Assembly (NCBI GenBank): GCA_963642055.1
Contig: CAVIFQ010000009.1
Span: 1,322-65,321, forward strand
Direction of reading: 5' to 3'
Length of the DNA: 64,000 nucleotides
Source of the DNA: Roseburia hominis
GTDB lineage: Bacteria; Bacillota_I; Bacilli_A; RFN20; CAG-826
Shown: positions 1 to 64,000 of the stretch, piece by piece
Layout of the letters: every line of letters begins with the position of its first letter
Position numbering within the stretch: position 1 is the stretch's first letter
The notes under the pieces: generated by a model
Database searches by the model: none
Told to the model about the DNA's origin: nothing
What the model saw: only the letters and a program-made list of their open reading frames with translations
Translations under genes and position numbers: made by a program

Positions 1-558
1 TCTTTCGTTTCTTTGATTCTCTCCTTTGTTGGTGAGCTTCCTTCTGATTATACAGACGCCATCAATGTCCTCAATTTCTCTTTATCGCCTTTGACGACCC
101 TTTTTGATGCCATCAGTTGGTCCGAGAATCTCATTCTTGGTTATTCCTCTTATTATGTGGATGGGTTAAAGGCCATTCAGATCGTTTTATATGTTCTAGC
201 GGTAGCGATTGGCATCTTCGGTTTCTTCTTCGCCTTCTTTAGCAAAGAGAGAAGCGGGGAGGATGCTTCTATGAACGGGGGATATAACGCCTTCACCATC
301 CTTTTGCCGCATTTATGCTTCTTTTTCCTGGGGCTAGCTGCGAGCAGTAGATGGGCTTATGAGGTCGCTTATAGCTCTTATTTCATCGGCGCCTCGATTA
401 TCACTCTGGCTTATCTAGTTGCTTACTATTTCCTTCTTTGCCTCTATTACAAGCGCCTTAAACTCAATAAGCGCGATTTATACGCCTATATAGGCGTTTC
501 GGTAACGTTTCTGATAATGGCTATCTCTATTTTGCTCGCTAGCCCAAAAGGCGTTTAA
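1..558 (+). CDS. multi-pass membrane protein, 5' end probably outside the window
   Basis: Frame is open from base 1 (track ORF 13..558). Several hydrophobic helices (IQIVLYVLAVAIGIFGFFFAFF, ITLAYLVAYYFLLCLYY). No family motif recognised. Confidence 0.5.
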   Translation, partial: SFVSLILSFVGELPSDYTDAINVLNFSLSPLTTLFDAISWSENLILGYSSYYVDGLKAIQIVLYVLAVAIGIFGFFFAFFSKERSGEDASMNGGYNAFTILLPHLCFFFLGLAASSRWAYEVAYSSYFIGASIITLAYLVAYYFLLCLYYKRLKLNKRDLYAYIGVSVTFLIMAISILLASPKGV

Positions 559-643
559 AGGGAAAACCGGCTTAGAAAAAACAGTATCAAATGATATGGC
601 GATTGTTTTGACATTGTCGACACTTTTGCCTAATATCACCAAT

Positions 644-710
644 GCCTCTGTTTTAGGCAGTGATTATAAAATCCGCGATTTAGGCCTAGATTGCCTAAAA
701 GAGGCTTTTT
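644..710 (+). terminator. long hairpin plus T-tract, likely intrinsic terminator
   Basis: GCCTCTGTTTTAGGC ... GCCTAAAAGAGGC followed by TTTTT, about 85 nt after the stop at 558. Confidence 0.5.
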
Positions 711-781
711 GCCCTCCGTTTCTCACATATTGTTAACGTATGCCCCTTTGTTAAAAAGGGGATTTATACGATAATAGAGGC

Positions 782-1585
782 ATGAAGCAAAAACGCGTCA
801 TCTATTATAGTGATCTCAATAACGACGATTTCGCCCGCACCCAGAATATCAAGAAAAAACCCCTTCCGGAGAACTTCAAATATCTCAGGAAAAAGAACTA
901 TCTTTTCCGTATCACCGGATGGATCATTTATCGACTGGCTCTCCCTTTCGTTTGGCTATATGTCAAAATCGCCTGGGGACAGAAAGTGGTGGGCAAGAAA
1001 CGCCTTAAAAGATCGCATCTTCGCGGTGGTTTTTTCCTATACGGAAACCATACGCAAGAGGCGGATGGCGTGATACCGCACGCTTCGATCTCTTCCCCAA
1101 AAAGGACTTTCACGGTTTGCTCGCAGGATACCGTCAATATCCCCGGCATCAGGAATCTCGTGATGATGCTCGGCGCTCTCCCCGTGCCTAAAACGCCAAG
1201 CGAAGCCCAACGCTTTTTGGAGGCTGTCGATTATCATTACAAAAGAGGCGGGGTCATCCTCATTTACCCTGAAGCCCATATTTGGCCTTATACGACGATC
1301 ATCCGCGATTTCCCCGATGCGAGTTTCTCTTATCCAGCGCAGTTGAATGCGCCAGTCGTGGCTTTCTGCAATACGTATAAACAAAGGAAACTCTTCCGGA
1401 AACTCCCACCGAAAATCGTCACCCATATCAGCGCGCCCATTTATCCCGATACTTCCTTGCCTTTGCGCGAAAGAACACATGATTTAAGGGAACAAGTCCA
1501 CAATTTCATGATCGATGCCTCGGGCTCCTTGGATAATTACGAATACATCCGTTACGTCTATCGCCCGGAAAAGAAGGAAAAATAG
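782..1585 (+). CDS. lysophospholipid (1-acyl-sn-glycerol-3-phosphate) acyltransferase family protein
   Basis: H(X4)D acyltransferase motif GNHTQEADG and later PEAHIW block. Typical PlsC-like size (267 aa). Confidence 0.7.
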   Translation: MKQKRVIYYSDLNNDDFARTQNIKKKPLPENFKYLRKKNYLFRITGWIIYRLALPFVWLYVKIAWGQKVVGKKRLKRSHLRGGFFLYGNHTQEADGVIPHASISSPKRTFTVCSQDTVNIPGIRNLVMMLGALPVPKTPSEAQRFLEAVDYHYKRGGVILIYPEAHIWPYTTIIRDFPDASFSYPAQLNAPVVAFCNTYKQRKLFRKLPPKIVTHISAPIYPDTSLPLRERTHDLREQVHNFMIDASGSLDNYEYIRYVYRPEKKEK

Positions 1586-1656
1586 AGTGCATATCTTTTC
1601 AAGAGGGTATCGAAAACGCTTATAATTGACCTAATCCATAAGGAGGAATTAACACA

Positions 1657-2196
1657 ATGGAATTAAAAGGTTCGAAAACCGAAGCCAATTTGCTTGCCGC
1701 TTTCGCTGGCGAAAGTCAAGCCCGCAACAAATACACCTATTTCGCGAGCAAAGCGAAGAAAGAGGGATATGAGCAAATCGCCGCTCTTTTCCTAGAGACC
1801 GCGGATAATGAGAAAGAACACGCGAAAATGTGGTTCAAATACCTCGAAGGCGGAGCCATCAAAAGCACCATCGATAACTTAGAGGAAGCCGCGAATGGCG
1901 AGAACTACGAATGGACCGACATGTATCCGGAATTCGCCAAAGTCGCGGATGAAGAGGGATTCAAGGAAATCGCCGCCAAATTCCGCATGGTCGCCGCGAT
2001 CGAAAAGCATCACGAGGAGCGTTACAAGAAACTCCTAGAGAAAGTCAAAGGCGGAAAAGTTTTCATCAGCGAAGATGTGGCCGTCTGGAAATGCCGCAAC
2101 TGCGGACATATCGTCGTTGGCAAATTCGCGCCGGAAATTTGCCCCGTCTGCGCTCACCCGAAATCCTATTTCGAGCTGAACGCCACCAATTATTGA
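1657..2196 (+). CDS. rbr: rubrerythrin
   Basis: N-terminal ferritin-like diiron domain ([30 protein letters not shown]) plus C-terminal rubredoxin-like CRNCGH...CPVCAHP. RBS AAGGAGG upstream. Confidence 0.92.
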
Positions 2197-2217
2197 TCGT
2201 CCACTCCTTTCAGGGGA

Positions 2218-2250
2218 AAGAGCCGATTTGCCCTCGGCTCTTTTCTCTTC
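2218..2250 (+). terminator. intrinsic terminator after rbr
   Basis: GAGCCGA-tttgccc-TCGGCTC followed by TTTTCTCTTC. Confidence 0.7.
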
Positions 2251-2325
2251 TTTCGCTAGATAAAACGCGTAATTTCCTCCTTGCAATGCACGCTTCACTT
2301 GTGGATAATAACTAGGCGCCTAGTT

Positions 2326-2402
2326 GGATCATTGGTGTAGCGGTCTAACATGTCTCCCTGTCACGGAGAAGATCACGAGTTCGAATCTCGTATGGTCCGC
2401 CA
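2326..2402 (+). tRNA. tRNA-Asp (anticodon GTC)
   Basis: Hand-folded cloverleaf: acceptor GGATCAT/ATGGTCC, anticodon stem TCTCC/GGAGA with loop CTGTCAC, T-arm GAGTTCGAATCTC, encoded CCA. Confidence 0.9.
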
Positions 2403-2430
2403 ATTAGCGTTCTTCCCTTTATTAGGGGCT

Positions 2431-2507
2431 GGCCCGGTAGCTCAGATGGTAGTAGCAAAGGACTGAAAATCCTTGTGTCGCCGGTTCGATCCCGGCTTGG
2501 GCCACCA
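2431..2507 (+). tRNA. tRNA-Phe (anticodon GAA)
   Basis: GGCCCGGTAGCTCAGATGGTAG..., anticodon loop CTGAAAA, T-arm GCCGGTTCGATCCCGGC, encoded CCA. Confidence 0.9.
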
Positions 2508-2551
2508 TTAAAATCGATTGGCTTGATGAAAATCAGGCCTTTTTTGTTGCT

Positions 2552-3754
2552 TTAGGAGCGCTTCTTCCCTTTGATGTCGCACAAGAAAAGGCTAATGAGC
2601 ATGAGACAGGGGAAGATGATCGCGCATAAAACGCCCATCCTTAAATCGCCGCCGAAGGTCTCGGAGAGTAAACCGGCGAGAGTCGGCCCAGCCGAGCAGC
2701 CGATATCGCCCGCTAAAGCGAGCATCGCAAATAGGACCGTCCCGCCGTTTTTGATGGTCGAGGAGGCTTTGCTGAAGCTCCCTGGCCAAAGAATACCGAC
2801 AGAGAAGCCGCAGATGGCGCAGCCTACTAGGCTGATCCAAGGCACGGGCACTAAAGCGATAAGTAGATATGATCCTATGCATAGACCAGCGCTGATTTTC
2901 ATGAAGAGACTCAGATTCATCCGCTCGCCGAATTTGCCGTATATGAGTCTGGCTGTCCCCATCAAAATGGCAAAAGCCATGGGGCCAGTGAGGTCGCCGA
3001 TGGTTTTTGAGACTCCCAAACCTTGCTCAGCGAAAGTGGAAGCCCATTGGCTCACGGCTTGCTCACTCGCGCCAGAGGCTACCATCATGAGCATCAATAC
3101 CCAAAAGATCGGCGTTTTGGCTAAGTCGAGGAAACTCGCGCCTTTCTCGCCTTCTTCGATAACCGGATATATAGGGACGAAAATGAAAAGAACCATATTC
3201 AGAAGGGGAAAAGCAGCCCAGATAAGGGCTAGAACCCTCCAGTTATTTATCCCGCATACGGCGAAGAAAATGGTCGATAACAATACAACTCCGACATGCC
3301 CCCAGCAGTAGAAAGAGTGGAGGAGGCTCATCGCTTTCTCTTTGTTTTCGGAAGGGCAGGCTTCCACAATCGGGCTCAGCAAAACCTCGATCAAGCCGCC
3401 GCCAATCGCGTAAATGATGACGGAGATGAGAATGCCGACGAAAGCATTAGGCAATAAATCAGGTAGGAACGTCAAACAAGCGAGGCCTGCTGCGGCGGAG
3501 ACGTGCGCGATGATGACCGAGGTCCGGTAGCCGATCTTATCGACGAAAAGGGCCGAAGTCATATCAATCAATAGCTGTATCAGGAAATTGATGGTGATGA
3601 GGAGAGTTATGCTCGCTAAATGGATACTATAAGTCGACTGAAAAGTGACGAAGAGCAAAGGCACGAAATTATTGACGATCGCTTGCACGATATAGCCGAT
3701 GAAGCAGGCGTTAATCGTCGCTTTCGGATTGGTTCTCAAGCTTGTTTTCTCCAC
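2552..3754 (-). CDS. MFS transporter
   Basis: 400 aa, about 12 predicted TM helices. Loop motif after TM2 (DKIGYRTSVI) typical of the major facilitator superfamily. Confidence 0.8.
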   Translation of the reverse strand: MEKTSLRTNPKATINACFIGYIVQAIVNNFVPLLFVTFQSTYSIHLASITLLITINFLIQLLIDMTSALFVDKIGYRTSVIIAHVSAAAGLACLTFLPDLLPNAFVGILISVIIYAIGGGLIEVLLSPIVEACPSENKEKAMSLLHSFYCWGHVGVVLLSTIFFAVCGINNWRVLALIWAAFPLLNMVLFIFVPIYPVIEEGEKGASFLDLAKTPIFWVLMLMMVASGASEQAVSQWASTFAEQGLGVSKTIGDLTGPMAFAILMGTARLIYGKFGERMNLSLFMKISAGLCIGSYLLIALVPVPWISLVGCAICGFSVGILWPGSFSKASSTIKNGGTVLFAMLALAGDIGCSAGPTLAGLLSETFGGDLRMGVLCAIIFPCLMLISLFLCDIKGKKRS

Positions 3755-4009
3755 GAGGAAGAATTATATCTTGGCATTTTCTGAAAGAAACTCATTTCGC
3801 CCAAAACCATCTTTATAAGAAAAATGAAAGAGTCCACAAATTAAGTTGGATTTTATGAAAACCCTGCAGAACGCTGATGGATTTGATGAAAATGCAGCGA
3901 TCATAAGGGAAGGCAGCAAGAATTAATTAGGAATGAGATGGTTCCATTTCGATAAGAAAAAAGCGAGCCTATAGGCGTAAGCAATGGCCTAAGACTCGCT
4001 TGAAGATGG

Positions 4010-6400
4010 CTAGTCTTTTATGCAATCCATGGTGATGATTCTTAGAGCGAGCGAATCATCGACTCCCACTGGTTTGTAGATAGCGAATTCAAGCATGACT
4101 TTGTCATTTCCTTCTTCGTCGAGGAAGTAGTAAGTGACCCAATTGCCATTACCAATGAATTCATTTGTTACGCGATTATAAAGAGAAACATTCGTCCACT
4201 TACCGGCATCTCCGATTCTTATTTCGTATTTTGGCGGCACCAAATAGGTCTCGACGAGATCTTCAAGCGCTTTAAGAGTCACGCCAGAGGAAGCTATATT
4301 TTCGAAGGTGAGCGTCGCTGAGTAGATAGTTAAGCCTGGATCGGAAATATCGACTTTTTCAGGCATTTCATATCCTTGCTCAGCCAAATAGTCCAAGACA
4401 ACGTCCATCGTCACACTCGGCGAATAATCATCGAAAACGGTGGCCACAATGGTGCAAGTGGCTTTTATCGTTTCGCCATCGACATTTATGGTGGCGGTGA
4501 GAGTGGCGGTAGAGCCTTCCGCGACATCCTTGCCGCATTTAACAATGCCTTTTTCTTCATCAACCGAGAAGCCTGGAACATCAGATTCGATGCTATAGGT
4601 GACATCATACGGAAGCATGTCTTTGATAATGGTTGTCGTTACCTTTGAGCCAGCATTGACCTCATATGTGTCTTGATAGAATTTTAATTCGGGGGTATGC
4701 GCTTTTTTGCAGCCGCCGTGGATGAAAATGGTGGTATTGCTATAGTCGTAATAGGTGGATTCAGTGCTGATGGTAATGGCGACTTTTCCGTCTTTATCCT
4801 CGAAAGTGATATCCGAGGAATCGGAAGAAATCTCACGATGATACGATTCGGAGACAAGCAGTTTGTCGTAGGCTAGAGCGGATAAATAGTTCTCTTTGTC
4901 CTCGATTTCGATTTTGATGCCAGCTTGAGCATTGGCTAAAGAAGAGGCAAGGTTCTTTATGTCTTCTTCGGTCGGATTCTTAGGAAGATCGCTATAGGCA
5001 GCCGGATATTGTCTTATGTCTGAAAGATAATATTCGTAGCACTCTTTGACGTATTCTTCATCTTGGATGTTATACTTCAGCCCTTTGCTCGTGCATGAGG
5101 CTAGATCAGTAAAAGCCGGCAAGTCGTAATGATCGACGCCCAAGATGTCCTTGATGGTGGAAGCTATCACCTCACTTGGCCAAGAGCTAGAGAAAGTGCT
5201 CGTGGGAGTCGTCTTTCTGACAGAAACAACGATGCTTGTTGCTTTGCCTTCATCATCGTATGTTGATTCATTGACCGTCACTGCGACCGTCTCATTGAAA
5301 TCGACGTACGGCATGCCATACCCTTTTTGACTTAAGTGATATGTTTTTTCAAGTTTGCTTGTGTAGTCCCAAGTCGGGTTTTCGATAGAAGTATTGCCCT
5401 CAAGGAAATAAGTATCGCCTCTTACGTAGGTGCGGAATTCCACATTTTCTTCGGTATTTCCGAATATTGGGAGCTCGATGCCAGTGACTTCTTTTATCTG
5501 AGCGACGAAATCGGTTGGCCAAGAGCTGTGCTTCACCGGGTTAGCGGTGTAAATGAAAGTAAAGCTATTACCGTATACGTAACGGAGCGTGGCATCGATT
5601 GTGGCGCCATCATCCAGTGTCTTTTCTAAGCAGTAACAGTGATACTCATTGCTCTTTTCCTCATTTTTGACGTAACCATCGACAATAAGCGCTTTGTAGT
5701 AGTCGTGAGTCAGATCTTCGGCGTAGAGATCAGATAAGATAACGACATTCGGATAGCCTCCATTAGAGATGCCGAAGTTGCTTCCCATGGAAATATAAGG
5801 AAGATCATCGCCAATGGCGTTTTTGATGAAATCCGCATCATCGGCGCTGAAACTATCGGCTTTCGCAGCTTCATAAGACAAATCGTTGTAGCATTGGATG
5901 ATGCAGCAGGAAGGATCGATTCCACCGTTGGTAAAGGACGATTTTTTGAAGAGGTAGACGATTTCATAGCCTTTTTTGTTTGTTTCGTCCTTTTTGGTGG
6001 CCACCGTGTAATTGATGCCAGAGGTATCGGTTTGATTGGCCTCGCCATCATATCCTACGTTGATATCCCAACCGTCTTCGGCGAGCATCTTGTAGTAGTC
6101 GCCCATGCGATATTTGACGGAGTTGTCGCGAATCTCTAGGTATTTGCTCCCGCCATCCTCTTCAACTTCCTTAAAAGTGATCGTATCCCCTATCATCTTG
6201 CCAGGGAAAGGAATGACGGAACCGCAGTATTCCTTTAGGAGTTCTTTCTCTTCATTGCTCCAATCTCTCCCATCATCGTAATTGTAGGAAGAGGACGAGG
6301 AAGAAGAGGGCAAAGATGAGGAATCCCCGTTATTCTCGCCAGCGCAGCCAGTGGATAAAATGGCCATCGTGGCTAATAGCAATATGCTTCTTTTCTTCAT
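4010..6400 (-). CDS. large surface lipoprotein with Ser-rich linker (paralog of 30500..32896)
   Basis: Start moved to the internal Met (MKKRSILLLATMAILSTGCAG = signal peptide plus lipobox Cys). Then SSSLPSSSSSSSYNY linker. Near the C-terminus an Ig-like segment (GSTATLTATINVDGETIKATCTIVA). Confidence 0.75.
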   Translation of the reverse strand: MKKRSILLLATMAILSTGCAGENNGDSSSLPSSSSSSSYNYDDGRDWSNEEKELLKEYCGSVIPFPGKMIGDTITFKEVEEDGGSKYLEIRDNSVKYRMGDYYKMLAEDGWDINVGYDGEANQTDTSGINYTVATKKDETNKKGYEIVYLFKKSSFTNGGIDPSCCIIQCYNDLSYEAAKADSFSADDADFIKNAIGDDLPYISMGSNFGISNGGYPNVVILSDLYAEDLTHDYYKALIVDGYVKNEEKSNEYHCYCLEKTLDDGATIDATLRYVYGNSFTFIYTANPVKHSSWPTDFVAQIKEVTGIELPIFGNTEENVEFRTYVRGDTYFLEGNTSIENPTWDYTSKLEKTYHLSQKGYGMPYVDFNETVAVTVNESTYDDEGKATSIVVSVRKTTPTSTFSSSWPSEVIASTIKDILGVDHYDLPAFTDLASCTSKGLKYNIQDEEYVKECYEYYLSDIRQYPAAYSDLPKNPTEEDIKNLASSLANAQAGIKIEIEDKENYLSALAYDKLLVSESYHREISSDSSDITFEDKDGKVAITISTESTYYDYSNTTIFIHGGCKKAHTPELKFYQDTYEVNAGSKVTTTIIKDMLPYDVTYSIESDVPGFSVDEEKGIVKCGKDVAEGSTATLTATINVDGETIKATCTIVATVFDDYSPSVTMDVVLDYLAEQGYEMPEKVDISDPGLTIYSATLTFENIASSGVTLKALEDLVETYLVPPKYEIRIGDAGKWTNVSLYNRVTNEFIGNGNWVTYYFLDEEGNDKVMLEFAIYKPVGVDDSLALRIITMDCIKD

Positions 6401-6600
6401 AATCGACGCTCCTGATATTAGTGATTCTCGGTGCCTATTGGGTAAAGACACACAAGGGGTACTTATATACTTATTGAAAATAAAGTAAATTTTTTTCTCG
6501 TGGATTTGCTTTTTATTTTCATCATTTTGGGAAGATTCATCGAAAATCGGCTTATCTATAAGCCCATGTCGTATAATTTAGCGGAAAGAGGACAGCAAGA

Positions 6601-7173
6601 ATGAAAAAAGATCTCAAAGTGGCGCCGTATCTGACGCCGATGATGGTGCAAATGATCGCCACCTATAATGAAGACGGCTCCGTCGACTGCATGAATGCGG
6701 CTTGGGGAGGGATCCTCGATTACGATTTATTGGTTCTTTCTCTCGATGAAAGCCACAAGACGAGCGATAACATCAAACGCAATAAGGCTTTCACGTTGTC
6801 TTTGGCCGATTTAGCCCATCTTAAGGAATGCGATTATCTAGGGATGATAAGTGGCAAAGTCAAAGCGGATAAATTCACGAAAGCCGGTTTTACCGCCTCT
6901 AAAAGCGACAAGGTGAATGCCCCGATCATAAATGAATTACCGCTTGCTCTTGAATGCGAAGCCATAAAAATCAGCAACGACGAATTAGGCTTTTTGGTTT
7001 ACGCCAGGATCAAAGGCGTGAAGTGCGAAACGAGCGTCTTAGATAAAGATGGCCATATCGATTCAACAAAGCTAGGCAGCGTTGGCTGGAGTCAAATCGA
7101 CTCATCTTATTACGAGGTTGGCAAGAAAGTCGGCAAAGGCTTCGCGCTTGGCAAAGAGCTTCTCGATAAGTAG
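6601..7173 (+). CDS. flavin reductase-like (FMN-binding split-barrel) protein
   Basis: N-terminal pattern PMMVQMIATYNEDGSVDCMNAAWGG typical of the flavin reductase family. 190 aa. Confidence 0.65.
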   Translation: MKKDLKVAPYLTPMMVQMIATYNEDGSVDCMNAAWGGILDYDLLVLSLDESHKTSDNIKRNKAFTLSLADLAHLKECDYLGMISGKVKADKFTKAGFTASKSDKVNAPIINELPLALECEAIKISNDELGFLVYARIKGVKCETSVLDKDGHIDSTKLGSVGWSQIDSSYYEVGKKVGKGFALGKELLDK

Positions 7174-7412
7174 AGCCCAAATTTAAAATCCCAACATTTT
7201 GCAAATATCTTCGCAAAACTGCCACGCTTTTTTGGCTTTCGCTGGAGATTTGACGTCGAAATGCCTTCGTTAAAATAGGCATCGGCGTTTTTTTTGATGC
7301 TCTGATGCACGTCCCTAGTTAGATGAGTTCGATCTTCAATTTCTGAGTCCGCAATTAAAAATTTCGAACGTAAATCATTTTAAAAATCCCCTCGAGTTCA
7401 TTGGCTTAAGGC

Positions 7413-7557
7413 ATGTTGCAAAGATGTTGCAAACCATGTTGCAAAGATGTTGCAAATCGTGTTGCAAGCATTTTTCCAGATTCAGGCAATAAGCTAGGTA
7501 TTATCGGATAAAAATGATGAAAACCAATGTTGCAAGTATGTTGCAAGTATGTTGCAA
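7413..7557 (+). repeat. iteron-like array: 8 copies of RTGTTGCAA (5 copies at 7413-7467, 3 copies at 7527-7557)
   Basis: Read directly: ATGTTGCAAag ATGTTGCAAacc ATGTTGCAAag ATGTTGCAAatc GTGTTGCAA ... ATGTTGCAAgt ATGTTGCAAgt ATGTTGCAA. Period 11-12 nt. Confidence 0.9.
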
Positions 7558-7573
7558 AACAGCGTGATGAAAG

Positions 7574-7843
7574 GTGAGGGATGTGTGCAAAAATAATGTG
7601 CTAAATTTAAGGAAGGGTTATGAGCAAGCTTTAGAAGATACGCTCGATATCACTAATAGACAAAGAGAGATTCTCGACATTCTCACCAGTTCTAAAGATA
7701 TCACGCAAGAGGAGATTGCGGATCAGCTACAGGTCTCCCGTTACACCGTGATGAGGGACCTCAAGTCTTTGAAAGAAAAGGGTTTGGTTTTCAAAGACAA
7801 GACGAAGGAGAAAGGAAGTTGGCAAATAGGGAAGGCCCACTAA
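7574..7843 (+). CDS. small winged-helix DNA-binding protein (start codon uncertain: GTG at 7574, 7583 or 7598)
   Basis: REILDILTSSKDITQEEIADQLQVSRYTVMRDLKSLKEKGLV is a wHTH. Resembles the C-terminal module of the AlbA_2-type proteins at 16746 and 11906 (ends GSWQIGK versus GYWKVN). Confidence 0.55.
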   Translation: MRDVCKNNVLNLRKGYEQALEDTLDITNRQREILDILTSSKDITQEEIADQLQVSRYTVMRDLKSLKEKGLVFKDKTKEKGSWQIGKAH

Positions 7844-7911
7844 AAAACTTTTTCAGCAAGAACACAGATAAAATAGCAGAAATGCCCATACTATCGGGTT
7901 TTTTGATTTAT

Positions 7912-7939
7912 ATTTTTGTTGTATAATGCGTTGTATAAT
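7912..7939 (+). repeat. 28-nt element ATTTTTGTTGTATAATGCGTTGTATAAT (copy 1 of 3)
   Basis: Identical 28-mer recurs at 13418-13445. Related copy at 16407-16429. All on the + strand. Confidence 0.85.
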
Positions 7940-8183
7940 AGTGATTGGTTGAACGACGGCAGTAACAAAATATCCGAGTTTTTTAAGCCTGACGTTGTTT
8001 GTTTATGTCGATGCAAAATTGCTGATTTCGTACTTCGTCGATCGAAGACGATTTATTAGGCGATCAACTTCGTTACGAAAGAATCAACAGGCTTGTTTAC
8101 CCCTAGATCCTCACTTCGTATAATCAAGCAGGGGCGAGCTTTGCCCTAATAAATATTCATTAGACAAAGAGTGAGAGATTGCC

Positions 8184-10061
8184 ATGATTCTTTATTGCGA
8201 CACGGTCAATAATTTCATCAATAGCTGCAACGGTGATAATCCTATCATCGGCCAGATGCTTTTGAATAAGTTCAAGGCCAATAATCTCAGTGGCGGCGGG
8301 AGCAGCGAATACAATTCCTGGATCCATTCTTTGCCGAAAGTGGCAGAGGCTTTGAAAGATGAATCAATCCCGAAAGAAGCCAATGTCGGCGTCGAATATA
8401 AGCTCATCGATACCAAGCAAAGGGTCGATTTCCTCATTTACGGGAAAGACGAGAGAGATATCGAAAACGTCGTCCTCATTGAGCTCAAGCAGTGGAGTTC
8501 GGTGAAAAGGTCCTCTTTGAAAGACTACGTGAATACCGATGGAGGGCACGGGAGCGATGATTATTGGCATCCATCCTATCAAGCCTATAACTACGCGAAC
8601 ATCATGAAGGCATTCAACGAGTATATCTACACCAATGGCGTTGAGGTGAATGCCTGCTCCTATCTCCACAATATGCCTGAAGGCTATAAAGGTATCATCG
8701 GCGATGATAAAGCTTTTCCTCTCATTCATGTGGCGCCGTCATTTTTGGAAGACGACCAGAAGAAACTGAGCGAATTCATTTCTCGATACATCAAAAAGCC
8801 CTATAAAGAGACTTTATACGAAATTGATGGCTCGAAGATCAAACCGAGCGAGTGTTTCTCGAAGATGGTATCTGATTCCATTCAAGGCAAGCCATTCTTC
8901 TCATATGATGCTGAGCAGTCATATTCCGTGGCCAAAATCGTCAATGAGGTGCAAGAGGCTTTAAAGAAGGGCGAAAGAAGGACACTCATCATCAAAGGAG
9001 GACCAGGAAGCGGCAAATCAATCGTCGCCATTAATGCGCTGGGGCAGTTGCTACATCCTAACGATGGGAGCGAGAGGAGAAATGCCTGTTACGTCACCGC
9101 CAATTTCACGCCCCGAACCTATTTTGGCGATGTTTTAGCGGACGATTTCTCAAAGAAAGCCATCAAGGAATTATTCAAGACGCCAGCGGCTTTCGCGAAA
9201 TCCAGCGCCTACGATTTCGATTGCATCATCGTCGATGAGGCTCACCGCATGCTCAAATGGAAATTCGGTTGGGGGTTAGGGAAAGAGGTCGATGTCATCG
9301 ATAAGCTCTTCAATGCCTCAAGAGTCAATGTCTTCTTGATCGATGAAGATCAAGTCGTGACCACATCCGATGATTTATCCATCAAGCAAATCAAGGAATA
9401 TGCCGATAAATATGGCTCTAGAGTCATTGAAGACACGAGGATGATTCTCTCTTCGCAGTTCAGGTGCGTGGGTGGGGAGCGATACATCGATTTCGTGAAC
9501 AAGATCCTTGGCTATACGAATGAATTCGTCTCCCTCAAAGGCATCCATTACGAGGTCAAGATCATGGAGACGATGGGCCAAATGATGAAAGAGTGGGAGA
9601 AGAAGCAGGAAAGCGGCCACCAGCTGCGCCTTATTGCCGGTTATACCCATGAATGGGTGAGCCAAGATGATGATTCCGCTTATGATTTTGATTACGAGGA
9701 CGGGAAAGTCCTCCTTAAGTGGAACGTCAAAAAAGCCGATCGCGCCGCCGTGCTTGATGATACGCAAGCCAAGAACGTCTTCTGCATTCACACCATTCAA
9801 GGACTAGAGGTCGAATACGCTGGCGTCATTATCGGGAAGGATATCACCTATAACAAAGAAAAAGGCCAAATCGAATTCCATCCGGAGATGAACGCCAAAA
9901 GCGATAAAGCTAGTGGCATCAGAACCGCTCCTCCCGTTTTAGCGGAAAAGCTCATCAAAAATACCTACAAGGTCCTTTTGACAAGAGGCGTCAAAGGAAC
10001 CTACATCTACGCTGAAGATGAATCTTTACGGGAATACCTCAAAGAGATAGTGAAGTATTGA
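8184..10061 (+). CDS. DUF2075-type nuclease-helicase (Nhi-like architecture)
   Basis: N-terminal PD-(D/E)xK-like motif (RVDFLIYG...VVLIELKQW), Walker A GGPGSGKS, Walker B IIVDEAH, C-terminal SF1 helicase-like block TIQGLEVEYAGVIIG. Confidence 0.75.
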   Translation: MILYCDTVNNFINSCNGDNPIIGQMLLNKFKANNLSGGGSSEYNSWIHSLPKVAEALKDESIPKEANVGVEYKLIDTKQRVDFLIYGKDERDIENVVLIELKQWSSVKRSSLKDYVNTDGGHGSDDYWHPSYQAYNYANIMKAFNEYIYTNGVEVNACSYLHNMPEGYKGIIGDDKAFPLIHVAPSFLEDDQKKLSEFISRYIKKPYKETLYEIDGSKIKPSECFSKMVSDSIQGKPFFSYDAEQSYSVAKIVNEVQEALKKGERRTLIIKGGPGSGKSIVAINALGQLLHPNDGSERRNACYVTANFTPRTYFGDVLADDFSKKAIKELFKTPAAFAKSSAYDFDCIIVDEAHRMLKWKFGWGLGKEVDVIDKLFNASRVNVFLIDEDQVVTTSDDLSIKQIKEYADKYGSRVIEDTRMILSSQFRCVGGERYIDFVNKILGYTNEFVSLKGIHYEVKIMETMGQMMKEWEKKQESGHQLRLIAGYTHEWVSQDDDSAYDFDYEDGKVLLKWNVKKADRAAVLDDTQAKNVFCIHTIQGLEVEYAGVIIGKDITYNKEKGQIEFHPEMNAKSDKASGIRTAPPVLAEKLIKNTYKVLLTRGVKGTYIYAEDESLREYLKEIVKY

Positions 10062-10357
10062 GATACCGTCTTTCTTTTGACGTATGCATTAAACGCTGAT
10101 CACGTTTTTAATGCGTTATATCTTGAATGGTGGTCAATGAAGGGCCACGTCCATAACTCGCAGATGGTTTTATCATTGGTTCACTTTTAATAAATTTGGA
10201 CTGTAACTCCAAATTTATTAAAATTCCGACGCAAGCAGCGCAAAAAGAGTGTCATTCTTCGAACGCCGAAAGTGCGTTTTGGTAGAAAAGTACCCCCACA
10301 AAGTTACCAAAATAATATAATAAACATGCATTTTGGTAAAGATAAGCAGGGGATTCG

Positions 10358-11794
10358 ATGAATATGAGCAACATCAAGACGCTTATAGGCAGAAATGAAG
10401 AAATAGATGTCTTGAGGGATTGCTTGGCATCCAAACAGCCACAATTCCTGGCTATTTATGGAAGAAGGGGCGTTGGGAAAACACATCTAGTAAAGCATTT
10501 TTTCGATGGGCGATTCTCTTTTTATTCGACGGGGTTCCCTCATAGTAACAAGAGAGATAGTTTATGCGCTTTCTCCGAATCGCTGATTTCATATGGCTAT
10601 CATTTGGATAATGAGCTTAAGGATTGGTTCCAGGCTTTCTCTTGTTTGAAGGCTCTTTTGAATTCGCCTGATTGTTACCGAGACGAAGAGACGGGCAAGC
10701 GTATTGTTTTCCTTGATGAGCTTCCTTGGATGGATTCGAAAGGGAGCGACTTCAAGCCGGCGCTTGATTATTTTTGGAATACATACGGATCAACGGAAAA
10801 CGATCTGCTTCTTATTGTCTGTGGATCAGCTACCTCTTGGATCATCAATAATATCTTAAAAGACGTCGGTGGATTCTATAACCGCATCACCAATCTGATT
10901 CATTTGTTGCCTTTCAATTTGAAGGAATGCCTCGCTCTAGCGAAATTAAAGGATCTCGATTATGACGCACCGACAATTTGCAGAGCCTATATGGTTTTCG
11001 GCGGAATCCCGTATTACTGGAATCTTTTAATGCCCTCCAAAAGCCTTGATCAGGAAATCAATCGTCTTTGCTTCTCGGAGAGTGGGGCTCTTCGTTACGA
11101 GTTTCCGAATTTGTTCAGCTCTTTGTTCTCGAAGAGCGAGAAGCATCGATCCATCATCGAGGCCCTATCAAAGAAAAGCTCCGGACTCACGAGGAACGAT
11201 TTGATCGATATGGGTCTAGAAAGCGGTGGGAACAATCTCACGAAGTGCTTGGAGGAACTAGAGCAATGCGGATTCATCAGACACTTCAATAGGCCCAATA
11301 AAGCCAATAACTGCTTTTATCAAATCATCGATCCCTTCACGCGTTTTGCTTTGAATTTCATTCAAAAAGAGAAGACGAGCTCTTGGCTTACTTATATTGA
11401 TTCCCCTTCCTATTATGCGTTTCTTGGGAATGCTTTCGAGACCCTTTGCCTCAACCATATCAAGGAGATAAAAAGCGCCATCGGGATTTCAGATATCGAA
11501 ACAAATGAATATTCCTGGCGGAGCAAAAGCCACACTCCAGGTGCGCAGATAGACCTGCTTATCGATAGGAAAGACGGCATCATCAATCTCTGCGAGATGA
11601 AATATGCCTCTTCCGCTTTCCTCATCGATAAGAATTACGCCGCGAATCTCGAAAACAAGAAGGTGGCGTTTATCGAGGAGAGCAAAACGAAAAGCACCGT
11701 ACGCTTGGCTTTTATCAGCCCTAAAGGGGTTAAGAGTAACGAGTATTCTTCTTCGATCAGGAACGTTGTCACTCTCGACGATCTATTCAAATAG
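10358..11794 (+). CDS. AAA/Arch-ATPase family protein with C-terminal PD-(D/E)xK-like motif (DUF234-type)
   Basis: Walker A YGRRGVGKTHL, Walker B VFLDELPW, nuclease-like QIDLLIDRKDGIINLCEMKY. Confidence 0.8.
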   Translation: MNMSNIKTLIGRNEEIDVLRDCLASKQPQFLAIYGRRGVGKTHLVKHFFDGRFSFYSTGFPHSNKRDSLCAFSESLISYGYHLDNELKDWFQAFSCLKALLNSPDCYRDEETGKRIVFLDELPWMDSKGSDFKPALDYFWNTYGSTENDLLLIVCGSATSWIINNILKDVGGFYNRITNLIHLLPFNLKECLALAKLKDLDYDAPTICRAYMVFGGIPYYWNLLMPSKSLDQEINRLCFSESGALRYEFPNLFSSLFSKSEKHRSIIEALSKKSSGLTRNDLIDMGLESGGNNLTKCLEELEQCGFIRHFNRPNKANNCFYQIIDPFTRFALNFIQKEKTSSWLTYIDSPSYYAFLGNAFETLCLNHIKEIKSAIGISDIETNEYSWRSKSHTPGAQIDLLIDRKDGIINLCEMKYASSAFLIDKNYAANLENKKVAFIEESKTKSTVRLAFISPKGVKSNEYSSSIRNVVTLDDLFK

Positions 11795-11905
11795 GCTTTG
11801 GTTATTGCGTTTTGAGTAGGCAACTTGATGCATACAAGAATATCTTGGATTCATCGAATCTTTTGCCGAATAGTTGCTTGGTCAATGGCTTGAAAAGAAA
11901 AGGGT

Positions 11906-13252
11906 TTATCTTCGCTTCACGTAGTAGCCGCCGTTTTTGGGTGCTCCTATGAATTCCACGTAATCCGCCAAGTTGCGCTTGAGCGAGTTTTTGACCATGT
12001 CGAGAGTGGGGTTGAAGTGATATTTCCGCATGCCTTTTTGAATCTCGGTGGCATTGCACCCTTCGTTCTTCTTTATGTAAGTCAAGATCATGATTTCGAT
12101 TCTCGATAGTCTTTTTTGCTCACTTCGCTCATATTCCTTTGATTCCTTTTCGTTATCTTTCCGGTAATTGAGATTGGGGAGAGTGAGGATGAAGAAATTG
12201 TCGCTTGGCTCAAAGAGCGGTTTCCTTTCTGAGTCCCTATAAGCATCAAGAATCTTATGGATGCCGGTGCCGAAATTTTCGATGTAGCCAAGCTTATTGA
12301 GGATATTGACCAAACCGGGGTTTCGATACGTCTGGACATCGTTTAGGATATGCCCGAGCCTCGCTTCATATATCCCGCCCGGATTGATGATTCTGACCTT
12401 ATCAATGAAAAACTCGATTTTGATGTTTGACCTGATGAAGTAATTCGCGTGGGCGAAAGCGTTCAAGATAGCTTCGCGCAAGGAAGCCCCGGGATAAGAG
12501 CTGGTTTCTTTCCTTGCCCAGGAGTTTTCGTCGATTATAGAGGAGACATCATTGTAGTTGCCCGCTTTTTCTAGGACGTTATCAAGGATTTTAAGCAGAG
12601 AGCCACTGTATTCCTTTTTGACCAAGAAGTTCCTACTTTCGTCGTATTTGGCGAGCTTCACGATGAGAGGTGACTGATCGGACATCCATAAGGCGAGATT
12701 CGTGTATTCGCCTCTTTTGTTTATCATCCTTAAAGAGGTCATGTTGCCCTCATCAAGAAGAAGATTATGGTTTAAGCAAACCTCCTTGAAATAAGAGAAA
12801 GTGAGTTCCTGCTCTTCGGAGATATCTTCTTCATAGTTACAGTGCCTAGAATCGAGGATCATCAAAAGGATCTCGCTTTCATCTACCATCACCGAGGAAG
12901 TCCCTACTCTTTTGTAGACTCCGCTCGACCTAGGTCCTTTCTCTTTCAGATAGTAGGGCTTATAGGCGCCTTCTTCGATATCGATGACGAATACCCCGTC
13001 ATCGTTAAAATGATAATGGATGAATTTCGAGACGTTTGGATAAAAGGCATCGTTGATCCAATTCGATATCTTCTCCTCCATCTCATCTTTCTCTTTTTCG
13101 CTCCAAACGGCTTCAACTTCTCCTTCATCAGTAACGCCAACGTAAATCGTACCGCCTCTTGTATTGAGGAAGGCGATGATTTCCTTTTTCGTATCGTCAG
13201 TCAAAATCTCTTTGAGCTCGCTTTTCGCGGATTTTACGTATTTCATGCTCAC
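11906..13252 (-). CDS. AlbA_2 (Schlafen-like) domain protein with ATPase-like middle region and C-terminal wHTH
   Basis: N-terminal AFLNTRGGTIYVGVTDEGEV (AlbA_2 signature). REAILNAFAHANY block typical of the HATPase_c_4 region. C-terminal wHTH. Confidence 0.7.
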   Translation of the reverse strand: MSMKYVKSAKSELKEILTDDTKKEIIAFLNTRGGTIYVGVTDEGEVEAVWSEKEKDEMEEKISNWINDAFYPNVSKFIHYHFNDDGVFVIDIEEGAYKPYYLKEKGPRSSGVYKRVGTSSVMVDESEILLMILDSRHCNYEEDISEEQELTFSYFKEVCLNHNLLLDEGNMTSLRMINKRGEYTNLALWMSDQSPLIVKLAKYDESRNFLVKKEYSGSLLKILDNVLEKAGNYNDVSSIIDENSWARKETSSYPGASLREAILNAFAHANYFIRSNIKIEFFIDKVRIINPGGIYEARLGHILNDVQTYRNPGLVNILNKLGYIENFGTGIHKILDAYRDSERKPLFEPSDNFFILTLPNLNYRKDNEKESKEYERSEQKRLSRIEIMILTYIKKNEGCNATEIQKGMRKYHFNPTLDMVKNSLKRNLADYVEFIGAPKNGGYYVKRR

Positions 13253-13258
13253 CCTCCT

Positions 13259-13300
13259 TTTACTGGGTCACCAAAATATAATACATGTTGACCCAGTAAA
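13259..13300. promoter_or_regulatory. perfect 12-bp inverted repeat TTTACTGGGTCA-N18-TGACCCAGTAAA abutting the RBS of 11906..13252
   Basis: Read directly. The spacer contains TATAAT/TATTAT-like AT-rich hexamers on the minus strand. Confidence 0.6.
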
Positions 13301-13417
13301 TCAATAAGCAAGCAAAAAAATTAAGAGAGTATTGGATATTTACAAGGTCATACAGAGTCAATGCATCTAAATATTTCCAGCTATTTTTATTGTGACACGC
13401 TTGAGCGTTTCGCCAAA

Positions 13418-13445
13418 ATTTTTGTTGTATAATGCGTTGTATAAT
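13418..13445 (+). repeat. 28-nt element ATTTTTGTTGTATAATGCGTTGTATAAT (copy 2 of 3)
   Basis: Identical to 7912-7939. Lies between two minus-strand genes. Confidence 0.85.
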
Positions 13446-13505
13446 GAATGCCTCTTAATTGCTTTTGTGGCCCTATAGGCAAGGAGACTCACCGTTTATT
13501 TAGCA

Positions 13506-16124
13506 TCAAAATCTGTCGAGGTCAGTTTTGATTTTCAGTAAGCAGGATTCGATCTGCTTCTTCATTTCCTGAACTTTGTTTTTCTCTTCACTCATGGCTT
13601 TATAGTCGATTTTGTATTCCTTGAGATACCAATTGTCGGAGTATTCGTTTCGCTCTAGAAGCCCCAACTCTTCTTTACGCTCTTCGAGCTTTCTCCATAT
13701 ATCGGTTGTGGCCTTGACGGTTTTTAAATCTATAAGGATTTGATCGGTCGCTAAACGGTAATCGAGGTAGCAGATGGAGCTGAAATATTCTTCATCCCAT
13801 TTGCTCTTTCCTTCAAAGGGGAACAAGGAATTGAGCTGCTCTGTCTGGAATTTGATCCAGTCATTGCTTTTAGGCATATTCGCCGGGTCATAGACGATCT
13901 TGCCTTCGGATGAGAGTGAAGATAAAGCCTCACGGATAATCTCGCCTTTCTTCTTCCAGAGGAAGTAGGCCTTCAAGGAATCTTTCTTTAGATAAATGAC
14001 GAGTTGACTCGCCTCAATCCCGAATTCCTTGAGCAAAATGGCGGCGCATTGAATATGATATTCGGGCCGATAGTTCGTATAGACTTCGATATCTTCGCCA
14101 ATCGAGGAGTACCAGTCTTCTTTTTCGGTTGAGTGACGGATGAAAGACTTCTTCGGTTTCCCTTTCCAGGGGTAGTAGTTTTCGCTCGCGAGCTTCCTCA
14201 TCTTCTCGGGATACATCTCTAATAATGATTTTGCAACGCTTACGAGGATATCGGCGTAATTATTCACCGTCGTTTCTTTGCCGAAAAGTTTATAAGATAC
14301 GGGTTTCCCGAAGCGGAAGATATCATCGCGGTCAAGCGAGCAGATTATTTCGACGGTGTCGAAGAATTTGATACCGCTTATATCGGGTTTCTCCAATCTG
14401 AATTTACTAGAGACAATCGAAGATAAACGCTCGCCACGTTTCTCGATTTCCTCTTTGCCGAAGCTCACTTGCTCAGGATCGAAATCCTTATTGAGCACGA
14501 CGAACTTGGAGTCGTCCGTCTTTAGGAGGATATCCCTCTTCTCGATGAAGGAGTTATTCGACATGACGCTGTTCTTCTTTTGGGAACTGAGCGAGAGATT
14601 GCCCAAGGTATTGAGGTATTTATTATGGATATCTTCGTAATCGCTCCCAAGCGTAGCGATCCACTCCTCACTCAAAGTCTGGGGCATTATATGCTCCACC
14701 GAGACGCTTTTGGCGAAGGTGAATTCGTTATAGGGTTCAGGGTATCTCCCATTTTCGATCTTATAGAGGAGATAAGTCGAGAATTTCACGTTTTTGTAGA
14801 TCTCAGCCGTTTTGAGGGCTTCTTTCGTCTCGCTTTCGCTCCTTAAGCGGTCATTGGTCTCTAGCTGAGACAAGAAAGCATATATTGCCTCATAGTATTT
14901 GCTCTTGTTGCCTTCGATTTTATAGACGCGGTTATATAGGCTCAGCATGAAGCCGCGGAGAGAGCGCGTGGGAACGCCGCATATCGTTCTCCTCACTAGA
15001 TATACGATGATGAGATTGATGACTTTATTCAGAGTATCTTCATCGATTATCCCTGCCTCTTTATCGAGGAATACCCTCATCAAAAACGGGTAAGCGGTGC
15101 TTTGCCCCATATCGCGGAGCTCTTGCATGAGCATGTTCGTGCTTGCGGAAAATGAAGGGGTATCTCTAAGGAAGGGCTGATAGATTTTCGCTACGTTATA
15201 TAGATCGATGAGGAGTTTTTCTTTGTTTACGGATTCCTCGTTTCTTGATTCTTCGTTGGCGAAGCGGACGTATTCGCGGTAGATATCCTCGTAATTGATG
15301 GCGTAGCCCTTCTTCATCATCAAATAGTCGAAGACGAAGCTCTCCATGCTCTCTTCGCCGATGATGGTATCCTGGATAGCCTTCCAGTATTTCTTATAGA
15401 GTTCCTCCTGATCAGGAGCGGACATAAGCAGATAATTCCTGATCAAATCGGCATTGGAGAGTTTGATGCCAAGCGAGTTTATGCTCTCGAAAATAGCCTG
15501 GGAATCTTCGTCTTTTTCTAGCTTGATGACCACGACGATGAGGCGTTTCAAACCCTTGAGGATAATGTTTCTCGCATAATCCCCATCGACGCAGTCTTTC
15601 TTCAGCCTCTCATAAATGGTTTTGAAATTGCCATAGAGGTTATTCTCTTCGTTTTTACTGATGCTTGGATTATTTTCGATTTCATTGAAGGATTCGGCTT
15701 TCATTATCGCTTCAAAGGTATCTATGTCATGTTCGCTTGGTTTCAATACGAGCCCCTTTTCGCGTTCCTTGGAGTTTATGTAGATATAATCCGGTATTTC
15801 CTCGTAGACGTATTTATACCCATCATCCTCAAGATGGTCTTTGCTTAGTAGATGGAGCGCTTTCAAAATGAGTATGATGGTCATCGTTCTCTGCTGACCA
15901 TCCACAAGATGCTTTTTTTCGACGCCTATTCCGCTCCATTGCTGATAGATCAAAGTACCGGTGAAGTGCTCTTTGTTCGTTTTTCCGGCTTTTTCGATAT
16001 CGTCGATGAGGCGGATAGACTGCTCGCTCGTCCACTTATATTTTCTTTGATAGATCGGTATGACGTATTGTTGATTGTTCGTCCCCAATAAGTCATTCAA
16101 CAAAGTGATTTTGCCCGCTTCCAT
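13506..16124 (-). CDS. GmrSD-like type IV restriction protein (DUF262 + DUF1524) with extra C-terminal domain
   Basis: DUF262 motifs YVIPIYQRKYKW and VDGQQRT. DUF1524 His-Me-finger-like SVEHIMPQ ... LGNLSLSSQKKNS. About 290 further residues of unknown function. Confidence 0.85.
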   Translation of the reverse strand: MEAGKITLLNDLLGTNNQQYVIPIYQRKYKWTSEQSIRLIDDIEKAGKTNKEHFTGTLIYQQWSGIGVEKKHLVDGQQRTMTIILILKALHLLSKDHLEDDGYKYVYEEIPDYIYINSKEREKGLVLKPSEHDIDTFEAIMKAESFNEIENNPSISKNEENNLYGNFKTIYERLKKDCVDGDYARNIILKGLKRLIVVVIKLEKDEDSQAIFESINSLGIKLSNADLIRNYLLMSAPDQEELYKKYWKAIQDTIIGEESMESFVFDYLMMKKGYAINYEDIYREYVRFANEESRNEESVNKEKLLIDLYNVAKIYQPFLRDTPSFSASTNMLMQELRDMGQSTAYPFLMRVFLDKEAGIIDEDTLNKVINLIIVYLVRRTICGVPTRSLRGFMLSLYNRVYKIEGNKSKYYEAIYAFLSQLETNDRLRSESETKEALKTAEIYKNVKFSTYLLYKIENGRYPEPYNEFTFAKSVSVEHIMPQTLSEEWIATLGSDYEDIHNKYLNTLGNLSLSSQKKNSVMSNNSFIEKRDILLKTDDSKFVVLNKDFDPEQVSFGKEEIEKRGERLSSIVSSKFRLEKPDISGIKFFDTVEIICSLDRDDIFRFGKPVSYKLFGKETTVNNYADILVSVAKSLLEMYPEKMRKLASENYYPWKGKPKKSFIRHSTEKEDWYSSIGEDIEVYTNYRPEYHIQCAAILLKEFGIEASQLVIYLKKDSLKAYFLWKKKGEIIREALSSLSSEGKIVYDPANMPKSNDWIKFQTEQLNSLFPFEGKSKWDEEYFSSICYLDYRLATDQILIDLKTVKATTDIWRKLEERKEELGLLERNEYSDNWYLKEYKIDYKAMSEEKNKVQEMKKQIESCLLKIKTDLDRF

Positions 16125-16406
16125 ATCGCACCCCTTATTTTCGTGGCGGAGAATACGCTTAAGCCTTCTTCGCTTTGCGTTTTTCTCGCCGATAATTTGT
16201 CTAGATAAGTATCCCCCAATTTCTCCTGGCCATAAAGAGTGAATGGATTGGTTAATCGGTTTGACGACTTTTCTGCTTTTTGCCGATTTTGATGGCGAGA
16301 ATCTTGAATAGCGATAATGAAAAAGTAGTGGGGCAATTGCGTGAAATCAAAGCGTTAGATCGACGGTTGACTGAGTGAGGGACGGCGCCTTACTGGTTAA
16401 ATTCCT

Positions 16407-16429
16407 GTTGTATAATAATGTTGTATAAT
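16407..16429 (+). repeat. GTTGTATAAT-aat-GTTGTATAAT (copy 3, diverged)
   Basis: cctGTTGTATAATaatGTTGTATAATgg, same strand as copies 1 and 2. Confidence 0.8.
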
Positions 16430-16612
16430 GGATTGCGCCTGAACGATATAGTGGCGGAAAAATCTAGGTTTTTTAGGTTTTGTAACCCCATATATTTTTG
16501 TCAGATGAGTTCGTTTTTTAGACGTTATTCGAGAGTAAGCGAACGCGAAAATGAATCACCTTATAAAGGCAAGAAATGCCAGCTGCTCCAGCTCTCTTAA
16601 CGAGCTGCCTAC

Positions 16613-16670
16613 AATTTATCACCAACCAATTTATCACCAACCAAAAATGAAAAAATGGTTGGTAATAAAT
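16613..16670 (+). repeat. left copy of about 58-bp direct repeat bracketing 16746..18155
   Basis: AATTTATCACCAACC AATTTATCACCAACC AAAAATGAAAAAA TGGTTGGTAATAAAT (two direct words plus one inverted word). Confidence 0.9.
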
Positions 16671-16745
16671 CTATGTTCGTGATGCCTTTGATGAATAGAA
16701 TGACAAAACGAGGCTAAATGTTCGTCCGCTGTTTTGAACGTAGGT

Positions 16746-18155
16746 TCAGCAGTTCACCTTCCAATATCCGGTTTTGTTTGAGCCGATCCTTTCGAGCATG
16801 TTCTCGTTTTTCAAGAACTTTATGTTTTTGTCGATCGCGGTTTCGCTCACGCCGATTAAAACAGAGAGGTCACGTTTGGTTATGCTCGGGTTATGCTTCA
16901 TCTCTTCTAAGAGTTTGGTTCTATTTTCGCTCAGCCCGGCTTTGCTGTTGCTTTCGCTTTTGGCTTTGTTTCCGTTTTTCTTACCGACGATTCTATTCAT
17001 ATTGAAAGGAATCGTGACAACGATTGAATTGTCTCTGAATTCGAAGGCTTTCTTTGAATAAGTTTCAACGATTCTAGGCACGCCTCTTCCGGATTTATCG
17101 CTGATTCTCAGTTGAGCGAAAATCTCCGAGAGCTTATCGTTCACCGGCACCGATTCCCCAAGATAAAAGCCTTCGATGGTCTGGGCTGGGGCGATGCTGC
17201 CGCGTGAGAGGATCTCGATTCGATTCGAGAAAACCGAAATCATTGGCTCATTTCCGTTCACCCACTTGTTGTGCAAGACCGCATTCACGATAGCTTCGTT
17301 ATAGGATTTGATGTCGAAGAGCGGAGATTCTTTCCTCTCTTCCTTACGGTTCGTCTCATCGGATTGGATGATGTTCAAGACATCGCCATAGTCCAATAGG
17401 TTCTTAAGTGAATAGAGAATGCAATCGAACCCGAACTCCTTTATCGCATATAAATCCGATCCCTTGCTCTCTCCTTCGAAAATCGAAAGGCGCAGCGGCA
17501 AATGGGAATTGTCCGACAATAGCTGCGCCAAGATGTTGTACTTCCCTTCGCTCGTGAGCAAGGAAAGATTCTTTTTGAAAGTGGCCTTCCTTAACTCTAT
17601 CCCTTTCGATCCGTAATACATGAAAAGCTTCTCGAAAGTCAGATCTTGATAGATGGACTCCGTGTTCACGATAGTGGGGTAGCCAGTGTCTAAAGCCTTA
17701 AACAGTCTTTTCTCGAGCTCCGGATTGTCTTTGATCGACGTCTTCGAGGAGCCAATGCGAACATATCTTTCGCAATTAAAGGAGGTCGGTATGTTGGAGG
17801 CTGCACCGATTATGAGGATCACGACCCTATTGCCTTTTATTTCTCCTTCGATGAATTCCAGTTTGATCTTTGGGTTCAAGTTCCTATTAAGGTAATTCTG
17901 GTAGGGCTCTTTTTTATAATCCTGGAACTGATCGAAGTTCGTGTTCGTGAACTCATGGGTTTCATCATCTATTCCCCAAACAAAATAGCCTTCGCTTTTC
18001 CCAACGAGGGCGCATGAATTCGAGATTGCGCTGACGTATTCCCCGAGCTGAACTGGCTCAAACCAGTTGCTCTTGAACTCAAACCATTCGCGCTCTTTGC
18101 TGTATTGTCTTAGTTCATTGACGATTTTCTCGACCCTTGCATTATCGTTTTTCAT
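16746..18155 (-). CDS. AlbA_2 (Schlafen-like) domain protein with ATPase-like region and C-terminal wHTH
   Basis: EWFEFKSNWF...ISNSCALVGKSEGYFVWGIDDETHE (AlbA_2). EAIVNAVLHNKW block. C-terminal wHTH ITKRDLSVLIGVSETAIDKNIKFLKNENMLERIG. Confidence 0.72.
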   Translation of the reverse strand: MKNDNARVEKIVNELRQYSKEREWFEFKSNWFEPVQLGEYVSAISNSCALVGKSEGYFVWGIDDETHEFTNTNFDQFQDYKKEPYQNYLNRNLNPKIKLEFIEGEIKGNRVVILIIGAASNIPTSFNCERYVRIGSSKTSIKDNPELEKRLFKALDTGYPTIVNTESIYQDLTFEKLFMYYGSKGIELRKATFKKNLSLLTSEGKYNILAQLLSDNSHLPLRLSIFEGESKGSDLYAIKEFGFDCILYSLKNLLDYGDVLNIIQSDETNRKEERKESPLFDIKSYNEAIVNAVLHNKWVNGNEPMISVFSNRIEILSRGSIAPAQTIEGFYLGESVPVNDKLSEIFAQLRISDKSGRGVPRIVETYSKKAFEFRDNSIVVTIPFNMNRIVGKKNGNKAKSESNSKAGLSENRTKLLEEMKHNPSITKRDLSVLIGVSETAIDKNIKFLKNENMLERIGSNKTGYWKVNC

Positions 18156-18167
18156 CTACTGCCCTCC

Positions 18168-18225
18168 TTTTATTACCAACCATTTTATCACCAACCAAAA
18201 ATGAAAAAAATGGTTGGTAATAAAT
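18168..18225 (+). repeat. right copy of about 58-bp direct repeat bracketing 16746..18155
   Basis: TTTTATTACCAACC ATTTTATCACCAACC AAAAATGAAAAAAA TGGTTGGTAATAAAT. It starts next to the gene's RBS. Confidence 0.9.
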
Positions 18226-18552
18226 TGTCGTTATTCCGTTATTTGTTTCTAGTGAATAGGCTTAAACGTGTCCCGATTATATCGTTATTTGTTTCCGCTG
18301 AATTCGTGCCTTTCATATCGAAAGACTAGGATAATGTCCGCTCATTTCATATCGGCGCGAAAGCGTTGATAAATGTCGACCGCCTTTTGACATCCGAGAG
18401 GCGACAACAAATAAGAGAATAATGACAAACTTCGGTTATTTTGGGGCCGTCAAGAAAGAGCCCCTATAAAAAGAAGGTGAATGATGATAAATTTAACTCG
18501 GTTCAAACCGAGTCGGATTAAACCGAGTAAAACAAGGAAGGATGGTTCAGCC

Positions 18553-19944
18553 ATGAGATTCATCGGAAGAGAAGAGGAAAGCACGAAGATAAAGAAAGCC
18601 GTTGAGGCGGATGAGCTAAGAACCATTTTGATGTACGGGAGACGGAGAGTCGGGAAAAGCGAGCTCATCAAGCATGTGAGCAAGGATTATGCGGATAATA
18701 CGATTTATTACGAATGCAAAGAGGTCTCGGAAAAGAGCAACGTAAGCGGCTTATGCGAGGTTCTATCCGATCGCCTCAATCTCCCAAAACTTGCTTTCGC
18801 AGATTTGGAGTCCACCCTCAAGTTCATCTTTGAACTATCCAAAACGAGGAAGCTCATTTTGGTGCTTGATGAATACCCATATCTAAAGAAAACAGTTTCA
18901 GGCATCGACAGCATCCTTCAATCATTGATCGATACCTATAAAGACGAGGCCAAACTCACTTTCATTTTGCTTGGCTCATATATCGATATCATGTCTTCGC
19001 TCTTAGAAGCGAGCAATCCGATGTATGGACGCGTGGATCTGACTATCGACTTAAAACCGATGGATTATTACGATTCGTCTCTCTTTTACCCTTCTTTCTC
19101 GAGCGAAGACAAAGTGAGGCTATATGCTGTTTTCGGCGGCATCCCTTATTACAACCGCCTGATTGATGAGACGAAAAGCGTCAAAGACAACATCAAAGAG
19201 CTCATCGCTTCTGATGGGGCCCGCTTAGAAAACGAGATTCCCCTCTGCTTAAGCGCGGAAATCAAGAAAATCGTGAACGCGAATGAGGTATTTGCCGCCC
19301 TTGCGAAAGGCTACTCAAAGTACGGCGATATCCTCTCGCAGTCCCATGTCTCGAGCGGACCGACGCTCGTCGATGTGCTCGATAAGCTCATAAAGATGGA
19401 ACTCATCGAGAAAGTGAATCCCATCAATGAGGAGAATAACAAAAAGAGGACGAGCTACTCTATCTCCGATAACCTCTCCTTCTTTTATTATAGGTATATA
19501 TTCAGCCACTCTTCAGAGATGAAGATAATGAGCGCTGAATCCTTTTACGATAAATACATCGAGCGTGATTTCGAGGAGCAATATGTGCCGCATCTTTTCG
19601 AAAAAGTCTGCAAAGAATACCTCATTAGGCAAAATAAAGCCGGGAAGATCGATCCCGTTCTCGAAAAGATCGGCAAATATTATTACGACTGCCCGAAAGA
19701 GCATAAAAATGGCGAGTTCGATGTGGTGAGCCTCGATAGCGGTGGCTATATCTTTTACGAAGCCAAATTCAGCAAGAAGCCAATCGATGATGCGACGATC
19801 GAAGAAGAGATAAAGCAAGTAGATATGACGGGATTAGACTGCTACAAGTATGTTTTTATCGGCAAGGAAATGAAGGCTAAAACAAAACGTGATGATGTAA
19901 AATTTATCAATCTAGATGAGTTTTACGGAGATTTTGGCGATTGA
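18553..19944 (+). CDS. AAA/Arch-ATPase family protein with C-terminal PD-(D/E)xK-like motif (DUF234-type)
   Basis: Start moved to MRFIGREEE (RBS AAGGAAGGA upstream). Walker A YGRRRVGKSEL, Walker B LVLDEYPY, nuclease-like GEFDVVSLDSGGYIFYEAKF. Confidence 0.8.
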   Translation: MRFIGREEESTKIKKAVEADELRTILMYGRRRVGKSELIKHVSKDYADNTIYYECKEVSEKSNVSGLCEVLSDRLNLPKLAFADLESTLKFIFELSKTRKLILVLDEYPYLKKTVSGIDSILQSLIDTYKDEAKLTFILLGSYIDIMSSLLEASNPMYGRVDLTIDLKPMDYYDSSLFYPSFSSEDKVRLYAVFGGIPYYNRLIDETKSVKDNIKELIASDGARLENEIPLCLSAEIKKIVNANEVFAALAKGYSKYGDILSQSHVSSGPTLVDVLDKLIKMELIEKVNPINEENNKKRTSYSISDNLSFFYYRYIFSHSSEMKIMSAESFYDKYIERDFEEQYVPHLFEKVCKEYLIRQNKAGKIDPVLEKIGKYYYDCPKEHKNGEFDVVSLDSGGYIFYEAKFSKKPIDDATIEEEIKQVDMTGLDCYKYVFIGKEMKAKTKRDDVKFINLDEFYGDFGD

Positions 19945-19988
19945 TGGGTTTTATTCCCTTGATTTTTAACGAGGAAAGACGCTGATTT

Positions 19989-21458
19989 TTAATTACCGCT
20001 GGTTTCAGTTGCTGCTGTCTTCGCTTCATTCTTCCCTAACGAGGCAAAGACTTTTTTCTCGGTGCAGAGGATGGTCGGTATATAGACTAGATCTACAAGA
20101 ATCCAGCTGATGGGGAAAGCCGCATATAGCCAGAAGATCGTATGGAATTCGGGGATATTGAAGAGAGTATATATAAAGAGGATACGCAAACCCGTGCAGC
20201 CTACTAGAGTGATGATGGCCGGGGAAGTGCTGTGCCTCATGCCGCGTAGATATGCCGCGCAGATGCCCATGATGCCATCAAGCCAATAAGTGAAGGCCAT
20301 GATGAATAAGCGTTCTTGCCCAGCGGATAAAGCAAGCGAGAGATTGAGCCCTTCTTCATCGACCATGAAGACCCCAAGCATCTTTTTCGGCATAATCCCG
20401 CAGAATAAAGCAAAGATACCCCATGCGATGAGCATCCAGATAGTGGAGTACCAGAAGGATTTTCGGATATTCTCGACTTTTCTTGCCCCGTAATTTTGGC
20501 CGACGAAAGCCACGGTGGCAGCCGCGAAAGAGTCAATGAGGGCGAATAGGTAGCCCTCAACCTGCGCACTCGCGCTGGACCCGGAGATAATTTCGTTTAT
20601 GCCAACGAGTTCCCCGTTGATGCGGTAATCGGTGATGGTATATAGGGATGACTGGATCAAGACGTTCGGGATCGAGAAAGCTAAACCTTGAATACCGGCG
20701 GGAAGGCCAATCGAGAGAATCTCTTTGAGGGCCAAAGAGTCGATGCGCATTTTCTTCCAGTGGACATAAGTAAAGCCCTTGCGGTTAAAGGTAAGGCAAA
20801 CCACAACGAGCACCGCACTGACGAGCTCGCTTAAAACGGTGGCCCAGGCTACACCTGCCACATCAAGATTAAAGGAGATGACGAAGAGGAAATCGAAGGC
20901 CACATTTACCATGCCAGAGGCCATTAAGATATAGAAAGGGCGTTTGGAATCCCCTAAAGCGCGCATGATCTGGGAGCCGTAGTTATAAATCATTAAGAAG
21001 GGCATGCCCACGAAATAGACGCGGAGATACTCAGCCGATTTATCGATGATGGCAGCAGGTGTCCCCATCCACTCAAGGAAATAATGGGAGAGGAAGAAGC
21101 CGAAGACGCCGACGAGTATACCCGTCAATAAGCCGATGATGAGCGAAGTATGGAGGATGCGCTCGGCTCTTTCCGGGTTTTTCGCGCCTTTGGCATTGCC
21201 CATCGCCACATTCGCCCCGAGCGGGATCGAGGTGAAGACGGTGATGATGAGATTGATGAGGACGCTGTTGCTACCTATCGCGGTCATCGATAAGGTGCCG
21301 CCTCCGAAATAAGTGACCGTCAATAAGTCGACGGTGGTGTAAAGAAGCTGGAAGATGGTCGTTAAGGCTAAAGGCAAAGCGAAAAGCGGTATTTTGAGGA
21401 ACAAGTTGCCTTCCGTTAAGTCGTTTTCCTGTTTGTTGCGTTTGAAGAATGTTCTCAT
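19989..21458 (-). CDS. MATE family efflux transporter
   Basis: 489 aa, 12 TM. N-terminal LFALPLALTTIFQLLYTTVDLLTV typical of MATE proteins. Confidence 0.85.
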   Translation of the reverse strand: MRTFFKRNKQENDLTEGNLFLKIPLFALPLALTTIFQLLYTTVDLLTVTYFGGGTLSMTAIGSNSVLINLIITVFTSIPLGANVAMGNAKGAKNPERAERILHTSLIIGLLTGILVGVFGFFLSHYFLEWMGTPAAIIDKSAEYLRVYFVGMPFLMIYNYGSQIMRALGDSKRPFYILMASGMVNVAFDFLFVISFNLDVAGVAWATVLSELVSAVLVVVCLTFNRKGFTYVHWKKMRIDSLALKEILSIGLPAGIQGLAFSIPNVLIQSSLYTITDYRINGELVGINEIISGSSASAQVEGYLFALIDSFAAATVAFVGQNYGARKVENIRKSFWYSTIWMLIAWGIFALFCGIMPKKMLGVFMVDEEGLNLSLALSAGQERLFIMAFTYWLDGIMGICAAYLRGMRHSTSPAIITLVGCTGLRILFIYTLFNIPEFHTIFWLYAAFPISWILVDLVYIPTILCTEKKVFASLGKNEAKTAATETSGN

Positions 21459-21547
21459 AGCAAACTGAGAGTCTACTCTCTTTTATCTCCCTTTCTAGCG
21501 AAATGCGACATATAAGAGCGAGTTCGTTCAAAATCTATGATAGGCGC

Positions 21548-23230
21548 TTATTCTTCCTTCTTTTCTATGAAGTAGCAGTCCTTCGTCAAGGCTGGCTTAT
21601 TGTTCAGCACCTTCTCTTCTTCGAGCGTGAGGATGAAGAGAAGCCCATCGCCATAGTCAAAGGAGCTATTCACGCTGAGGGAGAGATAGGAATTCGAGTT
21701 CACGCTTAAGCGGAGGAGCCCGTTTTTGCTTCTAGAGAAAGAAGAAGGGTCTTCTTTGATGAGGCTCTCGCCTGCGTTTAGTCTCTTCAAAAACGGGAAA
21801 GGCGTATCGAGAGTCAAAAGCGAGATATTGGCTTTGCCGGTCTCTAAGATGTTGCTGAGGCTTTTGGAGGAACGGGGGAGAGCGAGAGCGAATTTATCAC
21901 CCTCTTCATTGATGGGGAAGAAGGTATCAACGATAGAGACATCGTCGATTTCGTCTTTGCTGATGGAGAAAAGAGACAAAAGCGGGGAAGAGAGAGCCTT
22001 TCTAATAGAGATCGAGGGCTCTTCGCTCTTTTTGATGTCGTCAGCAATCTCTGCTGATAAAGAATCAAGGGAGGATAGCTGTTCCTCTTTGAGAGTGGAG
22101 AGGAAAGAGACGGAAGAGAGAAGGATCTTGGTGTCTTTCATCTCCGAGATGATATTCGCAATATCTGCCTTCGCTTTCGGGGCCCAAGAGCCGCTTTCGA
22201 TGATGGCGAAACTGCGTTTCTGGAAGTTATGCGATTTTAAGCATCGGAGATATTCGCCGATCTTGTTATAGCATTCTCCATCGATCGTGCTCGAGGCGAT
22301 GACGATTGTGTGGGCGCGGAAGCTTTCGGCGAGGAGGTAGCTCATATCGGTCTTGCTGACGTCGAATATGGCTAGATTACTCACGCCTTTTTGGTTGAGC
22401 TTGCTAGATAAAACATCGACCGCATTCGCGGTGTTGCCGTATATGGAGGCGTAGACGAGCAAAACCCTATCATCTTCCTCAGGCTCATAAGAGGCCCATT
22501 TCTTGTAGGCATTTAGAAGTACATCGAGATTGCCTTTCAAAAGCGGTCCGTGGAGAGGCGCAATCATCTCGATATCGAGCGTGGCGGCTTTCGCGAGGAC
22601 CTTATTCACGGCATCGCCGAATTTGCCGACGATGTTCGTGTAGTATCTTCTAGCCTCATCTAGATGCTCTTCCTTGTATTTATCCATGCGGCAATAGAGA
22701 TTGCCGTTTAAGGCGCCGAAAGTGCCAAAGGCATCGGCGCTGAAAAGGATTTTATCTTTCTCTTCGTAAGCGAAAGTGACTTCAGGCCAGTGGACGAGCG
22801 GGGCTGAAACAAAATGGAAGCGGTGAGCGCCGATCGATAAGAGGTCGCCATCTTTGATGAGAAGGAATTTGGCCTCGATCTTCGGGAAGAAATTGAGGAG
22901 GAATTTCTGGCCTAAGGCGCTTGTGACGATGGTGAGCTCTGGATGTAACTCCAAAAGGCGCTTGATGGCGAAAGAGTGATCGGGCTCAAGGTGGCTCACG
23001 ATAAGATAGTCGAGCTTCCTCTCTCCGAGCACATAAGCGATATTCTCATAGAAGAGCTCGCTGACGCTCGTATCTACAGTATCGAGGAGGCAAGTTCTTT
23101 CATCTAGATACAAATAGCTGTTGTAGCTGACTCCATCTGGGATAGGGTAGCTATTCTCGAATAAGGAGAGACGGCGGTCGCTCCCTCCCACGTAATATAG
23201 GCTCTCGTTTATCTTTCTTTCGTTATGCAT
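21548..23230 (-). CDS. flavodiiron protein (metallo-beta-lactamase + flavodoxin) with extra C-terminal flavin-reductase-like domain
   Basis: Diiron motif SHLEPDHS, flavodoxin-like VLLVYASIYGNTA, plus about 160 extra C-terminal residues. Confidence 0.85.
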   Translation of the reverse strand: MHNERKINESLYYVGGSDRRLSLFENSYPIPDGVSYNSYLYLDERTCLLDTVDTSVSELFYENIAYVLGERKLDYLIVSHLEPDHSFAIKRLLELHPELTIVTSALGQKFLLNFFPKIEAKFLLIKDGDLLSIGAHRFHFVSAPLVHWPEVTFAYEEKDKILFSADAFGTFGALNGNLYCRMDKYKEEHLDEARRYYTNIVGKFGDAVNKVLAKAATLDIEMIAPLHGPLLKGNLDVLLNAYKKWASYEPEEDDRVLLVYASIYGNTANAVDVLSSKLNQKGVSNLAIFDVSKTDMSYLLAESFRAHTIVIASSTIDGECYNKIGEYLRCLKSHNFQKRSFAIIESGSWAPKAKADIANIISEMKDTKILLSSVSFLSTLKEEQLSSLDSLSAEIADDIKKSEEPSISIRKALSSPLLSLFSISKDEIDDVSIVDTFFPINEEGDKFALALPRSSKSLSNILETGKANISLLTLDTPFPFLKRLNAGESLIKEDPSSFSRSKNGLLRLSVNSNSYLSLSVNSSFDYGDGLLFILTLEEEKVLNNKPALTKDCYFIEKKEE

Positions 23231-23308
23231 AGAGTCCCCCCAAAAAAAGCCTATAAAGGCTTGCTTAACTATAAACCAAAGCGAAACTCTTGCAAGCGGA
23301 GTGCTAGA

Positions 23309-24040
23309 ATGAGGGGCATGGAAAAGAATTACGAGCGTCTAAAAGGACTTATCCAAAAGGGCGATAAAGTGGTCTTTTTGGGTGGGGCGGGCGTGAGCAC
23401 CGGCAGCGGGATCCCCGATTTTAGGAGCGAGACCGGCCTCTACAAAATGAAAGAGGAATACGGGGTATCCTACGAGACGATACTATCGGCGTCGTACTTC
23501 TATGCCCATCCCGATACTTTCTATTCCTTCTATTTCGAGAAGATGGTCTATCCTGAGGCAAAACCGTCTAAAGCGCACATCGCTTTGGCTGAGTATGAAC
23601 GCAAGGGCGGGGATATCACGATCTTGACGCAGAATATCGACGGGCTTCACCAGAAGGCGGGTAGTCATAAGGTGATTGAACTACACGGATCCACGCTTTC
23701 CTATCACTGCTTGAAGTGCCATAAGAAATACGCTTTATCCGATTTGAAATACGGGGTTACGCCATATTGCTCATGCGGCGGGCTCATTAAGCCTGATGTG
23801 ACATTATATGAAGAGGCGCTTGATGAAAAAGCGATATATGAAGCTATAGAATCTCTGCAAAAAGCCGATATTTTGATCGTAGGAGGCACTTCCTTAAGGG
23901 TGTATCCGGCGGCTGGCCTCATCCAATATTTTTCAGGGCGGAAGAGCATCCTCATCAATAAAGAGGCCACGCCCTTGGATTCCTTTTTCGATGAAAGAGT
24001 TCACGAAGATGTGGGGGAAGTATTATCCTTTTCACTATGA
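23309..24040 (+). CDS. cobB: NAD-dependent protein deacylase, Sir2 family (start 23309 or 23318)
   Basis: GAGVSTGSGIPDFRS, QNIDGLH, Zn-binding CLKCHKKY...CSCGG, GTSLRVYPA. Confidence 0.85.
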   Translation: MRGMEKNYERLKGLIQKGDKVVFLGGAGVSTGSGIPDFRSETGLYKMKEEYGVSYETILSASYFYAHPDTFYSFYFEKMVYPEAKPSKAHIALAEYERKGGDITILTQNIDGLHQKAGSHKVIELHGSTLSYHCLKCHKKYALSDLKYGVTPYCSCGGLIKPDVTLYEEALDEKAIYEAIESLQKADILIVGGTSLRVYPAAGLIQYFSGRKSILINKEATPLDSFFDERVHEDVGEVLSFSL

Positions 24041-24651
24041 GCACTTACTACGTCTTTAAGCATCTATATACCATTACCAAACACCGGCATCGGGTGTTGA
24101 GAAACGCCTTCCATATGGGCATCTTCTTTTTCGCGCTTCATCATGACATCACGAAGCTCTCGCCAAAAGAATTCTGGAAGAGCGCGAAATATTATCAGGG
24201 TACTTCCTCTCCGATTTATGCTCAGCGCTGCCACGAGAATTATTTTTCCTCTATTTGCCAGCACCATGTGCGCCATAACCCCCATCACTGGGAATACTGG
24301 ACCGATTTCTTCAACGGGTATCTTTTTATCAAGACAATGCCATATAAATGGGCGGTGGAATATGTCTGCGACACCTTAAGCGCCTCGATGGTCTATGCGG
24401 GGAAAAACTATCAAAGGCAGATGACGCTTGATTATTTCCTTCTCCATTCCCCGCATTTCTATATGAGCGAGGCCACGAAAGAATTCGTCACCTATTGCTT
24501 AAAAGAGTACAGCGAGCACGGCTGGAAGAATCTCAAAAGGAAGAATACCTACGCCGTCTATAAAGAGATAACCTCGCGCCACCCGGAGGTGGAGATAGTG
24601 ACTTCCTTGCGTCCTGGCGAGCATCTCCCTCCCCAAATCAAGGATGAATGA
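24037..24651 (+). CDS. hypothetical His-rich protein (possible metal-binding; DUF-type)
   Basis: ATGA overlap with cobB. Motifs ALHHDITK and HHVRHNPHHWEYW. No confident family assignment. Confidence 0.55.
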   Translation: MSTYYVFKHLYTITKHRHRVLRNAFHMGIFFFALHHDITKLSPKEFWKSAKYYQGTSSPIYAQRCHENYFSSICQHHVRHNPHHWEYWTDFFNGYLFIKTMPYKWAVEYVCDTLSASMVYAGKNYQRQMTLDYFLLHSPHFYMSEATKEFVTYCLKEYSEHGWKNLKRKNTYAVYKEITSRHPEVEIVTSLRPGEHLPPQIKDE

Positions 24652-24707
24652 GATAGAACCCTTAAGGGTTTGCAAGTTAACATTTCGCGTAGTATCTTCC
24701 TACTCGT

Positions 24708-25127
24708 ATGAAAAACAAATTCGTGGTTATCGGCTGTGGGCGCTTCGGGGCAAGAGTAGCCAATACAAGTAGCAAAGAAGGGGAAAACGTCGTCATTATC
24801 GATAAAGACGCCTCCTCTTTCGATCGGCTTGATGAGGATTACAGCGGCTATACCATCACTCTCGATGCCACCGATATCCCTTCTTTGGAAGAAGAAGGAT
24901 ACATCAAAGACGCTTACCGTGTCTTGATTGCCACAGGTGACGATAACGTCAATCTACTCCTTTCCCATGTTGCCTCTTCAATATATGAGGTAGGCGAGAT
25001 TTATGTCCGCTTCAATGACCCCTCTTTCTCGAATCTAGTGAAGGGGATGAACATCAAAGCCATCTATCCTTTCGAATTATCATTACGTAAATACCAATTG
25101 CTCTCGGGCGGAAGGAGAGGGCAATGA
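24708..25127 (+). CDS. TrkA-N/KtrA-like NAD-binding K+ uptake regulatory subunit
   Basis: Rossmann motif VVIGCGRFGARVA. 139 aa. Overlaps the next gene (ATGA). Confidence 0.72.
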   Translation: MKNKFVVIGCGRFGARVANTSSKEGENVVIIDKDASSFDRLDEDYSGYTITLDATDIPSLEEEGYIKDAYRVLIATGDDNVNLLLSHVASSIYEVGEIYVRFNDPSFSNLVKGMNIKAIYPFELSLRKYQLLSGGRRGQ

Positions 25128-25882
25128 AGATCGTTATCGTGAACGGCGGGAAAAGCGCCTCCTATATCATCAACATGTTCAAAAGCCGCAAGAACGAGCT
25201 GATTGTCATCAATAGCAACCACCTCGAGGCGGAAGAGCTCGTGAAGAAAGAGCATATCGCCGTTTACGTTGGCTCGCCATTTAGGGAATACGTGCTCGAA
25301 GAAGCAGGAGTGAGGGATGCCGATGTCTTCGTCGCTTTATGCGAAAAAGACGCCGACAATTACGCTTCCTGCATTTTGGCCAAGAAAGTCTTCGACGTGA
25401 AGAAAGTCATCTGCGCGGTCAATGACCCGCGTAATGTCGATCTTTTCAAGAAGCTCGGGATAGATTCGGTCATCTCTAGCACTTATCTTCTCGCCCAGTC
25501 CATCCAAAGCGAATCATCGCTTGATTCGCTCATCAAGACGCTTTCTCTCGATAACGACAAAGTGAACGTCATCGAGTCGATGGTCCTTTCAAAGCATAAG
25601 ATCGCGAATAAGCGCCTTATGGATATCGACTTCCCGAAATACGCCTCGATCGCCGCGATTTATCGCTCTTTCCAGATCATCATTCCTAACGGCCAAATCG
25701 TCTTAAAGCCGCGCGATATCTTAATGATCGTCACGGCACCCGAGAATCACCAGAATATCCTTGCTTACTTAACGGCCGAGAAAGACCGGAGTGAGATCAA
25801 GCAAGAGGTGCGCGCGAAAATCGGCGAAACCAAAGAAAAAGGCAAGCGCGCCGTCAAAGATAAGCTCAAGAAAGGCAAATGA
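25124..25882 (+). CDS. TrkA-like K+ uptake regulatory protein (RCK N + C domains)
   Basis: Operon context between a TrkA-N gene and a TrkH gene. RCK-C-like C-terminal half. Confidence 0.7.
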   Translation: MKIVIVNGGKSASYIINMFKSRKNELIVINSNHLEAEELVKKEHIAVYVGSPFREYVLEEAGVRDADVFVALCEKDADNYASCILAKKVFDVKKVICAVNDPRNVDLFKKLGIDSVISSTYLLAQSIQSESSLDSLIKTLSLDNDKVNVIESMVLSKHKIANKRLMDIDFPKYASIAAIYRSFQIIIPNGQIVLKPRDILMIVTAPENHQNILAYLTAEKDRSEIKQEVRAKIGETKEKGKRAVKDKLKKGK

Positions 25883-27531
25883 GCATGAAGAAGAAAGAGA
25901 GAGCGGAATCTAAAGGCTTCCGCTTGGTGTTTGGGTATCTCGGCGTTTTCCTTGCCCTCATCGGCTTACTGAGCCTCTTCCCGCTTTTGATGCTCGCCTT
26001 TTATCCCGATGAGTATGAATGCTGGCCTTTTTTCTTCATTCCCTCTTCCGTCTATATCGTAGTAGGGCTCCTTCTCTATTTCCTTTTTCTATTTAAGCGG
26101 AAAGCCGCCCGCTTCGCGCGCTTTGAGAATAGCCAACTCTTAATGCTCGCCTGGATCCTTGCCGTCTTATCGGGCGCCCTTCCTTTCTTCCTCGCTTTTT
26201 GCTTTGGCAGAATGGACATGGATTTCAATGAATCGATCTTTGAATCCGCGAGCGCTTATAGCACCACTGGCCTCACCGTCTTCAAAGACTATCTTGATGT
26301 CACTGGCGCTTTCTCCCCGCACGTCTACTGCTTTCACCGTTCCTTCATGCAGTTTATCGGTGGTGTCGGCTTGGTCCTTGTGCTTGAAAGCGTTCTTGGC
26401 ACGAGCAGCACGACCTTATACGCTTCCGAGGGCCACAGCGACAAATTGCTCCCCTCGATTGGGAAAAGCGCGCGCCTTATTTTCACGATTTACGCTGGCT
26501 ATACCCTCTTTGGGGCCATCCTTCTTTTCTTCTCCGGGATGGATGTATTCGACGCCATCAATCACTCGATGTGCGCCTTAAGCGGCGGTGGTATGTCCAC
26601 GTATTCCTCTAACGTCGCTTACTTCAACGTCTCGGAGGGAAATGGCATTTTCCCCGCAAATCCGATTGCGATTGAGATTATTTTGATGCTTCTAGTTATT
26701 CTATCTGGCATCTCTTTCCTCATGCACACCTTCATTCTTCGCTTCAAAGTCAAGGCGTTTGCCAAAGACGATGAGGTGCGCTTCGCTTTCTCGCTTATGG
26801 TCATTGCTTCGCTTTTGATGTCTTTCTCGGGCACTCTTAACCTCATGAATGCGAATGGGCTCTCTTTCTCGGATAATTTCGGGAAGGGCGTAAGAGAATC
26901 GACTTTCTACGTCATTGCAAGCGCGACTACCTCTGGTTTTGCCAACACCTCTTTGGGGGATATGCTTTTGCTTGGCAAGCCGCTTCTATGGACCTGCACG
27001 ATTTTGATGATCATCGGCGGCGGGGCTGGAAGCTGCGGAGGCGGCATCAAGCAATATAGGGTGGCTGTCTGCCTCAAAGACCTCTTCTATAGCCTCAAGT
27101 ACCGTTTCTCGCCGACGCATCAGATCAATCCGCGGAAAACATATCGATACGGCAAACTCTCGCCCCTTGATGATGGGACCGTGAAAGAGGCCTATAGCTA
27201 TAGCCTCCTCTTCCTCCTCGTCTTCATGCTTTCGGTACTGATTCTCACTTTCCTCCCCGAGTTCGATGCCGAGGAAGCGGCTTTTGATGTGGCGAGCGCG
27301 ATGAGCAATACGGGTTTGACCGCCACCGATTTCGTGCTGTACGGGAAGCGTTACGTCTACGCCTATCCTATCGCCTTATGGACCCTCAGCGCCGGGATGA
27401 TTCTAGGAAGATTAGAGATTATGCCGCTTTTCTTCGCCTTCAGGAATATACGCGAAGAGATTGTCTATGCCCGGACCCAAAAGCGGCTCAGCAAAGCGAA
27501 AAAAGAGTATCTTGAGGAAGAAGACTATTAA
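25879..27531 (+). CDS. TrkH/KtrB family K+ transporter membrane subunit
   Basis: 550 aa polytopic protein. Repeated pore-loop-like segments (SAYSTTGLTV, ALSGGGMST, ATTSGFAN, MSNTGLTA). Confidence 0.82.
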   Translation: MSMKKKERAESKGFRLVFGYLGVFLALIGLLSLFPLLMLAFYPDEYECWPFFFIPSSVYIVVGLLLYFLFLFKRKAARFARFENSQLLMLAWILAVLSGALPFFLAFCFGRMDMDFNESIFESASAYSTTGLTVFKDYLDVTGAFSPHVYCFHRSFMQFIGGVGLVLVLESVLGTSSTTLYASEGHSDKLLPSIGKSARLIFTIYAGYTLFGAILLFFSGMDVFDAINHSMCALSGGGMSTYSSNVAYFNVSEGNGIFPANPIAIEIILMLLVILSGISFLMHTFILRFKVKAFAKDDEVRFAFSLMVIASLLMSFSGTLNLMNANGLSFSDNFGKGVRESTFYVIASATTSGFANTSLGDMLLLGKPLLWTCTILMIIGGGAGSCGGGIKQYRVAVCLKDLFYSLKYRFSPTHQINPRKTYRYGKLSPLDDGTVKEAYSYSLLFLLVFMLSVLILTFLPEFDAEEAAFDVASAMSNTGLTATDFVLYGKRYVYAYPIALWTLSAGMILGRLEIMPLFFAFRNIREEIVYARTQKRLSKAKKEYLEEEDY

Positions 27532-27565
27532 AAATGCGTTACAATAAAGGCAGGAGGTGAAAATT

Positions 27566-27979
27566 ATGATCATCGATGAAATCAAAAAAGCCAATATCGA
27601 GGCCATGAAGGCGCATGATGCTGACAGTCGAAGCGCTTTCTCGATCCTTATCTCCCGTTATATGGAACTAAAGACGAGCGGCGCGAACAAAGAAGTGAGC
27701 GATGCCGATATGGTGCACATCATCCAGAAGCTCGACAAAGAGCTCGACGAAGAGAAAAGCAGCTACCTGAAAGCTGGGAGAAATGAAGCGATTGCCGCTC
27801 TAGAAGCCCAGAAAAAGGCGTTGGCCCGTTTCCTTCCTAAGCAATTAGAGGAAGATGAGATCAAAGCCATCATCGCCACGCTCGAAGATAAGAGCTTGCC
27901 GAGCGTCATGAAGCACTTCAAGAGCAACTACGCTGGCAAAGTCGATATGGGGCTCGTGAGCAAAATCGCCCGCGGATAG
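27566..27979 (+). CDS. GatB/YqeY domain protein
   Basis: Start moved to the ATG 6 nt after AGGAGGTG. MIIDEIKKANIEAMKAHD... typical YqeY N-terminus. Confidence 0.8.
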   Translation: MIIDEIKKANIEAMKAHDADSRSAFSILISRYMELKTSGANKEVSDADMVHIIQKLDKELDEEKSSYLKAGRNEAIAALEAQKKALARFLPKQLEEDEIKAIIATLEDKSLPSVMKHFKSNYAGKVDMGLVSKIARG

Positions 27980-28218
27980 AAAGCAATAAAGCGGAAATCT
28001 CCGCAAAAAGCGGTTGGTTCATGCGAAAAAAGAGATCGTTGTCCTACTTGGGCGACGGTCTTTTCGTTCTTTAGGACCCTTTCAAGAGAAAAAACGACGC
28101 TTCTTTTGACGATGCCCAAACCATTTTCTGTGATGAAAAAGAAACTCGCGTCAACCCTCTTTATTGGGGTCGAAGCCCCTTTTCTTATGCTACAATATGG
28201 AGAAAGGAGGGCACATCA

Positions 28219-29802
28219 ATGTCACTATATCTAAATCAAGGCAACCGTTCATTCTTCGAAAACCGCAACGCGAAGATATACGTCGACAAGTCTTTGCTCA
28301 TCAAGAAGACCAACGAGCTCCTCGGCACGCCGGACAAATTCATGTGCGTGACGCGCCCCCGACGCTTTGGGAAGAGCACGGCTTATTCGATGATCAACGC
28401 CTACTATTCGAAAGGTTGCTCCTCCAGAGGACTATTCAAAGGCCTCAAGATATACGACGACCCCTCTTTTGAGGAACATCTCAACAAGCACAACGTGATA
28501 TCGATCGATATGGCCTCGGTCTACAACATGCTCGATGAAGGGGAAGACCTCGTCAAAAAACTCAAAAAATACATCTACCTCGATCTTAAGGAGGCTTTTC
28601 CGGACGCCCATCTCGAGTATGATGCCGATGAGTCATCTTCCCTTGCTTTCGCCCTCAAAGATCTCGGCAACAAGGGGGAGCGGCTCATCCTTCTCATCGA
28701 CGAATGGGATGTGCTCTTCAGAAAAGAGCCCACCAACAAAGCGCTCTGCGACTCCTATATGAAGCTCTTAAGCAGTCTTTTCAAATCTGGCGATGTCTCT
28801 CAGTGCCTCGACCTCGTCTACATGACCGGCATTTTGCCCATCAGGAGATACAGTTCCCAGTCCGACCTCAACAACTTCATCGAATACAACATGATAGATC
28901 CCGACGGTATCCCCGACTCCTTCGGCTTCACCGAGGGGGAGGTCAAAAATCTCTGCGAGAAGTGGAGCATGGACTTCGACGAGGTGAAAAGCTGGTACGA
29001 CGGGTACCGCCTCAAAGGAATGGAGATATACAACCCAAGGTCAGTGGTCAGGGCCATCACGAGCCGCGAATGCAGCGATTATTGGATCTCGACTGCCAGC
29101 ATGGATCCCGTCAAGGAATACATGAACTATGACGGAGGTGCGCTCAAAGGCGAGATCATAAAGATGCTTGCCGGCGAGAAGGTGCCAGTCAACGTTACGC
29201 TCTTCCAGAACGACCTAACGCAAGTGAACAGCCGCGACGCCGCCCTCACAGTGCTCATCCACCTCGGATACCTAGGCTACGACAAAGAGAGCAAGGAATG
29301 CTTCATCCCCAACAAAGAGATAACTGACGAGATAATGAACGCCATCCAGGATATCCCCTGGCCCGACGTCTATAACCCGATATCGGAATCGGAGAAACTC
29401 CTCGAAGAGACCCTCAAAGGCAACACCGGCTACATCGACGAGACCTTCGACAAGAACCACGCCGACCTCGTTACCCCCTTCAACAAGAACGACGAGGGCG
29501 TGCTCTCGATAATCGCCAGGATCTCGTACAAAAAAGCGGAAAGATACTACAAGATCACCTCCGAGCCGAACTGCCCCACGGGGAGGGCCGATCTGCTCTT
29601 CACCCCGAGAGTGCCAGGCTATATCCCGATCATCATCGAGTTGAAGGTCGATCACTCTCCGGAGAAAGCGATTCAGCAGATAAAGGACAGGAACTACGTC
29701 TCGACGCTCAATGGATATCACGGCAAAGTCATGCTTTTGGGCATCGCTTACGAATCGAAGAGTCTGAAGCATCGTTCGAAGATTGAGTACGTCACTTTGT
29801 AG
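28219..29802 (+). CDS. AAA-ATPase-like protein with C-terminal PD-(D/E)xK nuclease-like domain (PDDEXK_9-type)
   Basis: TRPRRFGKST P-loop variant, Walker B LLIDEWD, C-terminal GRADLLFTP...IIIELKVD. Paralog of 62632..>64000. Confidence 0.8.
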   Translation: MSLYLNQGNRSFFENRNAKIYVDKSLLIKKTNELLGTPDKFMCVTRPRRFGKSTAYSMINAYYSKGCSSRGLFKGLKIYDDPSFEEHLNKHNVISIDMASVYNMLDEGEDLVKKLKKYIYLDLKEAFPDAHLEYDADESSSLAFALKDLGNKGERLILLIDEWDVLFRKEPTNKALCDSYMKLLSSLFKSGDVSQCLDLVYMTGILPIRRYSSQSDLNNFIEYNMIDPDGIPDSFGFTEGEVKNLCEKWSMDFDEVKSWYDGYRLKGMEIYNPRSVVRAITSRECSDYWISTASMDPVKEYMNYDGGALKGEIIKMLAGEKVPVNVTLFQNDLTQVNSRDAALTVLIHLGYLGYDKESKECFIPNKEITDEIMNAIQDIPWPDVYNPISESEKLLEETLKGNTGYIDETFDKNHADLVTPFNKNDEGVLSIIARISYKKAERYYKITSEPNCPTGRADLLFTPRVPGYIPIIIELKVDHSPEKAIQQIKDRNYVSTLNGYHGKVMLLGIAYESKSLKHRSKIEYVTL

Positions 29803-29971
29803 TGACCCTATATGCTTAAACTCGCTTCTTCTAGCGGAACGAAAAGCCACGGCAATGGTGGTGACTCTTTTTAGAAGCGTGGAACGAGCTCAAAAAGGCA
29901 CCTTTCTTACGTACCTGAGGTCTTTTTTCTTCTTGCCTAGAGGTGGAGCAATCACTATAATTACGAGCGCT

Positions 29972-30045
29972 AGGAGCATGGTTCAGTGGTAGAACAGCGG
30001 TCTCCAAAACCGTTGATGAGGGTTCGATTCCTTCTGCTCCTGCCA
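29972..30045 (+). tRNA. tRNA-Trp (anticodon CCA)
   Basis: AGGAGCA/TGCTCCT acceptor, anticodon loop CTCCAAA, T-arm GGGTTCGATTCC, encoded CCA. Confidence 0.9.
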
Positions 30046-30057
30046 AATAGAGCTCTT

Positions 30058-30089
30058 CCCCGATCGTGAGTCGGGGTTTTCTTTTTTTT
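30058..30089 (+). terminator. intrinsic terminator after tRNA-Trp
   Basis: CCCCGA-tcgtgag-TCGGGG followed by TTTTCTTTTTTTT. Confidence 0.8.
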
Positions 30090-30110
30090 GGGAGTGTGAC
30101 CTTCTACAAA

Positions 30111-30242
30111 TCAGTTGTACGATAAGGCTTTTCGCTTGTTCACTTTCCAATATCCGCCTTTATCGGGGCCAACGTGGGCGATTTCGCCGCTTTTTTGCAT
30201 TTTGTTCAGATGGTGCCTAACGCTTCCATCAGTTTCATTTTG
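30111..30242 (-). pseudogene. 3' remnant of an AlbA_2-type gene (wHTH tail only)
   Basis: Hand translation gives QNETDGSVRHHLNKMQKSGEIAHVGPDKGGYWKVNKRKALSYN*. It aligns with the tail of 16746..18155 (SETAIDKNIKFLKNENMLERIGSNKTGYWKVNC). No upstream ATPase part. Confidence 0.45.
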
Positions 30243-30299
30243 TTAAGATATAAAGTTTGCTTTTCAGTCTCTTGTCATATAGCAGTTAAACTGGGCTGA

Positions 30300-30333
30300 C
30301 AACCAAAAAGTAACCAGAAAACAACCAGAAAAT
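30300..30333 (+). repeat. 3 x 11-nt word (C/T)AACCA(A/G)AAAA
   Basis: CAACCAAAAAG TAACCAGAAAA CAACCAGAAAA, upstream (minus-strand sense) of the remnant. Confidence 0.7.
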
Positions 30334-30499
30334 ACGATATGTTGTCTGACCGCGCCAAAATTCATCACACTTTGCGCTTATTTAGCCTTCTTTGCGTCTG
30401 CCCGTTTAACCTCATTTTTGTTGCAACGCGCCTTCTAACGTTCTCGCTTAATGAAAAAAGAGCCGACAAATCGCGGCTCTTTTTGGATTTTAGCAGTCC

Positions 30500-32896
30500 T
30501 TACCAGATGAATGGCTTAGAAGCGACGGCTTCAAAGACCAAGGTATTTGGCGAATCGGTTGGAGTATAGACGTAGAAGGAAAGCTCGACTTTCGCATTCT
30601 CGTCATCTTCGTAATAGAACTCGCAGTCGAGATAATAACCAGAGCCTATTTTCTCGTCGTTTTCGTATCTATCACCTTCTGCCCATTTCCCTTCGAGGGT
30701 ATCGAAGGTTTCTGAGTCGGTTGCCCAATAGACCTTGAAACCGGTAGGGATGAGCTTTTCGTTCGTGAGTTTCATCAACGTATCGGCGGTAACGGAGGAA
30801 TCGGTGGAGAGATCGAACGTCATTTTGACGGACGGATCGCCATCTTCCAAATCGGACTCCGGGAGCCTCTCGTAGTCTTCATAACCTGCCTCTTTGAGGG
30901 CCTTTTCGATGTAATCGATGGTGGAGACGGTATCGTAGTCGAGGATGTTTTTCGCTTTGACGGTGCAAGTGGCGGTGTAGACATTGCCAGCGGCGTCGGT
31001 GACGCTTGCTTTGATGGTGGCCGTATCGCCTTCCGAGGCATCTTCGCTCACTTTGACGAAGCCGGCGTCGTTGACGGTGATGGAACTAGCCCCTTCGACT
31101 GAATAGCTTATTTTGCCTGTGAGCATATCGGTGGTGATTCCTAGCTTTTGGCTCTTGCCGATGCCGATTGTGTACTCTTCGCTCCCGAATTCGATATAAG
31201 GGGTATGACTCTCGCCTGAGCCTTTTTTGATGGTGATGGTGGTTAGACCCCACTCATAGTCTTCGTACCATACCGGGTCGACGTTGATTTCGACTTTGCC
31301 GTCTTTATCTTCGTAGACTGTTCCTGAATCGGCGTCTCCCATATGATATGGAATAGCCTGCAAGAGATCGTCGTATGCATCGCCGTAAGCGTGCTCATAG
31401 GAATCTTTGATGGTGATGGTGATTCCATATTCCTGCTCGGAAAGCTCTTTGGCCAAAGCCTCGATGTCATCGTCAGTGTAATCGAGAGGGAGATCGGTAT
31501 ACCAATCAGGGTACTCCTTGATGTTCTCTAGATAATATTCGTATGCCTCTTTGACGTAATCATCGCCATGGACCTCGTATTTGATTTTATCGTTCGTGTA
31601 CTTAGAGGTGTTGTCCAAAAGAGGGAGCGAGTAGTCGGTCAGCTTCAGCGTATCCTTGATGAAGGAGTTGATGGCGTCTTTCGGCATATCGCTTGCGAAA
31701 GTGCTCGTTGGCTTGCACAAAGAGGCGCTGACCTCCATGCCGACGACGTTATATTCTGTATCCGCCACGTCTTGGCAATTGACGAGAAGAGTCTCATCCC
31801 AATTGATGAAAGGGCCATTCCAGCCAGTTTGGCTCATCCCTAGGCAGCCTAGTTCATAGCCATAGGAATAAGGATCCATATAATCGTCATCTTCTTCGCT
31901 CGTGAGGCCTTGGATATAGACGGTGCCAGCTTTCGTGTAGACGTAATATTCGCCGTTTGAGGAAGCAAATTCCGGGATCTTGATGCCGCTTCCTTTCTCG
32001 ATGTCGCTTAAAGTATCCGAAGGCCAAGATGTGTAAGTGGTGACTTTCGGATTGAAGTAGAAGCCGAAATCGTTTCCGCCCATATAGGAGAGGAAAGCCT
32101 CGACCATGTTGCCGTTAGAAAGCGTCTTGATGAGGTAGTGACCATGGTTTTCCGCGCTCAATTCCTCATTGTAGACGAAGCCGTCCTCGATGAGCTTGTC
32201 TTTATAGGCACTTGTCAAATTCTCGGTCGAGGTATCGAGAATCCTAAGGACATCGCTAGAATAGGCGTAGACGCTGTTTTTGCTCGCCAAATCGATGAAA
32301 GGAAGATCGGTGTCGATGGTGGAAGTGATCGTTTCTTTTTCCTCATCTGTCCAATCTTTCGCCTCGTTCCTTGTTGGATCAAGATCCGCGTAGCAGTTGA
32401 TGATGTGATAGCCTGGGATGTAGCTAGTGCCGACATGCGTCCCTTTGACGTGGAAATAGATGATGTCGTAGCCTATTTTCTTATCTTCCGAGGCATTGGT
32501 GAGCTCGACGTAATTGACACCATCGCTATCAGTCTGGACGGCTTTATCGTCATACCCTTTGATGAGGTTCCAGCCTCCTTTTACCAAATCCTCATAATAA
32601 TCCTCGAGGCTGAAAGTGGCTGAGCGACCATAGATTTGCAAATAGCTGTAGCTCTCCTCATTCACCTCTTTTAGGGCGATTTGCTTCCCTAGCCTCTTGC
32701 CAGGGTAAGGAAGGACTTCCCCACAGTACTTCTTTAGCAGCGCCTCTTCTTCTTCGCTCCAGCTGCCAGTCTCCTCGGATGAGGAAGATGAATAGCTCGA
32801 GGAAGATGAATAGCTGCTCGAATCAGTCGATCCGGCGCAGGCTCCTAGCGCCAAAGCGATGAACGCTAAAGCGAGGCCCCCTTTTGTTTTCTTCAT
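30500..32896 (-). CDS. large surface lipoprotein with Ser-rich linker (paralog of 4010..6400)
   Basis: Start moved to MKKTKGGLALAFIALALGACAG (lipobox). SSYSSSSSYSSSSS linker. Shared WSEEEEALLKKYCGEVLPYPGK block. Ig-like GDTATIKASVTDAAGNVYTATCTVKA. Confidence 0.75.
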   Translation of the reverse strand: MKKTKGGLALAFIALALGACAGSTDSSSYSSSSSYSSSSSEETGSWSEEEEALLKKYCGEVLPYPGKRLGKQIALKEVNEESYSYLQIYGRSATFSLEDYYEDLVKGGWNLIKGYDDKAVQTDSDGVNYVELTNASEDKKIGYDIIYFHVKGTHVGTSYIPGYHIINCYADLDPTRNEAKDWTDEEKETITSTIDTDLPFIDLASKNSVYAYSSDVLRILDTSTENLTSAYKDKLIEDGFVYNEELSAENHGHYLIKTLSNGNMVEAFLSYMGGNDFGFYFNPKVTTYTSWPSDTLSDIEKGSGIKIPEFASSNGEYYVYTKAGTVYIQGLTSEEDDDYMDPYSYGYELGCLGMSQTGWNGPFINWDETLLVNCQDVADTEYNVVGMEVSASLCKPTSTFASDMPKDAINSFIKDTLKLTDYSLPLLDNTSKYTNDKIKYEVHGDDYVKEAYEYYLENIKEYPDWYTDLPLDYTDDDIEALAKELSEQEYGITITIKDSYEHAYGDAYDDLLQAIPYHMGDADSGTVYEDKDGKVEINVDPVWYEDYEWGLTTITIKKGSGESHTPYIEFGSEEYTIGIGKSQKLGITTDMLTGKISYSVEGASSITVNDAGFVKVSEDASEGDTATIKASVTDAAGNVYTATCTVKAKNILDYDTVSTIDYIEKALKEAGYEDYERLPESDLEDGDPSVKMTFDLSTDSSVTADTLMKLTNEKLIPTGFKVYWATDSETFDTLEGKWAEGDRYENDEKIGSGYYLDCEFYYEDDENAKVELSFYVYTPTDSPNTLVFEAVASKPFIW

Positions 32897-33110
32897 GTTT
32901 TTTTGCTCCTTTTTTGCACGCACATAGGCATGCGCTCGTAACTCGAGAAAAATAGGGCGGTATGAGCGTAATGTCAATTGCCATTTTTACCGGTTTTTCA
33001 GTATAAGCATCGATGAGGCGTGAGGAATTTCCACTTTTCCCTTTGTTTATGAAAGCGCTTGCGCGTTTTGCTTTTCTTTCTTCGTAGGCGAGTTAATAAT
33101 TAACCCGCTT

Positions 33111-33602
33111 ATGAATAGAGATCTAGAAGAAAAGGATATCGCCGCTTGCTTAGAGATATATAACCACTACATCGAGAATACCTGCTACACGCTTGAGGAG
33201 GAAAAACTATCTCTTGAGGCTTTCTCTTCGAGAGTGAAAGCCATAAAAAGCAGATACCCTTTTATCGTTTATGAGAATGAGAGGAAAGAGGTCATTGGTT
33301 ACGCCTATCTCGATTCTTTCTGCAAGCGGAGCGCCTATCGTCATACCGCCGATTTATCGATTTACGTGAGCAAAGACCATCTCCACGAGCATATTGGCCA
33401 ATCTCTCCTTGAGGAAATTGAGCGCAAAGCAAAAGAGCACGGCATCACCGACATTATCTCCATCGTCACAAGCGAGAATCCTACTTCGCTTCGCTTTCAT
33501 TTAAATAACGGCTTCCTTTTGGAAGGGACGCTCGTCAACGTGGCCTATAAGATGAGCAAAGACATCAGCGTCTATTATCTCCATAAGAAGATCGGTGAAT
33601 GA
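33111..33602 (+). CDS. GNAT family N-acetyltransferase (phosphinothricin/MSO acetyltransferase-like)
   Basis: 163 aa. YNHYIENTCYTLEEE N-terminus and QSLLEEIERKAKEHG acetyl-CoA-binding region typical of the PAT subgroup. Confidence 0.7.
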   Translation: MNRDLEEKDIAACLEIYNHYIENTCYTLEEEKLSLEAFSSRVKAIKSRYPFIVYENERKEVIGYAYLDSFCKRSAYRHTADLSIYVSKDHLHEHIGQSLLEEIERKAKEHGITDIISIVTSENPTSLRFHLNNGFLLEGTLVNVAYKMSKDISVYYLHKKIGE

Positions 33603-33733
33603 TAATCCGCCAACATTTTTAACCTGTTTCCATATAAGAACCGTCTAAGTGTTTCACCCTCTAGCGAAGTCATCGCCATTCAGTCCCAAAGGTGATTAAA
33701 ACTGGTCAAGGCACGCTTAAGTGTATAAAAACC

Positions 33734-33763
33734 TTGATATTCGCGCGGGGGGGGGCGCATACT
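33734..33763 (+). promoter_or_regulatory. candidate promoter with a G9 homopolymer in the spacer
   Basis: TTGATA (33734-39), spacer of about 18 nt containing GGGGGGGGG (about 33747-33755), then CATACT. About 50 nt upstream of the SPFH operon ATG. Confidence 0.45.
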
Positions 33764-33812
33764 TTAATAAAAGTTTTACGCGCGCATTTTTGGCGCGAGA
33801 TTGGGGCACAAT

Positions 33813-34862
33813 ATGCTAGAGGTCGTATCATTCGCAGCCAAACACGACGACGATTGGCTGGTTTACCGCTTTCCCGATGATGATTTCAACTCGCGGAGCA
33901 AGCTGATTGTCGGTCCAGGGCAAAAGGCCATCTGCGTCCACTTGGGCCAGATCGAGGGCGAATTCAAGCCCGGCGTGACGATCCTTTCGACGGAGAACTA
34001 CCCCTTCCTCAAGAAGTTCGTCAACTCTTTCAATGGCGGGAACGCCTATCCTTTCCAGATATATTTTGTCAATACGACGGTCAATTCGAGCACTGAATGG
34101 TCGACGGGCCAAGCGGTGAGAGTGGATGATCCAGAGACAAAACTCGTGGTGCATCTACGGGCTTATGGCTCTTATATCTTCCGTCTCCGCGACCCGCAGT
34201 TCCTGCTCCAGATGGTGCTGGGCAATATGGAAAGCGGAGATATCGTCAGTTTCGATTATTTCCGCCGCAAATTCGACGATAGGGTTCAGCAATCCGTCGT
34301 CAAGTGTTTGGGGCAACTCGCCCGCGTCGATAAGATACCGGCCCTTGAGATCGCCACCCAAACCGATGTGCTCTCGGAGCGCGTTACCAAAGACGTCGAC
34401 GATTTCTTCAGGAAATACGGCTTCGAGGTCACCGATTTCAATACGGCCTCGATCAATATCCCGGATGAGGATTTCAACGCTCTCAAGGAAGCTCGCGAGT
34501 GGGCTGTCTTAGGGACGAGCCACATCGCCGAGCGTCAACTCGATATCGGCGAATCCTGGTCGAAAAATGAAGGAACGGCTGGGGGAACGGCTGTTGGCAT
34601 GATGGGTCTAGGACTCGGCTTCAATGCCTTCGGCGGCATGATGGGCAATCAGCCAACCGGTTACCCAGGGAACTCACAAGGGTATCCATCCAATCAGCAA
34701 GGGTATCAGCAAAATGTCCAAGGGGCGGCAGCTGGAGCAGCCTCCAGCAATATGGCTGCCGGAGCCACGCCAGGAGCCTACAAATTCTGCCCGAATTGCG
34801 GAACCAAACTCGACGGGAAAGCCAATTTCTGCCCGAACTGCGGAGAAAGGGTAATTAAGTAA
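33813..34862 (+). CDS. SPFH/Band-7-like (YdjI-type) protein with Gly/Gln-rich linker and C-terminal zinc ribbon
   Basis: Start at the ATG (MLEVVSF). LIVGPGQKAICVHLGQIEGEFKPG and YGSYIFRLRDPQFL typical of the YdjI/Band_7_1 family. C-terminal FCPNCGTKLDGKANFCPNCG. Confidence 0.75.
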   Translation: MLEVVSFAAKHDDDWLVYRFPDDDFNSRSKLIVGPGQKAICVHLGQIEGEFKPGVTILSTENYPFLKKFVNSFNGGNAYPFQIYFVNTTVNSSTEWSTGQAVRVDDPETKLVVHLRAYGSYIFRLRDPQFLLQMVLGNMESGDIVSFDYFRRKFDDRVQQSVVKCLGQLARVDKIPALEIATQTDVLSERVTKDVDDFFRKYGFEVTDFNTASINIPDEDFNALKEAREWAVLGTSHIAERQLDIGESWSKNEGTAGGTAVGMMGLGLGFNAFGGMMGNQPTGYPGNSQGYPSNQQGYQQNVQGAAAGAASSNMAAGATPGAYKFCPNCGTKLDGKANFCPNCGERVIK

Positions 34863-34864
34863 CC

Positions 34865-35371
34865 ATGAAACTCAAAAATCGCTTATTCATCATCGATATC
34901 CTCATCTTGATCGCCATATATGGCATCCCTCTTGCAATTCTAGGCGGATGCGGGGTGATCCCAGTCGGCCTCAAATGCATCATCTTCTACGTGATACTCG
35001 CCATTTCGATTTTCGCCCATGAATTCTGGGTCGTTTCGGTTTACCGGAAAGACGGCTTTGTCGAAGACGCTTTGATCTTCCCTCAGCTCAAGCTCAGCTA
35101 TCTCATCCTCCTTTTGCCGTTCATCAATCTCGCTCTCTACTACATTCCGTGGAGTGAAGAGGCCATGAAATGGTATTGGATCGTCACCTCAATCATCGAT
35201 TTCTTGGCTTTAGTGGCCTATTTCATCGCCTATTCGATGCTCGCGCACGTCGCGAACAAGATGGGCAATGCCCTAAAAACGCATCAATCGGAGAAGATTG
35301 AGGCGGTTTCCACGAAGAGCTATGAAACGGATGATGGCGACTTCTTTGGGAGCAACGCCAGGAGGAAATAA
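34865..35371 (+). CDS. small integral membrane protein (about 4 TM)
   Basis: 2-nt gap to the previous gene. Hydrophobic helices throughout. Confidence 0.65.
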   Translation: MKLKNRLFIIDILILIAIYGIPLAILGGCGVIPVGLKCIIFYVILAISIFAHEFWVVSVYRKDGFVEDALIFPQLKLSYLILLLPFINLALYYIPWSEEAMKWYWIVTSIIDFLALVAYFIAYSMLAHVANKMGNALKTHQSEKIEAVSTKSYETDDGDFFGSNARRK

Positions 35372-35373
35372 AT

Positions 35374-36729
35374 ATGGGGAAGAATAGAGCCGATTGCCCT
35401 GCGTGCGGCAGGCCTCTTAAATATGATGAGGCGAGCAATTGCATGGTTTGCCCGGCTGGCCACTACAGCGAGCCGGTGAAAAACGACATCAATATCGATA
35501 GTCATGACCAAGTCGTCAATAACTATTATCAAGGCCCAGCGGCCCACCAAACGGATAACCGTGGCTCCTATGAGCAGATGGTGCAGCGTTTAGAGGCATT
35601 CGTGGCCGATGATGATGAAGATGGGATCAATAACACCCTCGTTGAGCTTCGCGATAGCTATCCGCAGACTTATTTCGGGAAACTCGTCAACGTTTGGTTC
35701 AAAAATCAGATCACGACTCTCGTCTTTAATCCCGTGAAATTCACAAGCACTCTCTCTAGCTGGGGTGGCATTATCGCGAGCACGATGAACGAGGATCTCT
35801 CCGATGATGAGCCAAGCGGAGTCACCCATCTCTCTTACGAAGTCGCTTGGCGCACCTTCAAGAAGCTCGATGAGTTAGGAGTTGCGACCAAAGAGCAGAA
35901 AAACGTGGTGAAGCAGGGGAGCGATATTGAGCCGTATATCTCTTCGGTCAATAACATCGTGACTTTCATTGGCGATGCAAGCGCTGCCCCCATCAAACGC
36001 CTCATCAAATACGATTTCGAGACCAAGATGGCCAATAGCCTTGATACTTGCTACCCGATCGCTCAGAAGCTTTTGAGGAATCTTTGCGATCTCGCCGATA
36101 ACATCATTAAGTACGTGAACGCCAATTATGCGCGCACCAAAGAATACGTGTCGAATAAAGCCATCAGCGATTCCTCGCAAGTGAGCAAACCCACGCAGAA
36201 GCACAGCGGCTTCGCTCTCACTTTAGCCTGCGTGATCCTCGAGTCTTTGACTTTGATATACTGCTTCGTTCCGCTTTTCATCAAAACGACTTCTTCCGCT
36301 TCCTCGGCCGCGATGTTTTTCCTCTTTATGGCGATGTTCAATTTCGTGCCCATTAATCTCGTGCTCTCTTTGATCAAGAACAAAGTCGCGAAATGGTATG
36401 AGGGCTTCTTTTTCTGGGTCAATATCGCTGGCGGCATCGCCGCGATGGTGGCTCTCATCATCCTTATGGATGGGGCGAGCGACATCGCCAAAACGATCTT
36501 TGCCATCATCGCTTTGGGATGCGATGGCTCGATTCTCGTCAGGAACGCCATACGTCTTCCAAAACTCAAGCGCTTATCGAGCGAGATCAAAGCCGCGAAT
36601 AACTCCTATCTCCTCAACCAAGTGGCGGCCGAGGGGAATTACGATCAAGGCATCGCCGGGGCGAAATTCGACAGCTATGCCGATTTGATCGATGCCTATA
36701 GCTACGATTTCTCAAAATGGAATAGATAA
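35374..36729 (+). CDS. zinc-ribbon protein with helical middle domain and C-terminal 4-TM anchor
   Basis: N-terminal CPACG...CMVCPAGH. TM helices from about residue 275 (FALTLACVILESLTLIYCFVPLF...). Confidence 0.7.
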   Translation: MGKNRADCPACGRPLKYDEASNCMVCPAGHYSEPVKNDINIDSHDQVVNNYYQGPAAHQTDNRGSYEQMVQRLEAFVADDDEDGINNTLVELRDSYPQTYFGKLVNVWFKNQITTLVFNPVKFTSTLSSWGGIIASTMNEDLSDDEPSGVTHLSYEVAWRTFKKLDELGVATKEQKNVVKQGSDIEPYISSVNNIVTFIGDASAAPIKRLIKYDFETKMANSLDTCYPIAQKLLRNLCDLADNIIKYVNANYARTKEYVSNKAISDSSQVSKPTQKHSGFALTLACVILESLTLIYCFVPLFIKTTSSASSAAMFFLFMAMFNFVPINLVLSLIKNKVAKWYEGFFFWVNIAGGIAAMVALIILMDGASDIAKTIFAIIALGCDGSILVRNAIRLPKLKRLSSEIKAANNSYLLNQVAAEGNYDQGIAGAKFDSYADLIDAYSYDFSKWNR

Positions 36730-36746
36730 AGAAAGGACACTAGAAC

Positions 36747-37418
36747 ATGGGAAATACCATAATCACCAGATTGGCGTTCAATTACGGCGCCAAAAAATTC
36801 ACGAGCGCTTCTCTTAAGAAAGGGACGAAGGTCATCGTTCCTGATGGGGTTGTCGCGGATGTGCTCCAAAACGGGAAGAGGCTCTTGCGGGTGGACCAGC
36901 CAAAGACCTTCAAAATCTCCAAGAAGACCGTCCCGGGCCTTACGACCAAGCTTTTCAAGAAAGACATCGATAAGATCGAAATCTATTGCTATGGAAAGGA
37001 TCTCGGCACCGTCAATTACGGTTTTTTCCATCATTCCGTGTCTAATGACAACAATACCGCCACAAACCACAAACATTGGCTTGGCGGAGCCCAATTCTCC
37101 ATGAAATTCAGGATTGCTTTCACTTTGGGGGACGCTGATCGCTTCACCAATCTGAAACTTAACGTCGAGCAAGACGGGAACGTCATGAAACCTTACTACT
37201 TAACCCGTATCATCCCAAACTGGTTCGATGCGTGGGCGGTTGAAAACGAAGACTATCTCTACGATAGCCACAGCCATGATGAACATAATGAGATCATCCT
37301 TTGGAAGAAGAGCGAGGCCAGCGAGAAAGTCCATGAGCTCGAGAAAGAGCTCGAGAACAAGTTCTTGACGCAGACGGGATACCAAGCCAAAGTCGAATGC
37401 CTTGGCATCTTGGATTAA
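36747..37418 (+). CDS. hypothetical protein, possible divergent YdjI/SPFH-like paralog
   Basis: TKVIVPDGVVADVLQNGKRLLRV and C-terminal TGYQAKVECLGI echo the pattern of 33813..34862 (LIVGPGQKAICVHLGQ..., YGFEVTDFNTASI). Confidence 0.55.
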   Translation: MGNTIITRLAFNYGAKKFTSASLKKGTKVIVPDGVVADVLQNGKRLLRVDQPKTFKISKKTVPGLTTKLFKKDIDKIEIYCYGKDLGTVNYGFFHHSVSNDNNTATNHKHWLGGAQFSMKFRIAFTLGDADRFTNLKLNVEQDGNVMKPYYLTRIIPNWFDAWAVENEDYLYDSHSHDEHNEIILWKKSEASEKVHELEKELENKFLTQTGYQAKVECLGILD

Positions 37419-37436
37419 TTTAAGGAGCGAGCAACA

Positions 37437-38183
37437 ATGAACAAAATAGTTTTTAAAGGAATGCCAAAGGAAATCTCGAATGCGAACATCGCCGTCATCT
37501 ATTGCGGACGCTTCGAGAAAAAAGCCGTCATCGTGAATAAGAGCAATGACTACCGCCTCGATATCTATCAAGGGCCTCACCCTTTGGGCGCCATCGAAGG
37601 GAAGGGGAGAGTGAAACTCAAATCCTACCCCGATATTACGAAGGCGAAATCATACAAAGGCTATAACGATATTTTTGTCTTCGCGACCAAGAAGCCGCTC
37701 GATACCTTCTATTCAGCGAAAATATGCGCGAAAGTCACGGGTCTTGAGGACGTCAAGAACGCTGGCGTAAGTGGTGCTTTAATCATCGAATCTTTCTTTG
37801 ATACCATTGGCGTATATTCCTTCGTCACCATCTTCAAGCCGACCTCAGGTGAGCCATACACCATCTCCTCGCGCTTCAATCAAATCAAAAAGAGGGGTGG
37901 AGCGCCTGTGAGAAATCTCACTACCTTGAATGGCGCCAATATGAAGAGCCTCATTGAACTCTTCGTCAATGAATTCCTCCGCAATAATGCCATGGACTAT
38001 TTGCATCTTGATGACGATGGTAGCCTGCAAATCGAAGAAATCGGCAAGGTAAGCAATAAATGCGTCATCCATTTCCTCAAAGCCCTCGAGTCTTATGTCG
38101 AATCGGAGTTCGAATCCGAAATCAATGTCATCGGCAAATGCACGATCGTCGGCGTGAAGGACAATCTTCTCGCTTATATTTAA
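37437..38183 (+). CDS. hypothetical protein, operon member (possible divergent paralog)
   Basis: RBS AAGGAG upstream. Same size class and position as its neighbours. Weak pattern similarity only. Confidence 0.5.
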   Translation: MNKIVFKGMPKEISNANIAVIYCGRFEKKAVIVNKSNDYRLDIYQGPHPLGAIEGKGRVKLKSYPDITKAKSYKGYNDIFVFATKKPLDTFYSAKICAKVTGLEDVKNAGVSGALIIESFFDTIGVYSFVTIFKPTSGEPYTISSRFNQIKKRGGAPVRNLTTLNGANMKSLIELFVNEFLRNNAMDYLHLDDDGSLQIEEIGKVSNKCVIHFLKALESYVESEFESEINVIGKCTIVGVKDNLLAYI

Positions 38184-38195
38184 TGGGGCAAAGCA

Positions 38196-38912
38196 ATGAT
38201 CAAAATCAATATCAAAAGGCATTTAGATAAAGCCGAAGATCCAAATCCCACTGTCTTTGTTTTAGGACGCACCACTTACGATATCGGGACCGTTTTCGAT
38301 CCCGGCAGCGATTACGCCTTGGTTATTTGCCAAAACGGGAAAATCATCGCTTCGGGCAAGAAAGGGCAATGCGTCACGCTCAATAAGAGGCAAACGAAAG
38401 TCCGCAAAAAGCTTTTCAAAAGGAGCGTTGAGGATATCCGCGTCTTCGCGGTCAAAATCGAGCACATCGGCAGCTTCAAAGCTACGGATTGGAAAGACTG
38501 GTCAAGCCATAAAAAACAAATCCACCAAACCGTCACTTTCGACGGGCAAGGCGCTTATTGCTTGAAGCTATCGGAGACTAAAGTCGCCGATTTCGTGGCC
38601 AACAACATTTTGAACTCCTCTTCTTTCAAACCCCTCAAAGAGTGGGGGAATGGCGATTCATCCCCGCTTTTAGACCATTACGTCGAGGTACTCGTCAAAA
38701 ACGCCATCTGCAAATATTACGATCATAACCCGGCGGACAATATCAATGACCTCGTGGCGCCTGCAGCAGCGAACACCTCAGGCCCCGCATATGACAAATA
38801 CATGGGATATATGCATAAACTCGAGAAAGAAGTCTTTAAGGATCTATCTCTCTTCGAGAATGCTGGCAAAAAACCATTTGCCTTCTATATCTCGTGGGTC
38901 CAAGTGCAATAA
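38196..38912 (+). CDS. hypothetical protein, possible divergent YdjI/SPFH-like paralog
   Basis: VFDPGSDYALVICQNGKIIASGKKG ... DGQGAYCLKLSETKVADFV follows the same pattern as 33813..34862. Confidence 0.55.
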   Translation: MIKINIKRHLDKAEDPNPTVFVLGRTTYDIGTVFDPGSDYALVICQNGKIIASGKKGQCVTLNKRQTKVRKKLFKRSVEDIRVFAVKIEHIGSFKATDWKDWSSHKKQIHQTVTFDGQGAYCLKLSETKVADFVANNILNSSSFKPLKEWGNGDSSPLLDHYVEVLVKNAICKYYDHNPADNINDLVAPAAANTSGPAYDKYMGYMHKLEKEVFKDLSLFENAGKKPFAFYISWVQVQ

Positions 38913-38924
38913 GGGGATAAAACA

Positions 38925-39215
38925 ATGAATTTCGATATCGGTGATACGATCACTCTCTCTTCGCAAAACGGAGAAGAGATTGATTTTAATGTCATCGCGG
39001 GCATTTCTTTAAAAGGAGCCCATGCTGGCTACTACGTCATTCTTAGGCCCGCGCAAGAAGTCGAAGGATTGGAGATAGGCGATGATGAAGCGCTTGTCTT
39101 CCGAATCAAGAAGGACATTGCGACAGGCGAAGAAGGCTTCGAGATCGAGATGGATGATGCCACGATCGAAGCGGTGTTTGCGGAATATAACCGTTTGCTC
39201 GAAGAACAAAGATAA
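38925..39215 (+). CDS. DUF1292-like small acidic protein
   Basis: 96 aa. Pattern ITLSSQNGEEIDFNVIAGISL...YYVILRP...DDEALVFRI...IEAVFAEYNRLLEE typical of DUF1292. Confidence 0.6.
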   Translation: MNFDIGDTITLSSQNGEEIDFNVIAGISLKGAHAGYYVILRPAQEVEGLEIGDDEALVFRIKKDIATGEEGFEIEMDDATIEAVFAEYNRLLEEQR

Positions 39216-39228
39216 GAGACGAAAGTAG

Positions 39229-39256
39229 ACGCCGCCCGCTGAGGCGGCGTTTTATT
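39229..39256 (+). terminator. intrinsic terminator closing the SPFH operon
   Basis: ACGCCGCC-cgctga-GGCGGCGT followed by TTTTATT. Confidence 0.8.
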
Positions 39257-39362
39257 GCTCACGATTTTACGAAGAATCGCTCAATGAGTGCGTTGAGCTT
39301 TAAGCGGTTCCCTGGATTTTTCTTTATCGCTTCATCGATTGGCTGAATAATTATTGAACGTT

Positions 39363-39932
39363 ATGAAAATAAGCAAGATCGTTCTCATCGTTGAAACCGT
39401 CATGATGTATCTGCTACACGTTCCTTTATGGGGGATCATCGTTATCGCGATGTTTCATGCGAACGACTCTTATTTGAAGACCGTCTCGAGCAATCTTGGG
39501 CTCGTTTACCGCGTTTCCGCCCTCATTTTGTTTGTTTTTGCCTATGCCGATATTTTCATTACGATGCTCAATAACCGCAAAATCGAAGGCGATAATAACG
39601 AATTCACCCTCATTATCAAGCTAGTGAGGATTCCGTGGTTTATCATGAATTTCGTTTTCTGTGTGCTTCTCTCCATCGGTATAGTGGCAGGATGGATGCT
39701 ACCTATTCTACCTATCTTCCTCACTTTAGCCTTCCTTTTCAGTTTCCTTTTATGCATTTCTTCTTCCTTGCCAGAATCCATTTCTTTCATGAAAAGCATG
39801 AGAAAAGGCGAAAAAGAGCTTTCCGTCCCTAACGTCATTTTATGGGTTTGCCTATTCGTGTTCGTCGCTGACGTAATCGCCTCTTTGTTGATTGTCTGCA
39901 ACCAAAAGAAAGAAGCGGTGGAGCGAAAATAG
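39363..39932 (+). CDS. integral membrane protein (about 5 TM)
   Basis: Start at the ATG (MKISKIVLIV). Hydrophobic throughout. No family recognised. Confidence 0.55.
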   Translation: MKISKIVLIVETVMMYLLHVPLWGIIVIAMFHANDSYLKTVSSNLGLVYRVSALILFVFAYADIFITMLNNRKIEGDNNEFTLIIKLVRIPWFIMNFVFCVLLSIGIVAGWMLPILPIFLTLAFLFSFLLCISSSLPESISFMKSMRKGEKELSVPNVILWVCLFVFVADVIASLLIVCNQKKEAVERK

Positions 39933-39951
39933 GCTTTGCTTTCGAATCTGC

Positions 39952-40081
39952 AATCTAAACAAATCTTAACAAAACTTAACAAGAAAAAGAGAATCTTAAC
40001 AAACCTTAACAAAACTTAACAAAACTTAACAAAAAAAATAGAATCTAAACAAATCTAAACAAATCTTAACAAAACTTAACA
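39952..40081 (+). repeat. 12 copies of a 10-nt word (consensus AnCTTAACAA) in three blocks
   Basis: AATCTAAACA AATCTTAACA AAACTTAACA a-gaaaaagag-AATCTTAACA AACCTTAACA AAACTTAACA AAACTTAACA aaaaaatag-AATCTAAACA AATCTAAACA AATCTTAACA AAACTTAACA. Confidence 0.9.
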
Positions 40082-40133
40082 CGAAGTATAAAATAAAGGT
40101 ATTCCTTTTTGACTTAAGGAGGTGAAACAAATC

Positions 40134-41189
40134 ATGAATTACGATAGCCCTTTTAACATTTATTTCGGCGAGCAGCCGAAATGCTTCATACCGAGAAATG
40201 AGCAATTCGACGAGATAGTGTCTACTTTCTCTTCTCCTGATCCTAGGAGCAAAGTCTTTGTGATAACCGGTCCAAGAGGATGCGGGAAAACCGTGCTTTT
40301 GTCGCAGGTAAAAAAGCATTTGGACGATGAACGCGATTGGATAACGATTGACTTGAACCCTTTTCTCGATATGCATCAGCAGCTTGCCTCCTCTCTTTAT
40401 AGTGAGGGCAAGATGAAGCATCTTTTCCTAAAAGCCTCTTTTTCCATCTCTCTTCAAGGCCTCTCCTTCTCCTTGTCTGGGGAAAGCCCGATCAATGATG
40501 TGACGGCCATCATCAAAACGATGCTGAAGCATCTGAAGAAGAGTGGCAAGCGCGTTTTAGTGACCATTGATGATGTCTCTGGCGGCAACAACATGAAGGC
40601 CTTTGTCCAAACCTATCAATCGTTTATAAGAGAGAAATACGACATCTTTCTCTTATTGAGTGGTCTATATGAGAACGTTTCCGATATTTATAACGACAAG
40701 AAACTCACGTTCTTGCTCCGTGCCCCCAAAATATATTTGCCGAAGCTCAATTTGCGCGACATCGCTTATTCTTACCAAAAATACTTATCGCTAGATCAGG
40801 AACAAGCTTTGAAAATCGCCAAAGTGACGAACGGCTACGCTTATGGCTATCAATTGCTTGGCGATCTTCTCTATCGAGCGAAAAAGAGCGAAATCGATGA
40901 AGATATCTTGGCTGAGTTTGACGCTGCTCTTGAAGATAACGTCTACGCAAGGACGTGGTCTAGTTTGTCAAAAAGCCAGCAGGCAATCGCTTTCGCTTTA
41001 GCCGAATCAAAAGATGGGTCGACCAAAGAGATACTTGAGGCTACTGGATTTAAGCCGGCCTCCTTCCAGGTCTTCCGTAAGCGTCTAGCGTATGCTGGAG
41101 TAATCGATATATCGGAACACGGGAAAATCTCCTTCCTTCTTCCGCGTTTCAAGGAATTCGTCCTCTTCCAAAAAATGCTTGGTGAGTAG
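40134..41189 (+). CDS. AAA+ ATPase with C-terminal winged-helix domain (Orc1/Cdc6-like architecture)
   Basis: Start at the ATG 9 nt after AAGGAGGTG. Walker A TGPRGCGKTVL, Walker B VLVTIDDV, C-terminal wHTH-like LSKSQQAIAFALAESKDGSTKEILEATG. Confidence 0.75.
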   Translation: MNYDSPFNIYFGEQPKCFIPRNEQFDEIVSTFSSPDPRSKVFVITGPRGCGKTVLLSQVKKHLDDERDWITIDLNPFLDMHQQLASSLYSEGKMKHLFLKASFSISLQGLSFSLSGESPINDVTAIIKTMLKHLKKSGKRVLVTIDDVSGGNNMKAFVQTYQSFIREKYDIFLLLSGLYENVSDIYNDKKLTFLLRAPKIYLPKLNLRDIAYSYQKYLSLDQEQALKIAKVTNGYAYGYQLLGDLLYRAKKSEIDEDILAEFDAALEDNVYARTWSSLSKSQQAIAFALAESKDGSTKEILEATGFKPASFQVFRKRLAYAGVIDISEHGKISFLLPRFKEFVLFQKMLGE

Positions 41190-41316
41190 CGAATTTCACG
41201 AGAATCCCCGCAAAAACGGCTTGTAGTTTTTGAAATCGTTACAAAGCAGGCCTCTTTTGCGTATATCCTTTTAATAATACGCGCGCGTGCGCGCGAAGAA
41301 ATCCCAGCGAAATCCG

Positions 41317-41350
41317 CCTAAAAAGAAAACGGGCCGTTTTGGGCCCGTTT
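41317..41350 (-). terminator. intrinsic terminator of 41365..42828
   Basis: AAACGGGCC/GGCCCGTTT stem with a T-run on the minus strand. Confidence 0.7.
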
Positions 41351-41364
41351 CCGTTAGGAGCAGT

Positions 41365-42828
41365 TTAGAAGAATCTTTCGACGAGATCGTGAGAGTATTC
41401 AACCGTCTCATCCATGTCGCCGAAGGACATGATCTCGCCAGCGTAGTAGGTGTTGTATTTGCCTTGCATGGCTTCGACTTTGTCGTACCATCCAGCGGCA
41501 TAATCCTCGCTGTAGATGTGTGGGAAGTAGTAGGTCTGGAATTCGTAGATGACTCCATCCTTGTTCTTGCCGACCGTCTTATCGCCTGGGACGCCAACGA
41601 TCTCCATATCCTTGAGGACGGTTTTCTTCGTCTCTTCGTATGGGAGCTCTTTGCCACCGTTCCTGGTCTTGTGGTGACGGAGGACATAGGTGGTGATTGG
41701 CTGATCCGGCTCATTCTTCCAGCGGTGATAATAGATCATGAGGTGACCCATTCTTTCTGGCGCCATATTGTCGACGATGTAGTGCGAGATTGGCGGGTAT
41801 TTGCCTTTCTCGATGATCATGGCCGTGGTGTCATAACGTTCATAGTCGATCTTTGAGAAGAGCGCTCTCTCATCGTCTTTGACGTCAAGCCAGGTGTCGA
41901 GGGATTTCGCCACTGGGTTATCGAGCGGGTTCTTTTCGGTGGCCACTTGAAGCGGGGCGGTGATGATCATCTTGTCGAAGACTTCCTCTTTCCCGTTCAC
42001 CGTGATGGTGACTTTCTTATCATCACGGACGACTTTGGTGATATTCGCTTTGAGGGTCGCTTGATGTTTGAGTTTGGCGTTCAACGCTTCATAAATGGAC
42101 TGGGTTCCATCTTTCCAAGTGAAGAGGTGGAGTGAGACGAAGTCCATCATGGTCTTGAAGTCGAGATATTTGAGGACATAGGCGGCTGGGATCTCATCGA
42201 AGTAGCCGTAGCCAAAGGAAGTGTATGGCTGGACCCAGACTTCCTGAACGAGCGGGCAGCCCACTTTCTCGCAGAAATCTTTGAACGGCATCGCGAGATC
42301 TTTGAGTTTCGGGTTATCGCCTTTGACGGGCTCTCTCCCTGGAGTGACGGCGAAGCCTTCGTATTTTCCGCTCGCTACACCGATATGGCCGCAGATGTCG
42401 TAGCCTTTGTATTCTGTCTCAAGGATCTTGCCGAATTTCTTGAGCTGAGCGGCGAGTTTCTTGAGGTGAATGGCATTGATTGGGTGCTTGAAGAAGTATT
42501 TGGCTGGATTCTTCATCGCCTCGGTCGTATCCCAGCGATGATCGATTCTGCCGTCTGGGTATTTATAGCCGCGGACGAGAGCTGGTCCATCGTGCGTTAC
42601 GCCAGCGAAATCCTCGACGTCTTTGATGGCGTAATAAGTCGGCGCGCCCATGATGGCGCCCATCTCATAACGTTTGCCATTGTGTGTCGGCGAGTGGCAT
42701 TTGCCTCCGACATGATCCGTCTTTTCGTAAATGACGTAGTTGTCGTATCCCTTTTTCTCGAGATACATAGCTGCGCCTAAACCGGCTGGACCGCCGCCAA
42801 TAATCGCAATGCGAATATTTTTGTCCAT
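41365..42828 (-). CDS. FAD-dependent oxidoreductase/isomerase (amine-oxidase fold; resembles polyunsaturated fatty-acid isomerase PAI from memory)
   Basis: Dinucleotide motif IAIIGGGPAGLGAAMYL, then YEKTDHVGGKCHSP...RYEMGAIMG. The specific PAI-like call rests on recollection only. Confidence 0.6.
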   Translation of the reverse strand: MDKNIRIAIIGGGPAGLGAAMYLEKKGYDNYVIYEKTDHVGGKCHSPTHNGKRYEMGAIMGAPTYYAIKDVEDFAGVTHDGPALVRGYKYPDGRIDHRWDTTEAMKNPAKYFFKHPINAIHLKKLAAQLKKFGKILETEYKGYDICGHIGVASGKYEGFAVTPGREPVKGDNPKLKDLAMPFKDFCEKVGCPLVQEVWVQPYTSFGYGYFDEIPAAYVLKYLDFKTMMDFVSLHLFTWKDGTQSIYEALNAKLKHQATLKANITKVVRDDKKVTITVNGKEEVFDKMIITAPLQVATEKNPLDNPVAKSLDTWLDVKDDERALFSKIDYERYDTTAMIIEKGKYPPISHYIVDNMAPERMGHLMIYYHRWKNEPDQPITTYVLRHHKTRNGGKELPYEETKKTVLKDMEIVGVPGDKTVGKNKDGVIYEFQTYYFPHIYSEDYAAGWYDKVEAMQGKYNTYYAGEIMSFGDMDETVEYSHDLVERFF

Positions 42829-42873
42829 GTGTTTTCTCCTTTTTAAAATGGATTTTATCCATTATAAAACACA

Positions 42874-42918
42874 ATCGGTAAAATTCTAGTGATATAAAAT
42901 TATTAACGTTTTACCGAT
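42874..42918. promoter_or_regulatory. 10-bp perfect inverted repeat ATCGGTAAAA-N25-TTTTACCGAT in a divergent promoter region
   Basis: Read directly between 42828 (minus-strand gene start) and 42963 (plus-strand gene start). Confidence 0.5.
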
Positions 42919-42962
42919 ATTTTTCCCGTTTTTATCGCCATTTTTGTCTTTATAATAGGGAT

Positions 42963-44291
42963 ATGAACGCGAAACGATACGATAGTTTTTACGCTTTAGT
43001 AAGCGAACAAAAGAAAGACAATATTGCTCTTCTTTATGAAGAAGACGGGGCGATATGCTCATTGACCTATGATGAGCTTGCGCAAAAAATCGAGGGATAT
43101 CCGTTACGCGAAGAATCATGCATCGGCATCCTCGCGGAGAATAACCTAGAAACTGTTGTCTCGATTTTTGCCTACGCGAAAGCGAAAAGGCAGATTGTCT
43201 TGCTGAACCCGCTCGATGATATCGCTCTGCTCAAAAAGCAGATCGCTGCCGCTGACGTATCCTTTTTGATTGGGAGAGAGGAACTTAAAGAAGTCCTTAA
43301 AGATAGCCTCGTCGAAAAAAAACTGCCGAATAACGGGAATGTTCTCTTCTTTACTTCCGGAACTACATCAAGTGGGAAAGCGGTGGTTTTAAGCGAAGAA
43401 TCTTTATGCGCTTCCGCCTATAACGGCGGGAGCTTATTGCCTCTAGAAGAAAGCGATACCTTGCTTTCGATCTTGCCTCTTAGCCACGTCTTTGGCTTTG
43501 TCTGCTCCTTGCTTTGGGGATTATCGTTCGGCGCGAAAGTGGCGCTTGGGCGAGGGATGAGGCATATGATGGATGATCCTAGATATTTCAAGGCCACCGT
43601 CATTTCCATGGTCCCGCTTTTATCATCGTTCCTTGCGGTAAATAAACTTTGGAACCCGGAACTTAGGCTCGTTTTAATTGGAGCAGGGCCCATCAAGAAA
43701 GAGATTATCGATATTTATAAATCTAGTGGCATCAAAGTGAGTTTTGGATATGGGCTCAGCGAGACGAGCTCTGGCGTGGCCTTATCTATCGGCGAAGACC
43801 CTTTTGCGATGAAGGTTTGCCCGGACGATACGATCAAAATAGGGGAAGACGGAGAGATCTTGATCCATGCTCCGACTTGCTTAATGAAGGGTTACTACAA
43901 AAGCGATGATAGGAGTTATCTTTTAGACGACTATCTCCTCTCAGGGGATTTAGGCTATATCGATGAAAAAGGGCTTTTGCATATCACCGGGAGAAAGAAA
44001 GATATCCTCGTTCTAAATGATGGCACCAAAATCTATTGCCCCGAATACGAGGAGAGTTTAAGGAAACTGCTCCCGGGAGCCGATTTGGCAGTTGCCTTAA
44101 AGGACGATAAATTGACGCTTTTCATTTACGAAGAAAAGATGACTCCTAATTTAGAAGACATCATCAACGAATTCAATTTGTCGCACCCCCGAGGCGCGAG
44201 AGTCGCTAAAATAGAGTATTTGAAGAGCAAATTGCCGCGCACGCAGACTGGCAAAGTCAAAAGATATGCCTTATTAGGAGAGAAACAATGA
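42963..44291 (+). CDS. AMP-binding acyl-CoA/acyl-ACP synthetase-like ligase
   Basis: AMP-binding signature FFTSGTTSSGKAV. GYGLSETSSG. C-terminal PRTQTGKVKR. Confidence 0.8.
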   Translation: MNAKRYDSFYALVSEQKKDNIALLYEEDGAICSLTYDELAQKIEGYPLREESCIGILAENNLETVVSIFAYAKAKRQIVLLNPLDDIALLKKQIAAADVSFLIGREELKEVLKDSLVEKKLPNNGNVLFFTSGTTSSGKAVVLSEESLCASAYNGGSLLPLEESDTLLSILPLSHVFGFVCSLLWGLSFGAKVALGRGMRHMMDDPRYFKATVISMVPLLSSFLAVNKLWNPELRLVLIGAGPIKKEIIDIYKSSGIKVSFGYGLSETSSGVALSIGEDPFAMKVCPDDTIKIGEDGEILIHAPTCLMKGYYKSDDRSYLLDDYLLSGDLGYIDEKGLLHITGRKKDILVLNDGTKIYCPEYEESLRKLLPGADLAVALKDDKLTLFIYEEKMTPNLEDIINEFNLSHPRGARVAKIEYLKSKLPRTQTGKVKRYALLGEKQ

Positions 44292-44542
44292 CCCGCGAAG
44301 AAATCAAGAACACCATCGTGAAAATCCTCAAAGAGAACTTAGACGAATGGGAAAACCGCGAAATAGAGGAGACGAGCGTCCTCAATACCGATGTCTCCGT
44401 CGATTCGATCCGCTTCATTTACCTTATGACGAAAGTGGAAGCGGCATTCGGCATCAATGTGCCGGAGAAGAAGTGGGCGAAACTTGTTACCTTTGGTGAT
44501 GTCATCGACGCCGTGGAAGAGGAAGTGCTCAAAAAAGCCTAG
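44288..44542 (+). CDS. acyl carrier protein-like
   Basis: 84 aa. ATGA overlap with the ligase. Phosphopantetheine-site-like DVSVDSIRFIYLMTKVE. Confidence 0.7.
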   Translation: MTREEIKNTIVKILKENLDEWENREIEETSVLNTDVSVDSIRFIYLMTKVEAAFGINVPEKKWAKLVTFGDVIDAVEEEVLKKA

Positions 44543-44545
44543 ACT

Positions 44546-45250
44546 ATGGCCGATTTTTCTAGAAATCTCAAAATCAAGGCGAGCCAAGCTGATGCTTCTT
44601 TGCGCCTCCGCCCGTCCTCTTTATTGACCCTCCTTCAGGAAATATCGATTGAGCATACGGAGATTCTTGGCTATCCCCGCGAGACGACGCTCGATAAAGG
44701 CCTATTATGGGTCGTAGCCAAAGAGCGCATCGCGATAAAGAGGATGCCGAAATACGATGAGAGCATTGAACTCATCACTTATCCGAGCAAAACCATGCAC
44801 GTGCTTTTTCCGCGTAGTTATTTACTGAAGGACGATAAAGGCGAAAGCATCATCGAAGGCAGCGCGATTTGGGCTTTGATCGATACGAAGAGCCGGAAAA
44901 TGGTAAGCCCAGTTGAGCACCATATCGATATCCCCGATTTAAGCGAAGGGCGCCCCTTTATTTTCCCACTTGGAGGGAAGATGCCTTCTTCTTTCTCTAG
45001 GGAAGCGGAAATAAAGGCCTCCTATTCCTTATGCGATCTCAATAAGCATCTGAACAACGCCTTTTATCTTGATATCGCCGAGGACTTATTGCCTATCCCC
45101 TATTTGCTGGAGCATGAAGTTAAGTTCATCGAAATCGAATATCTCCATGAGGTGAAGATAGGAGAGTCACTGCTTATCGATTACGAAAAAGTGGGCGATG
45201 ACTGTTATTTCTCTAGTCCCGCCTTCAAATTAAAACTGTCGTTCCGTTAA
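44546..45250 (+). CDS. acyl-ACP thioesterase family protein
   Basis: 234 aa hotdog-type. LRLRPSSLLTLLQEISIEHTE...GLLWVVAKERIAIKRMPKYDE typical of FatA/B-like bacterial thioesterases. Confidence 0.7.
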   Translation: MADFSRNLKIKASQADASLRLRPSSLLTLLQEISIEHTEILGYPRETTLDKGLLWVVAKERIAIKRMPKYDESIELITYPSKTMHVLFPRSYLLKDDKGESIIEGSAIWALIDTKSRKMVSPVEHHIDIPDLSEGRPFIFPLGGKMPSSFSREAEIKASYSLCDLNKHLNNAFYLDIAEDLLPIPYLLEHEVKFIEIEYLHEVKIGESLLIDYEKVGDDCYFSSPAFKLKLSFR

Positions 45251-45262
45251 AGAAAAAGGGCT

Positions 45263-46021
45263 TTAGGCCCTATTTTCTTTCTTGATCTTGAGACCGATTT
45301 CTTCAAAAGCGTGCTCTTTTTGCGGAGATTTTTCTTCTCTTTCTGTAACGCTCAGGTCTACAAGTTCTTTTTCTGCCTCGCTCATTTCTTCGTTCGCTAA
45401 TTCGATCACTTTGTGGCCACGGTGAATGTAGAGCCTCGTATTCATGAGCATGTCGCAGTAGATTCTCTCAAGCTTCTTTTGGCTGTATTTGGTGTTGAAG
45501 GAGAAGCCAACGCTTTCGAGAAGATCATATATGCACTCATCGAAAGAGCTGCTCCTGATTTTCATTTGGCAGTAGAGAGTGGTCATAAAAGAACGGACGG
45601 CTCTCTCGTTCTTATCGTCTTTGATATTAGAGTACTTATAGATGAAATGCATGAATTCGGTGTTATAGCTATCTTCTCCTTCATCGCAGTAGAAGTCCTC
45701 TTCATAAGCGAGGAAGTCCTCTTTGCTGGGAGGAAAATAGAAAGAGGCTCTGCTTGCAAGGGCGTTGACTCTCACCACGTCCTCGTCTTTATCGAGGAAG
45801 TCGGAGATAAGCATGAAGCGGTTATCGCCGATTCTTTCGACACGGAAATACTTTTTACGGTGCTTCTTGTGGAATTTCTCTAAAGCAAGAAGGGTATCGT
45901 TTTTATCGACGCCGTCATAATAATGATCGATTATCATATCGATGTTTTCATTTGTGGCGATTCCGTATAGATGGGCGATGGATTTGAAAATCCGTTCGTA
46001 TTCGGCCTGGCTTATTTTCAT
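45263..46021 (-). CDS. hypothetical protein
   Basis: 252-aa ORF with coding-like composition. No motif recognised. Confidence 0.55.
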   Translation of the reverse strand: MKISQAEYERIFKSIAHLYGIATNENIDMIIDHYYDGVDKNDTLLALEKFHKKHRKKYFRVERIGDNRFMLISDFLDKDEDVVRVNALASRASFYFPPSKEDFLAYEEDFYCDEGEDSYNTEFMHFIYKYSNIKDDKNERAVRSFMTTLYCQMKIRSSSFDECIYDLLESVGFSFNTKYSQKKLERIYCDMLMNTRLYIHRGHKVIELANEEMSEAEKELVDLSVTEREEKSPQKEHAFEEIGLKIKKENRA

Positions 46022-46121
46022 ATGCGGTTATATTTCTCTCTTACCCAAATTGTCGCAGTTTCCGCCCTTAAAGTTAAGATGCATCTGTTTGGCCACCCCT
46101 TTCGAGTGACTGGTCAAAATG

Positions 46122-46234
46122 AGTTTTTTGATACTTTGGGCTCAAAAGCACGATGAAAGTATCAAAAAAGTCGGTTGGTCAATGGAGTTTTTTGAGTGTT
46201 TAGGCTCAATTTCTGGCTGAAACACTCAATTTTC
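46122..46234 (+). repeat. left copy of about 113-bp direct repeat (two hairpin modules) abutting the stop codon of 46235..47665
   Basis: Module 1: TTTTTTGATACTTT-N18-AAAGTATCAAAAAA. Module 2: TTGAGTGTTT-N18-AAACACTCAA. Confidence 0.9.
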
Positions 46235-47665
46235 TCATTTGAAAAGCTCGTCGATGGTGATGACGGATGAAAAATCGTCTTTGTACGGGCTATCCGCTAG
46301 ACCATAGGTGGTGATGAGAGTAGGGACGATCCGATACTCCTTTTCAACTCTTTTCCTCAAGACATCGATCTTGTTCATGAGATTGAGGTGATATTCCTTG
46401 TCGACTTTGAATTCCGCGCTGAGGAATTTCATCTCGCAGAGGGAGATGATGTTGTCTTTGCGTTCGATAAGCAAATCGATCTGCGCGCCTTTTTCCTCTT
46501 TTTCTTTCATGAACCACGAGAATCGCATGGTGTTGATGCCTCTTATGCCGAGGGCGCGTTTGATTTCATCGAGGTGGGAAAAGCAGAGATTCTCGAAGGA
46601 GACGCCAACCCAATTGTTCTTATTGGAATCAGAGAAGAAATCATGGTCGAGCGAAGTTTGCTCATATACGTATTTGAGATAGAAAAGGCAAAATGGATCG
46701 ATCACCTTGTAGCGTTTTTTGTTCTTGCTCTCCTTGTATGGTACGTATTCGATGATGAAATCGCTGTGCTTTAAGGCTTTTAAAGTGTCCCCTACGATCG
46801 CCCCATCGGCGATATTGAGCTCCTTTAAAAGTTCTTTCCTCGTGTAGCCTTCTCTCTTCTTTGCGAGCGTCAAAATGAATTTTTTGGTGAGCTTCTCGTT
46901 ATCGAAGCTCGATGAGAGCAGATTATCAAATTCATTAGCCATCTTCGCGTCTTTTTTGAAGAAGAGATTGTCGATGTTCTCTTCTAGAGACATATGGTCG
47001 TCATAATAAGAAAGATAGTAGGGGATGCCGCCCAAAACCATATTCAGCATCGCGATTTTATAATTGCTTGTGTTGACGCCGAGGCTTCTTAAAAACTGTG
47101 CCGATTCCTTCAAGGAGAAAGGGGAGAGGCGAATGCTATAGGTAAGGCGGTCGTATAAGCCGCCGTGAGCGTTTATGAGATGATTATTGATCCAAGAGAT
47201 GGCAGAGCCACAGACAATGAACATAAGGTCTTTTTGCTTGCTTCCCCATTGGTTCCAGAACCAGGAAAAAGAACTCAAGAAAGAGGAACGCGGGGTATCT
47301 AGCCAAGGGAGCTCGTCAATGAAGACAACGTGCCTATTCCCATCGCGCTTGCTCTCCAATAAAGAGATTAGGAGCGTGAAAGCCTCAATCCAGGAACGAG
47401 GCTTCTTCCCTTTCTTCAATCCTTGGGAGAGGAGAGAACCGTAAAAAGATTCTAGCTGCGCCCTCATTTTCCCTCTCTCGTCATTTTGAAGGTCATCGGG
47501 GGCTGAACCGATGTGAGTGAAAATCATCTCATCGGCGAAAAGATTGTTTATCAAATACGTTTTGCCGACCCTTCTTCGCCCGTATACGGCCACAAGCTCT
47601 GGCTTGTCACTCGCGAAAAGGCGTTTCAGTTCTTTTATTTCTTTCTCTCTTCCGATGATTTCCAT
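46235..47665 (-). CDS. AAA/Arch-ATPase family protein with C-terminal PD-(D/E)xK-like motif (DUF234-type; paralog of 10358..11794)
   Basis: Walker A YGRRRVGKTYL, Walker B VFIDELPW, nuclease-like QIDLLIERKDNIISLCEMKF. Confidence 0.82.
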   Translation of the reverse strand: MEIIGREKEIKELKRLFASDKPELVAVYGRRRVGKTYLINNLFADEMIFTHIGSAPDDLQNDERGKMRAQLESFYGSLLSQGLKKGKKPRSWIEAFTLLISLLESKRDGNRHVVFIDELPWLDTPRSSFLSSFSWFWNQWGSKQKDLMFIVCGSAISWINNHLINAHGGLYDRLTYSIRLSPFSLKESAQFLRSLGVNTSNYKIAMLNMVLGGIPYYLSYYDDHMSLEENIDNLFFKKDAKMANEFDNLLSSSFDNEKLTKKFILTLAKKREGYTRKELLKELNIADGAIVGDTLKALKHSDFIIEYVPYKESKNKKRYKVIDPFCLFYLKYVYEQTSLDHDFFSDSNKNNWVGVSFENLCFSHLDEIKRALGIRGINTMRFSWFMKEKEEKGAQIDLLIERKDNIISLCEMKFLSAEFKVDKEYHLNLMNKIDVLRKRVEKEYRIVPTLITTYGLADSPYKDDFSSVITIDELFK

Positions 47666-47710
47666 CTTCGTTGCCTCCTTCTTTTATGATGATTATACAC
47701 TTTTAAAAAT

Positions 47711-47824
47711 AGTTTTTTGATACTTTAGGCTCAAAATCGCGTCGAAAGTATCAAAAAAGTCCGTTGGTTGATGGAGTTTTTTGAGTATTTCGACTTAAAT
47801 TTGAGCCGAAACACTCAATTTTTT
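47711..47824 (+). repeat. right copy of about 113-bp direct repeat, about 45 nt upstream of the start of 46235..47665
   Basis: Same two-module structure. By eye about 85 percent identical to 46122-46234. Confidence 0.9.
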
Positions 47825-47931
47825 AATTTTGGATTTGATGGTTTTTCTTATCGTTTCTCTCTTCTGCGAGAAAGTAGACACCGGTAAAGCCTTCTTTGAG
47901 AAAGGACCCGCCAAATGTATACTGCTCTTAG

Positions 47932-49374
47932 ATGAAAAGACTAGAAAATAAAAGAGGCGCGGAAGAGAAAGAAGCGGTGGTTGCTGAGCGCGTCATCCCT
48001 CCTTTCGAAACCTTTGGCTTAAAAAAGAAGGATTACGTCGGCTACGCCCTCGGCGACTTCGCGGGGTGTCTTTGCTTCTCGACGGTCACGACGATCCTCC
48101 AGAAGTACTACACGGATATCCTGGGGCTCGCGCCGCTATTCATCATGATCATGTTCATCGTCGCCCGCATCTGGGACGCCATCAACGATCCGATCATGGG
48201 GCGCATCGTCGATATCCGCCATCCTGGTAAAGAGGGCAGATACCGCGTCTGGATGAAGTGGGTGGCCATTCCTCTTGCTCTATCTACCATCCTCATGTTC
48301 CTCCCTTGGAGCGGCCTCGCCGAGAAGATGGGCGCCCTCGGCACGATGGTCTACGCGACTATTACCTACATCGCCTTCGGGATGCTCTACACCGTCCATC
48401 AGATCCCTTATGGGTCTTTGGCATCCGTCGTCACGACCGACGCGAAAGAGAGGAACAAGCTCTCCGTCTTCAGGAGCGCCGGCGCCGCTTTGGGCTCTAT
48501 CCCAGTCTTAATCATCACGATGGTCTGGTCGAAGAAGGTCGAGCAGGATGATGGCACAATTGTCAGCCAAATCCAGTATTTGCCGATCATAATCGGGGTG
48601 TCAGTTTTAGCCATTATCTCCGCAATAACCCTCTTTTTTGCTTATAAATGCAATAAGGAAAGGGTTTTTGACGGTGAAAAAGAACAAGAAAAAGAAAGTA
48701 GTCGCGTCGAGATAAAGCCGCTTTTGAAAAACCGCAATTACGTATCGGCTTGTTTCTCTATCATGCTTCTTTTGGCGGGGATGATGTTCATCCAATCTTT
48801 CTATGTTTATCTCTTCGCTATTTCATTCTCGATCAGCTGGATGTATTTCGCTTCGCAGCTTTGCCTTTTCCTTCCTCTAGCCGTGATGCCTTTCTTCATC
48901 GAGTCTTTTAACGATAAGCGCAGCGTGAAGTGGCTTTGCGTTTTCGCTGGCTTTCTCGCTTCTTTCCCTTATTTCGTCTTATCGCTCATGAAAGAGGCGA
49001 TTTTCGCCACTCCGTTCCTCTTTTTGCCTTTCTCTTTCATAAGCGGCATTGGCATTTCTCTTCTCGCTCTCGAGATTCCTTCTCTTGCCACTCTCGCTGC
49101 TGGTGAGGCTATAGATAAAACTGGCAATGACAACGGTCGAACCTCTAGAAGCGTTTATTCATTCTTCCAAAAAATGGGTGGGGTAATCGCTGCAATTGCC
49201 GTCAATATGACCCTTATCAACATTGATTACAAATCGCCTTACGAGACCCTTCAAAACGCGGAAACAATGGAAAGGGTGTACTCTATGGCAACCTTGATAC
49301 CTGGGATTTTGTTCTCACTTGTTGCTTTCATCCTCCTTTTCATATATCGAGATAAAAAGAGCAAGGCGGTCTAA
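47932..49374 (+). CDS. GPH (glycoside-pentoside-hexuronide):cation symporter family transporter
   Basis: 480 aa, 12 TM. Signature ARIWDAINDPIMGRIVD. Confidence 0.8.
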   Translation: MKRLENKRGAEEKEAVVAERVIPPFETFGLKKKDYVGYALGDFAGCLCFSTVTTILQKYYTDILGLAPLFIMIMFIVARIWDAINDPIMGRIVDIRHPGKEGRYRVWMKWVAIPLALSTILMFLPWSGLAEKMGALGTMVYATITYIAFGMLYTVHQIPYGSLASVVTTDAKERNKLSVFRSAGAALGSIPVLIITMVWSKKVEQDDGTIVSQIQYLPIIIGVSVLAIISAITLFFAYKCNKERVFDGEKEQEKESSRVEIKPLLKNRNYVSACFSIMLLLAGMMFIQSFYVYLFAISFSISWMYFASQLCLFLPLAVMPFFIESFNDKRSVKWLCVFAGFLASFPYFVLSLMKEAIFATPFLFLPFSFISGIGISLLALEIPSLATLAAGEAIDKTGNDNGRTSRSVYSFFQKMGGVIAAIAVNMTLINIDYKSPYETLQNAETMERVYSMATLIPGILFSLVAFILLFIYRDKKSKAV

Positions 49375-49706
49375 AATAGCGGTAATCGCAGTACTTTTCT
49401 CTCACAACCGCGTACCTTATAACGATATGTGAAACAAATATTCAAAAAGTTTCACATTTGAATTTTCGTTTTTAATTTCTTGTAGAAAAAAAGTTGAGCT
49501 ATATGGAACTCATTGAATTGATACATGAGAAAGAGGTGATTGTCTCAAGACTCGAAAAGATGATCTGCGGTTCAATCGAGATTAGAAACAAAAACGAGGA
49601 TATCAAATTCTTTCTTAAGCAATATTGTTTTACGAACGTGTAGGCAAAGTTGCATAGATGTAGTCAAATGCCCTGATATTTTATTCCGCAGTTTTCATCT
49701 CTTTTC

Positions 49707-49882
49707 GTGTGTTGAATCGTGTGTTGCGTCATGTGTTGTTAAGCCAATTAAAAGACTTCGCAAAGAGCAAAAGGTTGGAAAATTCCATTTTTAGGTCATT
49801 TTCAAGGTTGGAAAATTCAAGAAAATGGGCGTTTTCAAGGTTGGAAAATTCAAGAAAAGTGGCCTTTTCGAGGTTGGAAAAG
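49707..49882 (+). repeat. two word arrays: 3 x GTGTGTTG (period 12-13) then 4 x AGGTTGGAAAA(TTCAAGAAAA) (period about 33)
   Basis: Read directly upstream of 49938. Confidence 0.88.
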
Positions 49883-49937
49883 TTGATTGATGATATGAAA
49901 ACAGGCATAATGAGTGAAGAAAAAGGAAGTGAGGCAG

Positions 49938-51263
49938 ATGCTAAAGAGAAAGTTTGAGGCAAAACTAGAAGAATGGCTGAAGAGTGACAAAGTATTGCTC
50001 GTCGATGGGGCTAGACAAGTCGGAAAAAGCTTTTTGATCGACTATTTCTGCAAAAAGCATTTCGCGAATTACGTCCAGATTAACCTCGCTTTGGAAAGCG
50101 GGGCAATCGAGGCTTTCCGCTCCGTGAAAGACGTCGATGGCTTTTTATTGGCAGTCAGTGCCTTTTCATCTTCTCCTCTCGTTCCTAGAGAAACCGTCAT
50201 TTTCATCGATGAGATACAACTTGCGCAGGGTGTTGATTTTCTCACGCTTTCCAAAGGCCTCGCGCTCGATGGGCGTTATCGGTTCATCTTCTCGGGCTCG
50301 TTACTTGGAGTGAATGATTTCACCCCAAGGCTAAATCCGACAGGGTATTTGTACAAAGAGACGATGTATCCTCTCGATTTCGAGGAATTTCTCTACGCGA
50401 ATGGCGTGAATGAAGACGTTATCGCGACTTTGGAATCGTGTTTCAAGGAAAGAAAAGAGGTTCCTTCTTTCATTCACGAAAAGATGATTGATCTCTTCTA
50501 TCTATATCTATTGGTTGGAGGGATGCCAGATGCCGTGAATAGCTTTCTAGCGAGCAATGACCTCCAGACGATGAGAATAGTTTTCAAATCCATCGAATCC
50601 TTCTACCACGACGATATTGCGAAGTACGCCAAAAACGAGGATAAGCCCTACATATTGAGCGCTTACGATTTACTTCCGAGTGAACTGAACAGCAAATCCA
50701 AGCGTTTTATCCTCTCTAAGCGCGGAAATGGGTATTCCCTCAAGCGGAGCGAGAATGACTTCTTGTGGATGAAAGACGCTGGGATCGCCCTACCCGTCTA
50801 TAACGTCGATGAGCCGAAAATACCGCTTTTACTAAGCAAAAACAGCACGCTTTTCAAACTTTTCGCGAATGATGTGGGTTTACTTTCCTACCGCCTTTTC
50901 AATACGGGCGTCGAAAAGAAAATCCTCGCCCACGCAAAAGACATCAATTTTGGGAGTATCTTCGAAAACGCGGTCGCGATGGAATTAAACGCCCACGGCT
51001 TCAAAGATCATTTGTTCTATTTCTCGAGCAAGAAGCAAGGTGAGGTCGATTTCTTGCTTGAATACGAAGGCAAACTGTTGCCGATTGAAGTGAAATCAGG
51101 CAAAGACTACAAACGTCATGTGGCTCTTAACAATCTGCTCTCCAATAAGGAATACGATATTGAAGAAGCCTATATCTTCGGCAACTGCAATCTGGAAAGA
51201 AAAGGCAAGAAGACGTACTTCCCGATTTATATGATCGACTACGTCCGCCAAGAAGAGATTTAG
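49938..51263 (+). CDS. AAA_14-type ATPase with C-terminal PD-(D/E)xK-like motif (DUF4143-type)
   Basis: Start at MLKRKFE. Walker A DGARQVGKSFL, Walker B IFIDEIQ, C-terminal GEVDFLLEYEGKLLPIEVKSGK. Confidence 0.8.
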   Translation: MLKRKFEAKLEEWLKSDKVLLVDGARQVGKSFLIDYFCKKHFANYVQINLALESGAIEAFRSVKDVDGFLLAVSAFSSSPLVPRETVIFIDEIQLAQGVDFLTLSKGLALDGRYRFIFSGSLLGVNDFTPRLNPTGYLYKETMYPLDFEEFLYANGVNEDVIATLESCFKERKEVPSFIHEKMIDLFYLYLLVGGMPDAVNSFLASNDLQTMRIVFKSIESFYHDDIAKYAKNEDKPYILSAYDLLPSELNSKSKRFILSKRGNGYSLKRSENDFLWMKDAGIALPVYNVDEPKIPLLLSKNSTLFKLFANDVGLLSYRLFNTGVEKKILAHAKDINFGSIFENAVAMELNAHGFKDHLFYFSSKKQGEVDFLLEYEGKLLPIEVKSGKDYKRHVALNNLLSNKEYDIEEAYIFGNCNLERKGKKTYFPIYMIDYVRQEEI

Positions 51264-51614
51264 TCTCAATAGCAAAGGCACCCCATGAAGCCCGGGGGAA
51301 TCCCCCAGCTACTGGCGGGGTTCCCCCGGCTGAAGGAAGATTGCCTCTGAGTTAGCGATACTGCCTACATTGGATAAATTTGGAATGTTGTTCATTTTTT
51401 ATCAAAAATACAATTCTGTCTGGTGCCGGCATCCATTTTTTCAATGGCGGCGAAAATTGGCGTCTGCTCCCATAAATGAGGGTATTGAGGCCTTAAAAAT
51501 GCCAAAAACGGCATTTTTGGTATCGAAATCAATCCTAGAGAGAAAAGTGAAACAGGCGCAATTTTGATTTTTGTCGGTCTGACGATAGAGTATTTTTCGT
51601 TCAGGATCATTGCC

Positions 51615-52291
51615 ATGAAAAAGAGCGATCAGAGGAAAAAACATTCGATAATTGCGGGGGGGGGGCCTTACTTTTTGCTAATTTTCTCCTTGCGTCAGTA
51701 GGATTTTCCGCATGGGTAATCCAAACAAGTGTCGAAGCAAAAATCAAGGCAAGCGCCGACGATGTTATAGACCTCAATCAGTACTTTTACTTCCCGGATG
51801 ATCCAACGATTTTTGATTATACGAGTGATGGGCTAGTAAAAGACCACACTGTAGATTTGCAAACATTGGAAGGAATTATCGAGGTTCCATTTCGCATAGA
51901 CACAAAAAAAGGAAGAATCAAAGACCATCTTTCGACAAACGCTACAGGCTTTACTTTGACGACAATCTTAATTGATAAAAACAAGAATTTGGATCTTTTT
52001 TCTGTTTGTTCTATCAATGAGGTTAAATTGGCAATTTCAAACAAGACAAGTAACTTTTCTGATGATGACTATTCCTTGATTTCCTCGTTTAACTCTGTGT
52101 CGAAGAAAGAACTTAATTCAAACTTCCTTTTATCGAATTTTTCTTATATAAAATCTTCTTTGGTCTACTTTTCCACCAGGTATAGTATCACTTTCAACAC
52201 AGCTAATTTTAAAACGGATGTTTACGACAAACTGAGCAACGGCTCTTTTCATTTCGCTTTTAAGGCAGGTGGGATTTTCAATTATGAATAA
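51615..52291 (+). pseudogene. signal-anchored protein gene interrupted by a poly-G frameshift (phase-variable candidate)
   Basis: ATG at 51615 (MKKSDQRKKHSIIAGGG) runs into a stop after the G tract. The +1 frame continues ALLFANFLLASVGFSAWVIQTS... to 52291. The track only reports 51857..52291. Confidence 0.6.
51656..51665 (+). repeat. homopolymeric G tract (about 10 nt)
   Basis: attgcGGGGGGGGGGcctta, counted across the 51660/51661 line break. Confidence 0.85.
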
Positions 52292-55178
52292 CGCCAAGAA
52301 AATCCCTTTGGTCTTGTCAGCGTCGTTCTTAATGTCATATGTTGGCTATGGCGGTTGGGTTTTTAGCGCGTTTAAAGAAATGAGCGAATTTTCTACAAAA
52401 CCGGCACGAAAAGTTTGCTATATTAAAAATTCAAACGGAACCACTTACTATACTTCTTTGGATTACGCGCTTAATGTTGCTTCCGAAAATGGAATTAATG
52501 ATGAGATCTATGTAATTCCACAAGAAGGCACGGAGTTATGCCAACCGGTTGAAATTAGAAAATCGCACACTATAAAAAGCGGCGATTCTTTAAAACTTCC
52601 TTACGATAGTGAGACAACGAAACCAAGCGATTACACTGGAAGCGCGGTAATAGATAGTTCCAACAGCAATGTTAATAGTTATCGAAGAACACTTGTTGAA
52701 ATCTTGGATGGTTCGCAACTGATAATCGAAAGTGGTGCTTCCATGATCATTGGAGGAGTTTTCAACACTAAAGGCGTAACCGGAAAATACACTGAGCTTG
52801 ATTTGGATACGGATTCTTCGATTGTTTGCAGCGGGACAATGGAAGTTTACGGCTATATTAAGGAAAAAAACGGCAAATATTCTTCCAAGACTGATGGCAA
52901 AGAGCTAAACGAAAATGATCAAAACCGTTATATAAATTTTACTTCGACCGGATCGTTGACTTGCCCGTTGGCAATCAAAGATGCGCAATCCGGCGGCGTT
53001 ATGACAAGCCTTAACGACTCGGGGGTATGCCCAACGAATGAATTTAGCATTCAAGCCATCCAAACCTACACAACATTCGAATACGGTTCAAAAGCGGTTG
53101 CCTTGGCACGTATGACTGCCGCTAGCCAGAATATGGAAAGAAGGTGTGGCTTCATTGGAAAGGATGGGCCGACGAGCAGGCCCGCAGAAAATTGCATCTT
53201 TTACCTTCAATCAGGCAGCTCTTTGTCTATGGAATATGTTCCTTCAAAACCTGGGATTACTAATACTGAAGCTGGCACAGACTATTCAAAATTTGTTGTA
53301 AATGGAAAAGTTAATTTAGGGAGTCTTTATTTAGATGTTACTGTCACCACGATTGATACAACCAAATATTATTTTCCGCTATCTTATTTGATGAATTTGT
53401 ACATAGAAAACGGTGCTGAATTTGTTGTCGACCATCAATTTAAAATTTATCCAGGATCATCTTTGTTGATTAAAAATGGCGGCAAACTTAGCCTGAATTC
53501 TGACATGGTGGTCTATACATGCTCGGACTTGGCAAATTTAAATTCTTCTACGTCTTTTATATATCCCGTTTCAAAAATCGGGGCTGATGGAAGATTTATT
53601 GATAATGGGGCTTTCGTGCTTTCCAATCAAGGACATTTTGGAGGAAAAATCAATCATACAAATCCTGGTTATTCATCGATTGACTTTTCAAATGCCGAAT
53701 CAACGAACCTAGCTGCAGTTTCAATAGAAGGAACTACAAAAATAGCCATTAATAAGCAAGCAACTGGCATTTTCAAGACATCTCGCGGTTTTAAAGAAGC
53801 TTTAATTGCTGCAAAACAAATTGCTAGTTCTGCGAAAGAAGGAAGCGTGTTTTATTGGAAGGGTAATTACGAATTAACTGTGAATGTTTCCGTTGAATTG
53901 ACGAAGAAATATGATAATAGCGTATATGGCTATACCATCAGTTATGCCGATGATGCCAATGGCACTAACGCTGCGTTCTTATCCGCGGAAAACTCAACAG
54001 ATATAAAAACTTATCAGGCTAGCAATCAAAAATATATTAGGTTTGCAATCAAACGCACGGCTGGAATACAAGTTGATTTCGGCGACGGAGCAAAAATCGA
54101 AATAGATCAATCCAAATGGTATAAGGTTGGTGATGAAGACATTCGCGTCTATATCACGCCATTCGAGGGTGTTAGCGTAGATATTACCACTACCGGAAAT
54201 AGCGGTGCAGGACATGTTGTGTATACCTTATATGAGTCAGAACAAGAGAATGGGACTTTTGAACAAATCGGGTCTAACAGCACAGGCAAATTAAGCGTTA
54301 ATGTCATTAAAGGTAGATACTTCAAATTCACAACTTATTCACAAAATGGGTATTACTTTACAACGAAAACCGTGTTAAAGAATGGAACGAAAATAGGTGA
54401 GCACGGAAATAACAGCAATCTCGGAAACGATATTGTTTATCTTGCTGATGGTAACTATAAATTTGATTTTGGCTGGAATTTTTGTATTGCAGAATGGACT
54501 AAGGTGCTTCTTGCCGATGGCACCTACAAACAAGCTGGAGAAATCAAGACCGGAGACATGGTCATCTCGTTTAACCATGAGAACGGTAAATTCGAACCTA
54601 ACCGCGTTATCGGGAATGACGACATAAGCAAGCAAGCAGAGACGTATAATGTCGTGCATCTGGAGTTCTCGAACGGCAAATCGACTGATTTTATATATGA
54701 GCATGGATACTTCGACAAGACGCTTAACAAGTATGTGTATCTGCACGAAGACGATTTCGCCGATTATATAAATCACGATTTCGTTTTCTATGAGGACGGG
54801 TCAGTCACTGTGGGAAAATTGATTCGCGGATCAATCAGCAAGATTTTTACAAGGCTGGCGTCTCCCGCAACTGCCAATCATTTGAATTTGATTGTAGATG
54901 ACATGCTCTCAATTGGTGGTGGGCTTGACGGTCTCTTCAATATCTTTGAATACGATCTCGATACCCTTGCTTTCGATAAGGAAAAGATGAATGCCGATAT
55001 CGCCGAATATGGTCTATTGGGATACGAAAGCTTTGAGAAGTACTTCCCAAAGGAGATATACGATTTATTGCCTTGCAAGTATTTGGGTGTCTCTATCGGA
55101 AAAGGTCTCATCACCTGGGATATTTTCGAGGGATATGTCAACAAATGGAAAGACCAGCTACTCGAGAATCTAAAATGA
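52284..55178 (+). CDS. large secreted or anchored protein with C-terminal Hint (Hedgehog/intein-like) domain
   Basis: ATG overlaps the upstream stop (ATGAATAA). N-terminal signal anchor KKIPLVLSASFLMSYVGYGGWVF. Residues about 734-876: CIAEWTKVLLADGTYKQAGEIKTGDMVIS ... IYEHGYF ... ANHLNLIVDDMLS. Confidence 0.75.
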   Translation: MNNAKKIPLVLSASFLMSYVGYGGWVFSAFKEMSEFSTKPARKVCYIKNSNGTTYYTSLDYALNVASENGINDEIYVIPQEGTELCQPVEIRKSHTIKSGDSLKLPYDSETTKPSDYTGSAVIDSSNSNVNSYRRTLVEILDGSQLIIESGASMIIGGVFNTKGVTGKYTELDLDTDSSIVCSGTMEVYGYIKEKNGKYSSKTDGKELNENDQNRYINFTSTGSLTCPLAIKDAQSGGVMTSLNDSGVCPTNEFSIQAIQTYTTFEYGSKAVALARMTAASQNMERRCGFIGKDGPTSRPAENCIFYLQSGSSLSMEYVPSKPGITNTEAGTDYSKFVVNGKVNLGSLYLDVTVTTIDTTKYYFPLSYLMNLYIENGAEFVVDHQFKIYPGSSLLIKNGGKLSLNSDMVVYTCSDLANLNSSTSFIYPVSKIGADGRFIDNGAFVLSNQGHFGGKINHTNPGYSSIDFSNAESTNLAAVSIEGTTKIAINKQATGIFKTSRGFKEALIAAKQIASSAKEGSVFYWKGNYELTVNVSVELTKKYDNSVYGYTISYADDANGTNAAFLSAENSTDIKTYQASNQKYIRFAIKRTAGIQVDFGDGAKIEIDQSKWYKVGDEDIRVYITPFEGVSVDITTTGNSGAGHVVYTLYESEQENGTFEQIGSNSTGKLSVNVIKGRYFKFTTYSQNGYYFTTKTVLKNGTKIGEHGNNSNLGNDIVYLADGNYKFDFGWNFCIAEWTKVLLADGTYKQAGEIKTGDMVISFNHENGKFEPNRVIGNDDISKQAETYNVVHLEFSNGKSTDFIYEHGYFDKTLNKYVYLHEDDFADYINHDFVFYEDGSVTVGKLIRGSISKIFTRLASPATANHLNLIVDDMLSIGGGLDGLFNIFEYDLDTLAFDKEKMNADIAEYGLLGYESFEKYFPKEIYDLLPCKYLGVSIGKGLITWDIFEGYVNKWKDQLLENLK

Positions 55179-55225
55179 AGTGACTCTAAGTCAGCCTCAA
55201 AATATGTCGATGTGTCTTTGACACT

Positions 55226-56194
55226 CTATCTGAAATACTCGATAAACCCTGCAATCGCGCCTTTAATCTCGTTGAGGAATTCGTAATCCTCGTATAAGCA
55301 GATCTTGTCATCATCGAAATCATTATCGATGTCTTTAATCGCTTTTTTGAGGAACGGCAACATCTCAGGTGCGGTCAAAAAGGAGCCAGAGAGGACGATT
55401 TTCTGAAAGGAGATAAGCACATCGGCGTTATAGATGGCAAAACGCAGGGCTTTCATCACGGCGGCTAAGTAAGACTCATTTTCGAGTATAAGCTTTGTGC
55501 CTTCTTTTTCGTCGATATCCTTATTGAACAAAGAGCTATATGAGATAGCCTCTTCTAAGGTTTGCCCTTCGTAAATCGTATGGCCAAGTTCGCTTTCTTC
55601 GCTCAAGGGATGACCATTTACGTAAATCGAAGAACCAACGCCTGGGCCGTATTTGACGAGCAGGAAGTTCTCGTTTTCTTTGTGAAATAGATAATAGATC
55701 GCGCTTAAGGCGGCGACGTTATTGATGATGGTGTAGGGAATAGAGAGAGAATCGAGAATCGATACGATTTCTTTATAGGCGACTGAAGAAACAAACGATG
55801 AGCTTTTCCCGCGCATCGTCACGCCGATAAAGAGGATTTTCTCTTTGCTAGAAAGAATAAAATCCTTGATTGAGGTTTTTGAGGTGTCGCTAGAAGAGAG
55901 GGGATTGCCCGCAAAATCCATTTTGCACAAGTAGGAGCGGTGCTTCCTCACGTCAATCCCGATGAAGGCCCCGTAAGTTGGGTTCAGGCAAAGCGTTAAT
56001 TCTTTTCTGCCGCTTCGCGATTCATCGACGTTCTTGCTCTCGTTTATCATGCCGGAGGATAAAAGCGGTTTTAAGGCCAAAGTGAGTCCAGCCGGGGTCA
56101 AAGAAAGGAGCGAGGAGAGCTTGCTCCTTGAGCTTTCCTTTTTTGCGAAAAGGATTTTGATGATTTCTTTTTGGGTTAAAGTGAGTCCCGTCAT
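55226..56194 (-). CDS. ROK family transcriptional regulator
   Basis: Start moved to MTGLTLTQKEIIKILF (ATGA overlap with the upstream gene). N-terminal wHTH plus ROK sugar-kinase-like body (GIDVRKH..., GPGVGSSIYVNGHP). Confidence 0.75.
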   Translation of the reverse strand: MTGLTLTQKEIIKILFAKKESSRSKLSSLLSLTPAGLTLALKPLLSSGMINESKNVDESRSGRKELTLCLNPTYGAFIGIDVRKHRSYLCKMDFAGNPLSSSDTSKTSIKDFILSSKEKILFIGVTMRGKSSSFVSSVAYKEIVSILDSLSIPYTIINNVAALSAIYYLFHKENENFLLVKYGPGVGSSIYVNGHPLSEESELGHTIYEGQTLEEAISYSSLFNKDIDEKEGTKLILENESYLAAVMKALRFAIYNADVLISFQKIVLSGSFLTAPEMLPFLKKAIKDIDNDFDDDKICLYEDYEFLNEIKGAIAGFIEYFR

Positions 56195-56910
56195 TGCACC
56201 AATAGTGTAACCCCAGAGAGGAGAAGTAGCACGCACGTAATCTTCATGAAAAGGTTTTTGGAAAGCTTCGGGGCGATGAGGGCTCCTAGTAGAAGAGAGA
56301 GAACGGTGACTCCCGCCCCAATCCCCAAAAGAATGAGGGCGTGCGTGGTGAAATAGCCGCTTAGATAATGGTTGGTGAATAAAATCGTGTTCAAGATGAG
56401 CCAAAGCGGGGCTAAAGTCGCCCTGAAGGCGTTCTTGTCCTTGATTTCGTGGATGGCGTAAACGACCACAAACGGGCCTCCGCTCACGAAGAGCTTATGC
56501 ATGATGCCCCCAAGGAAGAGAAAGATGAACATAAGATACTGGGGCAAAGACACCTTGCTGAAATCGAGGAAGAAGAAGGCGATGGCGATGACGATGATCA
56601 AAGCAGCATAAACATAAAGCAGTATCTTATGCTCCATCGGTATCATCTCTACGAGATATCCAGCCCCAAATCCCAAGCCGACAAAGAAGAAGATAATGAG
56701 GAAATGCTTCCAGTCGATATCCTTGAAATGGAAGATGAAAATATACAAACAAACAATCATCGCCACGAGATTCAAGACGCTTTTGGCGGTGTTTTCGCCT
56801 ACTAATTCAAGCGAAAAAGGCATCGCGAGGACAGTGCCAGCAAAGCCGGTGATGGTCTGGATGATGTTGCTTAAGAAGATTATGAGAATAAAAAGGATAT
56901 CTTGGATCAT
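56191..56910 (-). CDS. TauE/SafE family sulfite/organosulfonate exporter-like membrane protein
   Basis: 239 aa, about 7 TM. N-terminal IIQTITGFAGTVLAMPF typical of the family. Confidence 0.7.
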   Translation of the reverse strand: MIQDILFILIIFLSNIIQTITGFAGTVLAMPFSLELVGENTAKSVLNLVAMIVCLYIFIFHFKDIDWKHFLIIFFFVGLGFGAGYLVEMIPMEHKILLYVYAALIIVIAIAFFFLDFSKVSLPQYLMFIFLFLGGIMHKLFVSGGPFVVVYAIHEIKDKNAFRATLAPLWLILNTILFTNHYLSGYFTTHALILLGIGAGVTVLSLLLGALIAPKLSKNLFMKITCVLLLLSGVTLLVQ

Positions 56911-57524
56911 AAATAGGGAACGAGGAGATTCTCCCCGCTTATCCCGATATAGGCGCCTTTTTTGGCTTGAGGGCTATCTTTATGGGCGAAAAGCCATTTG
57001 TTTTTCATCCATAAAGAACCTTTCTTCTGCTCTTTTTCTAATTCCTCATTCGTCCCATCGCTCAAGATGATGGCGGTGCGGAAACCAGCAGCAGACAATT
57101 TGCAGGGCGAGAAATGGAAAACATAAGGATATAAAATCACAGCTTGCCCCTTTTTGAGGCGGAAAGCCTTCACTCTGCTTGAGTCGATGACGCCATCAAC
57201 CACATCATCTTGGAGGGCCAAAAGGAGGATTTGGTCATCAGCAGCGATATCGACTTCCGGGCAAGAGTGGTACTCAAGGGCGTTGAGATAAGAGTTAAAC
57301 CCATTGCAGTAGCCAACCTCGATATCCCCATACCCGTATACTTTCTCTTTTATCTCCGTAATGCCTTTTAAAGAGCGCATATAAGAGTCATCGCGGACGT
57401 AAATATTGCCAGTTTCGGGCATAATGGCTTTATTTTGGAGGTAAACGAGAATATCGGAGGTATCGATAGAGAGAGTTTCGCCATACGGGCGAAACTCCTC
57501 ATTAGTAATATCTATAATTCTCAT
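56907..57524 (-). CDS. DUF4867 / ureidoglycolate-lyase-like cupin protein
   Basis: N-terminal ITNEEFRPYGETLS resembles the ureidoglycolate lyase family start. 205 aa. Confidence 0.5.
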   Translation of the reverse strand: MRIIDITNEEFRPYGETLSIDTSDILVYLQNKAIMPETGNIYVRDDSYMRSLKGITEIKEKVYGYGDIEVGYCNGFNSYLNALEYHSCPEVDIAADDQILLLALQDDVVDGVIDSSRVKAFRLKKGQAVILYPYVFHFSPCKLSAAGFRTAIILSDGTNEELEKEQKKGSLWMKNKWLFAHKDSPQAKKGAYIGISGENLLVPYL

Positions 57525-58833
57525 CGATGAGCTCCCAGCCTTTGATTCTCGCTAAATAGGTGACGGCTTTTTTGTATTGGACGTAGCCCATGATGACGTG
57601 ATGAGCCACACCCGAATAAGCCACGGTATCGACCACATCTTTGACGTGGCGGGAGAAGATGACTTTCGCGTAGGTCCCCGAGAGGTCTTTATTCATATCA
57701 ACGGCCGTTCCCTCTTCGTAATATAGGCGCGTTTTGCCTCGCGCCGTATCGATGCGGAGAATCGAGATATCGCCGCTTTTTAGGACGAAATCGGCCGTTA
57801 CGCCCTTCCCACCCGCAAAATAGGTCTCTAGGCTCCTGATAGAGCGATGATCCCATAAGGAGCAAGGGGCGACCCCATCATGCCAAAGGAGCGCGTAATT
57901 CTCCGCATAGTTGACTTGGGAAAGATCAGCCATGAAGGGCGCTTCTTCGCCCGCCGCCTTGACCGCAAGCATGCTGATGGCGGCCTCGATATCGCCTTCG
58001 CAGGCGAGGAGTATCCCGCGAGATTGTAACACCGACATCATCGCGCAGGGCGAGACGCCGTAGTTTTTGGCAAATTCCGGCCAGCATCTGATGGCTACCA
58101 CATCGAGCGCTTTCTCTCTCATGAAGGCTTCGGCATTCACGATGAGCTTAGACACTTGCTCAATCTGGAAATCATTGAGCTTATGGCAGTCAAAGATGGA
58201 AAGAAGGTTCTTTCTTTCCTTTTCGATATCTTCTTTGGAGGCATCGCCCGAGAAGAAATCGCTCAATTCGTAATGGGAGATGAGTACGCCGAGCTCCTTA
58301 TAGAGATGGAGCTCATCGACGCCGACGTTATAGAAGCCTTCGGCGTGATAGCCAACAAGTCCGATATGGCCGTTTTCGATCGCGACCTTCATCTTGATGG
58401 CCTTGATCCAGTCTTCGTCCATCGTATCACCGACATAGACCACGAAGTCTTTGACGCCGGCTTTAAAGAGATTGGAGGCGTTGAGGTTGACCCCGCATAT
58501 GGCATTGAGGCGGATTTTGCCTCCGTCATACGGGAGCTCGTTATAGCCTTGGAGAAGGAGCGGTTTTTTGACGATGTTATTGATGATTAAGGCGAGTGAG
58601 CCAAGATGGAAAGTGGCGCTCACTAAAACGAGAGCGTCAACATTATGTGCCAAAAAATAGGCGCCGGCCTCTTTGGCCTCATTCTCCTCGATGACCATGC
58701 TCGGATAGACGATGTAGTCGACCGAGGTATCTTTCTTTAGAGTCGCAGTGCGCTCAAGGAAGAGCTTATAAGCCGTTTCGTAATCGAAGGTTTTTCTCAC
58801 TAGGCAGACAACGCCGATAATAGGTTTTTTCAT
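57502..58833 (-). CDS. L-fucose/L-arabinose isomerase family protein
   Basis: 443 aa. N-terminal IGVVCLVRKTFDYETA ... VDALVLVSATFHLGS arrangement typical of this isomerase family. Confidence 0.65.
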   Translation of the reverse strand: MKKPIIGVVCLVRKTFDYETAYKLFLERTATLKKDTSVDYIVYPSMVIEENEAKEAGAYFLAHNVDALVLVSATFHLGSLALIINNIVKKPLLLQGYNELPYDGGKIRLNAICGVNLNASNLFKAGVKDFVVYVGDTMDEDWIKAIKMKVAIENGHIGLVGYHAEGFYNVGVDELHLYKELGVLISHYELSDFFSGDASKEDIEKERKNLLSIFDCHKLNDFQIEQVSKLIVNAEAFMREKALDVVAIRCWPEFAKNYGVSPCAMMSVLQSRGILLACEGDIEAAISMLAVKAAGEEAPFMADLSQVNYAENYALLWHDGVAPCSLWDHRSIRSLETYFAGGKGVTADFVLKSGDISILRIDTARGKTRLYYEEGTAVDMNKDLSGTYAKVIFSRHVKDVVDTVAYSGVAHHVIMGYVQYKKAVTYLARIKGWELIDENYRYY

Positions 58834-58836
58834 TTT

Positions 58837-59670
58837 TCACTCCTTATTGACGACTTTGTAGGAGGCTGAGAAATCCTCGTTCGCGTAGCCTTCTTTTATC
58901 GCCTCTTCGTAAATTTCGCAGATATGGTCGATGGTGGGGCAATCTTTATTCGCCGCCTTTTTCATCTCTTGGGCGAAATGGACATCCTTATTCATATTCG
59001 CGACGGAGAAAGCGGTGGGATAAGTATTGTTGATGATATTGTTTGCCTTCGTGTCGAGATAGAAGCAGCTCGCCCCGCCATAAGAGAAGGCGGTGATGAC
59101 ATCCGCTAGATTGAGCGAAAGGGCGCTTGCCAAACCTAAGATCTCGTTGACCCCGTTTTGGATTTCGCCAACGAGGGCGTTGTGGAGGATTTTCATCACG
59201 AGCCCGTTTCCATGTCCCCCCATATAGATGATGTTTTTGCCCATGAGCTCTAAGACAGGGCGCACTTTTTCATAGACGTCTTTACTTCCGCCTACGTATA
59301 TCCCCAGTTCGCCTTTGATGGCGGCGGGTTGGCTCTTCACGACCGGGCAATCGAGAAGTTCGATTCCTGTGCCTTCAAGCTCTTGCGCGACTTTTCTATT
59401 CGTGGCAGGCGAAATCGTGGACATATCGATCCAGATCTGGCCTTTATGGAGATATGGTCTAATTTCCTCAAAAAGAGCCAACATATGCTCATTTTTCGGC
59501 ACCATCGAGATGATGATGTCGCGATCTATTACTGCCTCTTTGTAAGAGGAGGCGAAAGGAAATGGGGTATCCTTTTTGATGATATCGTATCCTAATAAAT
59601 CGTGTTTTTTGGCAACATTGGTGGCCATCGGCATCCCCATGATGCCTAATCCGATAAAAGCGACTTTCAT
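58837..59670 (-). CDS. beta-hydroxyacid dehydrogenase (HIBADH/YihU-like; candidate sulfolactaldehyde reductase)
   Basis: MKVAFIGLGIMGMPMATNV Rossmann motif. 277 aa. Confidence 0.75.
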   Translation of the reverse strand: MKVAFIGLGIMGMPMATNVAKKHDLLGYDIIKKDTPFPFASSYKEAVIDRDIIISMVPKNEHMLALFEEIRPYLHKGQIWIDMSTISPATNRKVAQELEGTGIELLDCPVVKSQPAAIKGELGIYVGGSKDVYEKVRPVLELMGKNIIYMGGHGNGLVMKILHNALVGEIQNGVNEILGLASALSLNLADVITAFSYGGASCFYLDTKANNIINNTYPTAFSVANMNKDVHFAQEMKKAANKDCPTIDHICEIYEEAIKEGYANEDFSASYKVVNKE

Positions 59671-59671
59671 C

Positions 59672-60352
59672 TTAGTTCCCCTTGGTGTTATCCCAGGCTT
59701 CGGTGAAAACCTTTAAGCCGTAGGTGGTGTAAGGATGGGTAAAGCTATCTTCATATACGCTTAAGCCCGCCGTCACGATGTCGCAGCCGAGTTCTGCCAT
59801 ATCGGCGATTTGTTTCCCGTTTCGAACAGCCGCAGCGATGATCTCGGTCTTATATCCTTTTTCCTTATATATATTTACGAGGGAGGACATATAAGGGAGA
59901 GTGTCTTCGCCATTATTCTCTTTCCATCCTAAGAAGGGGGAGACGAACATCGTGCCGATTCTCCCAGCTTGGATAGCTTGAGAAGGGGAGAAGACGAGGG
60001 TGAGATTGACTCTAATCCCTTCTTTTTCAAGGGTATTCGCGGCTTTTACCCCTTCAAGGGTGCAAGGGATTTTGATGACGAAATTGCTAGATATGGCGGC
60101 GATTTTCCTTGCCTCTTTCACCATATCCTCCTCTTTATCGAGGTGCGGGTTGATCTCCACGGAGACCGGGAAGACGTCTTTCCCTTCGAGGTGATTGTCT
60201 TTCACCCAGTTGGCGATATCCGTGATTGCCTCTAGGAAAGGCTTGCCAGAAGCCATGATGTGCTTCGGATTGGTGGTGACTCCGTCGATGCGGTAGGCGC
60301 GATAGGCGTAATCGATTTCGTTTAATTTGGCTGAATCGAGGAAAAATTTCAT
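59672..60352 (-). CDS. transaldolase/fructose-6-phosphate aldolase family protein
   Basis: Start moved to MKFFLDSAKLNEI...GVTTNPKHI. Schiff-base region FVIKIPCT. About 226 aa. Confidence 0.78.
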   Translation of the reverse strand: MKFFLDSAKLNEIDYAYRAYRIDGVTTNPKHIMASGKPFLEAITDIANWVKDNHLEGKDVFPVSVEINPHLDKEEDMVKEARKIAAISSNFVIKIPCTLEGVKAANTLEKEGIRVNLTLVFSPSQAIQAGRIGTMFVSPFLGWKENNGEDTLPYMSSLVNIYKEKGYKTEIIAAAVRNGKQIADMAELGCDIVTAGLSVYEDSFTHPYTTYGLKVFTEAWDNTKGN

Positions 60353-60366
60353 TTTTGTTTCACTCC

Positions 60367-62340
60367 TTATTTGTTTATCTTCAAACTCGCGAATAACGAT
60401 GCGAATTTGGAATCCTTTTTGTAGAAGGCGATAGGTAGGCCGAGTGGCGAAGCAACTTCGCCGTGTCCGCTTGCTACCTCTTTCCCGGTGAAGAACTGCA
60501 CCCATTCTCCTTTTGGGAGATAGTATTTATGGACGCTTTCTTTCTCGCGGAGAACCGGGGAGACGAGGATATCCTCGCCAAAGAGATACTCTTTCTTGTT
60601 GGTGTAGCATTCCTCTTCATCATAATGGAGGAAGAGAGGGCGGATCATCGGGGCATTGCGCTCGTAATATTCCTCGTATACGTGCTCGCGGTAGCTCTTT
60701 AATTCAGCGAAGAGGCGAGAATTCGTGACGAATTCACCGTAAACGAGCTCGTTATCATATTGGACGTTATCTTGAGGACGGTTCCCTTCATGGGTCCGAT
60801 AAATCGGCGAGAAGATGTTCATCTCGCTCCACCGGAGGAAGAGCTCCGCGCTTCTTTTCATGGGGTAAAGAGCCATGATGGTGGTATAGCCCCCGATATC
60901 GCTGTGGATGATGCCAGCCCCTGAGCAGGATAAGGATAAGGATGCGGGGATGACGCTCCCTAAACCGTATTCATCGCTCCAGTCGACGTGCTGATCGCCG
61001 TTCCACATCGAGTTGGTGAATTGGAAGGTATGTCCATAAGCGGCGCGGGAGAAATAGAAGACCTCGTCTTCTTTGCCGCATTCTTTCACCGCATCGTACG
61101 AACACTTGGCCCAAAGGGTTGGCCAGCGGTTATGGAGTTTATCGCTCTTTCCGCCATAAGCGACGCTGTCAGTTGGTAGATACTCGCCAAAATCGGCCAT
61201 CCAGCCCGATAAGCCGTATTCGATCATGTTCTTCTTGATGATATCGATATACCACCTTCTCGCGGTGGGATTGGTGAGATCGACGATGCCGGCATTGAAA
61301 GTGGTGCTTTTGATATGGTAGACCGAGCCATTCTTGTGGCGGATGAGGAAGCCTTTCTTCTTGGCTTCTAGATACTGTGGCGCCCCTTCCTTCAAGAAGG
61401 TATTGATGTAGCCTAAAAAGCGGACGCCGTCTTTATTGAGCATCTTGATGATCTCTTTGAGATTCGGGTAGAGCTTCTCATCGGCTTCCCAGTTCCAATA
61501 CACTTGATAGCCAAAGGCGGTGACGTGGTTGCCACACCAGTCCTGGCACCAGATGGCGGCCACCTTAAGTCCTTTTTTCTTCGCTTCTTCGTATTTCTTG
61601 AGGAGTACTTCGCTTCCTCCTTGGATAGCGAGAATCACGCCATCATTCACCCAAGAGGGGACTTTCGGCATTTTCCCGACGATGCGCGAGATGGTGCACG
61701 TCAAATCAAAGAGATTATCCTCGGCGAAGAGCGAGATCGACTGCGGGATTTCCCGGAACTTGATGAAGAGCTCGTCTTTCTTGAAAGAGAGGACGCCATA
61801 ATTATCTTCGTGGCAGTAAAACCCATACCCCTTCGAGGAGATGAAAGAAGGGGTGGCGCAGTAAGTCTGATGCTCTTTATAAGGCGAGATATGGTCGGGA
61901 TCAGGGCCAAAGAGGCGGCTTTTTAATTGCTTCTTGGCGATTTTCAGCACTTGCTGATGCTCACTCACCCAGATAGGCACGTCTTTGCCTTTCAAGTCGA
62001 GCTCGCTGTACTGCTCTCCGCATCCATAAATATGCTCATCCTCGAAGGTCTTGAAGCGGAGGGAGAAGCGGTTATAGCCCGGATCGACGTGGAAGTGGAA
62101 TTTGATGTAATCGTCTTCCTTATCGACGATGATCTCGGCTTGGACTTTTCCATCCGTCAATATGTAGCGGTTCCCGTCATTGAAGGAATAGACGAGCTTA
62201 TGCCGATCGACGATCGCATCTTTCGTGGTGAAAGAGCCGCGCTTCATCTTGTAGCGCGCTTTCCCTTTGCCGATCGTTAGATAACATTCCTTGCTCTCTA
62301 TTTGCCTTAAAAAATAGTCATAAAGCTCTTCTTTTTTCAT
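60367..62340 (-). CDS. GH31 alpha-glycosidase, YihQ (sulfoquinovosidase)-like subgroup
   Basis: Nucleophile region GWMADFGEYLP, WNGDQHVDWS acid/base region, HSDIGGYT. 657 aa. Confidence 0.75.
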   Translation of the reverse strand: MKKEELYDYFLRQIESKECYLTIGKGKARYKMKRGSFTTKDAIVDRHKLVYSFNDGNRYILTDGKVQAEIIVDKEDDYIKFHFHVDPGYNRFSLRFKTFEDEHIYGCGEQYSELDLKGKDVPIWVSEHQQVLKIAKKQLKSRLFGPDPDHISPYKEHQTYCATPSFISSKGYGFYCHEDNYGVLSFKKDELFIKFREIPQSISLFAEDNLFDLTCTISRIVGKMPKVPSWVNDGVILAIQGGSEVLLKKYEEAKKKGLKVAAIWCQDWCGNHVTAFGYQVYWNWEADEKLYPNLKEIIKMLNKDGVRFLGYINTFLKEGAPQYLEAKKKGFLIRHKNGSVYHIKSTTFNAGIVDLTNPTARRWYIDIIKKNMIEYGLSGWMADFGEYLPTDSVAYGGKSDKLHNRWPTLWAKCSYDAVKECGKEDEVFYFSRAAYGHTFQFTNSMWNGDQHVDWSDEYGLGSVIPASLSLSCSGAGIIHSDIGGYTTIMALYPMKRSAELFLRWSEMNIFSPIYRTHEGNRPQDNVQYDNELVYGEFVTNSRLFAELKSYREHVYEEYYERNAPMIRPLFLHYDEEECYTNKKEYLFGEDILVSPVLREKESVHKYYLPKGEWVQFFTGKEVASGHGEVASPLGLPIAFYKKDSKFASLFASLKINK

Positions 62341-62551
62341 AGAGGCCTTTCTTGCCTTGCGGCTAATTAATTAAGTGACTTAAAAATCATAGAGCGCCCT
62401 CTTTCTCTTTGCAAGGGCGAGGCAATAAAGAAGACCAGTCATTGCCTTATTTCGACCTTCATCTTCCTTTTCGTAAATCGCTCAATACTTGCCTAGTAAG
62501 TGGTGAGGCAGCATGAAAAGCCTCATCAGATAGCGAATTTTTAGACAAATC

Positions 62552-62631
62552 GTGTTGTTTGATGTTGTCGGATGTTGCCAAAAATGAAGAAATGTTGCTA
62601 GAGGTTGTATAAAAGGAGGAATTGTTGCTAG
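62552..62631 (+). repeat. array of 6-7 TGTTG-core words immediately upstream of 62632
   Basis: GTGTTGTTT GATGTTGTCG GATGTTGCCA ... AATGTTGCTAGA GGTTGTATAA ... ATTGTTGCTAG ATG. Confidence 0.8.
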
Positions 62632-64000
62632 ATGAATGAAGATATCATAAACTTCTCTCAAGCGGAGAATGATGAAATGAGCAAGAAACCAGTGCCTTTG
62701 GGCATCGAATTCTATGAGACGGTGAGCAAGGACTGCTACTACGTGGATAAAACGGCCATGATCGAGGATTTAGCCTCCTATCCAGAAGGCACTTGCCTCC
62801 TTTTCTCGCGCCCACGAAGATTCGGGAAGACGCTCGCTTTATCGATGCTGCACACCTTTTTCGAGATGAGCGAGGTCGATAAAAGCCCTTATTTCTCCGA
62901 CGAGTACATCTGGGGAAAGAAAGAGGTGGTGGAAGAGGAATTCCAAGCTTATCCCCTCATCCATATCAATATGAAGAACGTGATAGGGACCGATTTCCCT
63001 TCTTGGAAAGAGAAACTCAAAGAAGCGATGAGAAAGGAATACGACCGCCATCAAACTCTTTTGCCTTATCTAGATTCTTTCGATCAAGCCTATTTTTCGA
63101 GCATTCTTAATAAAACGGTCGATGATGATGGTTTATCGAGCTCTTTGTCGCGCTTATCGGAAATGCTACACAAGCATTACGAAAAGAAGGTCGTCATTTT
63201 GATCGATGAATATGACGCTCCTACCTATTATGCGAAAGAATATTCCTATTACGATGAAGCCATAACTTTCCTGAAGCAGTTTTATGGCGAGAGTCTTAAG
63301 ACGAATCCTTCTCTCCGCCTCGCTGTTTTAACAGGGATCCTTGAAATCGGGAAGGAGTCCCTTTTCTCCGGACTCAATAATCTCATCGCCAATTCCCCTT
63401 TATCGAAGCGCTTCGCTTCTTCTTTCGGCTTCACGGAGAGTGAGACAAAAGCGATTTTGGACTATTACGGCTACTCCTCCAAAGCCGATGAAGTGCGTAG
63501 ATTCTATGGTGGCTACCGCTTCGGTGACCAAGATATTTACAGCGCTCTTTCGATCCTCTCCTTCATCCAAAATGGCGGCGAAATCGGCTTATATTGGAGC
63601 AACACCGGTGAGAACAAATTGCTGCGCGAAGTCTGTTCGCCTTCTTCTTTAGAGTGCCTTTTGCCCTTACTCGGCGGAGAAAGCATCGACAGCGAGATCG
63701 ACTTATCGGAGAACTATGAGGATCTCGATGATTCGCGCGTATCTTTATGCTCGCTCCTTTTTATGAGCGGCTATTTGACCATCAAAGAGCGATACGGCGT
63801 GAATCTTTATCGCCTCGCCTTGCCTAACGAAGAGATAAAACGGGTCTTCATGCGCGAGATAAATAAGCGTTACTTGTCTACGCGCGACATCATTAAATCC
63901 CACAACATCAAAAAGGCTTTCCTCGATGGGGATGAAGAGAGCATCAAGCGCTTACTGGAAGAATATCTTCTTTCCTCTTTTTCCTATTACGAACTGAACC
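62632..64000 (+). CDS. AAA-ATPase-like protein (PDDEXK_9-type family), 3' end outside the window; not in the ORF track
   Basis: Hand translation from the ATG after AAGGAGGA: MNEDIINFSQ...YYVDKTAMIEDL...FSRPRRFGKTL...VILIDEYD. Open to base 64000. Paralog of 28219..29802. Confidence 0.8.
   Translation, partial: MNEDIINFSQAENDEMSKKPVPLGIEFYETVSKDCYYVDKTAMIEDLASYPEGTCLLFSRPRRFGKTLALSMLHTFFEMSEVDKSPYFSDEYIWGKKEVVEEEFQAYPLIHINMKNVIGTDFPSWKEKLKEAMRKEYDRHQTLLPYLDSFDQAYFSSILNKTVDDDGLSSSLSRLSEMLHKHYEKKVVILIDEYDAPTYYAKEYSYYDEAITFLKQFYGESLKTNPSLRLAVLTGILEIGKESLFSGLNNLIANSPLSKRFASSFGFTESETKAILDYYGYSSKADEVRRFYGGYRFGDQDIYSALSILSFIQNGGEIGLYWSNTGENKLLREVCSPSSLECLLPLLGGESIDSEIDLSENYEDLDDSRVSLCSLLFMSGYLTIKERYGVNLYRLALPNEEIKRVFMREINKRYLSTRDIIKSHNIKKAFLDGDEESIKRLLEEYLLSSFSYYELN

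What the first reader, a model, noticed from the sequence alone, without database searches (positions are those of the whole stretch)
7413..64000. Swarm of stand-alone ATPase/nuclease-motif genes, each carrying its own private array of short sequence words
Seven P-loop ATPase genes (10358, 18553, 28219, 40134, 46235(-), 49938, 62632) and two AlbA_2-type genes (11906(-), 16746(-)) occur as single-gene units. Six of the ATPases show a C-terminal D...E.K (PD-(D/E)xK-like) motif that I can read directly.
Most units have a different 8-13-nt word reiterated 3-12 times next to the start:
- TGTTGCAA at 7413
- TTTTGGTA at 10277
- TTTACTGGGTCA at 13259
- TTATCACCAACC at 16613 and 18168
- CGTTATTTGTTTC, TTTCATATCG and AAACCGAGT at 18229-18528
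- AACCAGAAAA at 30300
- CTTAACAA at 39952
- hairpin modules at 46122 and 47711
- GGTTGGAAAA at 49771
- TGTTGC at 62552
Ordinary promoters, terminators or CRISPR do not explain this. Hypothesis: the words are cognate DNA sites for the wHTH or nuclease domain of the adjacent protein (autoregulation or a self-mark), or they are the boundaries of gene cassettes.
Basis: partly seen in the sequence, partly recalled or inferred. Interest (0 to 1): 0.8.

Follow-up and report, generated by a model that had tools for sequence, protein, structure and literature searches.

The report
Defence-candidate ATPase genes with private operator arrays
Each of a swarm of stand-alone, ORC/Cdc6-like ATPase(-nuclease) and Schlafen-like genes carries its own array of short repeated DNA boxes on its promoter. 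The same layout recurs in more than 130 relatives from several phyla, which points to self-recognition and autoregulation in very common but untested candidate phage-defence genes.

Summary
Seven P-loop ATPase genes and two AlbA_2 genes are present, and most carry a gene-specific repeated word just upstream of the start codon.

- **Families.** PADLOC files A10358, A46235 and A18553 as PDC-S27 and A49938 as PDC-S01. Both are untested single-gene defence candidates.
- **Generality.** Each family has its own array geometry, and the word differs from gene to gene.
  - PDC-S01: 3-6 direct repeats at a 33-nt period, in 55 of 56 loci, and still present at 27% protein identity.
  - PDC-S27: two inverted-repeat modules spanning about -112 to -10.
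  - The 350-aa A40134 family: 7-15 boxes at a 10-nt period.
  - AlbA_2: three boxes at 11-15 nt, or an inverted repeat around the -10 element.
- **Unit structure.** No neighbouring gene is conserved. Homology between related loci in different contexts runs only from the outer edge of the array to the stop codon.
- **Protein fold.** AlphaFold models show AAA+ plus winged helix, with a PD-(D/E)xK domain in A49938. The best structural matches are archaeal Orc1/Cdc6 bound to origin DNA.
- **Best reading.** The words are cognate operator boxes bound cooperatively by the adjacent protein, giving autoregulation. Binding is inferred, not shown.
Five nuclease motifs are readable, not six. A28219 has no array. 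Two arrays belong to wHTH remnants, not to ATPases. The PDDEXK_9 family is inconsistent.

The parts
7414..7557 (+). TGTTGCAA array: 5 copies (7414-7467, period 11-12) and 3 copies (7528-7557, period 11) abutting the small wHTH ORF
7574..7843 (+). 89-aa ORF consisting of a winged helix (CasR/Csa3-like). Probably a remnant or mini-version of an AlbA_2-type regulator
10277..10338 (+). TTTTGGTA in the order direct, inverted, direct; a TATAAT lies between the 2nd and 3rd copy
   Evidence: same layout in homologue L122
10358..11794 (+). A10358: ATPase_2 AAA+ / wHTH / PD-(D/E)xK protein, PADLOC PDC-S27
11906..13252 (-). B11906: AlbA_2 + HATPase_c_4 protein
13259..13300 (.). 12-nt inverted repeat TTTACTGGGTCA/TGACCCAGTAAA flanking the predicted -10 of B11906; the right arm abuts the RBS
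16616..16668 (.). Second copy of the B16746 operator module (3 words), lying downstream of the gene
   Evidence: (D10)
16746..18155 (-). B16746: AlbA_2 + HATPase_c_4 + HTH_24 protein
18170..18223 (.). B16746 operator module: TTATTACCAAC inverted repeat plus an extra arm next to the RBS. The word is conserved in homologues of 60-76% identity
18237..18528 (+). Three further word pairs or triplets upstream of A18553: CGTTATTTGTTTC x2, TTTCATATCG x2, AAACCGAGT (inverted, direct, direct). Individually weak
18553..19944 (+). A18553: ATPase_2 + DUF234 protein (PDC-S27, weaker match)
28219..29802 (+). A28219: AAA-ATPase_like + PDDEXK_9 protein. No array upstream
30100..30332 (-). Degenerate AlbA_2 unit: TTTTCTGGTTG x3 array (30299-30332) plus a gene remnant left by a 1.24-kb internal deletion. 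Intact in strain L002
39952..40085 (+). CTTAACAA array: 11-13 boxes at a 10-nt period in three blocks. The last box supplies the -35 (TTAACA-17-TAAAAT, 40066-40094). Copy number differs between strains
40134..41189 (+). A40134: 351-aa AAA+ + lid + C-terminal winged helix. Orc1/Cdc6-like fold, no nuclease domain
46116..46240 (.). Downstream copy of the A46235 double inverted-repeat module, lying upstream of the 252-aa ORF
   Evidence: (D2)
46235..47665 (-). A46235: AAA+ / wHTH / PD-(D/E)xK protein, PADLOC PDC-S27
47705..47829 (.). Upstream double inverted-repeat module of A46235 (arms TTGAGTGTTTCG-like and TTGATACTTTCG-like), followed by TGTATAAT
49773..49881 (+). GGTTGGAAAA boxes x4 at a 33-nt period, ending at the predicted -35 (TTGATT-17-CATAAT, 49883-49911)
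49938..51263 (+). A49938: AAA_14 + DUF4143 (AAA+ / wHTH / PD-(D/E)xK) protein, PADLOC PDC-S01
62553..62630 (+). Loose TGTTG(C/T) array (5-6 copies), weak
62632..64000 (+). A62632: AAA-ATPase_like protein, cut off by the end of the window

Best explanation
Each unit is a self-contained module with two parts. One part is a gene for a sequence-specific, oligomerising DNA-binding protein. That protein is either an ORC/Cdc6-like AAA+ ATPase with a winged helix (usually with a C-terminal PD-(D/E)xK nuclease) or an AlbA_2/Schlafen-like protein with a C-terminal winged helix. The other part is an array of that protein's own recognition boxes laid over its promoter.

Several protomers bind the phased boxes cooperatively and cover the -35, -10 or +1 region. 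The gene therefore sets its own, probably low, expression level. The box word has diverged together with each protein, so the many paralogues in one genome do not cross-talk.

Shown:
- The arrays exist.
- They are specific to these genes.
- Their geometry is characteristic of each family.
- The word is gene-specific and is inherited with the gene.
- The arrays overlap predicted promoters.
- The proteins have AAA+ plus winged-helix folds.

Inferred:
- The adjacent protein is the binder.
- Binding is cooperative.
- The effect is repression.
- Release from the array is coupled to the presumed defence function.
For: Association within the window:
- Strong repeats occur upstream of 6 of 10 units. 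Among 17 other genes only one has a comparable repeat, and that gene carries a copy of an ATPase module.

PDC-S27, 68 homologues at 44-64% identity from Bacillota, Bacteroidota, Spirochaetota and Pseudomonadota:
- Two inverted-repeat modules lie at about -112..-62 and -60..-10.
- The word differs in each homologue.
- The loop of the proximal module holds the -10 (Bacillota) or TAnnTTTG (Bacteroidales).
- Arms of at least 12 nt occur in 41/68 targets against 21/194 control upstream regions, p = 5e-15.

PDC-S01, 56 non-redundant metagenome loci:
- 55 have 3-6 direct repeats at a 33-nt period. The nominal control count was 26 of 112, p = 6e-23; by my inspection most of those 26 were the same intergenic region called under another ORF.
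- The layout persists at 27-31% identity in Agathobacter, Phocaeicola, Segatella, Acinetobacter and Vibrio plasmids.

A40134 family:
- Four homologues at 48-69% identity sit in unrelated contexts. All have period-10 arrays built from other words.
- The array is kept in 8 strains.

AlbA_2:
- Homologues at 60-76% identity keep the same word, TTATTACCAAC, around a TATAAT.
- Other subfamilies have three boxes at an 11-12-nt period with other words.

Unit structure:
- No conserved neighbouring gene.
- Homology between related loci in different contexts runs only from the outer edge of the array to the stop codon.

Proteins:
- HTH_24 is found in B16746.
- AlphaFold models have pLDDT 89 and 87.5 and show AAA+ plus winged helix.
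- The top Foldseek hits are Orc1/Cdc6-origin DNA complexes 2qby and 2v1u.
- hhalign links PDC-S27 to both of the other families.

Promoters:
- Predicted promoters use or straddle the words.
Against: - There is no binding or expression data.
- In A49938 the array ends just upstream of the predicted -35. That position is as compatible with activation as with repression.
- A28219 and four of five PDDEXK_9 homologues have no array. A18553 and A62632 are weak.
- I did not show co-variation between winged-helix residues and word positions. The entropy profile of the wHTH region is not distinctive.
- About a quarter of PDC-S27 units also carry the module after the stop codon. Simple autoregulation does not require that.
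- Direct repeats at a 10-nt period seem tight for 40-kDa AAA+ protomers.
Confidence: 0.65

Rival explanations
1. The arrays are not primarily regulatory. They are nucleation or storage platforms, or a 'self-mark', on which the ORC-like AAA+ nuclease assembles as a filament. This would resemble Orc1/Cdc6 on ORB boxes or DnaA on phased boxes. The effector would be held inactive or poised on the chromosome until a trigger releases it.
For: - The fold is most similar to Orc1/Cdc6-origin DNA complexes.
- The direct, head-to-tail repeats at 33 nt and 10 nt match the head-to-tail way AAA+ proteins assemble.
- There are more boxes (up to 15) than repression needs.
- Module copies lie on both sides of some genes.
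Against: - The arrays always sit at the promoter of the protein's own gene and overlap -35, -10 or +1. That position is what autoregulation predicts and what a storage site does not require.
- AlbA_2 proteins show the same behaviour without an AAA+ domain.
Confidence: 0.15
2. The arrays are recombination or end sites of mobile single-gene cassettes. The encoded ATPase-nuclease would recognise them in order to excise or insert the unit.
For: - The units occur as single genes in unrelated contexts across phyla.
- Homology stops at the outer edge of the array.
- Direct copies of the module flank B16746, A46235 and about 10 of 43 PDC-S27 homologues.
- In strain L003 the two flanking copies show gene conversion.
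- The sequence to the right of the 30333 array differs between strains.
Against: - No empty site, target-site duplication, circular junction or linked recombinase was found.
- Downstream copies are absent from most units and from 55 of 56 PDC-S01 loci.
- A40134 and the AlbA_2 proteins have arrays but no nuclease domain.
- The position of the arrays relative to the start codon is fixed, as expected for a promoter element.
Confidence: 0.1
3. The words are bound by a host factor, or they are slippage-prone promoter repeats that give phase variation. The adjacent protein plays no part.
For: - The number of 10-nt boxes varies between strains that encode an identical protein, giving intergenic lengths of 200, 210 and 230 nt.
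- Several words contain -35-like hexamers (TTAACA, TTGAAA, TTGCAA).
Against: - The words differ between paralogues in one genome and travel with the gene across phyla. A host factor cannot explain that.
- The geometry is specific to each protein family, not to each host.
- Control genes in the same genomes lack the arrays.
Confidence: 0.05

Closest known systems
PADLOC phage-defence candidates PDC-S27 and PDC-S01
   Same: - A10358 and A46235 match the PDC-S27 model at E about 1e-173.
- A49938 matches the PDC-S01 model at E 1e-160.
- The literature describes both as single-gene ATPase + PD-(D/E)xK candidates. PDC-S01 is called the fourth most common defence across prokaryotes (PMC12988326).
   Different: Nothing in the papers I could search mentions upstream box arrays, DNA-binding specificity or autoregulation for these families. 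Their defence activity is itself untested.
Archaeal Orc1/Cdc6 initiators with ORB / mini-ORB repeats next to the orc1/cdc6 gene
   Same: - The fold is AAA+ + lid + winged helix. The top Foldseek matches are Orc1/Cdc6 bound to origin DNA.
- The gene lies next to an array of its presumed recognition boxes.
- That multiple short repeated boxes are the hallmark of archaeal origins is from my own knowledge.
   Different: - Sequence membership fails: TIGR02928 scores 15-16 bits against a cut-off of 181.
- There are many copies per chromosome, in bacteria, and most have an added nuclease domain.
- There is no evidence of an unwinding element or of replication.
DnaA boxes / dnaA autoregulation and plasmid Rep-iteron systems
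   Same: An initiator-type protein binds phased direct repeats and represses its own promoter through them (own knowledge). The 10-11-nt and 33-nt phasing seen here keeps the sites on one face of the helix.
   Different: - The protein families differ.
- The units sit in ordinary chromosomal contexts, for example between a GNAT gene and rimP-nusA.
- They are not at replicon origins.
ParR-parC type II partition centromere (two blocks of five 11-bp iterons flanking the par promoter; own knowledge)
   Same: Blocks of 10-11-nt direct repeats straddle the promoter that drives the binding protein's own gene. This is closest in appearance to the A40134 and TGTTGCAA arrays.
   Different: ParR is a small ribbon-helix-helix protein encoded beside a separate actin-like ATPase. 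Here a single AAA+-wHTH protein is involved, and there is no plasmid context.
Dedicated wHTH regulators of defence systems (BrxR, CapW; WYL-type; own knowledge)
   Same: A winged-helix repressor sits on an inverted repeat at the promoter of a defence locus and is thought to release it on infection.
   Different: Those regulators are separate genes with WYL sensor domains that control multi-gene systems. Here the DNA-binding domain is fused to the presumed effector, and the unit is a single gene.

Membership tests
PADLOC PDC-S27 | Full-length match to the PDC-S27 profile HMM | tested here: met
   A10358 E 2.9e-173; A46235 E 5.4e-173; A18553 E 1.4e-47
PADLOC PDC-S27 | Anti-phage activity | not testable with these tools
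   The literature lists it as an untested candidate
PADLOC PDC-S01 | Full-length match to a PDC-S01 profile HMM | tested here: met
   A49938 E 1.4e-160
PD-(D/E)xK nuclease superfamily | Conserved D ... (D/E)xK motif on a C-terminal beta-sheet | tested here: met
   The motif is present in A10358, A18553, A28219, A46235 and A49938. E369, D371, E384 and K386 are invariant in the PDC-S01 alignments and lie on strands 368-385 of the model. The motif is absent from A40134. The C-terminus of A62632 lies outside the window.
Pfam ATPase_2 / DUF234, AAA_14 / DUF4143, AAA-ATPase_like / PDDEXK_9, SLFN_AlbA_2 / HATPase_c_4 | Scores above the Pfam gathering thresholds | tested here: met
   Exception: the DUF4143 score of A10358 is below its cut-off.
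Orc1/Cdc6 replication initiators | AAA+ + lid + C-terminal winged-helix fold | tested here: met
   Foldseek 2qby_A E 1.3e-12 for A40134; 2v1u_A E 9e-7 for A49938. TM-scores are only 0.3-0.5.
Orc1/Cdc6 replication initiators | Sequence membership (TIGR02928 at or above 181 bits) | tested here: not met
   15.6-16.4 bits
Orc1/Cdc6 replication initiators | Boxes flank an unwinding element and support replication | not tested
   No analysis of unwinding elements was made. The multi-copy chromosomal context argues against it.
Iteron plasmid replicon | Tandem direct repeats next to the rep gene on a replicon | tested here: not met
   Direct repeats are present, but the protein belongs to no Rep family and the loci are chromosomal with housekeeping neighbours.
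CRISPR array | Repeats of 24-48 nt separated by unique spacers of similar length; cas genes | tested here: not met
   The periods are 10-33 nt in total, with 3-15 copies, always at a promoter, and no cas genes.
Integron gene cassette | attC site at the cassette 3' end and a linked integron integrase | tested here: not met
   The arrays lie 5' of the gene, and no conserved neighbouring gene was found in 124 loci. attC structure was not modelled.
Known RNA families | Rfam covariance-model match at the arrays | tested here: not met
   Only three tRNAs reach the gathering score in the window.

The most novel reading that the evidence does not exclude
The array-plus-gene units may be a previously unrecognised class of self-anchoring ORC/Cdc6-like immune or selfish modules. 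In this reading the private box array is the platform on which the AAA+-nuclease polymerises. It is also, in some lineages, the border at which the single-gene cassette recombines. That would explain why homology ends at the array edge and why module copies flank some genes. The array would then be part of the machine, not merely its operator.
Probability: 0.2. Interest if true: 0.85.

Novelty: new variant of a known kind. Interest (0 to 1): 0.66.

Why it matters
[quoted passage not shown] A published survey counts tens of thousands of copies. No mechanism, trigger or DNA target is known for them.

If the arrays are the proteins' own recognition sites, three things follow:
- Every such gene comes with a free read-out of its DNA-binding specificity.
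- The number and phasing of the boxes predict an oligomeric, initiator-like mode of binding.
- There is a ready experimental handle: EMSA, reporter fusions, and cryo-EM on the native array.

The finding also explains how dozens of paralogues can coexist in one genome without cross-talk. And it gives annotators a simple DNA signature for recognising live units as against decayed ones.

Tried and rejected
Searches that found nothing:
- Word-start literature searches for DUF234/DUF4143 returned unrelated papers. Whole-word searches found only catalogues.
- Single-protein scans of viral contigs for B16746, B11906 and A40134 found nothing.
- The first metagenome scan found nothing.
- Two alignments were too divergent to seed scans.
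- Sequence searches of the PDB found no relatives.

Wasted or uninformative look-ups:
- One contig look-up was wasted on wrong minus-strand coordinates, and one protein was not on record.
- I therefore could not test presence or absence of the A46235 unit across strains.

Statistics that were too weak or needed correction:
- The statistic based on 8-mers with one mismatch was too noisy for low-copy long words. I replaced it with longest-repeat, periodicity and inverted-repeat statistics.
- The automatic controls for the 33-nt test were contaminated by the target's own intergenic region. I inspected them by eye.
- Per-column entropy did not single out the winged helix as hypervariable.
- I considered a residue-to-base co-variation test and did not run it. 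Fifty-six phylogenetically structured sequences cannot separate co-inheritance from co-evolution.

Explanations rejected:
- RNA structure: the distal modules lie upstream of the promoter, the direct repeats cannot pair, and there is no Rfam hit.
- CRISPR.
- Integron attC.
- Replication origin.

Full report
**What the window is.** The window comes from an uncultured gut bacterium. Near-identical contigs occur in several human-gut MAGs, and sources name the closest annotated proteins 'Bacilli bacterium'. From 7.4 kb onward the window is rich in defence-type genes:
- a Schlafen-group helicase at 8184-10061;
- a GmrSD/HEC-06-like enzyme at 13506-16124;

**The genes.**
- Pfam confirms the family assignments.
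- PADLOC places A10358, A46235 and, more weakly, A18553 in PDC-S27. It places A49938 in PDC-S01.
- The literature I could search treats both families as untested single-gene candidates made of an ATPase fused to a PD-(D/E)xK domain. It calls PDC-S01 the fourth most common defence across prokaryotes (PMC12988326; PMC3424549).
- The window paralogues are only 24-36% identical, so they are old, not recent duplicates.

**The observation.**
- All the listed words are present at the stated places.
- In the 150 nt upstream of each gene I measured the longest exact direct or inverted repeat. It is at least 11 nt for six of the ten units: the small wHTH ORF, B11906, B16746, A40134, A46235 and A49938.
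- Among 17 other genes the same length is reached only by the 252-aa ORF, which carries a duplicate of the A46235 module.
- A10358 reaches 10 nt. A18553 and A62632 reach 9 nt. A28219 has nothing.

- The D...E.K motif is readable in five proteins, not six. A40134 ends in a winged helix.
- The TGTTGCAA array precedes an 89-aa winged-helix ORF, not an ATPase.
- The AACCAGAAAA array belongs to an AlbA_2 gene that has lost 1.24 kb internally in this strain and is intact in strain L002.

**Generalisation, the main result.**

*PDC-S27.*
- I fetched 80 genomic loci that encode relatives of A46235 (44-64% identity), from Bacillota, Bacteroidota, Spirochaetota and Succinivibrionaceae.
- Almost all of them show two tandem inverted-repeat modules, at roughly -112..-62 and -60..-10.
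- The arms are 10-23 nt long and their sequence differs from locus to locus.
- The loop of the proximal module contains the -10 hexamer in Bacillota and the TAnnTTTG element in Bacteroidales (sequences printed; the promoter elements are my reading). The left arm therefore lies upstream of the promoter, which excludes an RNA hairpin.
- Arms of at least 12 nt occur in 41/68 targets and 21/194 control upstream regions (p = 5e-15).

*PDC-S01.*
- Of 56 non-redundant metagenomic loci, 55 have 3-6 copies of a 14-25-nt word at a 33-nt period.
- The nominal control count was 26 of 112 (p = 6e-23). On inspection most of those 26 were the same intergenic region called under another ORF or from the divergent neighbour.
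- Many words share a GAAAAGT-like core. They differ by subfamily: GGTTGGAAAAGT, CGGAATAATTCC, ACAAAATGAC, AAAACGTCGCA.
- Five distant homologues (27-31% identity) on plasmids of Agathobacter, Phocaeicola, Segatella, Acinetobacter and Vibrio keep units of about 33 nt.

*A40134 family.*
- The family has 599 detected relatives.
- Four loci at 48-69% identity, in unrelated chromosomal contexts, all carry 7-10 boxes at a 10-nt period. The boxes are arranged in blocks, with the words ATGACAACAA, AATGACAAAG or ATGACCAAAG.
- In eight strains that encode the identical protein, the intergenic length is 200, 210 or 230 nt and the box count changes with it.

*AlbA_2.*
- Relatives of B16746 at 60-76% identity keep the same word, TTATTACCAAC. 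It forms an inverted repeat around a TATAAT, with an extra arm before the start codon.
- Other subfamilies have three boxes at 11-12 nt with other words.

*PDDEXK_9.*
- This family is inconsistent: one of five plasmid homologues has an array.

**The array and the gene form one unit.**
- No neighbouring gene is conserved around either large family.
- I compared related loci that sit in different contexts. For PDC-S27, nucleotide homology begins 109-136 nt upstream of the start codon and ends within about 13 nt of the stop codon.
- For PDC-S01, homology begins at the first box: 82 nt upstream for L147/L157 and 144-175 nt for L100 against its relatives.
- The array is therefore inherited with the gene and marks its upstream border.

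**The proteins.**
- AlphaFold models built on alignments of database homologues are confident (pLDDT 89 and 87.5).
- A40134 is AAA+ + lid + C-terminal winged helix.
- A49938 adds a C-terminal beta-sheet that carries the invariant E369, D371, E384 and K386.
- The best PDB matches for both models are archaeal Orc1/Cdc6 proteins in complex with origin DNA: 2qby, 2v1u, 1w5t and 1fnn. TM-scores are modest, and sequence membership in the Orc1/Cdc6 family fails.
- Profile-profile comparison links PDC-S27 to the A40134 family across the ATPase and winged helix (93% probability). It links PDC-S27 to PDC-S01 over the full length (83% probability).
- B16746 has a Pfam HTH_24 domain.

**Interpretation.** The simplest account is that the words are the cognate boxes of the adjacent protein and that the arrays are operators.

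In support:
- The boxes sit on the core promoter. Examples are the word used as -35 in TTAACA-17-TAAAAT at 40066-40094 and the inverted-repeat arms on either side of TATATT at 13275-13304.
- The boxes are phased at 10, 11 or 33 nt, which keeps them on one face of the helix.
- Direct, head-to-tail repeats fit the head-to-tail way AAA+ proteins oligomerise.
- Private words would insulate the paralogues from one another.

This works like DnaA, Orc1, Rep or ParR acting on their repeated boxes. Those comparisons rest on my own knowledge. Membership in any of those families is not supported.

Binding, cooperativity, the sign of regulation and any link to defence are all inferred.

**What does not fit neatly.**
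- B16746, A46235 and about 10 of 43 PDC-S27 homologues carry a second copy of the distal module directly after the stop codon.
- In strain L003 that downstream copy has been converted towards the upstream copy.
- In PDC-S01 such downstream copies are rare, 1 in 56.
- These facts, together with the homology breakpoints at the array edge, keep two rival readings alive: an assembly platform, or a recombination site of a mobile cassette.
- I found no empty site, no target duplication and no linked recombinase.

**Verdict.** Its main hypothesis is the best-supported explanation. It is a new variant of a known kind, autoregulatory box arrays of initiator-like DNA-binding ATPases, attached to very abundant and uncharacterised defence candidates.

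Noticed in passing
window 7918-7939, 13424-13445, 16407-16429: The tandem pair GTTGTATAAT-N2/3-GTTGTATAAT occurs three times, always on the + strand. A 28-nt stretch is identical between the first two copies. Each copy lies 170-280 nt from the start of a defence gene (SLFN helicase, B11906, GmrSD). For two of them the orientation would give transcription antisense to a minus-strand gene. Its function is unknown.
   Followed up: partly
window 7414-7554, 16406, 49709-49738, 62553-62577: Tandem TGTTG boxes spaced 10-12 nt apart occur 11 times, against 0.24 expected by chance, and all are on the + strand. They might be sites for one shared regulator, for example the small wHTH ORF, acting across the island.
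   Followed up: partly
window 39952-40085 versus L001-L008: The number of CTTAACAA boxes differs between strains that encode an identical A40134 protein. Intergenic lengths are 200, 210 and 230 nt. The array therefore behaves like a variable-number tandem repeat that changes in whole helical turns.
   Followed up: yes
L003 11177-11301 versus window 46116-46240 and 47705-47829: In strain L003 the module downstream of the A46235 homologue is 92.8% identical to the window's upstream module. It is only 85.6% identical to the window's downstream module. This indicates gene conversion between the two flanking copies.
   Followed up: partly
window 45263-46021 (-): A 252-aa ORF with no Pfam, NCBIfam or PADLOC match lies directly behind the downstream copy of the A46235 module. 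It may be co-regulated with A46235.
   Followed up: partly
window 30234-33066 versus L002 1280-2903: Two strain differences occur at the tRNA-Trp locus. The AlbA_2 gene is internally deleted in the window. A 2.7-kb segment carrying an 825-aa lipoprotein gene replaces 329 nt of L002, and it starts exactly at the outer edge of the TTTTCTGGTTG array.
   Followed up: yes
window 4010-6451 (-) and 30500-32977 (-): Two paralogous predicted lipoproteins of about 820 aa, 35% identical, with a signal peptide and a lipobox. They match no family. The third large ORF, 52269-55178, is unrelated to them.
   Followed up: partly
L018 about 3060-3200 (downstream of the PDC-S27 gene): An orphan array built from a different word (TTTTTCGA..TCGAAAAA, three modules) lies between two downstream copies of the gene's own module, with no ATPase gene attached. 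Arrays can evidently outlive their gene.
   Followed up: no
L185 (Acinetobacter) and L186 (Vibrio) upstream regions: In proteobacterial PDC-S01 homologues each ~33-nt unit is itself a palindrome (ACACTTTT-ATGCGCAT-AAAAGTGT), not a simple direct repeat.
   Followed up: no
L178 (Butyrivibrio plasmid pNP243) 170-380: One PDDEXK_9-type homologue has five GATATATTGCCGCAA boxes in both orientations upstream of its start codon. Four other homologues have none.
   Followed up: partly
window 42845-42890: The 10-nt inverted repeat ATCGGTAAAA lies in the divergent promoter region between the amine-oxidase and AMP-binding genes. It looks like an ordinary operator unrelated to the finding.
   Followed up: no

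Follow-up and report, generated by a model that had tools for sequence, protein, structure and literature searches.

A seven-gene operon of Roseburia hominis encoding a YdjI-type SPFH protein, membrane partners and three diverged SPFH-like paralogs: a candidate membrane-anchored assembly

Genes and expression signals of the operon

The window analyzed here, a stretch of 64,000 nucleotides from Roseburia hominis (GCA_963642055.1, CAVIFQ010000009.1:1322-65321), carries seven + strand genes, referred to below as g1 to g7, at positions 33813-39215. The ORF coordinates of an earlier prediction made on this DNA were all reproduced, and independent gene callers made the same gene calls on three other assemblies. 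The dN/dS values of 0.02-0.27 across g1-g7, relative to a relative at a dS of ~0.2, indicate purifying selection on all seven, and we therefore consider all seven to be real genes. The gaps between them are just 2, 2, 17, 18, 12 and 12 nt; every gap has a purine run resembling a Shine-Dalgarno sequence, and the array is closed by an intrinsic terminator (39227..39257, + strand), also picked up in our scan, that consists of a 10-bp stem followed by UUUUAUU (-19.3 kcal/mol, z = -3.3). Thus, the close packing and strong terminator described in the original prediction were both borne out.

A candidate promoter-like site (33734..33763, + strand) was found by consensus scan, with a 9/12 match (TTGATA, 18 nt, CATACT). 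Its spacer contains a G9 tract (33747-33755, + strand), the position of which is identical in the related loci L002 and L008 despite differing flanking bases, and which is absent from L009. The original prediction raised a possible G-tract switch, which would make the promoter phase-variable; there is no variation in tract length among the three assemblies that carry it (the window, L002 and L008), all of which have G9. Across the operon and its flanks (33000-40200) neither the promoter-like matches (11 vs 9.5 +/- 3.3) nor the terminator-like matches (14 vs 8.3 +/- 3.2) were enriched over those in shuffled sequence. Internal + strand hairpins are weak, being four in number with stems of 5-6 bp, and the one at 38865 folds at only -6.7 kcal/mol. 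As the consensus scan gave no convincing internal promoter or terminator, the genes appear to form an operon with no internal split, as had been proposed.

The first gene, g1 (33813..34862, + strand), encodes a soluble SPFH protein of the YdjI/SamI type (349 aa), in which a Band_7_1 domain (residues 17-226) is followed by a low-complexity linker rich in G, Q and N and a C-terminal CxxC...CxxC zinc ribbon. The Band_7_1 match (PF13421) spans model positions 1-205 of 211 and scores 101.3 bits against a cut-off of 24 (E 7e-29), the ribbon matches Zn_Ribbon_1 (PF13240, E 1e-7), and hydropathy gave no TM segments; the predicted architecture of g1, a YdjI-type SPFH protein with a GQ-rich linker and a terminal zinc ribbon, was therefore confirmed. 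Homologs of g1 number 124 at E <= 1e-10, and nearly all of them share this architecture; one of the g1 clusters comprises 1465 member sequences.

The next two genes encode membrane proteins, g2 (34865..35371, + strand) of 168 aa and g3 (35374..36729, + strand) of 451 aa, and hydropathy and sequence agree with their earlier description as a 4-TM protein and a zinc-ribbon protein with a 4-TM tail. The C-terminal tail of g2, of ~45 aa and predicted to be cytoplasmic, has the conserved motif SY(E/D)xDDGxFxGS, and g2 had no match in Pfam, NCBIfam or PADLOC. In g3 an N-terminal zinc ribbon (CPAC...CPAGH) precedes a region of ~240 aa that is predicted to be cytoplasmic and matches nothing, after which come four TM segments in the C-terminal third of the protein. 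The C-terminal tail of g3 is also predicted to be cytoplasmic and bears YxFSxW, which is conserved in an alignment of six homologs; searches of Pfam and the PDB gave no match to g3.

At the other end of the operon, g7 (38925..39215, + strand) encodes a small acidic protein of 96 aa that matches DUF1292 (PF06949) at 36.9 bits, above the gathering cut-off of 24 (E 7e-9), which bears out its initial assignment. It has a dN/dS of 0.02 and closes the gene array in L002, L003, L004, L009 and L024; in L008 it is frameshifted. The usual neighbors of DUF1292 genes are those of RuvX/YrrK and IreB/ReoM. The protein encoded by g7 is a member of the DUF1292 proteins of Bacillota; its gene ends an array of SPFH paralogs, and our literature search found no paper describing such an association. 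Downstream of the operon a separate ATPase gene, g9, gave weak P-loop PADLOC matches.

Three diverged SPFH-like paralogs in a variable module

The three remaining genes, g4 (36747..37418; 223 aa), g5 (37437..38183; 248 aa) and g6 (38196..38912; 238 aa), all on the + strand, encode soluble proteins that have no linker, zinc ribbon or coiled coil. None of them matched a Pfam, NCBIfam, PHROGs or PADLOC model, and the Pfam Band_7_1 and Band_7 models miss all three (E <= 0.1). Profile-profile comparison by hhalign, however, connected the g4 family with the g5 family (98%, E 2e-13, 204 columns), with the g6 family (92%) and with a broad 121-sequence Band_7_1 profile (90.4%, E 1.4e-6, 176 colinear columns), for which 20 column-shuffled profiles used as a control reached at most 2.2%. 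The link to Band_7_1 stood at 92.6% with an enlarged g4 family and at 93.4% with a profile of all the paralogs. By this measure g4 is the paralog closest to Band_7_1; the direct link to Band_7_1 is weak for g6 (36%) and absent for the g5 family (0.2%), these two being connected via g4. An AlphaFold2 model of g6 (pLDDT 78, pTM 0.74), predicted from an eight-sequence alignment mixing paralogs, drew erlin, HflK/C, prohibitin and FliL as its top nine Foldseek matches in the PDB (best E 3.6e-5), and in BFVD proteins named as SPFH/Band 7 took ranks 1-7 and 9-11, ranks 8 and 12 being nameless. The Foldseek probabilities were as high as 1.00, yet the TM-scores were just 0.3-0.41. The model of g5 is weak (pLDDT 61), and its best match was erlin1/2 (E 5e-3). 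The profiles support the conclusion that g4, g5 and g6 are one superfamily of very diverged SPFH paralogs, and the model of g6 points to an SPFH-like fold; the family takes in all three middle proteins and not just the two in which the SPFH pattern had been noticed.

Comparison of related loci revealed that the seven genes are not a fixed unit. The gene order, the conservation of which the original prediction had set as a check, does recur in other genomes, but as a constant three-gene core to which a module of variable copy number is added. In every relative with >= 43% g1 identity g2 is directly after g1, and in most g3 is next; in L023 g1-g2-g3 make up a whole operon, closed by a terminator of its own. 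The bare SPFH paralogs, in contrast, are an optional tandem module with 0, 2, 3 or 5 copies in relatives, usually with the DUF1292 gene last. They are missing from L020, L023, L015-17 and L007, and a g4/g5-type pair was recently duplicated in L024. Where present, the paralogs are always directly 3' of g3 (gaps of 2-76 nt) with their reading frames intact at every locus, and in the database searches made no g4-g6 types were found away from the g1-g2-g3 core. Copies of the g4 type and of the g6 type are separately recognizable in both the window clade and a clade with 52% g1 identity. For g6, a search of 1.84 billion representatives turned up just two true relatives.

The two modules also differ in their rate of change. 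Identity to L008 is 34-40% for g4-g6 vs 88-90% for g1/g2, and dN/dS relative to L003 is 2-5 times higher in g4-g6 than in g1/g2. Even so, the g4-g6 values (0.11-0.27, with g4 at 0.24 and g5 at 0.27) are well below 1. Overall, the bare paralogs change at several times the rate of the core while remaining under purifying selection.

A proposed assembly and the alternatives to it

What might such a locus produce? We consider it on balance probable that it encodes a membrane-anchored multi-paralog SPFH assembly of two modules, the core g1-g2-g3 and the accessory g4-g5-g6 plus g7, for which we infer membrane recruitment, co-assembly and a regulatory role. The 4-TM proteins g2 and g3 would recruit the soluble g1 to the cytoplasmic side of the membrane, where they would present their conserved tails and, in the case of g3, its zinc-ribbon domain, and g1 would oligomerize there in the manner of other SPFH proteins, forming a scaffold that organizes or restrains its membrane partners. 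The bare paralogs may co-assemble with g1, cap it or compete with it on the g2/g3 anchors, and may modulate the assembly or link it to partners that vary, with g7 as a possible cofactor or chaperone of the accessory module. In favor of this reading are the YdjI-type architecture of g1, YdjI itself depending on two membrane proteins of its operon for membrane foci; the constant pairing of g2 with g1 in relatives with >= 43% g1 identity and the self-contained trio of L023; the conserved tails of g2 and g3; the relatedness of g4-g6 and the SPFH-like fold of the g6 model; the tight packing ahead of a single terminator; and the purifying selection on every gene. The solved structures of HflK/C, PHB1/2 and erlin1/2 are hetero-oligomers of paralogs, and therefore provide a precedent for co-assembly. 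On the other hand, rings in the solved SPFH complexes form through the C-terminal coiled-coil, and its absence from g4-g6 is a point against an assembly. Also counting against it are how fast g4-g6 evolve and how much their copy number varies, both unusual for structural subunits of a housekeeping scaffold, and that no client gene (protease, PspA or channel) was found near the operon among the scanned window ORFs. Further points against it are the low TM-scores, the paralog-mixing alignment behind the g6 model, the weak g5 model, and that neither the Pfam models for g4-g6 nor the direct g5 comparison gave a Band_7_1 link.

Could the operon instead be a plain ortholog of the pspA-ydjGHI (samGHI) envelope-stress operon, one that recruits a PspA/IM30 encoded elsewhere to damaged membrane? 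In B. subtilis YdjI is a soluble protein comprising Band_7_1, low complexity and a zinc finger, and requires two operon-encoded membrane proteins to form membrane foci (PMC8581546); YdjH has a TPM domain and low complexity, and in YdjG two zinc ribbons and an NTF2-like (YpeB) domain accompany a single TM segment (PMC11237479). The family and architecture of g1, together with two co-encoded membrane proteins of which one has an N-terminal zinc ribbon as in YdjG, agree with this idea, and the echo of ydjG/ydjH/ydjI noted in the original prediction holds for g1. It does not appear to extend to the partners as homology, because neither shows the described domain set: TPM_phosphatase had no match in g2 or g3 at E <= 0.1, and g3, with one zinc ribbon, 4 TM segments and no detectable NTF2-like domain, is set apart from YdjG as described, so that their likeness to YdjH and YdjG is probably an analogy. 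Moreover, PspA_IM30 had no match in the operon, its flanks, the other scanned window ORFs or the precomputed annotation of L002, the gene order is unlike that of ydjGHI and g4-g7 have no counterpart there, making straightforward orthology quite unlikely. Still less probable, in our opinion, is that g4-g6 are unrelated passengers or decaying duplicates that share the transcript and whose SPFH resemblance is vestigial. That they are dispensable in many relatives, fast-evolving and extremely rare in databases is what such passengers would be expected to show; their purifying selection, intact frames, recognizable types on both sides of the clade split and invariable place behind the core argue otherwise.

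A different possibility is that the operon is an anti-phage or anti-invader system in which g1 restrains membrane-disrupting or signaling effectors, g2 and g3, that g4-g6 would release as sensors or decoys on recognizing variable invader proteins. The far greater divergence of g4-g6 than of g1/g2, their changing copy number with the recent duplication in L024, and a patchy occurrence among close relatives are all consistent with conflict, and there is a precedent in YdjI/SamI, which restrains its SamGH membrane partners and is probably a higher-order oligomer (preprint 10.64898/2026.02.06.704340). Also in favor of it are defense-type genes of the window, with GmrSD, an SLFN-g3 helicase and two SLFN_AlbA_2 genes 14-25 kb upstream and several ATPase_2 genes elsewhere, and a distant SPFH-ZnR trio on a Butyrivibrio plasmid, next to which are a toxin-antitoxin pair and a restriction S subunit. 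Against it, housekeeping genes (MatE, Trk, tRNA-Trp) separate the operon from the defense-type genes, and in other genomes ordinary metabolic genes flank the locus. In addition, g1-g8 had no PADLOC-DB 2.0 match at E <= 0.1, there is no recognizable enzymatic effector, dN/dS is well below 1 and no g4 homolog was found in phages, and we regard a conflict system as somewhat unlikely. A more novel proposal, which we consider unlikely, is that the optional, diversifying array of bare SPFH proteins, along with DUF1292, provides recognition in a membrane-surveillance or immunity system of a new kind, with each paralog sensing a different invader or membrane insult and then freeing g2/g3 to signal or permeabilize the membrane. 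If true, these would be the first SPFH domains to act as diversifying sensors rather than scaffolds.

Significance and comparison with known systems

Stomatin, prohibitin, flotillin, HflK/C and erlin belong to the SPFH proteins, which are universal organizers of membranes, and recent cryo-EM SPFH cages contain one or two paralogs each. The locus described here is an expanded, undescribed variant of this known kind of membrane scaffold, and suggests a different design in which a soluble YdjI-type SPFH protein is placed on dedicated 4-TM anchors with 2-5 minimal SPFH paralogs in tandem. If those paralogs co-assemble, as in the multi-paralog assembly we favor, no other SPFH system that we found in our searches would have as many paralogs, and the locus would be a compact model for studying how the function of an SPFH complex depends on its subunit composition; if they are sensors, the SPFH fold would gain a new role. 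Three unannotated protein families (four with s1 of L024), missed by current family models, can now be considered SPFH-like, and DUF1292 gains a second, distinct genomic context. The trio g1-g2-g3, abundant in the human gut, represents a YdjI-type system of its own that has no PspA.

How does the locus compare with systems already described? In HflK/HflC-FtsH, prohibitin 1/2, erlin 1/2 and flotillin 1/2, SPFH paralogs share one membrane complex, and such cages and rings were among the best matches to the g6 model. However, the two paralogs of such a cage or ring both carry a long coiled-coil and are anchored by a TM segment or hairpin, whereas this locus encodes four soluble paralogs (up to six in L024), three of which lack a coiled-coil or linker, and anchoring is apparently left to separate 4-TM proteins. 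Proteins of the stomatin and flotillin types are likewise membrane-anchored while g1 is soluble. The SPFH-NfeD operons (QmcA-YbbJ, FloT-NfeD2/YuaF, FloA-NfeD1b) also pair an SPFH gene with a small multi-TM partner as a conserved dyad, but NfeD partners have an OB-fold domain in place of which g2 has just its short tail, and NfeD (PF01957) had no match in g2 or g3. The nearest likeness is to PspA-YdjGHI, renamed SamGHI, with which g1 shares its family and architecture and in which, as here, two membrane partners, one starting with a zinc ribbon, are encoded in the SPFH transcript. The differences are that here the SPFH gene is first, three bare SPFH paralogs and a DUF1292 gene are present in addition and there is no pspA. 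The two likely share a common logic, in which membrane proteins recruit an SPFH protein that scaffolds or restrains them.

Composition and unity of the operon

A tightly packed seven-gene operon on the + strand with a strong terminator had been proposed, and the ORFs lie exactly as the original prediction placed them: g1 (33813-34862), g2 (34865-35371), g3 (35374-36729), g4 (36747-37418), g5 (37437-38183), g6 (38196-38912) and g7 (38925-39215), separated in turn by 2, 2, 17, 18, 12 and 12 nt, with a purine-rich run resembling a ribosome-binding site ahead of each intergenic boundary. The operon closes with a 10-bp hairpin and U-run (39227-39257, + strand; -19.3 kcal/mol, z = -3.3). We found no convincing sign that it is split by an internal promoter or terminator: promoter-like and terminator-like matches across 33000-40200 (operon and flanks) were not above the shuffled count, and the four internal + strand hairpins are weak, with stems of 5-6 bp (an internal hairpin at 38865 folds at -6.7 kcal/mol). 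The same seven genes were called independently on three other assemblies, and all seven are genuine genes under selection, since dN/dS is 0.02-0.27 in every one of them (against a relative with dS ~0.2). The downstream multi-TM gene g8 (39354-39932), of which a 189-aa gene call is annotated DUF6652 in assemblies L001 and L002, lies past the terminator after a 138-nt gap from g7 and is not counted as part of the operon; its position is conserved in L002, and a similar 4-TM gene is found in L008.

The identities predicted for g1, g2, g3 and g7 agree with the domain and hydrophobic-segment matches. In the YdjI-type protein g1 a Band_7_1 SPFH domain (PF13421, E 7e-29) is joined by a low-complexity linker rich in G, Q and N to a CxxC...CxxC zinc ribbon (PF13240, E 1e-7); no TM segment was found in g1. 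The protein g7 belongs to DUF1292 (E 7e-9). In g2 (168 aa) four hydrophobic segments precede a cytoplasmic tail of ~45 residues, while g3 (451 aa) consists, from its N-terminus, of a zinc ribbon, ~240 unmatched residues and four TM segments, and ends in a short tail. Both tails hold a conserved motif, SY(E/D)xDDGxFxGS in g2 and YxFSxW in g3, and these are plausible candidates for docking peptides. None of g2-g6 had a match in Pfam, NCBIfam, PHROGs or PADLOC, and searches of g3 and g1 against PDB sequences gave nothing or noise.

Upstream of g1, a promoter-like site (TTGATA ... CATACT) has an 18-nt spacer holding a tract of nine G residues (G9, 33747-33755). The tract occupies the same position in L002 and L008, where the flanking bases have diverged, and this conservation suggests a function; a switch is one hypothesis. 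No length polymorphism was seen among the window, L002 and L008, and the tract is absent at the L009 locus. A second tract, G10 (51656-51665, + strand), precedes by ~600 nt an ORF of 969 aa (52269-55178) that has no Pfam match, and the flanks of this tract resemble the G9 promoter (TCGATA-ATTGC-G10-CCT-TACTTT versus TTGATA-TTCGCGC-G9-CGCA-TACTTT). As G9 and G10 are the only runs of at least seven G or C in the 64 kb, both on the + strand and upstream of + strand genes, they could represent a recurring poly-G promoter element in the source organism. The g1 leader also has a GC-rich hairpin (33779-33797, CGCGC...GCGCG) that is conserved in L008 and is no more stable than shuffles (z = -1.3); an Rfam scan of the leader and elsewhere found no known RNA element apart from tRNAs.

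Paralogy and SPFH affinity of g4, g5 and g6

Pairwise BLASTP among g1, g4, g5 and g6 gave nothing significant (best E 0.06), and the families of g4, g5 and g6 are extremely rare. For instance, a word-index search with g5 returned two proteins, both near-identical, a similar search with a mixed paralog alignment returned near-identical sequences only, and an exhaustive HMMER search with g6 against 1.84 billion representatives recovered just two true relatives, which are 35% and 30% identical. Two further hits of that search (E 6e-4 and 8e-4) matched long multi-stretch proteins over just 19-66 residues and were read as spurious. Because of this rarity and the lack of pairwise similarity, positional orthologues were gathered from syntenic loci and their profiles compared. 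With the families so enlarged, hhalign joined g4 and g5 over their full length (98.0%, E 2e-13, 204 columns) and g4 and g6 over the N-terminal 64 columns (91.6%, E 8e-7). The five paralogs of locus L024 (s1-s5) link all three types by plain BLAST (s2-g6 E 8e-6, s4-g4 E 3e-21, s3-g5 E 9e-12). On these alignments g4, g5 and g6 are mutually paralogous, a relationship detectable only through profiles and intermediate sequences.

The link to SPFH proteins is seen only with a broad profile of 121 Band_7_1 sequences; a narrow profile of 19 close g1 relatives gave the paralogs a probability of <0.5%. Against the broad profile the g4 family scored 90.4% (E 1.4e-6) over 176 colinear columns, running from the N-terminal beta-strands to the helix and 'GF/GY' strand motif at the domain end, whereas 20 column-shuffled controls reached at most 2.2%. 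The enlarged g4 family scored 92.6% and an all-paralog profile 93.4%; g6 alone was weak (36%), though over 185 colinear columns, and g5 alone was negative. There were no matches of the paralog-alignment profile to PDB sequences or of g4 to phage genomes. The predicted structures agree with the profile evidence for SPFH affinity. An AlphaFold2 model of g6 built from an 8-row alignment (pLDDT 78, pTM 0.74) had erlin1/2 (E 3.6e-5), erlin2, HflK/C, prohibitin and FliL as all of its top nine Foldseek matches in the PDB, and in BFVD ranks 1-7 and 9-11 were named SPFH/Band 7 proteins with probabilities of 0.97-1.00 (ranks 8 and 12 are nameless). TM-scores for the g6 matches were only 0.3-0.41, and we therefore grade this test of its SPFH fold as suggestive, not closed. 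For g5 the model is poor, with a pLDDT of 61, yet its top match is still erlin1/2 (E 5e-3). We conclude that the best reading of g4-g6 is as minimal SPFH domains (Band_7_1-like) that have diverged very far and lack linker, zinc ribbon and coiled coil. Very diverged SPFH paralogs had been suspected among the middle proteins, an idea that is borne out and extends to all three.

The paralogs also differ from the rest of the operon in rate. Amino-acid identity to L008 is 88% for g1, 90% for g2 and 70% for g3 but 40%, 36% and 34% for g4, g5 and g6. Between the window and its closer relative L003, dS is uniform across all genes (0.20-0.27), yet g4/g5 have a dN 2-5 times higher, so that their faster protein evolution is real; dN/dS is 0.05 in g2, 0.10 in g3, 0.24 in g4, 0.27 in g5, 0.11 in g6 and 0.02 in g7. 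By these estimates the paralogs evolve several-fold faster while under purifying selection. Because dS of g4-g6 is saturated against L008, cassette swap or recombination may add to their low identity there.

Modular conservation among relatives

What is constant in this operon, and what is optional? We followed a graded series of g1 homologues to their contigs, added two collection scans, and used BLAST and hydropathy to check the neighbouring genes. In the window, L002 and L003/4, which are the same species, g1 is followed by g2, g3, three paralogs and DUF1292. With falling g1 identity, and with g2 and g3 always behind g1, L008 (88%) has the same order with a frameshifted DUF1292 gene; L009 (78-82%) has two paralogs, without g6, and DUF1292; L024 (63%) has five paralogs and DUF1292; L022 (59%) has at least one paralog before its contig ends; and L005/L010/L011 (52%) have three paralogs and no DUF1292. 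Only g2 and g3 follow g1 in L020 (51%), L023 (48%), where the core closes with its own hairpin and T-run, and L006/L014-17 (43%), and only g2 in L007/L012 (44%). L018 (34%), L019 (29%) and a Butyrivibrio plasmid (26%) carry a looser version: in these most distant relatives the theme of SPFH-zinc-ribbon protein, small membrane protein and zinc-ribbon protein is kept with different partners. The distribution across these loci, together with the persistence of the theme, indicates that g1-g2(-g3) is a self-contained core, which is abundant in metagenomes of the gut (1465 members in a single cluster). The bare SPFH paralogs form a tandem module that is optional, with 0, 2, 3 or 5 copies, and is closed by DUF1292 in the clade with at least 62% g1 identity.

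In the L024 array (3769-7343), a distinct s1 precedes two g4-type/g5-type pairs (s2 and s4 53%, s3 and s5 54% identical) and DUF1292; here the pair has been duplicated in tandem. In the 52% clade the g4- and g6-type copies are still individually recognisable (E 4e-4 for the former against g4; 66% for the latter against the g6 family), so the expansion is old. A frameshift splits the L008 DUF1292 gene (6489-6999) across two reading frames, which reflects either decay to a pseudogene or a mistake in the assembly. In L020, a gene for a Fic-domain protein (13045-14232) follows g1-g2-g3 on the same strand. The 20-kb Butyrivibrio fibrisolvens plasmid pNP21 (NZ_CP146965.1, 4968-8321) encodes, after its distant SPFH-zinc-ribbon protein, one protein of 145 aa with a hydrophobic N-terminus and one of 464 aa with zinc-ribbon/coiled-coil character; neighbouring genes code for a restriction S subunit, for a recombinase and for the toxin-antitoxin pair YoeB/RelB.

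Genomic setting, candidate functions and known systems

A cluster of genes that are defence-type or poorly understood (8184-19944), 14-25 kb upstream of the operon, looks like a defence island, with an SLFN-g3 helicase (8184-10061), ATPase_2 (10358-11794), SLFN_AlbA_2/HATPase_c_4 genes on the - strand (11906-13252 and 16746-18155), a GmrSD type IV restriction enzyme (13506-16124, - strand) and ATPase_2+DUF234 (18481-19944). Closer by, the second gene upstream, divergent and beyond a GNAT gene (33111-33602), encodes an 825-aa predicted lipoprotein (30500-32977, - strand) with a lipobox-like LALGACAG, a Ser-rich linker and no Pfam match. Downstream of the terminator are a STAND-like ATPase_2/AAA_16 gene (40122-41189) with weak PADLOC P-loop matches and further ATPase_2 or AAA_14/DUF4143 genes (46235-47665 and 49914-51263).

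We lean, by a modest degree, towards a membrane-anchored multi-paralog SPFH assembly, in which g2/g3 would recruit g1, g4-g6 would co-assemble or compete with g1, and the DUF1292 protein may be a cofactor. Could the operon instead be a conflict system, its diversifying paralogs serving as sensors and g2/g3 as effectors? This main rival would account for the fast evolution, varying copy number and patchy distribution, and there are weak contextual hints in its favor; however, dN/dS is below 1, no enzymatic effector is recognisable, the flanks are ordinary and the operon matches none of the PADLOC defence systems, and we consider it unlikely. The locus, which is rare, from an uncultured organism and of predicted function only, is unusual among SPFH systems and establishes new protein families. 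Literature searches on DUF1292, PF13421/Band_7_1 and SPFH gene neighbourhoods gave no account of arrays made of bare SPFH paralogs or of DUF1292 associated with SPFH, in line with the claim that the arrangement is undescribed. The operon also differs from the SPFH-NfeD dyad because it has no NfeD domain.

The closest described system is the pspA-ydjGHI (samGHI) operon of Bacillus subtilis, where membrane foci of YdjI require the membrane proteins YdjG and YdjH and YdjI recruits PspA (PMC8581546), and where SamI keeps SamGH signalling in check, probably as a higher-order oligomer (10.64898/2026.02.06.704340). Of the two membrane proteins, YdjH contains a TPM domain, whereas YdjG combines two zinc ribbons with a YpeB/NTF2-like domain and one TM segment (PMC11237479). 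The proposed echo of ydjG/ydjH/ydjI beside pspA thus stands for g1, which fits YdjI, but not for g2 and g3, for which Pfam gave neither the YdjH nor the YdjG domains, and no PspA gene occurs in the operon or the window ORFs scanned. With a matching g1 and different partners, the locus probably works like SamGHI, through membrane anchors and an SPFH scaffold that is soluble, yet it falls outside the pspA-ydjGHI operon family: it is an SPFH membrane system of the YdjI type, enlarged by DUF1292 and by cryptic SPFH-only paralogs in a variable array.

What the first reader, a model, noticed from the sequence alone, without database searches (positions are those of the whole stretch)
46122..47824. 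ATPase-nuclease gene enclosed by 113-bp direct repeats built from hairpin modules with compensatory stem changes
Each flank carries two modules of about 51 nt: GAGTTTTTTGA-NNNN-TTT, an 18-nt loop starting (A/G)GGCTCAA, then AAA-NNNN-TCAA. Module 1 uses GATAC/GTATC and module 2 uses GAGTG/CACTC, so the stems differ but stay complementary. That is covariation, which argues for a selected hairpin in RNA or cruciform DNA. The left copy touches the stop codon and the right copy lies about 45 nt upstream of the start, so an mRNA would carry the same pair of hairpins at both ends. Recombination between the copies would delete exactly this gene.
Basis: seen in the sequence. Interest (0 to 1): 0.7.

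Follow-up and report, generated by a model that had tools for sequence, protein, structure and literature searches.

The report
Palindromic site arrays flanking defence ATPase-nuclease gene
A candidate phage-defence gene (ATPase fused to a nuclease) is bracketed by two copies of a four-half-site palindromic DNA array that turns out to be a gene-specific hallmark of this whole protein family, most likely a promoter-linked control site rather than an RNA hairpin.

Summary
A 125-nt direct repeat (46116-46240 and 47705-47829, 83% identical) flanks ORF 46235..47665(-). Each copy holds two 52-nt palindromic modules, and nothing similar occurs elsewhere in the 64 kb.

The protein is a full-length match to PADLOC candidate defence gene PDC-S27. 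It has an ORC/Cdc6/STAND-like ATPase with a winged helix, plus a D..ExK nuclease motif.

The modules are not REP/MITE-like. In about 0.7 Mb of homologous loci they occur only next to these genes.
- 81% of 70 family genes carry a strong inverted repeat upstream, against 17.5% of control genes.
- The arms differ between loci and between paralogs.
- 17 of 66 loci repeat the array directly after the stop codon.

Putative promoter elements lie inside or just downstream of the arrays. Stem mismatches show no RNA-type strand bias. Two relatives carry hybrid modules whose stem centres do not pair.

I therefore favour a DNA-level array of half-sites (operator or iteron-like), probably read by the encoded protein. 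The duplicate 3' of the gene is kept similar by gene conversion. A structure-based hairpin role and cassette-type recombination are not excluded. The cis-element appears undescribed.

The parts
46235..47665 (-). ATPase-nuclease gene, 476 aa. It belongs to candidate defence family PDC-S27: an ORC/Cdc6/STAND-like P-loop ATPase, a winged helix, and a C-terminal D..ExK (PD-(D/E)XK-type) motif.
   Evidence: ORF. Pfam ATPase_2 E=4.6e-16. PADLOC PDC-S27 E=5.4e-173 over residues 2-475. Invariant D396, E410, K412. AF2 model pLDDT 87.7; Foldseek hits 2qen, Orc1/Cdc6-DNA, MalT, NLRs, Avs.
47705..47829 (-). Upstream copy of the array (direct-repeat copy 2). Four half-sites arranged as two palindromic modules.
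   Evidence: The homology block with L007 starts exactly at its outer edge (47825).
47774..47825 (-). Upstream distal module (M2). Arms are TTGAGTGTTT / AAATACTCAA, with one G.T position on the gene strand. Its 18-nt spacer is inverted relative to the downstream M2.
   Evidence: it scores 56.8 bits on the minus strand and 51.7 on the plus strand.
47710..47761 (-). Upstream proximal module (M1). Arms are TTTTTTGATACTTT / AAAGTATCAAAAAA (47713-47726 and 47745-47758), spacer 18 nt. The gene-proximal arm lies where a -35 element would be.
   Evidence: (I16).
47666..47709 (-). Promoter-proximal segment that is not part of the repeat. It holds TATAAT (47692-47697 on the minus strand) and GGAGG (47674-47678 on the minus strand), both conserved in L007.
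   Evidence: Sequence and comparison with L006, L090 and L007. The strict sigma-70 scan found no full -35/-10 pair here, so the promoter is inferred, not shown.
46116..46240 (-). Downstream copy of the array (direct-repeat copy 1). It starts at the stop codon.
   Evidence: In strain L006 its M2, spacer and first arm of M1 are identical to the upstream copy, which indicates a gene-conversion tract.
46185..46236 (-). Downstream distal module (M2). Arms are TTGAGTGTTT / AAACACTCAA (46192-46201 and 46220-46229).
46121..46172 (-). Downstream proximal module (M1). Arms lie at 46121-46137 and 46156-46172.
   Evidence: (I9).
46016..46115 (-). 100-nt tail conserved with L007. It is the 5' region of the neighbouring 252-aa orphan gene family (element CTTAACTT...AACTGCGACAAT). 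It is not part of the repeat.
45263..46021 (-). 252-aa orphan ORF immediately downstream of the array. It has no family match, and any link to the ATPase is unproven.

Best explanation
The '113-bp repeats' are two copies of a cis-acting DNA element that belongs to the ATPase-nuclease gene.

The element is an array of four about 17-nt half-sites in alternating orientation (> < > <), which reads as two palindromic modules. The promoter-proximal end of the array abuts or overlaps the gene's promoter.

I propose that it works on double-stranded DNA as an operator or iteron-like binding array for a dyad-symmetric or oligomeric protein. The most likely reader is the encoded ORC/Cdc6-like ATPase-winged-helix protein itself, keeping a potentially toxic defence nuclease under autogenous control.

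The second copy, directly after the stop codon, arose by duplication or recombination of the array. It is kept similar by gene conversion. It may act as a second operator (looping or insulation) or may simply be a recombination by-product. Crossover between the copies would delete the gene.

Shown: anatomy, gene-specificity, family-wide recurrence, position relative to promoter motifs, concerted evolution.

Inferred: protein binding, the identity of the binder, and the regulatory outcome.
For: 1. Gene-specific. The modules occur only at this gene in the window. In about 665 kb of related loci they occur only beside the homologous genes.

2. Family-wide. The best upstream inverted repeat has median score 13 in 70 loci, against 6-7 in controls. 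81% of loci reach score 10 or more, against 17.5% of controls (Mann-Whitney p=1e-19). Paralog 10358..11794 in the same window has its own different arms with 54-nt spacing.

3. Position. TATAAT and the RBS lie just downstream of the array in WIN and L007. In Bacteroidota-type loci arms 3 and 4 bracket the -33 TTTG and -7 TAnnTTTG motifs. In Firmicutes-type loci TTGACx-17-TATAAT overlaps an arm and the spacer.

4. Half-site behaviour.
- Arrays hold 2-5 arms with a 52-64-nt period.
- In L064 and several others the best dyad is the inter-module pair.
- L008 and L092 combine GATAC and CACTC arms in one module.
- L061 vs L067 changed the same base in arms 1, 2 and 3.

5. No RNA signature. There are 38 G.T and 26 A.C mismatches, and no Rfam match.

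6. The only conserved linked gene is the ATPase itself, since the neighbours differ in every context. Its fold matches DNA-bound Orc1/Cdc6 with a winged helix.

7. Concerted evolution of the two copies.
Against: - No binding or expression data exist.
- The arms are long (median 15.5 nt, up to 27) and often perfectly complementary. That is more than a typical half-site needs.
- The arms are hypervariable, yet the winged-helix region is well conserved. In the seven closest relatives it shows no pattern that tracks arm type.
- The downstream copy lacks the -10/RBS segment, and in several loci it faces a convergent gene. Its operator role is therefore speculative.
- The sigma-70 scan found no canonical promoter for this gene.
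Confidence: 0.45

Rival explanations
1. Structure-based element. The modules act as hairpins, either in single-stranded or cruciform DNA or in the 3' UTR RNA of the gene. The shape, not the sequence, is recognised, for example by the nuclease-ATPase, or the hairpins stabilise or terminate the transcript.
For: - Complementarity is preserved while arm sequence is almost free across the family.
- The protein's winged helix is conserved irrespective of arm sequence.
- Spacer orientation flips: M2 in the window and the A/T tracts in either orientation in other loci. This is typical of sequences that form hairpins or recombine arm-to-arm.
- The downstream copy would be transcribed, and it folds well (z -5.9 and -6.7 on the gene strand).
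- The window's own M1 and M2 differ by paired changes.
Against: - Upstream copies lie upstream of, or around, the inferred promoter.
- The stems are A/T-rich and weak, about -10 kcal/mol as DNA. Hybrid modules in L008 and L092 reach only -4.7 to -7.5 kcal/mol, with z as poor as -1.6.
- Spacers of 15-25 nt disfavour cruciform extrusion (established knowledge).
- There is no G.U strand bias.
- There is no terminator-like GC stem with a T-run.
Confidence: 0.22
2. Recombination or cassette element. The array is an att-like site. A circular [array + promoter + gene] unit integrates into a solo array (Campbell type) and can excise, giving a gene bracketed by direct repeats whose limits equal the array.
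For: - 17 of 66 loci have direct, never inverted, repeats of 40-120 nt at 80-97% identity. The 3' copy starts 8 nt or less after the stop codon in 10 of the 17. The 5' copy always excludes the -10/RBS.
- The same architecture is seen in L103 with unrelated arms.
- The WIN/L007 homology block starts exactly at the array edge within unrelated flanks.
- The syntenic backbone in L119 lacks the gene next to the 252-aa orthologue.
- Many assemblies break inside the array.
- Gene conversion between the copies is documented.
Against: - No solo array was found in about 0.7 Mb.
- No precise empty site and no circular junction were seen.
- No recombinase is linked to the gene.
- The WIN/L007 block carries 100 nt of a neighbouring gene's 5' region, which argues against precise site-specific excision.
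- Most family members (49 of 66) have only the upstream array.
Confidence: 0.15
3. No dedicated function for the 3' copy. The upstream array is a regulatory site, and the downstream copy is just a remnant of a tandem duplication or unequal crossover that has not yet decayed.
For: - Only about a quarter of loci have the 3' copy.
- It lacks promoter-proximal parts.
- Close relatives differ in having it: L103 has it, L093 does not.
Against: - It recurs in many distant lineages with different arms.
- Its start at the stop codon is consistent, and its identity is high and maintained by conversion.
Confidence: 0.13

Closest known systems
Autoregulatory palindromic operators of defence and toxin genes (for example C-protein C-boxes of restriction-modification systems, or BrxR/CapW-type operators)
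   Same: Dyad-symmetric sites in tandem (distal plus proximal) placed on or next to the promoter of a potentially toxic gene. The sites are system-specific in sequence.
   Different: - No separate regulator gene is present, so the putative reader is the ATPase-nuclease itself.
- The arms are much longer (14-27 nt).
- The spacers are long, 15-25 nt, often with an A/T tract.
- The array is often duplicated 3' of the gene.
- Binding is untested.
Archaeal Orc1/Cdc6 genes with adjacent ORB inverted repeats (origin recognition boxes)
   Same: The protein fold (AAA+ plus winged helix) matches DNA-bound Orc1/Cdc6. Inverted repeats flanking an A/T-rich spacer lie immediately upstream of the gene that encodes the protein.
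   Different: - The hosts are bacterial.
- A C-terminal nuclease domain is present.
- Many paralogs occur per genome.
- There is no evidence of replication initiation.
- The arm sequences are unrelated to the ORB consensus, although this was not formally tested.
Integron gene cassettes bounded by attC hairpin sites
   Same: A single gene is bracketed by imperfect-palindrome sites whose structure is conserved more than their sequence. Recombination between the sites would remove the gene.
   Different: - No GTTRRRY/RYYYAAC cores lie at the boundaries.
- No intI was found among 25 scanned ORFs of the window.
- The sites carry or abut the gene's own promoter.
- The sites are specific to one protein family.
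REP/BIME elements and REP-flanked RAYT genes
   Same: Short imperfect palindromes occur in pairs with alternating orientation. In RAYTs, the gene is flanked by the palindromes its product acts on.
   Different: The modules are not dispersed: there are 0 extra copies in 64 kb and in 665 kb of related loci. There is no HUH/Y1 transposase. The arms differ for every paralog.
Hairpin-associated small inversions (well known in chloroplast non-coding DNA) and quasi-palindrome template-switch correction
   Same: A spacer flipped between otherwise similar palindromes (window M2 up vs down), and paired changes in both arms.
   Different: These are mutational processes, not functional elements. They explain the variation pattern, not why the array is conserved.

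Membership tests
PDC-S27 (PADLOC candidate defence gene) - the protein | Full-length match to the PDC-S27 profile | tested here: met
   E=5.4e-173, residues 2-475 of 476 against profile positions 3-473 of 474.
PDC-S27 (PADLOC candidate defence gene) - the protein | ATPase fused to a PD-(D/E)XK-type nuclease | tested here: met
   Pfam ATPase_2. Invariant D396...E410-x-K412 with a beta-rich C-terminal domain. Described as such in PMC12988326.
PDC-S27 (PADLOC candidate defence gene) - the protein | Protects against phage | not testable with these tools
REP/BIME or MITE | Many dispersed copies, independent of a particular gene | tested here: not met
   Only the 4 modules in 64 kb (covariance model, filters off). 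In 665 kb of related loci hits lie only beside the ATPase genes. The genome-collection scan with the strict pattern gave 4 unrelated chance hits.
REP/BIME or MITE | Terminal inverted repeats with target-site duplication / associated RAYT or transposase | tested here: not met
   No TSD at the repeat edges. No transposase domain among the ORFs scanned.
Integron attC cassette | R''/R' core sites (RYYYAAC...GTTRRRY) at the cassette boundaries | tested here: not met
   The boundaries read AAATTGAGTG... and ...CAAAAAACT. No such cores lie at the ends.
Integron attC cassette | Linked IntI integrase and attI | tested here: inconclusive
   No integrase domain in 25 window ORFs scanned. Not all ORFs of the window were scanned.
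Intrinsic (rho-independent) terminator | G+C-rich stem, short loop, 3' T-run | tested here: not met
   The scan finds none at the modules. The stems are A/T-rich, with the T-run 5' and the A-run 3' of the core.
Any described RNA family (Rfam 15) | Covariance-model match | tested here: not met
   No hit at gathering threshold. Only two sub-threshold snoRNA chance hits inside the ORF at E<=1.
Selected RNA hairpin | Pairing kept through compensatory changes, with G.U tolerated on the transcribed strand | tested here: inconclusive
   83% of cells paired, and covariation is above the shuffles. However, 4 of 14 modules are unpaired at the variable triplet. G.T 38 vs A.C 26.
Promoter-linked operator / iteron array | Repeated dyad half-sites overlapping or abutting core promoter elements | tested here: met
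   Promoter elements were identified by motif only.
Promoter-linked operator / iteron array | Sequence-specific binding by a regulator that changes transcription | not testable with these tools
   Needs EMSA or footprinting and reporter assays.
Orc1/Cdc6-ORB origin module | AAA+ initiator fold with a winged helix | tested here: met
   Foldseek E about 1e-8 to Orc1/Cdc6 and ORC subunits. STAND NTPases score equally well.
Orc1/Cdc6-ORB origin module | Initiates replication at the adjacent repeats | not testable with these tools
   No data. It is unlikely a priori, given the bacterial host and the many paralogs.

The most novel reading that the evidence does not exclude
PDC-S27 genes are self-contained cis/trans modules. 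The ORC-like ATPase-nuclease recognises its own private palindromic array, with a different 'address' for each paralog. It uses the arrays on both sides of its gene to loop, silence, excise or copy the unit. This would be a new class of self-recognising defence or selfish cassette, with an initiator-like protein and iteron-like sites.
Probability: 0.15. Interest if true: 0.8.

Novelty: new variant of a known kind. Interest (0 to 1): 0.55.

Why it matters
PDC-S27 is among the most abundant candidate defence genes in archaea and in gut and rumen bacteria. It has thousands of copies and no tested mechanism (PMC12988326, PMC13356809).

A conserved, paralog-specific palindromic array at its promoter, often duplicated behind the gene, gives a concrete handle for experiments:
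- It predicts the DNA the protein binds.
- It offers a test for autoregulation or looping.
- It could explain why these genes break assemblies and vary between strains.
- It could improve annotation of such genes, through gene-plus-array signatures.

It also cautions that paired arm changes in DNA palindromes are not by themselves evidence of an RNA structure.

Tried and rejected
- **Strict module pattern in 185,579 species genomes.** It gave only 4 unrelated chance hits and did not recover the source genome.
- **Viral contigs.** The M1 pattern gave 0 hits. The M2 pattern gave 13 generic hairpins with no T-run flanks and no ATPase gene.
- **Rfam.** Nothing.
- **NCBIfam.** Nothing for either protein.
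- **Coevolution of arm type with the winged helix or other domains.** In the seven closest relatives there was no discriminating signal. Across 58 loci the arms simply track protein phylogeny.
- **Empty-site search through the neighbouring MFS and 252-aa genes.** The strains found all carry the gene, or the contigs break in it. The 55% orthologue locus L119 lacks the gene, but its contig ends after 457 nt.
- **Upstream junction difference between WIN and L006.** It looked like an alternative insertion. By eye against the sequences it looks like diverged homologous sequence, but it was never aligned.
- **Internal 17/18 match to an arm inside the gene (46869-46886).** It is confined to this lineage and is probably a coding coincidence.
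- **Literature searches.** Searches for PDC-S27, DUF4143 with inverted repeat, and PF01637/DUF234 found no description of these flanking elements.
- **Rejected by anatomy.** Terminator, CRISPR, integron attC and REP/MITE readings.
Full report
**Observation**

- A direct repeat of 125 nt (46116-46240 and 47705-47829, 83% identity) brackets ORF 46235..47665 on the minus strand.
- Each copy contains two 52-nt modules with the core TTGAnnnTTT-N18-AAAnnnTCAA. The pattern matches four times in the window, against none in 100 shuffles.
- A covariance model built from this clade's modules, run with filters off, finds only these four sites in 64 kb.
- Each repeat folds far better than shuffles (z -4.7 to -6.7 as RNA; each module about -10 kcal/mol as DNA).
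- The left copy overlaps the stop codon. The right copy's nearest module starts 44 nt from the start codon.

Two details differ from the description.
- The module at 47781-47818 carries the GGCTCAA spacer motif on the opposite strand, so its spacer is inverted relative to its counterpart at 46192-46229.
- Its arms contain one non-Watson-Crick position.

**The gene**

The 476-aa product matches Pfam ATPase_2. It matches the PADLOC profile PDC-S27 over its whole length (E=5.4e-173). PDC-S27 is a single-gene phage-defence candidate, described as an ATPase fused to a PD-(D/E)XK domain and not yet validated (PMC12988326).

An alignment of 20 homologues has invariant D396, E410 and K412. An AlphaFold model (pLDDT 87.7) resembles the Pyrococcus Walker ATPase 2qen, DNA-bound Orc1/Cdc6 and ORC subunits, and STAND NTPases. 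That is an AAA+/STAND core followed by a winged helix, then a beta-rich C-terminal domain.

The family is very large: 7,977 hits among the 8,000 candidates scored.

The window holds further genes of this general type:
- a 36% paralog at 10358..11794;
- an ATPase_2+DUF234 gene at 18481..19944;
- an AAA-ATPase_like+PDDEXK_9 gene at 28219..29802;
- a PDC-S01 gene at 49914..51263.

It also holds Schlafen-type and GmrSD genes.

**Are the modules generic repeats?**

No. I collected 80 metagenomic loci encoding 38-51% relatives and closer relatives through exact-protein look-ups.

In every locus the arms of the upstream palindrome recur only within about 300 nt upstream or about 130 nt downstream of the ATPase gene. 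They never recur elsewhere in the +-5 kb flanks. The covariance model gives the same answer over 665 kb.

The refutation criterion 'generic REP/MITE-like elements scattered independently of such genes' is therefore not met.

**A family-wide feature**

- The best inverted repeat in the 160 nt upstream of the gene has median score 13 in 70 loci. The median is 6 in random windows and 7 in 114 upstream regions of other genes from the same contigs.
- 81% of ATPase genes reach score 10 or more, against 17.5% of controls (Mann-Whitney p=1e-19).
- Arm sequences differ almost completely between loci but remain complementary. The median arm is 15.5 nt and the median spacer 15 nt.
- Arms track protein phylogeny. 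They are largely shared at about 85% protein identity or above, though with a few base changes already at 89% (L061/L067, L076/L083). They are largely different by about 75% identity and below.
- Paralogs within one genome have different arms. The window's paralog at 10358 has TTACCAAAAT/ATTTTGGTAA around a TATAAT, with a third arm 54 nt away.
- Arrays of 2-5 arms with a 52-64-nt period are common.

**The flanking duplication also recurs**

In 17 of 66 loci with both flanks available, the upstream and downstream regions share a repeat above the 99th percentile of mismatched controls.
- The repeat is always direct, 40-120 nt long and 80-97% identical.
- The downstream copy starts within 8 nt of the stop codon in 10 of the 17.
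- The upstream copy ends before the -10/RBS segment.

L103, a 62% relative with unrelated arms (TTTGGCAGAAACACACAATT), has a 118-nt repeat that is 114/118 identical. Its close relative L093 has only the upstream array. In several such loci the next gene is convergent, so the 3' copy is not simply another gene's promoter.

**Recombination between the copies**

- In strain L006 (99% identical protein), the downstream M2, the inter-module spacer and the first arm of M1 are identical to the upstream copy, unlike in the window.
- Within-genome copies are 87-94% identical, whereas positional orthologues between the window lineage and L007 are 82-83% identical.

This is concerted evolution by gene conversion.

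**Where is the promoter?**

In the window and in L007 (87% protein identity, unrelated flanks), TATAAT and GGAGG are conserved between the array and the ATG. The homology between the two repeat copies stops just before them.

In Bacteroidota-type relatives the -33 TTTG lies in arm 3 and the -7 TAnnTTTG sits at the junction with arm 4, with the ATG 8-30 nt further on. In Firmicutes-type relatives TTGACx-17-TATAAT overlaps an arm and the spacer.

These are motif identifications, not mapped starts. The strict sigma-70 scan found no canonical pair for the window gene. Still, they consistently place the upstream array on or upstream of the promoter, not in the 5' UTR. The idea of identical hairpins at both mRNA ends is therefore unlikely. 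Only the 3' copy would be transcribed with the gene.

**Hairpin or half-sites?**

Within the window clade the central triplet shows paired changes: GATAC/GTATC, GAGTG/CACTC and GACC/GGTC.

Evidence against a simple hairpin reading:
- Four of 14 modules (both in L008, both in L092) combine a GATAC-type left arm with a CACTC right arm, and their centres are unpaired. Their predicted DNA hairpins are weak (-4.7 to -7.5 kcal/mol, z down to -1.6).
- Across the family, non-Watson-Crick stem positions are 38 G.T and 26 A.C, with no strand bias.
- In L064 and many Bacteroidota-type loci the best dyad is formed by arms 2 and 3, across the module boundary.
- Between L061 and L067 (89% identity) the same G-to-C change is present in arms 1, 2 and 3.

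These features fit an array of equivalent half-sites better than a particular stem-loop.

Evidence for a structural component:
- The arms are longer and more perfectly complementary than usual half-sites.
- The winged helix is conserved regardless of arm type.
- Spacers occur in both orientations.

Templated correction of quasi-palindromes and arm-to-arm recombination can produce paired changes and spacer flips without selection. This last point rests on established knowledge, not on a test made here.

**Mobility**

The window/L007 homology block runs from the outer edge of the upstream array (47825) to 46016. It thus includes 100 nt beyond the downstream array. That tail is the 5' region of the 252-aa orphan gene family:
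- it is present upstream of that gene's relatives in L119 and L120;
- it survives in L007 without the gene.

In L119 the syntenic backbone (acyl-ACP thioesterase, AMP-binding enzyme, amine oxidase) has the 254-aa orthologue. There is no ATPase or module in the 457 nt up to the contig end.

The ATPase-plus-arrays unit is therefore an indel relative to the backbone and has changed context. I found no precise empty site, no solo array and no circle junction. The carried-along tail argues against precise site-specific excision. Assemblies frequently break inside the arrays, as expected for repeated or polymorphic sequence.

**Conclusion**

The best-supported reading is a gene-specific, promoter-linked array of palindromic half-sites acting on duplex DNA. 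It is probably bound by the encoded ORC/Cdc6-like protein for autogenous control. A recombination-generated 3' duplicate is homogenised by gene conversion (confidence about 0.45).

The alternatives remain open:
- a structure-based hairpin role (0.22);
- cassette-type recombination (0.15);
- a functionless 3' remnant (0.13).

I found no description of these elements in the searchable literature or in Rfam. The protein family is known. The cis-element and its duplication around the gene appear to be new, as a variant of operator or iteron-type control.

Noticed in passing
window 49771-49881: A 33-nt tandem repeat (3.4 copies, 83% matches). Each unit contains TTTTCaAGGTTGGAAAA. It lies immediately upstream of a PDC-S01 (AAA_14+DUF4143) ATPase gene at 49914..51263(+). 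L007's DUF4143 gene also has direct CTTCCTATTTA repeats upstream. A second ATPase-nuclease family therefore seems to carry its own upstream repeat array.
   Followed up: partly
window 10273-10339 (upstream of ORF 10358..11794): A 36%-identical paralog of the ATPase has its own half-sites: TGCGTTTTGGTA (10273), TTACCAAAAT (10304) and TGCATTTTGGTA (10327). The same-orientation spacing is 54 nt, and a TATAAT lies in the 16-nt spacer. The architecture is the same but the arm sequence is different.
   Followed up: partly
window 18169-18354 (upstream of ORF 18481..19944, ATPase_2+DUF234): A perfect 18-nt inverted repeat (TTTATTACCAACCATTTT / AAAATGGTTGGTAATAAA) lies here, together with several short direct repeats (27 nt at 46-nt spacing; TTTCATATCG twice).
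   Followed up: no
window 8184-19944: A defence-island-like cluster: a Schlafen group-3 helicase, a PDC-S27-like paralog, two SLFN_AlbA_2/HATPase_c_4 genes, GmrSD and ATPase_2+DUF234. A further AAA-ATPase_like+PDDEXK_9 gene lies at 28219..29802.
   Followed up: partly
window 46016-46115; L007 11587-11679; L119 about 395-455; L120 about 2185-2225: A conserved element, CTTAACTT...AACTG(C/A)GACAAT, lies upstream of the 252-aa orphan gene family. In L007 it persists although the gene is gone. It may be a promoter or leader of unknown type. The 249-aa relative in L120 and L121 lies next to another ATPase_2+DUF234 gene.
   Followed up: partly
window 46869-46886 (inside the ATPase ORF): A 17/18 match to the outer part of arm 4 plus its flank (GTCAAAATGAaTTTTTTG). 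None of 5000 codon-shuffled genes had such a match. It encodes LTKKFIL in the winged-helix region and is only partly kept in L007, so it is probably a coding coincidence.
   Followed up: partly
L095-L098, L100, L102, L104, L105 (contig starts): Independent metagenome assemblies of identical ATPase genes end inside the upstream array, several at the same base at the start of a spacer. This suggests a repeat-induced or polymorphism-induced assembly break at these elements.
   Followed up: no
L031 1148-1442: Five tandem copies of a 54-nt palindromic module (arm TCGGGGACAAATAA) lie upstream of one Bacteroidota-type family member. This is the largest array seen.
   Followed up: no
window 51292-51329 and 10185-10223: A G+C-rich inverted repeat (CCGGGGGAATCCC...GGGGTTCCCCCGG) follows the PDC-S01 gene. 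A perfect 16-nt A/T-rich palindrome follows the Schlafen helicase gene. Both are probably terminators.
   Followed up: no
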